24,000 bases of DNA, taken from Endomicrobiales bacterium (GTDB lineage: Bacteria; Elusimicrobiota; Endomicrobiia; Endomicrobiales; CAWCFT01). The DNA lies in the NCBI GenBank assembly GCA_963794945.1, contig CAWCFT010000012.1, positions 56,286-80,285 on the forward strand. The letters are read 5' to 3'. Under the pieces are notes generated by a model, which did no database searches, was not told the DNA's origin, and was given only the letters and a program-made list of their open reading frames with translations. Positions 1 through 24,000 of the stretch are shown here, one piece after another (the stretch's first letter is position 1; each line of letters opens with the position of its first letter). A program made the position numbers and the translations under genes.

Positions 1-293
1 TCAATGACGGCAAGAACCTTGTCGAAAATATCAAAAAAATCAATCCGGATATGATATTGCTTGATGTGTCGTTGCCTGTAGGGCCGGATGGAATTGAGCT
101 GTGTAAAATGGTGAAAAACGATCCCTCAACAAAAAAGCTTCCTGTGCTGATGCTTACGGCTAACGATAATTCAGGTGCTGTCGAAAAATGCTTCAGTTAC
201 GGCGCCGAAGATTATCTTTTTAAACCATTCAATGTCATCGATCTATCGTTAAAAATAAGGAAATTTTTAAGAATGAGCGGCAGGAACCAATAA
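1..293 (+). CDS. Response regulator receiver (REC) domain protein, 5' end outside window
   Basis: Frame 3 is open from base 3. The translation ...NPDMILLDVSLPVGPDGIEL...LMLTAN...GAEDYLFKPF carries the REC landmarks: acceptor Asp in LLDvsLP, T in LTA, K in FKPF. The stop at 291-293 overlaps the next ATG (TAATG). Confidence 0.85.
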   Translation, partial: NDGKNLVENIKKINPDMILLDVSLPVGPDGIELCKMVKNDPSTKKLPVLMLTANDNSGAVEKCFSYGAEDYLFKPFNVIDLSLKIRKFLRMSGRNQ

Positions 294-1786
294 TGCGCAA
301 AGTGGCGGGCTTGTTCAGTATAGCTTTTGCCGCAGGCCTTATTTTTTTGTTTTCCGGCACGGTTGTTCTGGCACAAAATGCAGGAAATGCGTCCGGAGAT
401 TTTCTAAAGCTTAACATTGATCCGGAATCGATTGCTCTCGGTGGCAGTATATTGTCCTTTAATTCCTCTCCAGCTGCGATGATAACTAACCCCGCGGCTT
501 TAGCAGATAATTTCCAGCCAAAACTCTCCTTCGCTAGTACAGTATTCGACGGCGATATCAAGTATAATTTTGCCGGCATAGCGGTACCGCTTAAATTCGG
601 TACAATAGGAGCTGGTGCAAGTTATTTAGACTACGGCGCCATACAAGGGTACTACGCTGGTTTTGTTACGTACGATATACCTCAGAGCGGTGAAACTGCC
701 ATAACTTTCAATTACGCGATCCCTTTAAGAACTGAAGTACCGGTACTGCGGGAGTACGGTTCGCTTGGGATGAACATAAAGTTCGTACACAGCAATCTTG
801 CTGGGTACACATCCGATGTTACTGCCGTAGATATAGGTGGAACCTGTAAAATGCCGTTCATCGCTGAGGGTGTGAGTTCTGCGCTTGTGCTCCGTAACAT
901 CGGCAACTCGCCGAATTATGATGTAATATCCGGGAACCTTCCTACTGAAACGAACCTGGCAGTAAGGTACGACTTGCCTATGTCAAACGATTTTTTTGCC
1001 GTGCTAGATGCTGGGTCCGATCCTGATAACAATTACTATTCGGCCGGGTTAGGTATTTCGCCTGTTTATCCACTAACAGTAAAATGCGGATGGAAAGAAG
1101 GCGGCGAGTCCGCGGCAACCGGTTTTTGCATGGGGTTCGGGGTCAATTTTAATAATTTTTCACTGCGCTACGCTTTGTCCCCAATGAAAGATATTTCAGC
1201 GGTTCAAACAATAGCCCTTGAGATTACGTTCGAGAGTTTCACAAATACCACGGCGGCTTATGATCATTATTTAAGCATGTATTTCGAACTTGCACGAGAT
1301 AAATACAACAATAAAGATTATATCGGTGCTCGGCAGATTTTCGAAGATATACTTTCTGTTTACCCTGGGCACCTGCCATCTAAAGAATACCTTCTTAGGA
1401 TCAACTCTGCACTGGACGAAATGGAACACCACAGGCAGGTCCAGGTTGACAGGTGGCTGAGAAAGGCCGATGTCGACATGGAAAGGAACGACATTATAGA
1501 AGCCAGGAAATACTACAGCCTTGTTTTGAACATCGATTCAGTGAACACGGAAGCATTGGCCGGAATGAACAAGATAAAAGACCTTACAGGCGAGCTGACA
1601 AAACCCGAAAGTGAACAACTTGACAAGGCCAAGATCACGAAACTGTGGGATGAGGCAGTTGGTTTGTATGATAAAAGCGACTATGTAGCGTCAAGAGAGA
1701 AATTCCAGGAAGTCCTGCGTTTAGACCCAAATAACAGAGAGCAGCAAAATACCTCAACGACATATTCGAACAACTTAACAGGATAA
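293..1786 (+). CDS. PorV/PorQ-like outer-membrane beta-barrel fused to TPR repeats (N-terminal 5/7 of a gene broken near 1740)
   Basis: Signal peptide MRKVAGLFSIAFAAGLIFLFSGTVVLA/QN. The motif GDFLKLNIDPESIALGGS...ITNPAALA resembles the N-termini of PorV/PorQ (and UPF0164) barrel proteins. Strand-like sequence runs to about aa 310, followed by TPR-like helices (YFELARDKYNNKDYIGARQIFEDIL, MERNDIIEARKYYSLVL). The last ~15 aa after LRLDPNNRE look out of frame. Confidence 0.55.
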   Translation: MRKVAGLFSIAFAAGLIFLFSGTVVLAQNAGNASGDFLKLNIDPESIALGGSILSFNSSPAAMITNPAALADNFQPKLSFASTVFDGDIKYNFAGIAVPLKFGTIGAGASYLDYGAIQGYYAGFVTYDIPQSGETAITFNYAIPLRTEVPVLREYGSLGMNIKFVHSNLAGYTSDVTAVDIGGTCKMPFIAEGVSSALVLRNIGNSPNYDVISGNLPTETNLAVRYDLPMSNDFFAVLDAGSDPDNNYYSAGLGISPVYPLTVKCGWKEGGESAATGFCMGFGVNFNNFSLRYALSPMKDISAVQTIALEITFESFTNTTAAYDHYLSMYFELARDKYNNKDYIGARQIFEDILSVYPGHLPSKEYLLRINSALDEMEHHRQVQVDRWLRKADVDMERNDIIEARKYYSLVLNIDSVNTEALAGMNKIKDLTGELTKPESEQLDKAKITKLWDEAVGLYDKSDYVASREKFQEVLRLDPNNREQQNTSTTYSNNLTG

Positions 1787-1857
1787 GTGAACTTCAAACC
1801 AGCGAGCTTTACAACAAAGGTGTTGAGCTTTTTGGACAGGGTAACTATGAAGAAGCA

Positions 1858-2454
1858 ATGAAATATTTCAGTTCCGTTGTTATTTCTGATCCGAATAGAA
1901 AAGACGCACAGGACTATGTTGCTGTTTGCCAACAGAAGACAGATGAGGCAAAGAAAAAAGCCGAGGCAGATAAGGCCGCATATAAAAATGTCAGGGTGAA
2001 AAACGAGATCGAGACCATGTATTTCGCAGCTCTGAAGCTTTACCAGAACGGCGATTATGAGGAAGCCATAAAGGCTTTCAATAAGACTCATGAAGCGGCC
2101 GAGAAGAGTGATTTTACTAAATATTCCGAGAGTTCAAAACATTACATCTCCGCGTCAAAGAATGCCCTCTGCGAACAGTATTACAAGGAAGGCAACAGCC
2201 TTGCGGCTGAGAACAAGCTTGAAGCGTCCGCGGAGTCATACAACAAGGCCCTTGAGTTGAACCTGGAGTTCAGCTCGGCAAAAGCTGCCCTTGATAAGGT
2301 TAATGATCAACTTGCCCAGCAATACTATGAGATCGGCATGAAGGCTTTTTCCGCTGGTGATACCGCAAAAGCAAAAGAATCATTTGAAAAGTCATTAAGC
2401 TACAAATTTGATAAAATAGAATCAAAGAGGGCGTTGGAACGCATAAATCAATAG
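1858..2454 (+). CDS. TPR-repeat region, continuation of the preceding gene
   Basis: TPR-like repeats are present (GNYEEAMKYFSSVVISDPNRKDA, NGDYEEAIKAFNK, AGDTAKAKESFEKSL). Frame 1 is already open from 1735. Upstream of the listed ATG it reads AAKYLNDIFEQLNRISELQTSELYNKGVELFGQ, which joins naturally to ...LRLDPNNRE of ORF 293..1786. Confidence 0.6.
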   Translation: MKYFSSVVISDPNRKDAQDYVAVCQQKTDEAKKKAEADKAAYKNVRVKNEIETMYFAALKLYQNGDYEEAIKAFNKTHEAAEKSDFTKYSESSKHYISASKNALCEQYYKEGNSLAAENKLEASAESYNKALELNLEFSSAKAALDKVNDQLAQQYYEIGMKAFSAGDTAKAKESFEKSLSYKFDKIESKRALERINQ

Positions 2455-2520
2455 CATCGCTTCATTCCGCTGTTTACATGGCGCAATGCCTAAATTAATA
2501 AATCCACAATGGAGGATATT

Positions 2521-3516
2521 ATGCCAGAATTGAGAAGAGACCCCATTATAGGAAGATGGGTAATAATATCAACTGAAAGAGGAAGGCGGCCTACGGACTT
2601 TAGGAGTGAGCCCGAGACGCACGGCGATAAAGGCTGCCCGTTCTGTCCGGGCAACGAAAAGATGACACCCGGAGAGATCATCGCTTATGGAGAACCCGGC
2701 CGTGGGAGGAACACGCAGGCATGGACCCTAAGAGTAGTGCCGAACAAATATCCAGCACTGGAAGTGGAAGGAGTGCTCAACCGGCAGGGCGAGGGTATGT
2801 ACGATAAAATGAACGGGATAGGCGCGCATGAGGTCATAATAGAAACGCCCGATCACAACAAGGAAATACCGGATCTGACCGATCAGGAATATGAAGACGT
2901 TATTTGGGCTTACCGTGACCGCATAATCGACCTTAAACGCGATTTCAGGTTTGAATACATACTTATTTTCAAGAACCGAGGTATGGCCGCTGGCGCCACG
3001 CTGTCGCACCCTCATTCCCAGCTAATTGCTACGCCAATCGTGCCCAAGCGAGTAAGGGAAGAGGTAAACGGCGCCAAGAACTATTATGATTACAAAGAGC
3101 GCTGCGGATACTGCGACATAATAAAGCAGGAGTTGGCCGTAGGCAGCAGGGTGGTCGCGGAAAATGATGGTTTCATCGCGCTCTGCCCGTTCGCGTCCCG
3201 TTTCCCATTCGAGATGTGGGTGCTTCCTAAGACGCACGACTCTGAGTTCATCAATATTCAGAGACATGAGGCTGCAAACCTAGCATCTCTTATGAAAAAC
3301 GTCATAAACAAAATGAACATAGTACTTGATAAGCCGCCTTATAATTACCTCCTGCATATGGCGCCGCTCAAAGAGCCACAGCTTCCGCATTACCACTGGC
3401 ACATAGAGATAATCCCTAAGCTGACGAAGGTTGCCGGGTTTGAATGGGGAACTGGTTTTTACATTAACCCGGTCGTTCCGGAAGAAGCAGCGAAATATCT
3501 GAGAGAAGCAGAATAG
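2521..3516 (+). CDS. galT: Galactose-1-phosphate (hexose-1-P) uridylyltransferase family protein, HIT superfamily
   Basis: N-terminus MPELRRDPIIGRWVIIS. Zn-site motif CPFCPGNE. Active-site motif SHPHSQLIA. GGAGG at 2511-2515 lies 5 nt before ATG 2521; the track start at 2509 is the alternative. Confidence 0.85.
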   Translation: MPELRRDPIIGRWVIISTERGRRPTDFRSEPETHGDKGCPFCPGNEKMTPGEIIAYGEPGRGRNTQAWTLRVVPNKYPALEVEGVLNRQGEGMYDKMNGIGAHEVIIETPDHNKEIPDLTDQEYEDVIWAYRDRIIDLKRDFRFEYILIFKNRGMAAGATLSHPHSQLIATPIVPKRVREEVNGAKNYYDYKERCGYCDIIKQELAVGSRVVAENDGFIALCPFASRFPFEMWVLPKTHDSEFINIQRHEAANLASLMKNVINKMNIVLDKPPYNYLLHMAPLKEPQLPHYHWHIEIIPKLTKVAGFEWGTGFYINPVVPEEAAKYLREAE

Positions 3517-3540
3517 GTTGTTAAAAAAATAAAGTGACCA

Positions 3541-3559
3541 TATTGCATATACTGCAATA
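3541..3559. repeat. Perfect 7+5+7 inverted repeat TATTGCA-tatac-TGCAATA
   Basis: Read directly from the sequence. It sits 11 nt upstream of ATG 3570 and has no T-tract after it. Confidence 0.5.
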
Positions 3560-3569
3560 GTAACTAACA

Positions 3570-4010
3570 ATGAAGATAGTCAATACTTTCGGCAGTTACC
3601 GTCATAAACTTAGAATTATCCTGCCTTTGATGCTGGTTTTATGCGCCCTATTGGGATGGGCGGTGTTAACTGCTGTCTCGAGAATTAACAACGAGTCAAA
3701 AAATGACAGTGTAGAGATATGCCTGGATTGGGACGAGGTTTGCAGCCTGTGCGCATTGAACAATTATGCCATAAGCGATTTTCTTGAAAGAAGCAGGGCG
3801 ATAGGCGTAACCAGTGTAGCTATTGCAGAAGAGAATTTGTCAACACTATCGGGGTCAGGGAAGATAATATATTTTTCCGGGCCAGAATATTCAAGGGCCA
3901 AGCTGCTGGATATTGTCGCACAGGGCGGCATGGTTTCAGAACAACCTGATCGCTTCGCAAGACCAGAGCAGCTTAAAATACATATCCGGTATTCTTCAGG
4001 CCAGATATAA
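3570..4010 (+). CDS. Polytopic membrane protein, N-terminal fragment (frame break at CAGAAC 3937-3942)
   Basis: N-terminal TM anchor LRIILPLMLVLCALLGWAVLTAV followed by a soluble domain. The tail after ...AQGGMVS reads as out-of-frame sequence and overlaps the next ORF. Confidence 0.6.
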   Translation: MKIVNTFGSYRHKLRIILPLMLVLCALLGWAVLTAVSRINNESKNDSVEICLDWDEVCSLCALNNYAISDFLERSRAIGVTSVAIAEENLSTLSGSGKIIYFSGPEYSRAKLLDIVAQGGMVSEQPDRFARPEQLKIHIRYSSGQI

Positions 4011-5295
4011 CATAAGTTCTAAAATACAAAAAGCCGGTAAATATTATCTTCTTACGCCCTCGGTGGACACCACATTCATCCCTCCATTTTGGAGCGAGAG
4101 CATGCCGTTAGGATTTTCAAGAGACAAACAACTCTTCTTGGCTACTAAAGACCTTAAGACAGTTTACAGGATACAAGATGCCTGCAATCCTGCGTGGATA
4201 AGTCAGATATCAACGGAGAATGTTTCAGGCATTATGTGGGACAGCCCCGTGGTGCCGGGTTATGAGGGAAGAGAACATGACCTTTCGGATATTATAAGCG
4301 AGAAACGGATCAAGTACATAAGCATGGAATTCTGCGCTGTGTCGGGGGAAGACTATGTCGAGAGGAGTATCCCCGGCCTTCTTGTACGAGGTCACCAAAT
4401 AAACGAAGCTGAACTGGGGCACAACCAGGAATCGGTTTTCTGGCTTTCCAGATGGATGCGTGCTGTAAAAGAAAGAAGCATAAGGTTCGTTTATTTTCGT
4501 TTCTGGAAGAACAGGTCAATCGAAGATAATATGAGCTATCTGCGTTCAACAGCAAAGAATTTCAAGGATGCCGGCTACAAGCTTGATACGGCAAACCCTC
4601 CGGATTATCCTTCACATGGCAGGCTTGGTTTTTGGAAAATATGCGTGTTCCTAACCGCTGTACTAATTCCGCTGCTGGGGCTGAAAACCGCTCTCAAGAG
4701 AAACAATTTCATGTATTCGTTCGCGGCAGTGAACGCGGTGAGCCTGTTTGGCGGAGTACTTATATCAGCGATGCTTTATGACGCTTATTTTATGCAGAAG
4801 ATGGCCGATGTGCCTATGGTCAGGATAATATTTTTCATACCGCTGATGCTTTCGGTGTTCATTTTGTTTAGGTGGGAACAATTGAAGAATTTCTGGAACA
4901 CAAGGCTCGAGATAAAGCACTTTATCATAGCCGCGGCCATTCTGGCGGTTGGGGCTGTATTGCTTATCCGCTCCGGCAACAACGCGGCCGAATGGATGAC
5001 GCCGGACCAGGGGTTGCGTGAGTTCCTGGAAAATCTTTTGTTCGTAAGGCCCAGGACAAAGGAATTTCTGATAGGACACCCTCTGCTGCTGCTGGGTTTT
5101 TATCTAAAAAATCCGTGGCTTATACTTGCCGGAATGGTTGGGCAGGTCTCAGTACTAAATACATTCCTACACGCGCACTCGCCGCTCGCGGTTTCATTGA
5201 CAAGAACAGTCTTTGGCATGATCTTTGGATTTATTATAGGTGTTATTTTTATAGAACTTTATAAAGTAATAAGGGCACATATCGTAAAGAAATGA
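3913..5295 (+). CDS. Polytopic membrane protein, main part (possibly the DUF5693-type partner of CsaB)
   Basis: A soluble region is followed by at least 6 hydrophobic helices (ICVFLTAVLIPLLGL, FAAVNAVSLFGGVLISAMLY, IIFFIPLMLSVFILF, IIAAAILAVGAVLLI, LLLLGFYL..WLILAGMVG, VFGMIFGFIIGVIFIEL). The stop overlaps the csaB start (ATGA). The family name is recalled from csaB neighbourhoods and not verified. Confidence 0.6.
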   Translation: MSHRAAWFQNNLIASQDQSSLKYISGILQARYNISSKIQKAGKYYLLTPSVDTTFIPPFWSESMPLGFSRDKQLFLATKDLKTVYRIQDACNPAWISQISTENVSGIMWDSPVVPGYEGREHDLSDIISEKRIKYISMEFCAVSGEDYVERSIPGLLVRGHQINEAELGHNQESVFWLSRWMRAVKERSIRFVYFRFWKNRSIEDNMSYLRSTAKNFKDAGYKLDTANPPDYPSHGRLGFWKICVFLTAVLIPLLGLKTALKRNNFMYSFAAVNAVSLFGGVLISAMLYDAYFMQKMADVPMVRIIFFIPLMLSVFILFRWEQLKNFWNTRLEIKHFIIAAAILAVGAVLLIRSGNNAAEWMTPDQGLREFLENLLFVRPRTKEFLIGHPLLLLGFYLKNPWLILAGMVGQVSVLNTFLHAHSPLAVSLTRTVFGMIFGFIIGVIFIELYKVIRAHIVKK

Positions 5296-6335
5296 AAATA
5301 CTTATTTCGGGCTACTACGGATTTGGCAATGCGGGCGATGAGCTCATCCTTGAGACTATAGCCACAGAGCTGTTTTCGAAAAGAGATGATATCGAGCTTA
5401 CAGTTCTTTCTGTAAAGCCGCATGAAACCTCCACAAGGCACAAATTACGAGCTGTCAGCAGATGGAACTTTTTCAAGGTGGTCCGCGAGATAATTCGCTG
5501 CGATGTTCTGCTCTCGGGCGGCGGCGGGTTGTTCCAGGACAGTACCGGGAGTAAGGGCCTATATTATTATCTGCTGATCATTCTATTTGCAAAGATACTC
5601 GGCAAAAAGGTTTATATTTATGGAGCCGGCGTAAACGACCTTAAGTACGTAAACAGGATATTCATCACGTGGGTGTTCAAGCTTGCGGACGGCATAACGG
5701 TTCGGGAAAGCGATTCATCAAACCTCCTTGTAAAGTGGGGGCTGCCTAAAGACAGGATAACTGTTACAGCTGACCCTGTCATGCTTAAAGAGGTTAATAT
5801 AGAAAAACAACACAGGGACGAGCCTACGGTTGTTTTTATACTGCGTCCTCCCGCTAAATCGAAATGGCGCGCTGAACTTTTCGCCAAACTGGCTGACGCG
5901 ATATGCCAGAGGCTCAAAGCTAAACTCGTTTTTATGCCTTTTCATCCGGAACACGACGCCGAATTCTCAGTTTGTGTGATGCACCTTATGAAGGCCAAAG
6001 CCACGCTGGTAAGGTGGAATAAATTCGATGATATCTATGACACTATAGGCAAAGCGGACCTTATCATAAGCCAGCGGCTTCACGGCCTCATACTAGCGCT
6101 GTTGTACGGGGTCCCACTTATAGGTATATCCGATGACGCAAAGATAGACCGTTTCTTAAAGGAACTTGGCCAAAAAAATATTTCACACATGACAGAAGAA
6201 AATTACTATTCTGTGCTAGCGGTTATACTCGATATGTGGGAATGGCGAGAGGAATTCAAAAAAACAGCCAAGAAGATCCTGCCGGATTTTAAGATGAGAG
6301 CGAAAAAGAACTCGGAACTGCCTTTTACCTGCTGA
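5292..6335 (+). CDS. csaB: Polysaccharide pyruvyl transferase CsaB
   Basis: MKILISGYYGFGNAGDELILETI, LLSGGGGLFQDSTG, YIYGAGV and SQRLHGLILALLYGVPLIGI match the CsaB/pyruvyl-transferase pattern. Confidence 0.8.
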   Translation: MKILISGYYGFGNAGDELILETIATELFSKRDDIELTVLSVKPHETSTRHKLRAVSRWNFFKVVREIIRCDVLLSGGGGLFQDSTGSKGLYYYLLIILFAKILGKKVYIYGAGVNDLKYVNRIFITWVFKLADGITVRESDSSNLLVKWGLPKDRITVTADPVMLKEVNIEKQHRDEPTVVFILRPPAKSKWRAELFAKLADAICQRLKAKLVFMPFHPEHDAEFSVCVMHLMKAKATLVRWNKFDDIYDTIGKADLIISQRLHGLILALLYGVPLIGISDDAKIDRFLKELGQKNISHMTEENYYSVLAVILDMWEWREEFKKTAKKILPDFKMRAKKNSELPFTC

Positions 6336-6373
6336 AACCAGCCGCTTCTAACAGCATTTACCGTTTTACGCTG

Positions 6374-6402
6374 TTTACAAATCAGCCCAAATATTCTATA
6401 AT
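6374..6402 (+). promoter_or_regulatory. Sigma70-like promoter (TTTACA-N17-TATAAT)
   Basis: TTTACA at 6374-6379, a 17 nt spacer, and TATAAT at 6397-6402, in the csaB/ftsX-like intergenic region. Confidence 0.4.
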
Positions 6403-7182
6403 TTGAATGTAAAAACTGTCTATTTTTCAATAAATACACAAATATGCCAAACAGAACCTCTTTTTAATTCAAAAGTAATGCTCGCTGTTGGAACGGTGTT
6501 CACAACGGCGCTGCTTGCTTTTGCTTTTAACGCATATCGCCAAGCCAGCCTTTTCAATAAATCCTTTTTACCTGAGGCCAAAATAGCGGTTTTCATCGCG
6601 CCGGACTGCAAGTCGGCACCAGAAGTTATACTGGAAAAACTCGTCAACCTTGACGGAGTAGAAAAAGCCGATTACATGCCAAAAGAGAAGGTGCTGGAAA
6701 AGGCTCAGTTTGAGAACTCTAAACTAAAGAACGTGATACTGTCCGGAGAAAACCCTTTTTCGCCATACTATATTATCACTCCAAAGACGGTCAGCGTTTT
6801 GTCGGCTCAAAAGCTTAAAGAGAAAGTGGATAGGATCGAAGGCGTTGAAGAGGCGGCATTTGATGATAATCTGTTTTCCGCTATAGAGAAAACAGGTAAG
6901 TTCGCTGACATATATAAGATATGCGGGAAGATAGCCGCAGCGGCCATTCTTCTTATCGTGGCGGCAAAATTCATTTTCAGATGGTTTAATGAAGAAGCAG
7001 ATTTTCTCGGCTATCTGTACAACATACTAATAGGGGCCGTTTCGGGAGCTGTAGGGGCAGGGCTGTTCTATCTTATAATTGCGGAACTGGCGAGAACGGA
7101 TGTTCTTCGGATGCCGGCGAAGTACTTCCTGTACCTGACTTTTGGCGGTATTTTGACGGTAATGTTCTGGGAAAACGATTGA
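6403..7182 (+). CDS. FtsX-like cell-division permease-family protein (reduced; start uncertain)
   Basis: Topology is TM1 (AVGTVFTTALLAFAF), then a ~130 aa extracytoplasmic domain (LDGVEKADYMPKEKVLEKAQ...ENPFSPYYIITPK...IEGVEEAAFDD), then 3 C-terminal TMs. It sits directly upstream of the EnvC-like and Ctp genes. The track's TTG start at 6403 abuts the predicted -10 box, so ATG 6444 (needs a frame correction) or ATG 6478 is more likely. Confidence 0.5.
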   Translation: MNVKTVYFSINTQICQTEPLFNSKVMLAVGTVFTTALLAFAFNAYRQASLFNKSFLPEAKIAVFIAPDCKSAPEVILEKLVNLDGVEKADYMPKEKVLEKAQFENSKLKNVILSGENPFSPYYIITPKTVSVLSAQKLKEKVDRIEGVEEAAFDDNLFSAIEKTGKFADIYKICGKIAAAAILLIVAAKFIFRWFNEEADFLGYLYNILIGAVSGAVGAGLFYLIIAELARTDVLRMPAKYFLYLTFGGILTVMFWEND

Positions 7183-8030
7183 AATACACGAATATCTGTG
7201 TTCTCATGATCATGTTCATTTCTGCGGCAACTGCGTACCCGACCACCGGTGGGCAGTACAAAAAGGAGATCGAGAGCAGTTCAAAGAGCCTTCAGGAACT
7301 GCAGAAGAGCATTAAAGAGAAACGAATAGAAAAAGAAAAATGCCTGCTCGATGAAAAATGCATTAGATCAGAGCTTTCAAAAATAGACAGGGAACTCTCC
7401 CGGCTTCAGAAAAAAGGAGAGGCGCTTAAGAAAGAAATAAAAAAATCCGAGAAAATGCTGGTTCAATCAGAAAAAGAGCTTAAGCTCGCGGGTTGGGAAA
7501 AACAACAATGGGTAAACGCGCTTGACCTAGAAGCGAACAAATGGTTCCAGGTTCACCACGGGTACAATACGCTTTTCAAGGACAACATAACCGAGCACAT
7601 GCGTTTTGAGGCGATGCTGCAGAAGAGGTCGTATGTAGGCAACGCTTTAAATAAAGAATCGATGTCCAGACAGGCAATATCGAAATGGCAGACAGCCGAA
7701 GCAAGGCTCGTCGAATTAAAAGCTCAGCAGGAAAAAACGCTTCAGGATGAAGCCGGCGCCAAGGATCAAAAGAAAGCGCTGCTCAACACAACTATAGGAA
7801 AACGAATAGCCGCTGAAAACGAGATAACAAAACTCACTGAAACATCCAAGGCCCTCGAGCAACTGATAATCAAGCTGGAAAAAGAAAGAAAGAAGACAGA
7901 ACTGGAAGCGCAGGAAAAGAAAAAATTTAAAGAAAAGAAGAAGCACCTTCCGTGGCCAGTAGCTGGAGAAATAGTAGTAAAATTCGGTAAGAACAAACAC
8001 CCAGAACCTGGATACGTATATAATATCTAA
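7179..8030 (+). CDS. envC: EnvC-like murein hydrolase activator, signal peptide plus coiled-coil part (frame break at 8002-8007)
   Basis: Signal-like N-terminus KYTNICVLMIMFISAATAYP. About 230 aa of Lys/Glu-rich coiled coil. LPWPVAGEIVVKFGKNKHP is the typical entry into a LytM/M23 domain. Confidence 0.7.
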   Translation: MKYTNICVLMIMFISAATAYPTTGGQYKKEIESSSKSLQELQKSIKEKRIEKEKCLLDEKCIRSELSKIDRELSRLQKKGEALKKEIKKSEKMLVQSEKELKLAGWEKQQWVNALDLEANKWFQVHHGYNTLFKDNITEHMRFEAMLQKRSYVGNALNKESMSRQAISKWQTAEARLVELKAQQEKTLQDEAGAKDQKKALLNTTIGKRIAAENEITKLTETSKALEQLIIKLEKERKKTELEAQEKKKFKEKKKHLPWPVAGEIVVKFGKNKHPEPGYVYNI

Positions 8031-8032
8031 CG

Positions 8033-8314
8033 GTGTCAAGATTAAGGCCGCCGCTAATTCAGAACGTTAAAGCCGTTAGCCGCGGTGAAGTTCTTTTTTC
8101 GGGGGAATTCAGATCGTACGGGCAGATGATCGTTATAGATCATGGCGGCGGATTTTACACTATATACGGCCAGCTTAGCGAGCTATACGTGCAGGAAGGC
8201 CAGAAAGTTCAGGAAGCGGCGGTTATAGGTAAACTTGGGGCCGATCAACCGATATTGTATTTTGAAGTGCGTTCAGAAAATAAGGTGGAAGACCCTGAAC
8301 TTTGGCTAAAATAA
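8033..8314 (+). CDS. envC: EnvC-like protein, degenerate LytM (M23) domain part
   Basis: VKAVSRGEVLFSGEFRSYGQMIVIDHGGGFYTIYGQL...VQEGQKVQEAAVIGKLG...PILYFEVRSENKVEDPELWL is an M23 fold. The metal ligands are lost: NGVKIK replaces HxGxD and ILYFEV replaces HLHFE, as in EnvC/NlpD-type activators. Confidence 0.75.
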   Translation: MSRLRPPLIQNVKAVSRGEVLFSGEFRSYGQMIVIDHGGGFYTIYGQLSELYVQEGQKVQEAAVIGKLGADQPILYFEVRSENKVEDPELWLK

Positions 8315-8351
8315 ATAAGTCGATAATTATTAGTGCTGACCTGGAGGAAAA

Positions 8352-9242
8352 ATGAAGGTGTTCAAGAAGATCTCGTTAGTGTTGTTGGTCGCGACTTTGT
8401 CGTTAAGTATCAGCTATTCTGTAAGTACGCCTGTTAAGGCTACGGTAGATAAAACCTACGAACAATTGAAGCTCCTTGTGGACGTCATGGGGCTAATACA
8501 GGAAAGTTATGTCGAGCCCAGGGACAGCAAGGTGCTTATAGTCGGCGCTATCCATGGCATGGTAAAAACGCTCGACCCGTTCTCTCAGTTCATGGAGCCT
8601 GAGGCTTATAAGGAAATGAAAACCGAGACCGAAGGCCAGTTCGGCGGGCTTGGTATACGTATATCGGAAAAGAACGACTGGCTGACAGTTATCACACCGC
8701 TCCCCGGCACTCCGGCTTACAGGATTGGGATACTTCCGGATGATAAGATAGTTAAGATCGAAGGCAAAAGCACCCAGGGCCTTTCAACGGACGACGCGGT
8801 AAAGCAGCTCAGGGGCGCACCTGGGACAAAGGTAAACATAACCATAGCCAGAGAAGGCGAGAAAGAATTGCTAGATTTCAATATTACCCGCGAAGTGATC
8901 AAGATCGAAACTATACGTTCAAAGATGTTGACTTCCGACATTGGGTATATTCAGCTTACGGAATTTAGCGCGAGCAGCGACAGGGATATGGGTAAGGCGC
9001 TTGAAGACCTTCAGAAGGCCGGCATGAAAGCGCTGGTGCTCGACCTGCGAAATAACCCCGGCGGGCTGCTTGACGTAGCCGTTGACGTATGCAAAGAGTT
9101 CATAGGTGACGGAAAACTTATAGTTTACACGCAAGGCCGCAATCCTGACAGCCGCAGGGAATATTTATCCCCGGGAAAGGCTCCTTATAATAATTTGGCG
9201 ATGGTAGTGCTTGTCAACAGGGGGTCAGCTTCCGGGTTCTGA
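8352..9242 (+). CDS. ctpA: S41 carboxy-terminal processing peptidase, N-terminal part with PDZ domain (frame break at 9236-9241)
   Basis: GGAGG at 8343-8347. Signal peptide [26 protein letters not shown]-like [52 protein letters not shown]. The ORF ends inside [10 protein letters not shown]. Confidence 0.85.
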
Positions 9243-9630
9243 GATCGTAGCAGGCGCGATACAGGACTTAAAGCGCGGGCTTATTATGGGTACTACAACT
9301 TTTGGCAAGGGGAGCGTGCAGTCGATATTTCCTTTCCCGGATGGCAACGCCTTAAGGCTTACTACGGCGAAATATTACACTCCTTCAGGCCGCAGTATAC
9401 ATCGGGACGAAAAGACCGGCAAGGGCGGCATATCGCCGGACATAATCATTGAAGTGCCCAGGGAAACAGAGGCCAAGCTTTATATGCAGTCCGAAGAAGT
9501 GTTCCCTCCCGGGAAAACACCGGAGTCCTCAGTAAAAAAACAGGACAGGGTGGAAGACGTCGTGCTCCAGCGCGCGGTAGAAATATTGAACGCTCGGGAT
9601 GTGTTGTCTAAACTCAACGGCGGCAAATAG
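9211..9630 (+). CDS. ctpA: S41 carboxy-terminal processing peptidase, C-terminal part
   Basis: [33 protein letters not shown]...[17 protein letters not shown] contains the catalytic Ser-motif remainder and the catalytic Lys (TFGKGS). Confidence 0.85.
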
Positions 9631-9685
9631 CCCTGGGCAAGTCTTCCCAAGTGAGAAAGATAAATATCTTAGCTCAAATGGAGCA

Positions 9686-10816
9686 ATGTTTACGGAATAC
9701 ATGAGCGGTCAAAAAGGCTTCATTAAAATATTTTACATTATCGCTCTTTTCTTTCTGGGAGTCCTTATATGGGGATTTTTCCAGAGTAAAACAGGGAATT
9801 TGTCAGGATCTTCTGTTGCGCTTGACAGCGAGTTGACGGACGCGCTGACTGGCGCTGGTTTTACCAATTCCGATATTGTCAGCCAGTCGCGAGAAGAACG
9901 CAGGTCAGGCACATCGGTGTGGGTAGAATACTACCGAGAGCTTAAGCTTAATAACAATGTAAAGCTTTCTGAACTTGAAAACAATGTCCGGCTTCTCGCC
10001 AAAAAGCACAACTATTCGTTCATTAAGTCACACCCTGCAAACGATAAAGTAAGCTATGAGCTGTTTAACGACAAGAAACTATTTTCAAAGATAATTCTGG
10101 ATACGCCTAAGCCTGAACCCGAGCCGCGCGCGCAAGCACATGGGTTGAGGATAGCCGTAGTTATCGATGATGTCGGCTACAAAGATAACCTGGGGCCTTT
10201 CCTTGATCTCGGGATACCGTTAACTTTCGCCATCCTGCCCTACGAACATTTTTCAAAACAAATAGCGGCTGAACTTTCAAAAAAGGGCATGCCATATATT
10301 CTGCATCTCCCGCTTGAGCCCGAGCAATACCCTAAAGTTGACCCAGGGAAAGCCGCGCTGCTTGTTAAAATGACCAGCCAGGAGATAGAAAAGAAATTTC
10401 TTTCCGACCTTTCGGCGGTGCCAGGCGTGGTTGGCGTCAACAACCACATGGGTTCGCGCTTCACATCTAATCCGGAAAAGATGAGGGTACTTTTAAAGCT
10501 TATAAAAGATAAGAACCTTTTCTTTTTTGACTCGGCTACCAGCACTGCAACAAAGGGCGGCATGGTTGCGCGGGAGATAGGTATACCGTTCGAAGAGAAC
10601 AGCATGTTCGTCGACCTCAAAGATGACCCGGTGTTCATGGATAAACAGTTCAAAGCGGCGCTTAGGAAAATAAAGAGATACGGGCAATGCGCTGTCATAG
10701 GGCATATACATAAGAAGTACATGCCGGCGGCTTTAAAGTCGGCGATGGCTCTTTATAAAGAGAACGGCGTTCAATTTGTTTATCTTACGGATATCATACC
10801 GGCAGCAAAAAAATAG
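9686..10816 (+). CDS. Divergent polysaccharide deacetylase family protein (YibQ-like)
   Basis: N-terminal TM FIKIFYIIALFFLGVLIWGFF. IAVVIDDVGY, PLTFAILPY, HLPLEP and NNHMGSRFT match the YibQ family pattern. The track start at 9599 lies inside the ctp gene. ATG 9686 and ATG 9701 are the first non-overlapping in-frame starts. Confidence 0.75.
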   Translation: MFTEYMSGQKGFIKIFYIIALFFLGVLIWGFFQSKTGNLSGSSVALDSELTDALTGAGFTNSDIVSQSREERRSGTSVWVEYYRELKLNNNVKLSELENNVRLLAKKHNYSFIKSHPANDKVSYELFNDKKLFSKIILDTPKPEPEPRAQAHGLRIAVVIDDVGYKDNLGPFLDLGIPLTFAILPYEHFSKQIAAELSKKGMPYILHLPLEPEQYPKVDPGKAALLVKMTSQEIEKKFLSDLSAVPGVVGVNNHMGSRFTSNPEKMRVLLKLIKDKNLFFFDSATSTATKGGMVAREIGIPFEENSMFVDLKDDPVFMDKQFKAALRKIKRYGQCAVIGHIHKKYMPAALKSAMALYKENGVQFVYLTDIIPAAKK

Positions 10817-10824
10817 TTGTTTAG

Positions 10825-11865
10825 ATGTCGGGAACGGGTAAATTTAAAACAATGCTGATATTCGCGATAGAGACATCTTGTGACGAAACCGCGGCTTCCG
10901 TAGTAAAAGACGGGGATTCGATCCTTTCCAGCGTTATATCTTCACAGATACCGATACACAAAAAATATTCCGGAGTAGTACCGGAACTAGCCGGCAGGGC
11001 CCATATAGAGAACATAAACTCCGTTATGGGCGGTGCCCTAAAAGAAGCCGGAGTGTCTCTTAAGGATTTTTCGAAAAAGGTATCGGCTATATGCTACACC
11101 CGGGGGCCGGGCCTCGCGGGCTCGCTTCTTGTGGGGCAGGTAGCCGCGCAGACTCTTTCGCTGGTCACGGGTGTACCAGCGGTCGACGTCAACCACATCG
11201 AGGGGCACATGTACGCTTGCCTGCTTGAACACCCCGGCCTAAAACTTCCTTATCTAGCCCTCACCGTTTCCGGGGGGCACACAGAACTTACAATAATACA
11301 GGATTTTGGCCGATATAAATATTTGGGCGGGACAAGGGACGACGCCGCTGGCGAAGCTTTCGACAAAGTCGCTAAGCTTCTTAAACTCCCTTATCCCGGC
11401 GGGCCGGCCATCGACAAGCTCGCGCGGACCGGAGATCCGGAAAAGATCAATTTTACAAGGCCTTATATGTGGGGAACATGGGACTTTTCGTTCTCCGGTA
11501 TAAAAACCGCCGTGGTCAACGAGGTAAGGAAAAATAGCTCGCTGAAGGTTAAGGATATATGCGCCGCTTTCCAGCGAGCTGTCGTTGAAACCATAGTGAA
11601 AAAAACACTGGCTGCCGCGAAACAGTACGGGCTTTCAAGAATAGTTTTAGGCGGCGGTGTAGCGGCGAATTCTGAGCTGCGCAGTGAACTCTCGCGGGCC
11701 GCAAAAAATGATAGCAGGGAAGCATACCTCCCGTCGCCATGGCTCTGTACCGATAATGCCGCTATGATAGCCTGCGCAGGGTACCATAAATTTAAGAAAT
11801 TGAAGGGCGCGATAGCGCCATTTAGGGATATCGATCCCGGGCTTACGCTTAGAAACTGGAACTAA
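10825..11865 (+). CDS. tsaD: tRNA N6-adenosine threonylcarbamoyltransferase TsaD
   Basis: IFAIETSCDETAASVV, VNHIEGH, SGGHTEL and GGTRDDAAGEAFDKVAKLL..PYPGGP. The true start may be ATG 10852 (MLIFAIETSCDET). Confidence 0.92.
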   Translation: MSGTGKFKTMLIFAIETSCDETAASVVKDGDSILSSVISSQIPIHKKYSGVVPELAGRAHIENINSVMGGALKEAGVSLKDFSKKVSAICYTRGPGLAGSLLVGQVAAQTLSLVTGVPAVDVNHIEGHMYACLLEHPGLKLPYLALTVSGGHTELTIIQDFGRYKYLGGTRDDAAGEAFDKVAKLLKLPYPGGPAIDKLARTGDPEKINFTRPYMWGTWDFSFSGIKTAVVNEVRKNSSLKVKDICAAFQRAVVETIVKKTLAAAKQYGLSRIVLGGGVAANSELRSELSRAAKNDSREAYLPSPWLCTDNAAMIACAGYHKFKKLKGAIAPFRDIDPGLTLRNWN

Positions 11866-11866
11866 A

Positions 11867-12856
11867 ATGCAAATAGGCAACGTAAAACTTTCTAATAACC
11901 TGATAATGGCCCCTATGGCAGGTGTGACGGACATACCGTTCCGCACGCTTGCAAAAGAAGGCGGGGCGGGGCTTGTCTGCACCGAGATGATCTCGGCCAC
12001 GGCGCTTGTTTACGGCGACAAAAAGACAAGAAAGCTTATGGGGATTGCCGCTGCCGAACGGCCGATTAGCGTTCAGATATTTGGTTCAAAACCATCCCAG
12101 ATGGGGGAAGCCGCTAAAATAAGTGAAGACGAGGGAGCTGACATAGTGGACATAAATTTCGGCTGTCCTGTTAGAAAGATAGTTAAAACAGGCGCCGGGT
12201 CGAAAGCCGTCGAAAACGAAAAGATCGCGGCGGATATCATGGAAGCCGTAGCGAAGAAGATAAAGGTTCCTGCAACAATAAAAATAAGGATAGGAAGCAC
12301 ACCGGAGCAAAACATAGCACCCGCAATGGTGCAGCTTGCCGAAAAGTGCGGCATAAAAATGGTCACCGTGCATGCGAGGCCTGTTTCATGGGGGCACACA
12401 GGAAAACCTAACCTGTTGGCCGTAAAAGAAGCTGTTTCGGTGGCCAGGATACCGGTAGTGGGCAACGGCGGCATAACGGACGAGCTTTCAGCAAAAGAAT
12501 TTATAGAGCAGACAGGATGCAGCGGCCTAATGATCGGGCGCGCGGCTATAGGCGACCCTATGATTTTTAACAGGATCGAGCAATATTTGAAACACGGCGA
12601 GAAACGCCGCGGGGCAACAATGGAGGACAGGCTCGCGTTCCTCAAGAGGCACGCGGTTCTGTCCTGTGCACAATACGGAGAAAAAACGGGCATAATAATT
12701 CTAAGGAAGGTCGCCTCATATTATCTTAAGGGATTGCCAAATGCTTCGAAGATAAGGGACAGGTTCAACAAGCTGACGAAACTTTCAGAGTTAGACGCGC
12801 TTCTGTTGGGTGTTTGGGAATCGCCATATTTCGCCGAGGCCGTTGATTTTGAATAA
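11867..12856 (+). CDS. dusB: tRNA-dihydrouridine synthase (DusB/NifR3 type)
   Basis: LIMAPMAGVTDIPFR, VQIFGS, DINFGCP, TVHART-like VTVHARP and GNGGI. Confidence 0.88.
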   Translation: MQIGNVKLSNNLIMAPMAGVTDIPFRTLAKEGGAGLVCTEMISATALVYGDKKTRKLMGIAAAERPISVQIFGSKPSQMGEAAKISEDEGADIVDINFGCPVRKIVKTGAGSKAVENEKIAADIMEAVAKKIKVPATIKIRIGSTPEQNIAPAMVQLAEKCGIKMVTVHARPVSWGHTGKPNLLAVKEAVSVARIPVVGNGGITDELSAKEFIEQTGCSGLMIGRAAIGDPMIFNRIEQYLKHGEKRRGATMEDRLAFLKRHAVLSCAQYGEKTGIIILRKVASYYLKGLPNASKIRDRFNKLTKLSELDALLLGVWESPYFAEAVDFE

Positions 12857-12877
12857 TGACAATTGATCGGAGACATT

Positions 12878-13546
12878 ATGAAAGGACATTGCGCTGAGCC
12901 AGGAAGATATTCCAGACAGGGGTTTCCCGAAGCTATATACGGAACGGGAAAAACGCCGGAACAGATAGTATCCATTGCAAAAGAGCTTGCGCGCGGGACA
13001 GGACCGGTAATAGTCACACGTATTGATGAAAATGTATTCAAAAAGATAAAAAGATGTTTCCCTGGCGCTAAATACAGCAAGGTGGCAAGGCTGGCTGTAA
13101 TAAAACAGCTTAAACTCTTAAAGCTGAGCTTAGTCGAGGAACGTTATATTTTTGTGATAACGGCTGGGACTACCGATATCCCGGCGTCCGAAGAAGCGGC
13201 TTTAACGGCAGAAGCTCTTGGCAACAGGGTTGAAAGGATTTACGATGTAGGCGTGGCAGGCGTCCACAGGCTGCTTGCACATGAGGGCAGGCTGAAAAAA
13301 GCTTCTTGCGTGATAGTCTGCGCAGGCATGGAAGGGGCTCTCGCAAGCGTTGTCGGGGGGCTCGCGGGCTGCCCGGTAATTGGTGTGCCGACTTCGGTCG
13401 GCTACGGGGTATCTTTCGGAGGAGTATCGGCGCTAATGTCTATGCTGAACTCCTGCGCGGCGAACGTGTGCACGGTCAATATCGATGACGGTTTCGGGGC
13501 CGGAGTCATCGCGAGCCTTATCAATAAGGGCGGAGAAAAAAAGTGA
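12878..13546 (+). CDS. larB: Nickel-pincer cofactor biosynthesis protein LarB (PurE-like NaAD carboxylase/hydrolase)
   Basis: GFPEAIYGTGKT, VITAGTTDIPASEEA, VGVAGVHRLL, VCAGMEGALASVVGGL..PVIGVPTSVGYG and NIDDGFGAG. GGAGA at 12869-12873 precedes ATG 12878; the track uses TTG 12863. Confidence 0.82.
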   Translation: MKGHCAEPGRYSRQGFPEAIYGTGKTPEQIVSIAKELARGTGPVIVTRIDENVFKKIKRCFPGAKYSKVARLAVIKQLKLLKLSLVEERYIFVITAGTTDIPASEEAALTAEALGNRVERIYDVGVAGVHRLLAHEGRLKKASCVIVCAGMEGALASVVGGLAGCPVIGVPTSVGYGVSFGGVSALMSMLNSCAANVCTVNIDDGFGAGVIASLINKGGEKK

Positions 13547-14271
13547 AAATAGCATATTTTAATTGTTCGGCGGGCGTCGCAGGAGACATGATAATAGCGT
13601 CCTGTATCAGCTCGGGACTTTCCGCAGAACTTCTCGAGAAAAACCTAAAAGACAAACTCCATCTCGGGGGCTGGGACCTCGAGGTTACGCAGGTAACAAA
13701 AAAGCATTTCCCAGCTGTGCATGTTGATGTGGCCGGCAGAATAAAGTTCGGTTCGCCTGAGAAGATGAAAAGCATAATCATTAAAAGCGGCTTAAGCGAA
13801 GCGGTCAAGGCTAGAAGCCTCAAGATAATGGATACGCTTATAAACGCCGAGGCCAAGGTGCATAAGCTTCCTCCCGAAAAGGTACATTTTCACGAAATTA
13901 ATTCGATAGACACGTTAGTCGATATTACAGGGGCTTCACTGGCATTCGATATGTTAGGCATAGGCGAGATATACGCTTCGCCGCTCAACCTCGGCAAACC
14001 CGCTCCCGCGACGGTGGAAATATTGAAATCGAAAGGCGTACCCGTATACTCATCAAACCCGCGCGTAGAAATGACAACTCCGACAGGCGCGGCCATAATG
14101 TCAACCGTAGCCAAAGCTTTCGGCCCAATGCCGGAAATGAAAGTAGAGAGTTCAGGCTCCGGCGCCGGCACGTTCGAATTTGAAGATACGGCCAATATCC
14201 TCGGCATGCTCGCGGGGCCTCAGATAACAAAAGCGCCCCCCGGGACGCTGCAACGCCAACTGACGAGGTAA
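13543..14271 (+). CDS. larC: Nickel insertion protein LarC, N-terminal (LarC1-like) part
   Basis: GTG start overlaps the larB stop (GTGA). MKIAYFNCSAGVAGDMIIASCISSGL, VHFHEINSIDTLVDITGA, TTPTGAAI. The tail after ...GMLAGPQITKAPP is out of frame. Confidence 0.8.
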   Translation: MKIAYFNCSAGVAGDMIIASCISSGLSAELLEKNLKDKLHLGGWDLEVTQVTKKHFPAVHVDVAGRIKFGSPEKMKSIIIKSGLSEAVKARSLKIMDTLINAEAKVHKLPPEKVHFHEINSIDTLVDITGASLAFDMLGIGEIYASPLNLGKPAPATVEILKSKGVPVYSSNPRVEMTTPTGAAIMSTVAKAFGPMPEMKVESSGSGAGTFEFEDTANILGMLAGPQITKAPPGTLQRQLTR

Positions 14272-14297
14272 TAGTAGTTGAAACAAATATAGACGAT

Positions 14298-14645
14298 ATG
14301 GACCCTAGGATATACCCATTCGTGATGGAAAAACTTTTTTCCTGCGGCGCGAAAGATGTATGGTTCAATCAGGTGATTATGAAAAAAGGGCGCCCGGGAA
14401 TAATCCTGTCTGTCATATGTTCAAAAGAAGTCCAAAAGAGCGTCACGGATATACTATTCAGAGAAACAACAACATTGGGAATAAGAAGCCACGTATGCAG
14501 CAGGCATGTGTTAAAACGAGACGTCGGAGGCGATAAAAAGACTGCCTATGTGCCCGGAGCGAAGCCTCGCGTAAAGTCGGAATTCGAGAAAGCAAAGCTT
14601 CAGGCCATAAACCAGAAAAAACCTCTTAAAAACATATTAATATAA
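14298..14645 (+). CDS. larC: LarC, C-terminal (LarC2-like) part
   Basis: Frame 3 is open from 14184 and reads ...DEVIVVETNIDDMDPRIYPFVMEKLFSCGAKDVWFNQVIMKKGRPGIILSVIC...FRETTTLGIRS, the conserved LarC C-domain. Confidence 0.8.
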   Translation: MDPRIYPFVMEKLFSCGAKDVWFNQVIMKKGRPGIILSVICSKEVQKSVTDILFRETTTLGIRSHVCSRHVLKRDVGGDKKTAYVPGAKPRVKSEFEKAKLQAINQKKPLKNILI

Positions 14646-14722
14646 AAAAGAATGGCAAAATAAACAGTAAATGACTAAAATATCATATGCCGCATTAATT
14701 TTGCGCACGGAGGGAATTGCAA

Positions 14723-15493
14723 ATGCTTGATTTACTAACGTTATTCGGATTCAGCCTGGGCCTTGGCGCGGTGTATCTTGTGATGTACTGGGGCGGAACA
14801 AGCCACCTGCTTTGGAACAGGGACGCGGCCGTACTCGTGTTTGGCGGTACCTTCGCATCGATGCTTATATCATCCCAGCTTGAGACCGTCCTCAGGCTTC
14901 CGAGAGCGCTTGTAATAGTTTTATTCAAAAAAAAGACATACGAACCGCAGGAGATAATCGGCATGATGGTGAACTTCGCCGAAAAGGCTCTCAGGACCGG
15001 TGTGGATTCTCTTGGGGAAGATGTTGAAGGCATAAAAGACAGGTTTCTCGCGGACGGCATCGGCATGGTAATAGATGGTTTAAGTCCGGAAATTGTAAGG
15101 GAGAACCTGCTTAAAGAGATCACATTCATACGTAAGAGGCATTACCACGTAAGCAATGTCATACGCTCGATGGGCACCTACTCACCTATATTTGGACTGC
15201 TCGCCACATTGCTCGGAGTCGTACAGGTGTTAAAGAGCATAAGCGACCCTAAGAGCCTCGGAACTTCAATGGCTATAGCGGTAACTGGTACGTTCTACGG
15301 TATCGCGTCCGCTAACTTCCTTTACCTGCCGATAGCCAACAAACTTGACGCCCACACCGATTCAGAACTTCTAGTAAAAGAAGTCATGATCGAAGGTATT
15401 CTCTCAATCCAGGCCGGGGAAATGCCGATAATCGTAGGCAAAAAACTCAGGGCCTTCCTTGCGCCCCGCTTCAGGAACCAGAAGGAAGCATAA
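14723..15493 (+). CDS. motA: MotA/PomA-type stator proton(ion)-channel protein
   Basis: GGAGGG at 14709-14714. Four TMs in a 2+2 arrangement with a ~100 aa cytoplasmic loop. TM3 is YSPIFGLLATLLGVVQVL. TM4 is AIAVTGTFYGIASANFLYLPIANKL, with the conserved Pro and Tyr-Gly. Confidence 0.8.
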   Translation: MLDLLTLFGFSLGLGAVYLVMYWGGTSHLLWNRDAAVLVFGGTFASMLISSQLETVLRLPRALVIVLFKKKTYEPQEIIGMMVNFAEKALRTGVDSLGEDVEGIKDRFLADGIGMVIDGLSPEIVRENLLKEITFIRKRHYHVSNVIRSMGTYSPIFGLLATLLGVVQVLKSISDPKSLGTSMAIAVTGTFYGIASANFLYLPIANKLDAHTDSELLVKEVMIEGILSIQAGEMPIIVGKKLRAFLAPRFRNQKEA

Positions 15494-16158
15494 TGGCGAT
15501 TTACAGCCGCAGATCTGCGGACGAAAGCAACGAGCCAAGCAAAACCACGAATTTGTGGCTGATCATTTATACGGACATGATCAGCAACTTGATGATATTT
15601 TTCCTCATGCTTTACTGCCTGACATGGCTTAAACCCGAAGACAAAACGCTAGCCGCTGCGTCATTCAAAGAGGCTTTCGCAGGAGAGAAGAAAGCTGTTG
15701 GAGAAGCCGAAAAGGATATCGAAAAAGGCCTCGACAAGGATAAAAGCGTTGAAGGCAAGCTGAGAGAAGAATTCTCGAACGTTGAGGTCAACGAAAAAAG
15801 AATAACTATAGTCCTGCCGAGCCCTGTCTTGTTCGATTCCGGCAGCGCTGTCCTGAAAGACGAAACGAAAAAGACGATCCACGATTTCGCCGAGATCATA
15901 AGAAGCCTTAAGAACAAGGTAGTGGCGGAAGGCTATACTGATGATAAACCTATAAACACCGGTCAGTACGCTTCGAACTGGGAATTGTCCTCCGCGAGAG
16001 CTTTCAGCGTTATAAAATACCTTACAGAAGAAGAACACATTGACCCAGGCCGCCTTTCGGCTTTCGGGTACGGTGAGTTCAGACCAAAAGTGCCGAACGA
16101 CACTGAAGAGAACCGTGCAAAGAACAGAAGAATAGAGATAAATATCATAAAGGGCTGA
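15493..16158 (+). CDS. motB: MotB-type stator protein with OmpA-like peptidoglycan-binding domain
   Basis: TAATG overlap with motA. LWLIIYTDMISNLMIFFLML carries the conserved TM Asp. OmpA-like EGYTDDKPI...SNWELSSARA...GYGEFRP...NRRIEINI. Confidence 0.8.
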   Translation: MAIYSRRSADESNEPSKTTNLWLIIYTDMISNLMIFFLMLYCLTWLKPEDKTLAAASFKEAFAGEKKAVGEAEKDIEKGLDKDKSVEGKLREEFSNVEVNEKRITIVLPSPVLFDSGSAVLKDETKKTIHDFAEIIRSLKNKVVAEGYTDDKPINTGQYASNWELSSARAFSVIKYLTEEEHIDPGRLSAFGYGEFRPKVPNDTEENRAKNRRIEINIIKG

Positions 16159-16162
16159 AATA

Positions 16163-16874
16163 ATGGGTATTTATAATTCCAGCAACGGCAGGGCTATAGA
16201 TCACAGGGTAAAAAGGATAGACACGTCCGAACTGTGGATCGTACCGTACGCAGAACTTCATGACAGTGCTTATGATATTGTTCCTTATATTATTCGTGTT
16301 CGCGTATACTTCTAAACAGGACAAGCGGTACAACCAGATAATGGTGGCTATACAATCGGAAATGGGGGGAACGATCAAAAAAGACGTCCTCGATCAGATG
16401 AAAGACACGGAACGGACGGAGCAAACCGTATTGAAATTCGACGAAATGCTTGAGAATCAGAACCTGACGAAATACGTTTCGGTGAGCTATGATACTGAGC
16501 AGATAAAGATCGTTATGAAAAACCCCGTCCTGTTCGATATCGGTCAAGTGGGGCTCAGGAAGGAATCCGAAGCGATATTGCATGAAATGGCAAGCATTCT
16601 TAAGCTTACGGATAACGAAGTTGTTGTGGAAGGGCATACCGACAATATTCCCGTGGTTGGCTCGGGCAAGTACAAGTCTAACTGGGAGATTTCCCAGAGC
16701 AGGGCCATCGAAGTCATAAGGTATTTTACCAATGTAGAAGGGCTTAACCCCAAAAGGTTCGGCGCCGCGGGTTACGGTGAATTTAAACCGGTTTTCCCGA
16801 ACGATACGCCTGATCACAGAAGCCAGAACAGAAGGATTGAGATAGACGTATTAAGGGGAAAAGCAACAGAGTAA
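16163..16874 (+). CDS. Second MotB/OmpA-like stator protein (frame break at 16251-16256; the track shows only 16260..16874)
   Basis: ATG 16163 in frame 2 gives MGIYNSSNGRAIDHRVKRIDTSELWIVPYA. Deleting one A in gcaGAACttc gives WIVPYADFMTVLMILFLILFVF, the MotB consensus. The C-terminus is EGHTDNIPV...SNWEISQSRA...GYGEFKP...NRRIEIDV. Confidence 0.75.
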
Positions 16875-16941
16875 TATACTACGTTACTTGCAGACTACGA
16901 TTACCGCGCATCCAGCCCGCATTAAATAATTCCAAAAAGAC

Positions 16942-16969
16942 TTGAAATATCAGAATAATCTGTTATATT
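16942..16969 (+). promoter_or_regulatory. Sigma70-like promoter (TTGAAA-N16-TATATT)
   Basis: TTGAAA at 16942-16947 and TATATT at 16964-16969, 30 nt upstream of GGAG (16989-16992) and ATG 16999. Confidence 0.35.
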
Positions 16970-16998
16970 TATCATACAAGCCCCAATTGGAGCGAAAA

Positions 16999-17373
16999 AT
17001 GCCTGAAAATGAAATAGAAAAAGAACTCTATCCAATCCCGTTACTGACGGAGCAGGAAAACGACCAAAAGATCATCGATTCGCCGGAGATGATCGTAAGG
17101 GACCTGCTTAAAACAGAGAAAGACATCGCTCTTGAGACCCTGCGGCTTATGCGTTCGAGGTATGAGAAAGAACGACTTGAGTGGGAAAAACTCTATGGCG
17201 GGAAAGAGAATGAAATAAATAACCTTAAGAAGAAGCTTGACGAAAGCGAATCCCGCCTTGGACGCGTAAGAGCGCAGCTCGATGATGAAAAACAAAACCT
17301 TGTAGAGGGACTGCGCCAGAAAGGAACAGAATCGAGACCCACCGATTGGCTGACAAGAAAAAATGGGAACTGA
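16999..17373 (+). CDS. Coiled-coil protein, N-terminal part
   Basis: GGAG with a 6 nt spacer before ATG 16999 (MPENEIEKELYP...). The sequence is a charged heptad-like region. The track's TTG 16942 coincides with the -35 box. The ORF overlaps the next one by 28 nt in a different frame. Confidence 0.55.
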   Translation: MPENEIEKELYPIPLLTEQENDQKIIDSPEMIVRDLLKTEKDIALETLRLMRSRYEKERLEWEKLYGGKENEINNLKKKLDESESRLGRVRAQLDDEKQNLVEGLRQKGTESRPTDWLTRKNGN

Positions 17374-18884
17374 TAGGCGAGGAAGTGAAAGGTTTCAGGG
17401 AAACAACACAGAATGTTCAGTCAAGACTCGCGGCTGAACAGGAATACATGGCGGGAGTTAAGAAAGAAGCGTTAAAAAGAGAGAAGGTGCTGTATGAACG
17501 CATAAACGCTAAAGACGATGATATCGCGAAGCTCAAGGAACAGCTTCTTGCGAAAGAAGAAATATTGTTAAAGTACAGGTCGGAAAAAGACGAAGAGGTC
17601 CGCCTGCTGCACGATAAACAGGAAGCCCTGAACAGCACGCTGGAAAGCGAAAAACTGGAAAAAGGTAAAGTAATAGAGAAGAAAGACACTGACCTCGACA
17701 GCCTGAAGAAAGCTTTGCAGGATATGGTCATACAGCTCAACCTCGAAAGGATGAAGAAAGATGAGGCCCTTGAGAATTCCCAGAAACAGATACAAAGGAT
17801 AGCCGAGCTGGAAGAAGAGCTAAAGAAAACGACGCAGAAATATGAGACCGACAGGGCTGAGTACGCGGCGTCTTATAAAGAGGAGCAGTCATCTTGGGAA
17901 AAGTACAAAAAGGAATTTATCACGAGAGAAGAAACACTGCGGCATGAGACTGAAGAACAGGTAACGCGTATCTTAAAATCTGTCGAGATAATAGAGCAGC
18001 AGCTGGCAGAAGAGCAAGGCCAGAGAAAGGCAGCCGAAGACAAACTTAAGCTAAAAGATGATGAGATACAAAAGCTTGTGGCCCAGAAAGACGAGATAAC
18101 CATAGAATGGAGAAAGATGCTTGCTGCTGAACAGGAGCTGCGTCTGAAGCGCCAATCAGAGATACTCGCGGAGTTTGACAAGGTCAAATCGGCCAGGGAA
18201 GAGGATTTCAGGATACTAAGAAACGAGATCAGTAACCTTCAGGCAGCGCTTGCCGAAGAAAATAAACTCTTTATTATGGAAAGAGAGCAGAGTAAACAGC
18301 TTATGCAGAAGGTTGCGTACCTTGAAGAAAGCAGGCAGAGCCTTATAACCCAGCTGGATTCCAAGGAAAAAACCTGGACAGCCGCCGTGGCTTCTGAACA
18401 GGAAATGTTCAGAAAACAGATGGAAGAATCAAGGAATTCCGCGGAAGCCAATGTAAAGGCCCGCGACAGCGAGATTACCCGGCTTGATGAAGACATAAAC
18501 ATGCTCAACGGCCAAATACTTGAGCTAAGGCAGAAGCTTTCGTTAGAAAAAAATGAGAACAACAACAGGCTCGAGAGGATATCAGAGTATGAGGCTCAGA
18601 TAAAAAGCCTCACCTCAAAATACAATGAGGAAAGGGCAGAATGGAGCCAGAAGTTCAAGTTTATACAAACGCAATGGGAACAGCAGCGCCAAAGCCTGCT
18701 GGATCATCAGAAGAATATAGAATCTCAACATAATAATGATATCAAATCTTACAACGAAAGAATAAAAGCCATGAGTGAGCGTATAAGTGGGCTTAGTGGC
18801 GATGCAGTCAGAGAAAGCGGTAATTTGCAAAACCAGCCAAGCGGGGAATTCAAGGGTAACGGCAAATATTATCCGCGTAAGTAA
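17346..18884 (+). CDS. Coiled-coil protein, main part (no TM, no signal peptide)
   Basis: 512 aa made almost entirely of E/K/Q/L-rich coiled-coil sequence. There is no in-frame ATG or SD near the listed TTG start. Frame 3 is open from 17289, so this is probably continuous with ORF 16999..17373. Confidence 0.6.
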   Translation: MADKKKWELIGEEVKGFRETTQNVQSRLAAEQEYMAGVKKEALKREKVLYERINAKDDDIAKLKEQLLAKEEILLKYRSEKDEEVRLLHDKQEALNSTLESEKLEKGKVIEKKDTDLDSLKKALQDMVIQLNLERMKKDEALENSQKQIQRIAELEEELKKTTQKYETDRAEYAASYKEEQSSWEKYKKEFITREETLRHETEEQVTRILKSVEIIEQQLAEEQGQRKAAEDKLKLKDDEIQKLVAQKDEITIEWRKMLAAEQELRLKRQSEILAEFDKVKSAREEDFRILRNEISNLQAALAEENKLFIMEREQSKQLMQKVAYLEESRQSLITQLDSKEKTWTAAVASEQEMFRKQMEESRNSAEANVKARDSEITRLDEDINMLNGQILELRQKLSLEKNENNNRLERISEYEAQIKSLTSKYNEERAEWSQKFKFIQTQWEQQRQSLLDHQKNIESQHNNDIKSYNERIKAMSERISGLSGDAVRESGNLQNQPSGEFKGNGKYYPRK

Positions 18885-18930
18885 AAATTATTGTAAAATT
18901 AGACATTTATATATTATTTTAGTAATTTGA

Positions 18931-18960
18931 TTGACTAGTAATTGAAGAATGTGTTATAAT
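18931..18960 (+). promoter_or_regulatory. Strong sigma70-like promoter with extended -10 (TTGACT-N18-TGtTATAAT)
   Basis: TTGACT at 18931-18936, TG at 18952-18953 and TATAAT at 18955-18960, in an AT-rich intergenic region. Confidence 0.5.
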
Positions 18961-18989
18961 ATCAGGCATAAATCAGTTTGGGGAGAAAA

Positions 18990-19112
18990 ATGTTGTCAAC
19001 TTCGGTAAACATCTTCCTTGAAATAAATACTTCAAAAACAAATATAAATAACAACGCTCCCATCCCCCATGGGAGCGTTTATTTTTTGCTCAACAGGAAT
19101 ACTAATGTATAA
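18990..19112 (+). other. 40-codon leader-like ORF or small RNA that contains the terminator hairpin
   Basis: GGGGAG at 18980-18985 lies 4 nt before ATG 18990. The ORF reads MLSTSVNIFLEINTSKTNINNNAPIPHGSVYFLLNRNTNV. It runs through the hairpin at 19056-19076 and ends at 19112, overlapping ATG 19105 of the next gene. Confidence 0.3.
19056..19087 (+). terminator. Rho-independent terminator-like hairpin
   Basis: GCTCCCAT (19056-19063), CCCCC loop, ATGGGAGC (19069-19076), followed by GTTTATTTTTT. Confidence 0.6.
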
Positions 19113-19299
19113 GATACTTGTTATCGATGATGAACCCGGTATACTTGACCTTTGCCATAGGGTTCTGACCCAGGAAGGCCACTCTGTCAGCGTTACATCC
19201 AACGGTGAAGAGGGGTTGGAGCTCATGAATAAGGAATCTTTCGATCTTGTGCTCTCAGAACCTCAGGATGCCCGGAATAGACGGGATAAAACTGCTTAA
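19105..19299 (+). CDS. Hybrid REC-GAF-histidine kinase, fragment 1 (REC N-half; frame break at 19256-19261)
   Basis: MYKILVIDDEPGILDLCHRVLTQEGHSVSVTSNGEEGLELMNKESFDLVLS, then an out-of-frame tail. The track start at 19069 lies inside the terminator stem. Confidence 0.75.
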   Translation: MYKILVIDDEPGILDLCHRVLTQEGHSVSVTSNGEEGLELMNKESFDLVLSEPQDARNRRDKTA

Positions 19300-19684
19300 A
19301 AAGATAAAGGAAACCTGTCCGCAAACTGAGGTGATAATCGTAACAGGACAAGCTACTATAGAAACTGCTGTAGAATCGCTCAAAGGCGGAGCTTTCGATT
19401 ATATACTCAAGCCTTTCAATATTAGCGAACTTATAACAGCGACACAGAAGTGCCTGGACTTCTCAAAACTAAGAAGACAGGAGAACATTTTCCGTGAAAC
19501 CACTTATCTTTACCAGCTCACGCAGGAAGCAACAAGGACGAAATCCGAAAAAGCCCTCCTTAGCTTTATTCTTGAAAGAATGGCAAAAACACTGAACGCA
19601 GAACGCCGGTTCAATATACATGATAGTCCCGAACAACGACAAACTCATCCCGATGGCAACTTTCGGAGATTTCAGCCAGGATAA
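19247..19684 (+). CDS. Hybrid REC-GAF-histidine kinase, fragment 2 (REC C-half and start of GAF; frame break at 19599-19604)
   Basis: LRMPGIDGIKLLKKIKETCPQTEVIIVTGQATIETAVESLKGGAFDYILKPF completes the REC domain, followed by a linker and ...LERMAKTLNA. Confidence 0.75.
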   Translation: MCSQNLRMPGIDGIKLLKKIKETCPQTEVIIVTGQATIETAVESLKGGAFDYILKPFNISELITATQKCLDFSKLRRQENIFRETTYLYQLTQEATRTKSEKALLSFILERMAKTLNAERRFNIHDSPEQRQTHPDGNFRRFQPG

Positions 19685-20726
19685 GGAAACTGAGATCAAG
19701 CTTGGTGAGAAGATAGCTGGCTGGGCGGCGGGTGAGCGTAAAACGCTTATTCTTCATGACGGGCTAAAGAATACAGAGCAGTTCAAGGAACTATCACCGC
19801 GGCCGGAAATAATTTCAGCTCTGGTCTCTCCGCTGCTCAATCAGGAGATGCTGTTGGGAGTTGTTTGCCTCAACAGGTTCAAATATCAGACGAATTACCA
19901 ATTTACTGAGCACGACCTGGAATCCCTTGAGATCTTCATGCTTCACTCTGCGCTAATAATAGTGGCGCTAAGGCACCAGCAGGCGTTAATAGAGCTGGAT
20001 AATTTAAAGTCTGAGTTCCTTGCGAATGTTTCGCATGAGCTGCGCACTCCTCTTATGGCTATCAGCGGGGCTCTGGAGCTTTTAATGGGTTATTCCGAAA
20101 AGCTGGTTGAAGACGAAAAAAGCAAAATGTTCCTCGACCTTATGGTTAGGAATTCAGATCGTATGAGGTACCTCGTTAACGACCTGCTTGATTTTTCAAG
20201 GATGGAGACGGGCAGGATAAAACTGGTGAAAATGCCTTTTGACCTCTGCGAAGTTTTAAAGGAAATGACGAACGACCTGGCGATGAAAGCACAGGAGAAG
20301 AATATATCGCTTACGGCCGATATTGAGCCTGGCAGCAAGATAGAGGTGCTGGCAGATAGAGAAAGGATCAAACAGGTAATCGCGAACCTTGTTACGAATG
20401 CCATAAAGTTCACTCCGGAAGGCGGGTCTGTTACCACCGGCTGCGTGCTGAAAGACCCGAAAAAGGTTGAATTTTACGTCAAAGACACGGGCAAGGGTAT
20501 ACCCGAGAACCTGTTCAAAAAGATATTTGAAAAATTCTACCAGATCGACGGCTCGGTCTCAAGAGTGCAGCAGGGGTTCGGCCTTGGGCTTGCCATTGTT
20601 AAATCGATCGTTGAATCGCACGACGGCAAGATAACGGTTGAATCTAAGCTGGGAATAGGCTCAACGTTCACAGTTAGTCTCCCGGCTGGCAATAATCACA
20701 AAAAACACAACGCCGCTCTCGAGTAG
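19620..20726 (+). CDS. Hybrid REC-GAF-histidine kinase, fragment 3 (GAF, HisKA, HATPase_c)
   Basis: GAF-like SIYMIVPNNDKLIP...GEKIAGWAAGERKTLILHD...LLGVVCLNR. H-box FLANVSHELRTPL. N-box NLVTNAIKFTPEGG. G-boxes VKDTGKGIP and GFGLGLAIVKSIVESHDG. Confidence 0.85.
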   Translation: MIVPNNDKLIPMATFGDFSQDKETEIKLGEKIAGWAAGERKTLILHDGLKNTEQFKELSPRPEIISALVSPLLNQEMLLGVVCLNRFKYQTNYQFTEHDLESLEIFMLHSALIIVALRHQQALIELDNLKSEFLANVSHELRTPLMAISGALELLMGYSEKLVEDEKSKMFLDLMVRNSDRMRYLVNDLLDFSRMETGRIKLVKMPFDLCEVLKEMTNDLAMKAQEKNISLTADIEPGSKIEVLADRERIKQVIANLVTNAIKFTPEGGSVTTGCVLKDPKKVEFYVKDTGKGIPENLFKKIFEKFYQIDGSVSRVQQGFGLGLAIVKSIVESHDGKITVESKLGIGSTFTVSLPAGNNHKKHNAALE

Positions 20727-20756
20727 TTAAAATAGATCATCACACAGGAGGTTCAA

Positions 20757-21128
20757 ATGCCGGATAAGAAAAGCAGTATCATGATCGTTGATGACGAACC
20801 GGATATTCTCATCGTTCTCGGTGAGTTCTTGAGTAAAGAGGGTTTCAAGGTTCTCACCGCTAAAGACGGCAGGCAGGCAATAGAAAAGCTTAAGGGAAAT
20901 AAAGTTGACCTAGTGCTCCTGGATATGGCCATGCCCAACCTAAACGGTATAGAGACCCTAAGGGAGCTAAAAAAACTTAAGCCCGATGTGTCGGTGATAA
21001 TGATCACAGCTTACAGGGACGCGGAAAAGGTAGTAGAGGCTTTCAGGCTGGGGGCTTACGACTGCATATTCAAACCCTTCGACCTCAAATACCTGCGCCA
21101 GGCAGTCATGGCCAAGCTTCTCGAATAA
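20757..21128 (+). CDS. Stand-alone REC (CheY-like) response regulator
   Basis: AGGAGG at 20742-20747. IMIVDDEPDIL, DLVLLDMAMPNLNG, IMITAY and YDCIFKPF. Confidence 0.88.
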   Translation: MPDKKSSIMIVDDEPDILIVLGEFLSKEGFKVLTAKDGRQAIEKLKGNKVDLVLLDMAMPNLNGIETLRELKKLKPDVSVIMITAYRDAEKVVEAFRLGAYDCIFKPFDLKYLRQAVMAKLLE

Positions 21129-21161
21129 TCCTTGCCCTTTGAGTTAACCTGTCTCATAATT

Positions 21162-24000
21162 ATGAGATATTTATTAAAAGTACTGACCATTCTATGCCTT
21201 ATTTCTCCATCCCTATTGGGTCTTACTACTCTACAGCAGGATACCGCCACCCAGTTCCAGGCCGGCACTCTCAACCAAACACAAATCCGCATCGGTTCAG
21301 CCGCAAGGCTTGAACTTCTTTTCGGGTTCTCACAGCTCCCAGATCCCAATCCCCCTGATGCGGCTGATCAAGTAGGGATGTGTTATGATCAGCAAAAAAA
21401 TATTGTTATACTCTTTGGCGGAGAGAATAATAGTTCAATTTTCCTCAATAAGACTTGGAAACTTGACCCTACTGCAACGTCAGGTGAACCATGGGCACCG
21501 ATTTATTCTTCAACCGTACCTTATAGCAGGGCTGGAGCAGGAATGGCCTCTTTGGGTAATGGCCAAATTCTAATGTTTGGCGGTGTTGGCAATTCATCTT
21601 ATTTTTTTAATGATACCTGGATTTTTGATATTGCAAGCAACAACTGGTTGTTGCAAAATCCAACAGTCTCCCCACCAGCAAGACAAGATTTTGCTATGGC
21701 GTCAGATACTACAACAGGCGAAGTGCTTCTTTTTGGAGGAACGGCAGGGGGGAGTTATTTTTCAGATACGTGGGTTTACGACACAACTAACAATTCATGG
21801 ACACAGCGCGCGCCATTAAGCAGCCCTACTGCAAGATCCGGAGCGGCTATAACATTCAACTCTGCGGATGGGAATTTTTACTTGTTTGGCGGGTATGATG
21901 GTACGCAGGAAAAACAGGATGTGTGGAAGTATAACATAAACCTTGACACTTGGGGTTTTGTTGAACAGGGTTTGCCACAGTCAAGAGAAAACGCGTGCAT
22001 GTGTTTCGATTCAAGGTATTCAAAAATCGTATTATGGGGTGGTGCACTAAACCATAGTAATAGTAGCTATGAAAATAGCAGCCAGATATGGTATTTTGAC
22101 TCCTCTGTCTCATCATGGTATACAGGAGTACCCGCAAGCACACCTATGGCAAGGCAATCTTTTGGAATGAGTTATGTTCAGTCGCTTGACAAAATATTTA
22201 TTTTTGGAGGCAGGTGTTCTGATGGGAATAGGCATAATGATTCACAATACTATGCCTATCGCTCAACAGGTGATTTTACTTCAGCGGGGCTTGATGGGCT
22301 AAATAAGACTGCACCGTTTAAATGGTTGCAGCTTGCTGTGCCTTCATATACTGAAGATGCAAACACGAGCATGCAATTTCAGGTTGCCAGTTCACCTGAC
22401 AACAATATCAACACATATTCACAATTTACAGGACCAGATGGCACGCCGGCTACTTTTTATACTATTAATACTAGCGCTGACTACATACCTTTTGACATCA
22501 CGCCTTCATCATGCACAGCTCGTTGGCTTAAATATAAAGTATATTTAGCATCAACTGACAACACGCCGCCCCATATACCGTCTATTGGTGATATAGCTCT
22601 TGCCTATAACTATACACCTTCCGCGCCAGTACTGAACAGCCCCCTTAATGGTTGTGACACGAATTACGTTTATCCCCAGTTTACATGGAATAGTGCTGTA
22701 GATTATGACTCGCCGGGAGACACATTAACCTATCAAATCCAGATTTTTCAAGCCAGTAATTTGACGGTGCCTATAATATCAACCGACTCCATTGCGGCAT
22801 TAAGCTTCTCAACAGGCGCTGCGCTAGGTTTTGGAACATACCTGTGGCAAGTACGGGCTTTTGACGGGACTATGCCGTACGGTGTTTGGAGCAGTACTTA
22901 TACGCTTTATGTTGACACCATAGCTCCGAACGCCATCTCAACGCTTACGGCGCTTGAGGGGGCAATAAACAATCAGATAGAGCTTAACTGGATAAATCCT
23001 AGCGACCAAACTCCCGCACCGGCTTATATAGCGCCCAATTATTATTATCATGTGGCCTATTCTTCTTCAGGACCGGTAACTTCAACAGGAACTCTTAGTG
23101 CATGCCAGTACCAGGACGGACAGGTATCGTCCTCATCCGGCACTCTACAAACAGCTAACGTAAACGGCCTTGCAACAGGAACAACATATTATTTTGCCGT
23201 ATTTATTCAGGATGTGGCTGGGAACTATTCAGGTATTTCCACACCTTCATCGGTGTATGCCTGCACTAATTCGTCGCCTACTGTGTCGTTAAACCCGTTG
23301 AGCCCTTCTACGAGCTGGGCTACGGGTATTCAAACCATCAGTTGGACAGCTGGCGATCCAGATATAGGTGACATGCTGACATACTCTATTTACATTTCGA
23401 GCGATGCGGGGGTGGATTTTAATATAACGATTGCTTCCGGCCTTGTGAACGGGACGACATTCTTTTCATGGAACACTGAAACAGTGGTTAACGGCAGTCA
23501 ATACAAGATAATGGTCAAGGCTCAGGATATAAGAGGTCTATATTTTCTGTTTGTAATGCCATCAACGTTCACTGTGTATAACCAGAACTATGCACCTTCG
23601 GTTGCCATAGTGTCGCCGCAAAACAATGTGGTATCATCAGGAACGCTAACAATTTCATGGGTTGTAACAGATGTAAACCTGACTGATACCCATACCTACA
23701 ATGTTTATATTTCATCAGATTCGGGTTCACATTACATCAATCTCGTTACGTCATCAACTCAAACATCTTATTCACTTAATACAAAGCTATATTCGAACGG
23801 GGCGAATTATGCGATTCAGGTTACAGCCACAGACCAGGGCGGTCTTTCCGGAGGGGCTACCGTGGCATTCATGATAGGCAACAATAATCTGTCTCCGAAC
23901 GCTTTTTCGCTTCTTGCTCCTGCTAACGGCAGCGCTACATCTCCTCTGAGCCTTGTGTTTTCATGGCAAAATAACGGAGCGCCGAATCCTTCGGATACGC
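21162..24000 (+). CDS. Large secreted Kelch-repeat / Ig-FN3-like repeat surface protein, 3' end outside window (not in the ORF track)
   Basis: I translated frame 3 codon by codon from ATG 21162 to 23999 and found no stop (946 codons). Signal peptide MRYLLKVLTILCLISPSLLGL. Six Kelch-like blades (IVILFGG, ILMFGG, VLLFGG, FYLFGG, IVLWGG, IFIFGG, each followed by a W-x-F/Y-D strand). FN3/Ig-like modules follow from about 22612. Confidence 0.85.
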   Translation, partial: MRYLLKVLTILCLISPSLLGLTTLQQDTATQFQAGTLNQTQIRIGSAARLELLFGFSQLPDPNPPDAADQVGMCYDQQKNIVILFGGENNSSIFLNKTWKLDPTATSGEPWAPIYSSTVPYSRAGAGMASLGNGQILMFGGVGNSSYFFNDTWIFDIASNNWLLQNPTVSPPARQDFAMASDTTTGEVLLFGGTAGGSYFSDTWVYDTTNNSWTQRAPLSSPTARSGAAITFNSADGNFYLFGGYDGTQEKQDVWKYNINLDTWGFVEQGLPQSRENACMCFDSRYSKIVLWGGALNHSNSSYENSSQIWYFDSSVSSWYTGVPASTPMARQSFGMSYVQSLDKIFIFGGRCSDGNRHNDSQYYAYRSTGDFTSAGLDGLNKTAPFKWLQLAVPSYTEDANTSMQFQVASSPDNNINTYSQFTGPDGTPATFYTINTSADYIPFDITPSSCTARWLKYKVYLASTDNTPPHIPSIGDIALAYNYTPSAPVLNSPLNGCDTNYVYPQFTWNSAVDYDSPGDTLTYQIQIFQASNLTVPIISTDSIAALSFSTGAALGFGTYLWQVRAFDGTMPYGVWSSTYTLYVDTIAPNAISTLTALEGAINNQIELNWINPSDQTPAPAYIAPNYYYHVAYSSSGPVTSTGTLSACQYQDGQVSSSSGTLQTANVNGLATGTTYYFAVFIQDVAGNYSGISTPSSVYACTNSSPTVSLNPLSPSTSWATGIQTISWTAGDPDIGDMLTYSIYISSDAGVDFNITIASGLVNGTTFFSWNTETVVNGSQYKIMVKAQDIRGLYFLFVMPSTFTVYNQNYAPSVAIVSPQNNVVSSGTLTISWVVTDVNLTDTHTYNVYISSDSGSHYINLVTSSTQTSYSLNTKLYSNGANYAIQVTATDQGGLSGGATVAFMIGNNNLSPNAFSLLAPANGSATSPLSLVFSWQNNGAPNPSDT

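Follow-up and report, generated by a model that had tools for sequence, protein, structure and literature searches.

Recurrent frame breaks at CAGAAC in an Endomicrobiales contig are very probably consensus errors at CAGAC sites

Frame breaks in the window and the sequence they share

The stretch of DNA analysed here (24,000 nt, referred to as the window) carries genes for a TPR protein, a membrane protein, FtsX-like and EnvC-like proteins, an S41 peptidase, LarC, a second MotB, a further long ORF and a sensor kinase, all of them affected by one or more breaks of the reading frame (Table 1). An initial annotation had located seven breaks on the hexamer CAGAAC or its reverse complement GTTCTG, each mended by the loss of one A. 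All seven proved to be real, each being the point of changeover between two long open frames, but they are not the full set; we identified an eighth at 6452 and three more (at ~1738, ~14250 and ~17331), none of which is on the hexamer. Eight of the 11 breaks thus lie on CAGAAC/GTTCTG, seven in the + orientation and one in the - orientation. As these hexamers make up 0.6% of the window, the probability that at least eight of 11 breaks would coincide with them is ~1e-11 to 1e-16, according to the tolerance used, and chance co-localisation is far exceeded.

Table 1. Sites of frame breaks in the window and the reading obtained on removing or restoring one base
Feature	Position	Strand	Gene	Reading after correction
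missing base in AACAGAGAGC	1733..1742	+	TPR protein, 720 aa in relative	
CAGAAC, extra A	3937..3942	+	DUF5693 membrane protein	TCA GAC, S-D
CAGAAC, extra A (eighth site)	6452..6457	+	FtsX-like gene, codons 3-5	AAC AGA CCT
CAGAAC, extra A	8002..8007	+	EnvC-like M23 peptidase	CCA GAC, P-D
CAGAAC, extra A	8060..8065	+	EnvC-like M23 peptidase	TCA GAC, S-D
GTTCTG (reverse-oriented motif), extra T	9236..9241	+	S41/CtpA peptidase	GGG TCT GAG, G-S-E in GSASGSE block
missing base, probably CAA(A)CG	14241..14256	+	LarC (Ni_insertion) gene	
CAGAAC, extra A	16251..16256	+	second MotB paralogue	GCA GAC, A-D, stator Asp
missing T, GAA(T)TC GAG	17327..17334	+	628-aa ORF	relative reads E-F-E
CAGAAC, extra A	19256..19261	+	REC of REC-GAF-HisKA-HATPase kinase	TCA GAC, S-D, phospho-acceptor Asp (D64)
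CAGAAC, extra A	19599..19604	+	GAF domain of kinase	GCA GAC, A-D (D178)

A recount of the motif gave 15 copies of CAGAAC and nine of GTTCTG, matching the 24 first estimated by hand, together with nine CAGAC and six GTCTG pentamers. Seventeen hexamer copies had been taken to be in frame, with that at 6452 considered ambiguous; 16 do keep the frame, but 6452 is the eighth insertion. One of the in-frame copies, at 13623, lies in an 11-mer (cgCAGAACttc) that is identical to the 11-mer at a broken site. All six + strand cases among the original seven were said to fall as xCA GAA C in the upstream frame, and recomputing the phase gave the same result; five further xCA GAA C sites are translated through as Glu. 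If the eight broken sites are counted as true CAGAC/GTCTG pentamers, the extra base is carried by 8/23 of them in the window, about a third. After correction the density of hexamers falls to 0.67/kb and that of pentamers rises to 0.96/kb, compared with 0.66/kb and 0.89/kb in a relative.

The three breaks found elsewhere are 1-nt deletions, each marked by a tblastn frame switch. In the TPR gene the three-frame reading passes from DPNN to ..AAKYL, and there is a 1-nt alignment gap in the window at 1738; in LarC the switch (14241-14256) is also seen in the three-frame reading, and the Pfam Ni_insertion match is split over two ORFs (profile positions 1-234 and 255-374); in the 628-aa ORF the three-frame reading and the alignment concur with the switch at 17331. 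Since these deletions occurred at non-hexamer sequences, the assembly is error-prone in general.

Repair of the affected genes

Deletion of one A at each of the seven sites (one T at 9236) yielded single ORFs of 574, 377, 425, 236 and 551 aa, and a Pfam scan of the repaired proteins showed domains crossing six of the seven junctions. The matches were to S41 in the peptidase (residues 196-365), to MotB_plug across the junction in the second MotB (21-65), to Response_reg (16-125) and GAF (163-294) in the kinase, and to M23 in the EnvC-like protein (283-372), the last of these taking in the 8060 junction and beginning just downstream of the 8002 junction; DUF5693 matched the membrane protein in two separate stretches. 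Conserved residues return with the repair: REC D64 and GAF D178 are each invariant in 10/10 full-length homologues, and the N[RKG]GSAS[GA]SE block of the S41 peptidase is present in 10/10 relatives. Alignments with homologues run straight through every repaired junction, so that the single-A repair proposed in the initial annotation holds for all seven breaks.

The FtsX-like gene really begins at the ATG at 6443, close to the eighth site. Once repaired, the N-terminus of its protein product aligns with that of its counterpart in the relative.

Comparison with a relative and with other assemblies of the same organism

Two contigs of a relative (L015 and L022), which are probably from short reads because their k141 names are megahit-style, have the same gene order as the window (S41 protein 84% identical) and contain intact all five genes that bear the seven original breaks. 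Gene-by-gene DNA alignment with these contigs placed single 1-nt gaps at 3939, 8005, 8063, 9232 and 16254 (L015) and at 19259 and 19600 (L022), within a few bases of all seven original sites. The relative has a 573-aa membrane protein gene in synteny with the repaired 574-aa ORF, and its proteins read H-P-D-L, N-S-D-V and Y-A-D-F at the counterparts of 8002, 8060 and 16251, respectively. A TsaD search of GTDB genomes identified distant relatives only (≤57% identity), which provided the taxonomic placement of the window but no DNA useful at the sites.

We also compared the window with two further assemblies of this organism, ENA ERZ25039472 contig_76518 (L019; 98.8% identical across 5365-16757, 66 substitutions) and a Logan assembly of run ERR11523656 (L020; 99.87% identical across 1738-8002, four substitutions). 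The Logan contig and the window probably share their reads, making the former an independent assembly and not independent data. Between them these assemblies lack the extra base at five of the eight sites. The ENA contig reads CAG-AC at 6455, 8005 and 8063 and GGG-TCTG at 9237, with an S41 gene intact at 425 aa whose product is identical to the repaired window protein but for three residues in a noisy stretch. The Logan contig reads CAG-AC at 3940 and 6455, and its FtsX is called at 245 aa, equal in length to that of the relative; at the first of these sites, however, the T at 3936 has been dropped as well, leaving the Logan contig itself out of frame. At a sixth site, 16251, the ENA contig has one base fewer than the window, yet reads CGCGAAC in a noisy stretch. 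Comparative support at 19256 and 19599 comes from relatives and homologues; when the REC-GAF N-terminus was used as a protein query for fragments of this organism over these two sites, only the window's own fragment (P0133) came up.

The other assemblies have errors of their own. At 14408 the ENA contig reads GTTCTG where the window reads GTCTG, a reciprocal error, and therefore one error type strikes different sites in different assemblies. The Logan contig has homopolymer miscounts (T3/T2 and A8/A7), and the two ends of this k-mer-based contig, 1738 and 8002, coincide exactly with two error sites of the window.

Codon phase and flanking bases

The initial annotation had noted that the affected CAGAC sites favour one codon phase (6/7, versus 0/6 in other phases). 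An excess remains in our counts, but is weaker: six of the seven xCA GAC sites are affected versus one of eight in the other phases (p=0.01), since 6452 lies in another phase. As a discriminator, phase is roughly matched by a pyrimidine at +2, two bases past CAGAC, which occurs at 7/8 affected versus 4/15 unaffected sites (p=0.009, without correction for multiple testing). No longer or bipartite motif dividing the two classes was clear within ±24 nt, the +2 pyrimidine being the best single feature, and the codon-phase excess is not fully accounted for. A crude scan for the same artefact at other MAG loci (L007, L009 and others) gave antisense junk matches only, and recovered just four of the eight known sites when applied to the window.

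Origin of the extra base

We consider it very likely that these breaks are a recurring long-read consensus error in which CAGAC is written as CAGAAC, the genes being intact and the hexamer no recoding signal. The initial annotation, too, preferred to read the breaks as single-base insertions made in a particular context, at what are really CAGAC/GTCTG sites, during basecalling or consensus building, and this reading is borne out by the homologues that align across the junctions, by the assemblies without the extra base and by the reciprocal error at 14408. As both orientations are struck (the site at 9236 being reversed), the cause acts on the DNA or on the signal and not on translation. The window is part of a metagenome-assembled contig (96,082 bp, deposited in NCBI and ENA), apparently from long reads only, of an uncultured Endomicrobiales/Elusimicrobiota-like bacterium whose own genes are presumably unbroken, and its consensus would gain an A (T on the opposite strand) at about one in three CAGAC/GTCTG sites, which turns them into CAGAAC/GTTCTG and shifts the frame by +1. 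Which sites are struck may be a matter of the bases around them and of accidents of read depth or polishing, with no part played by translation. We infer a nanopore-type platform, and an error introduced where the model of a basecaller or polisher handles the k-mer badly, possibly due to chemical modification of the motif in the organism.

It is very improbable that the insertions are genuine, with a mutational hotspot adding an A at CAGAC to create real pseudogenes. They are present in the deposited sequence, and motif specificity on both strands would suit a lesion or an enzyme acting on double-stranded DNA; however, the lesions are not reproduced in other reconstructions of the genome, the extra A being missing from them at five of eight sites and present elsewhere in one, and all affected genes are whole in the relative. 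Eight insertions and three other indels per 24 kb would moreover knock out conserved, likely important functions, including FtsX, the EnvC-like protein and CtpA. The hotspot left open by the initial annotation is therefore unsupported.

We likewise give little credence to a collapse of co-existing strains, in which real indel variants would have been merged into one consensus. Some diversity is present, as the substitutions in the ENA and Logan contigs attest, but real variants would not take the form of added single A's that break the frame and are limited to one 5-mer, and variants that restore or break conserved genes form a pattern typical of sequencing error. Programmed recoding, by +1 ribosomal frameshifting or four-base decoding of CA GAA C as Asp, is close to untenable, as the initial annotation had anticipated: the phase common to six + strand sites, each of which would yield a functionally required Asp, speaks for it, but the identical 11-mer is in frame at 13623, five xCA GAA C sites are decoded as Glu, the other 16 copies sit in ordinary in-frame context, the motif is reversed at 9236 and in a different phase at 6452, and neither shift site nor extra base is conserved, relatives reading straight through in a single frame, one base shorter at each of the seven original sites, and other same-organism assemblies lacking the base.

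Consequences and a possible modified motif

If the breaks are consensus errors, their value is practical rather than biological. They would split roughly every second or third gene of the window, so that counts of pseudogenes, gene calls and protein families taken from this MAG would be unreliable, as probably would those of its sister MAGs; fragments of such genes are already public in NCBI and ENA (P0035, P0123 and P0133). The pattern provides a simple, testable correction rule, namely that a +1 frame break at CAGAAC is to be corrected by deleting one A.

We tentatively speculate, with rather more doubt than confidence, that an uncharacterised methyltransferase acts on CAGAC/GTCTG, perhaps only where a pyrimidine follows two bases later, and that the modified base distorts the nanopore signal such that an A is inserted. 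Pfam scans of window proteins (a subset of the ORFs) identified no methyltransferase domain, and CAGAC was not found as a methylation or error motif in the literature searched. Were this idea correct, the frame breaks would serve as an indirect read-out of a new methylation motif, in a lineage without a cultured representative.

Comparison with known systems

Like prfB-type programmed frameshifting, the breaks involve a +1 frame change recurring at a short sequence; unlike it, the extra base is without conservation, there are in-frame copies elsewhere, one site is reversed, and the base is absent in other assemblies. The homopolymer-length indels that split MAG genes in long-read-only assemblies (Sereika et al. 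2022; PMC9262707) resemble our sites in being single-base, gene-splitting errors in a long-read MAG, and the deletions at ~14250 and ~17331 are of this ordinary kind; the eight main sites differ from such errors in having a single A turned into AA inside a fixed 5-mer, with no miscount of a long run.

The third comparison is with nanopore consensus errors that are tied to a motif, organism-specific and found at part of the motif copies, which are documented (PMC6591954, PMC11610573, PMC12392509). Examples from bacterial genomes assembled with Oxford Nanopore data are the errors at Dcm CCWGG sites (Wick et al. 2019; PMC6591954) and positions whose ambiguity is specific to a strain (Lohde et al. 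2024; PMC11610573). The methylation-linked errors so described are ambiguities or substitutions (A/G, C/T) and not 1-nt insertions (PMC11610573), whereas here A becomes AA. In other respects the likeness is close: our errors also strike one short sequence, on both strands, in an organism-specific manner and at only a fraction of its copies, vary between assemblies of one genome, and lie mostly within coding sequence.

Frame breaks at CAGAAC/GTTCTG and their repair

The CAGAAC/GTTCTG frame breaks in the window are an assembly artefact: the extra base is missing from relatives and from this genome as reconstructed elsewhere, it is seen in both orientations of the motif, and the same type of error strikes different motif copies in different assemblies. 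The window (G+C 45.9%) carries all of its long ORFs on the + strand, and contains 15 CAGAAC and nine GTTCTG hexamers along with nine CAGAC and six GTCTG pentamers. An open-frame map showed a frame switch at each of seven sites (3937, 8002, 8060, 9236, 16251, 19256 and 19599), and at all six of these on the + strand the incoming frame was xCA GAA C. Deletion of one A per site, or one T at 9236, gave unbroken ORFs (see table), and after this repair Pfam domain matches spanned six of the seven junctions, that at 8002 falling just upstream of the M23 match. The initial annotation had put forward the 24 hexamers, the seven breaks, the shared codon phase and the single-A repair, all of which were borne out, the repair also by the 1-nt gaps found in relatives.

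Indel errors, repaired ORFs and neighbouring genes, in window positions
Position	Change	Gene or product	Gap position in relative	Relative's protein reading	Deposited fragment
~1738 (1733-1742)	1-nt deletion, in AACAGAGAGC	TPR protein			
3937	inserted A	574-aa ORF, DUF5693 membrane protein	3939		
6452	inserted A	FtsX-like protein			
8002, 8060	inserted A at each	377-aa ORF, M23 (EnvC-like) peptidase	8005, 8063	H-P-D-L, N-S-D-V	
9236	inserted T	425-aa ORF, S41/CtpA peptidase with PDZ domain	9232	S-A-S-G-S-E	P0035, front part of S41, 296 aa
12863-14645		LarB-like (AIRC) and LarC-like (Ni_insertion) genes			
~14250 (14241-14256)	1-nt deletion	LarC; Ni_insertion domain divided between two ORFs			
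14717-16874		MotA_ExbB gene, then two tandem MotB-like genes (MotB_plug + OmpA)			
16251	inserted A	236-aa ORF, MotB paralogue, MotB_plug + OmpA	16254	Y-A-D-F	P0123, MotB2 tail
~17331 (17327-17334)	1-nt deletion, GAA-TC-GAG for GAA TTC GAG	628-aa coiled-coil-like ORF		E-F-E	
19256, 19599	inserted A at each	551-aa ORF, kinase with REC, GAF, HisKA and HATPase domains	19259, 19600	L-S-D-L-R, N-A-D-A-G	P0133, kinase tail
21129-24000		ORF >957 aa, running past window end; Kelch beta-propeller repeats, then fn3/Ig-like domains			

A syntenic relative is represented by the contig L015 (ENA ERZ27245406 contig k141_1471116, 588 kb), which, judging by its megahit-style name, probably derives from short reads. 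Its gene order is that of the window (GalT, DUF5693, pyruvyl transferase, FtsX, M23, S41, deacetylase, TsaD, Dus, LarB, LarC, MotA, MotB, MotB, 628-aa ORF, REC-GAF-HK, REC, Kelch protein), and all of these syntenic genes are intact. Aligned gene by gene at the DNA level, the relative has a single 1-nt gap close to each of the seven sites, always within a few bases of it. Both Asp residues of the kinase are invariant in 10 full-length homologues, and the S41 block N[RKG]GSAS[GA]SE was found in 10/10 relatives; together with the gaps, this conservation shows the single-base repair to be correct. The best S41 homologues were metagenomic proteins and Endomicrobiales MAG proteins, and the nearest species representatives by TsaD were Endomicrobiaceae and Elusimicrobiaceae MAGs (56-57% identity).

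Other assemblies of the same organism

The 11.4 kb contig L019 (ENA ERZ25039472 contig_76518, a Flye-style name) matched window positions 5365-16757 at 98.8% identity with 59 gap openings, and is noisy too. It reads CAG-AC at 6455, 8005 and 8063, and GGG-TCTG at 9237, where its 425-aa S41 gene is intact and encodes a protein that differs from the repaired one at only three residues, all within a noisy stretch. Around 16251 the contig is garbled (CGCGAAC) and lacks one base relative to the window, and at 14408 it has GTTCTG against GTCTG in the window, i.e., the CAGAC error in the opposite direction. A real mutational hotspot, which the initial annotation had kept as an alternative, and a collapse of strains are both contradicted by this reciprocal pattern between assemblies and by the implausible lesion load that they would imply in conserved genes. 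Programmed recoding at CAGAAC is excluded, in line with the initial annotation's argument against a translational mechanism, since an identical 11-mer at 13623 stays in frame, five other xCA GAA C sites pass through as Glu, one site is reversed and another is in a different codon phase, and neither relatives nor other assemblies have the extra base.

L020, from a Logan (k-mer) assembly of run ERR11523656, matched window positions 1738-8002 at 99.87% identity and reads CAG-AC at 3940 and 6455. Its run-length errors at 3936, adjoining site 3937 (TTT to TT), and at 6258 (A8 to A7, cutting the pyruvyl transferase to 334 aa from 347) indicate that it was also built from long reads. Both of its ends coincide with window error sites, which fits, and suggests, disagreement among the underlying reads at 1738 and 8002. 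The same run also yielded a sister contig, L021, which over 1.28 kb has no mismatch to the window and a single gap, lying 3 nt short of the contig's end; the window and this run probably share their data, or at least their sample.

Further indels and consensus quality

Site 6452, which the initial annotation had left as ambiguous among the read-through copies, proved to be an eighth insertion: both L019 and L020 lack its extra A, and its removal lets the FtsX-like gene begin with the ATG at 6443 (MPNRPLFNSK...) and line up in register with the 245-aa protein of the relative, at equal length. With three deletions outside the hexamers, there are 11 indel errors in 24 kb, pointing to low consensus quality overall. 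Two of these deletions adjoin CAGAG or CAGAAT, and may or may not be akin to the CAGAC problem; one, if filled, restores GAATTC. As hexamers make up 0.6% of the window and the probability of 8/11 frame breaks falling on them is 1e-11 to 1e-16, varying with tolerance, the observation of breaks on CAGAAC/GTTCTG is real and not due to chance. Hexamer and pentamer densities per kb were 1.00 and 0.62 in the window as deposited, 0.67 and 0.96 with the eight sites moved back, 0.66 and 0.89 in L015, and 0.79 and 0.97 in L019.

Which CAGAC sites are affected

The initial annotation's excess of breaks in one codon phase (6/7 against 0/6) weakened on the + strand to 6/7 in-phase and 1/8 out-of-phase sites (p=0.01), the exception being 6452 (AAC AGA CCT), and a pyrimidine two bases after CAGAC does as well (7/8 affected against 4/15 unaffected sites, p=0.009); both comparisons are post hoc, uncorrected and on small numbers. 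The pyrimidine feature groups the intact in-phase 23830 (CAGACcag) with the unaffected sites and the out-of-phase 6452 (CAGACctc) with the affected ones. Codon phase is plausibly a proxy for flanking context, since in xCA GAC NNN the middle base of the following codon occupies position +2, and four of the six in-phase sites have T there, from Leu, Val and Phe codons after Asp. The L019 error at 14408 (CAGACagg) breaks the rule, so the choice of sites is partly stochastic or pipeline-dependent. No longer or bipartite motif separating affected from unaffected CAGAC was evident within ±24 nt.

Deposited fragments and neighbouring genes

NCBI and ENA hold the window's gene fragments on a 96,082-bp contig, so the split genes are already inside public protein collections, which illustrates how such errors spread into protein databases. 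P0035, P0121, P0123, P0133 and P0180 are artefact fragments deposited as separate proteins. The first ATG of the REC-GAF-HK ORF, at 19069 (MGAFIFCSTGIL...), is probably not its start codon, because all relatives start at the residues matching MYKILVIDDE (19105). The MotA-MotB-MotB arrangement is kept in L015, the second MotB having only ~38% identity to the first MotB gene region. The LarB-like and LarC-like genes overlap by 4 nt, and no LarA or LarE was visible within the window. The relative's version of the Kelch ORF is 1278 aa.

Probable cause and precedents

The initial annotation had favoured a consensus or basecalling insertion at true CAGAC, and the absence of the extra base from other assemblies and relatives, with the reciprocal error at 14408, upholds it. 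For this organism, a nanopore-type basecaller or polisher probably mis-handles the CAGAC context. The CAGAC hotspot as a candidate DNA modification motif is the sole point of some interest here, biological interest being otherwise low; Pfam scans of the window proteins found no methyltransferase domain. Nanopore consensus errors tied to motif and organism are on record (PMC6591954, PMC12392509): Dcm-motif errors made up ~70% of consensus errors (PMC6591954), a methylation-aware Medaka model lowers such errors, and polishing occasionally introduces errors (PMC12392509). We found no A-to-AA insertion at CAGAC in the literature searched; the errors described in the papers cited here are mostly substitutions, whereas those of the window are A-to-AA insertions.
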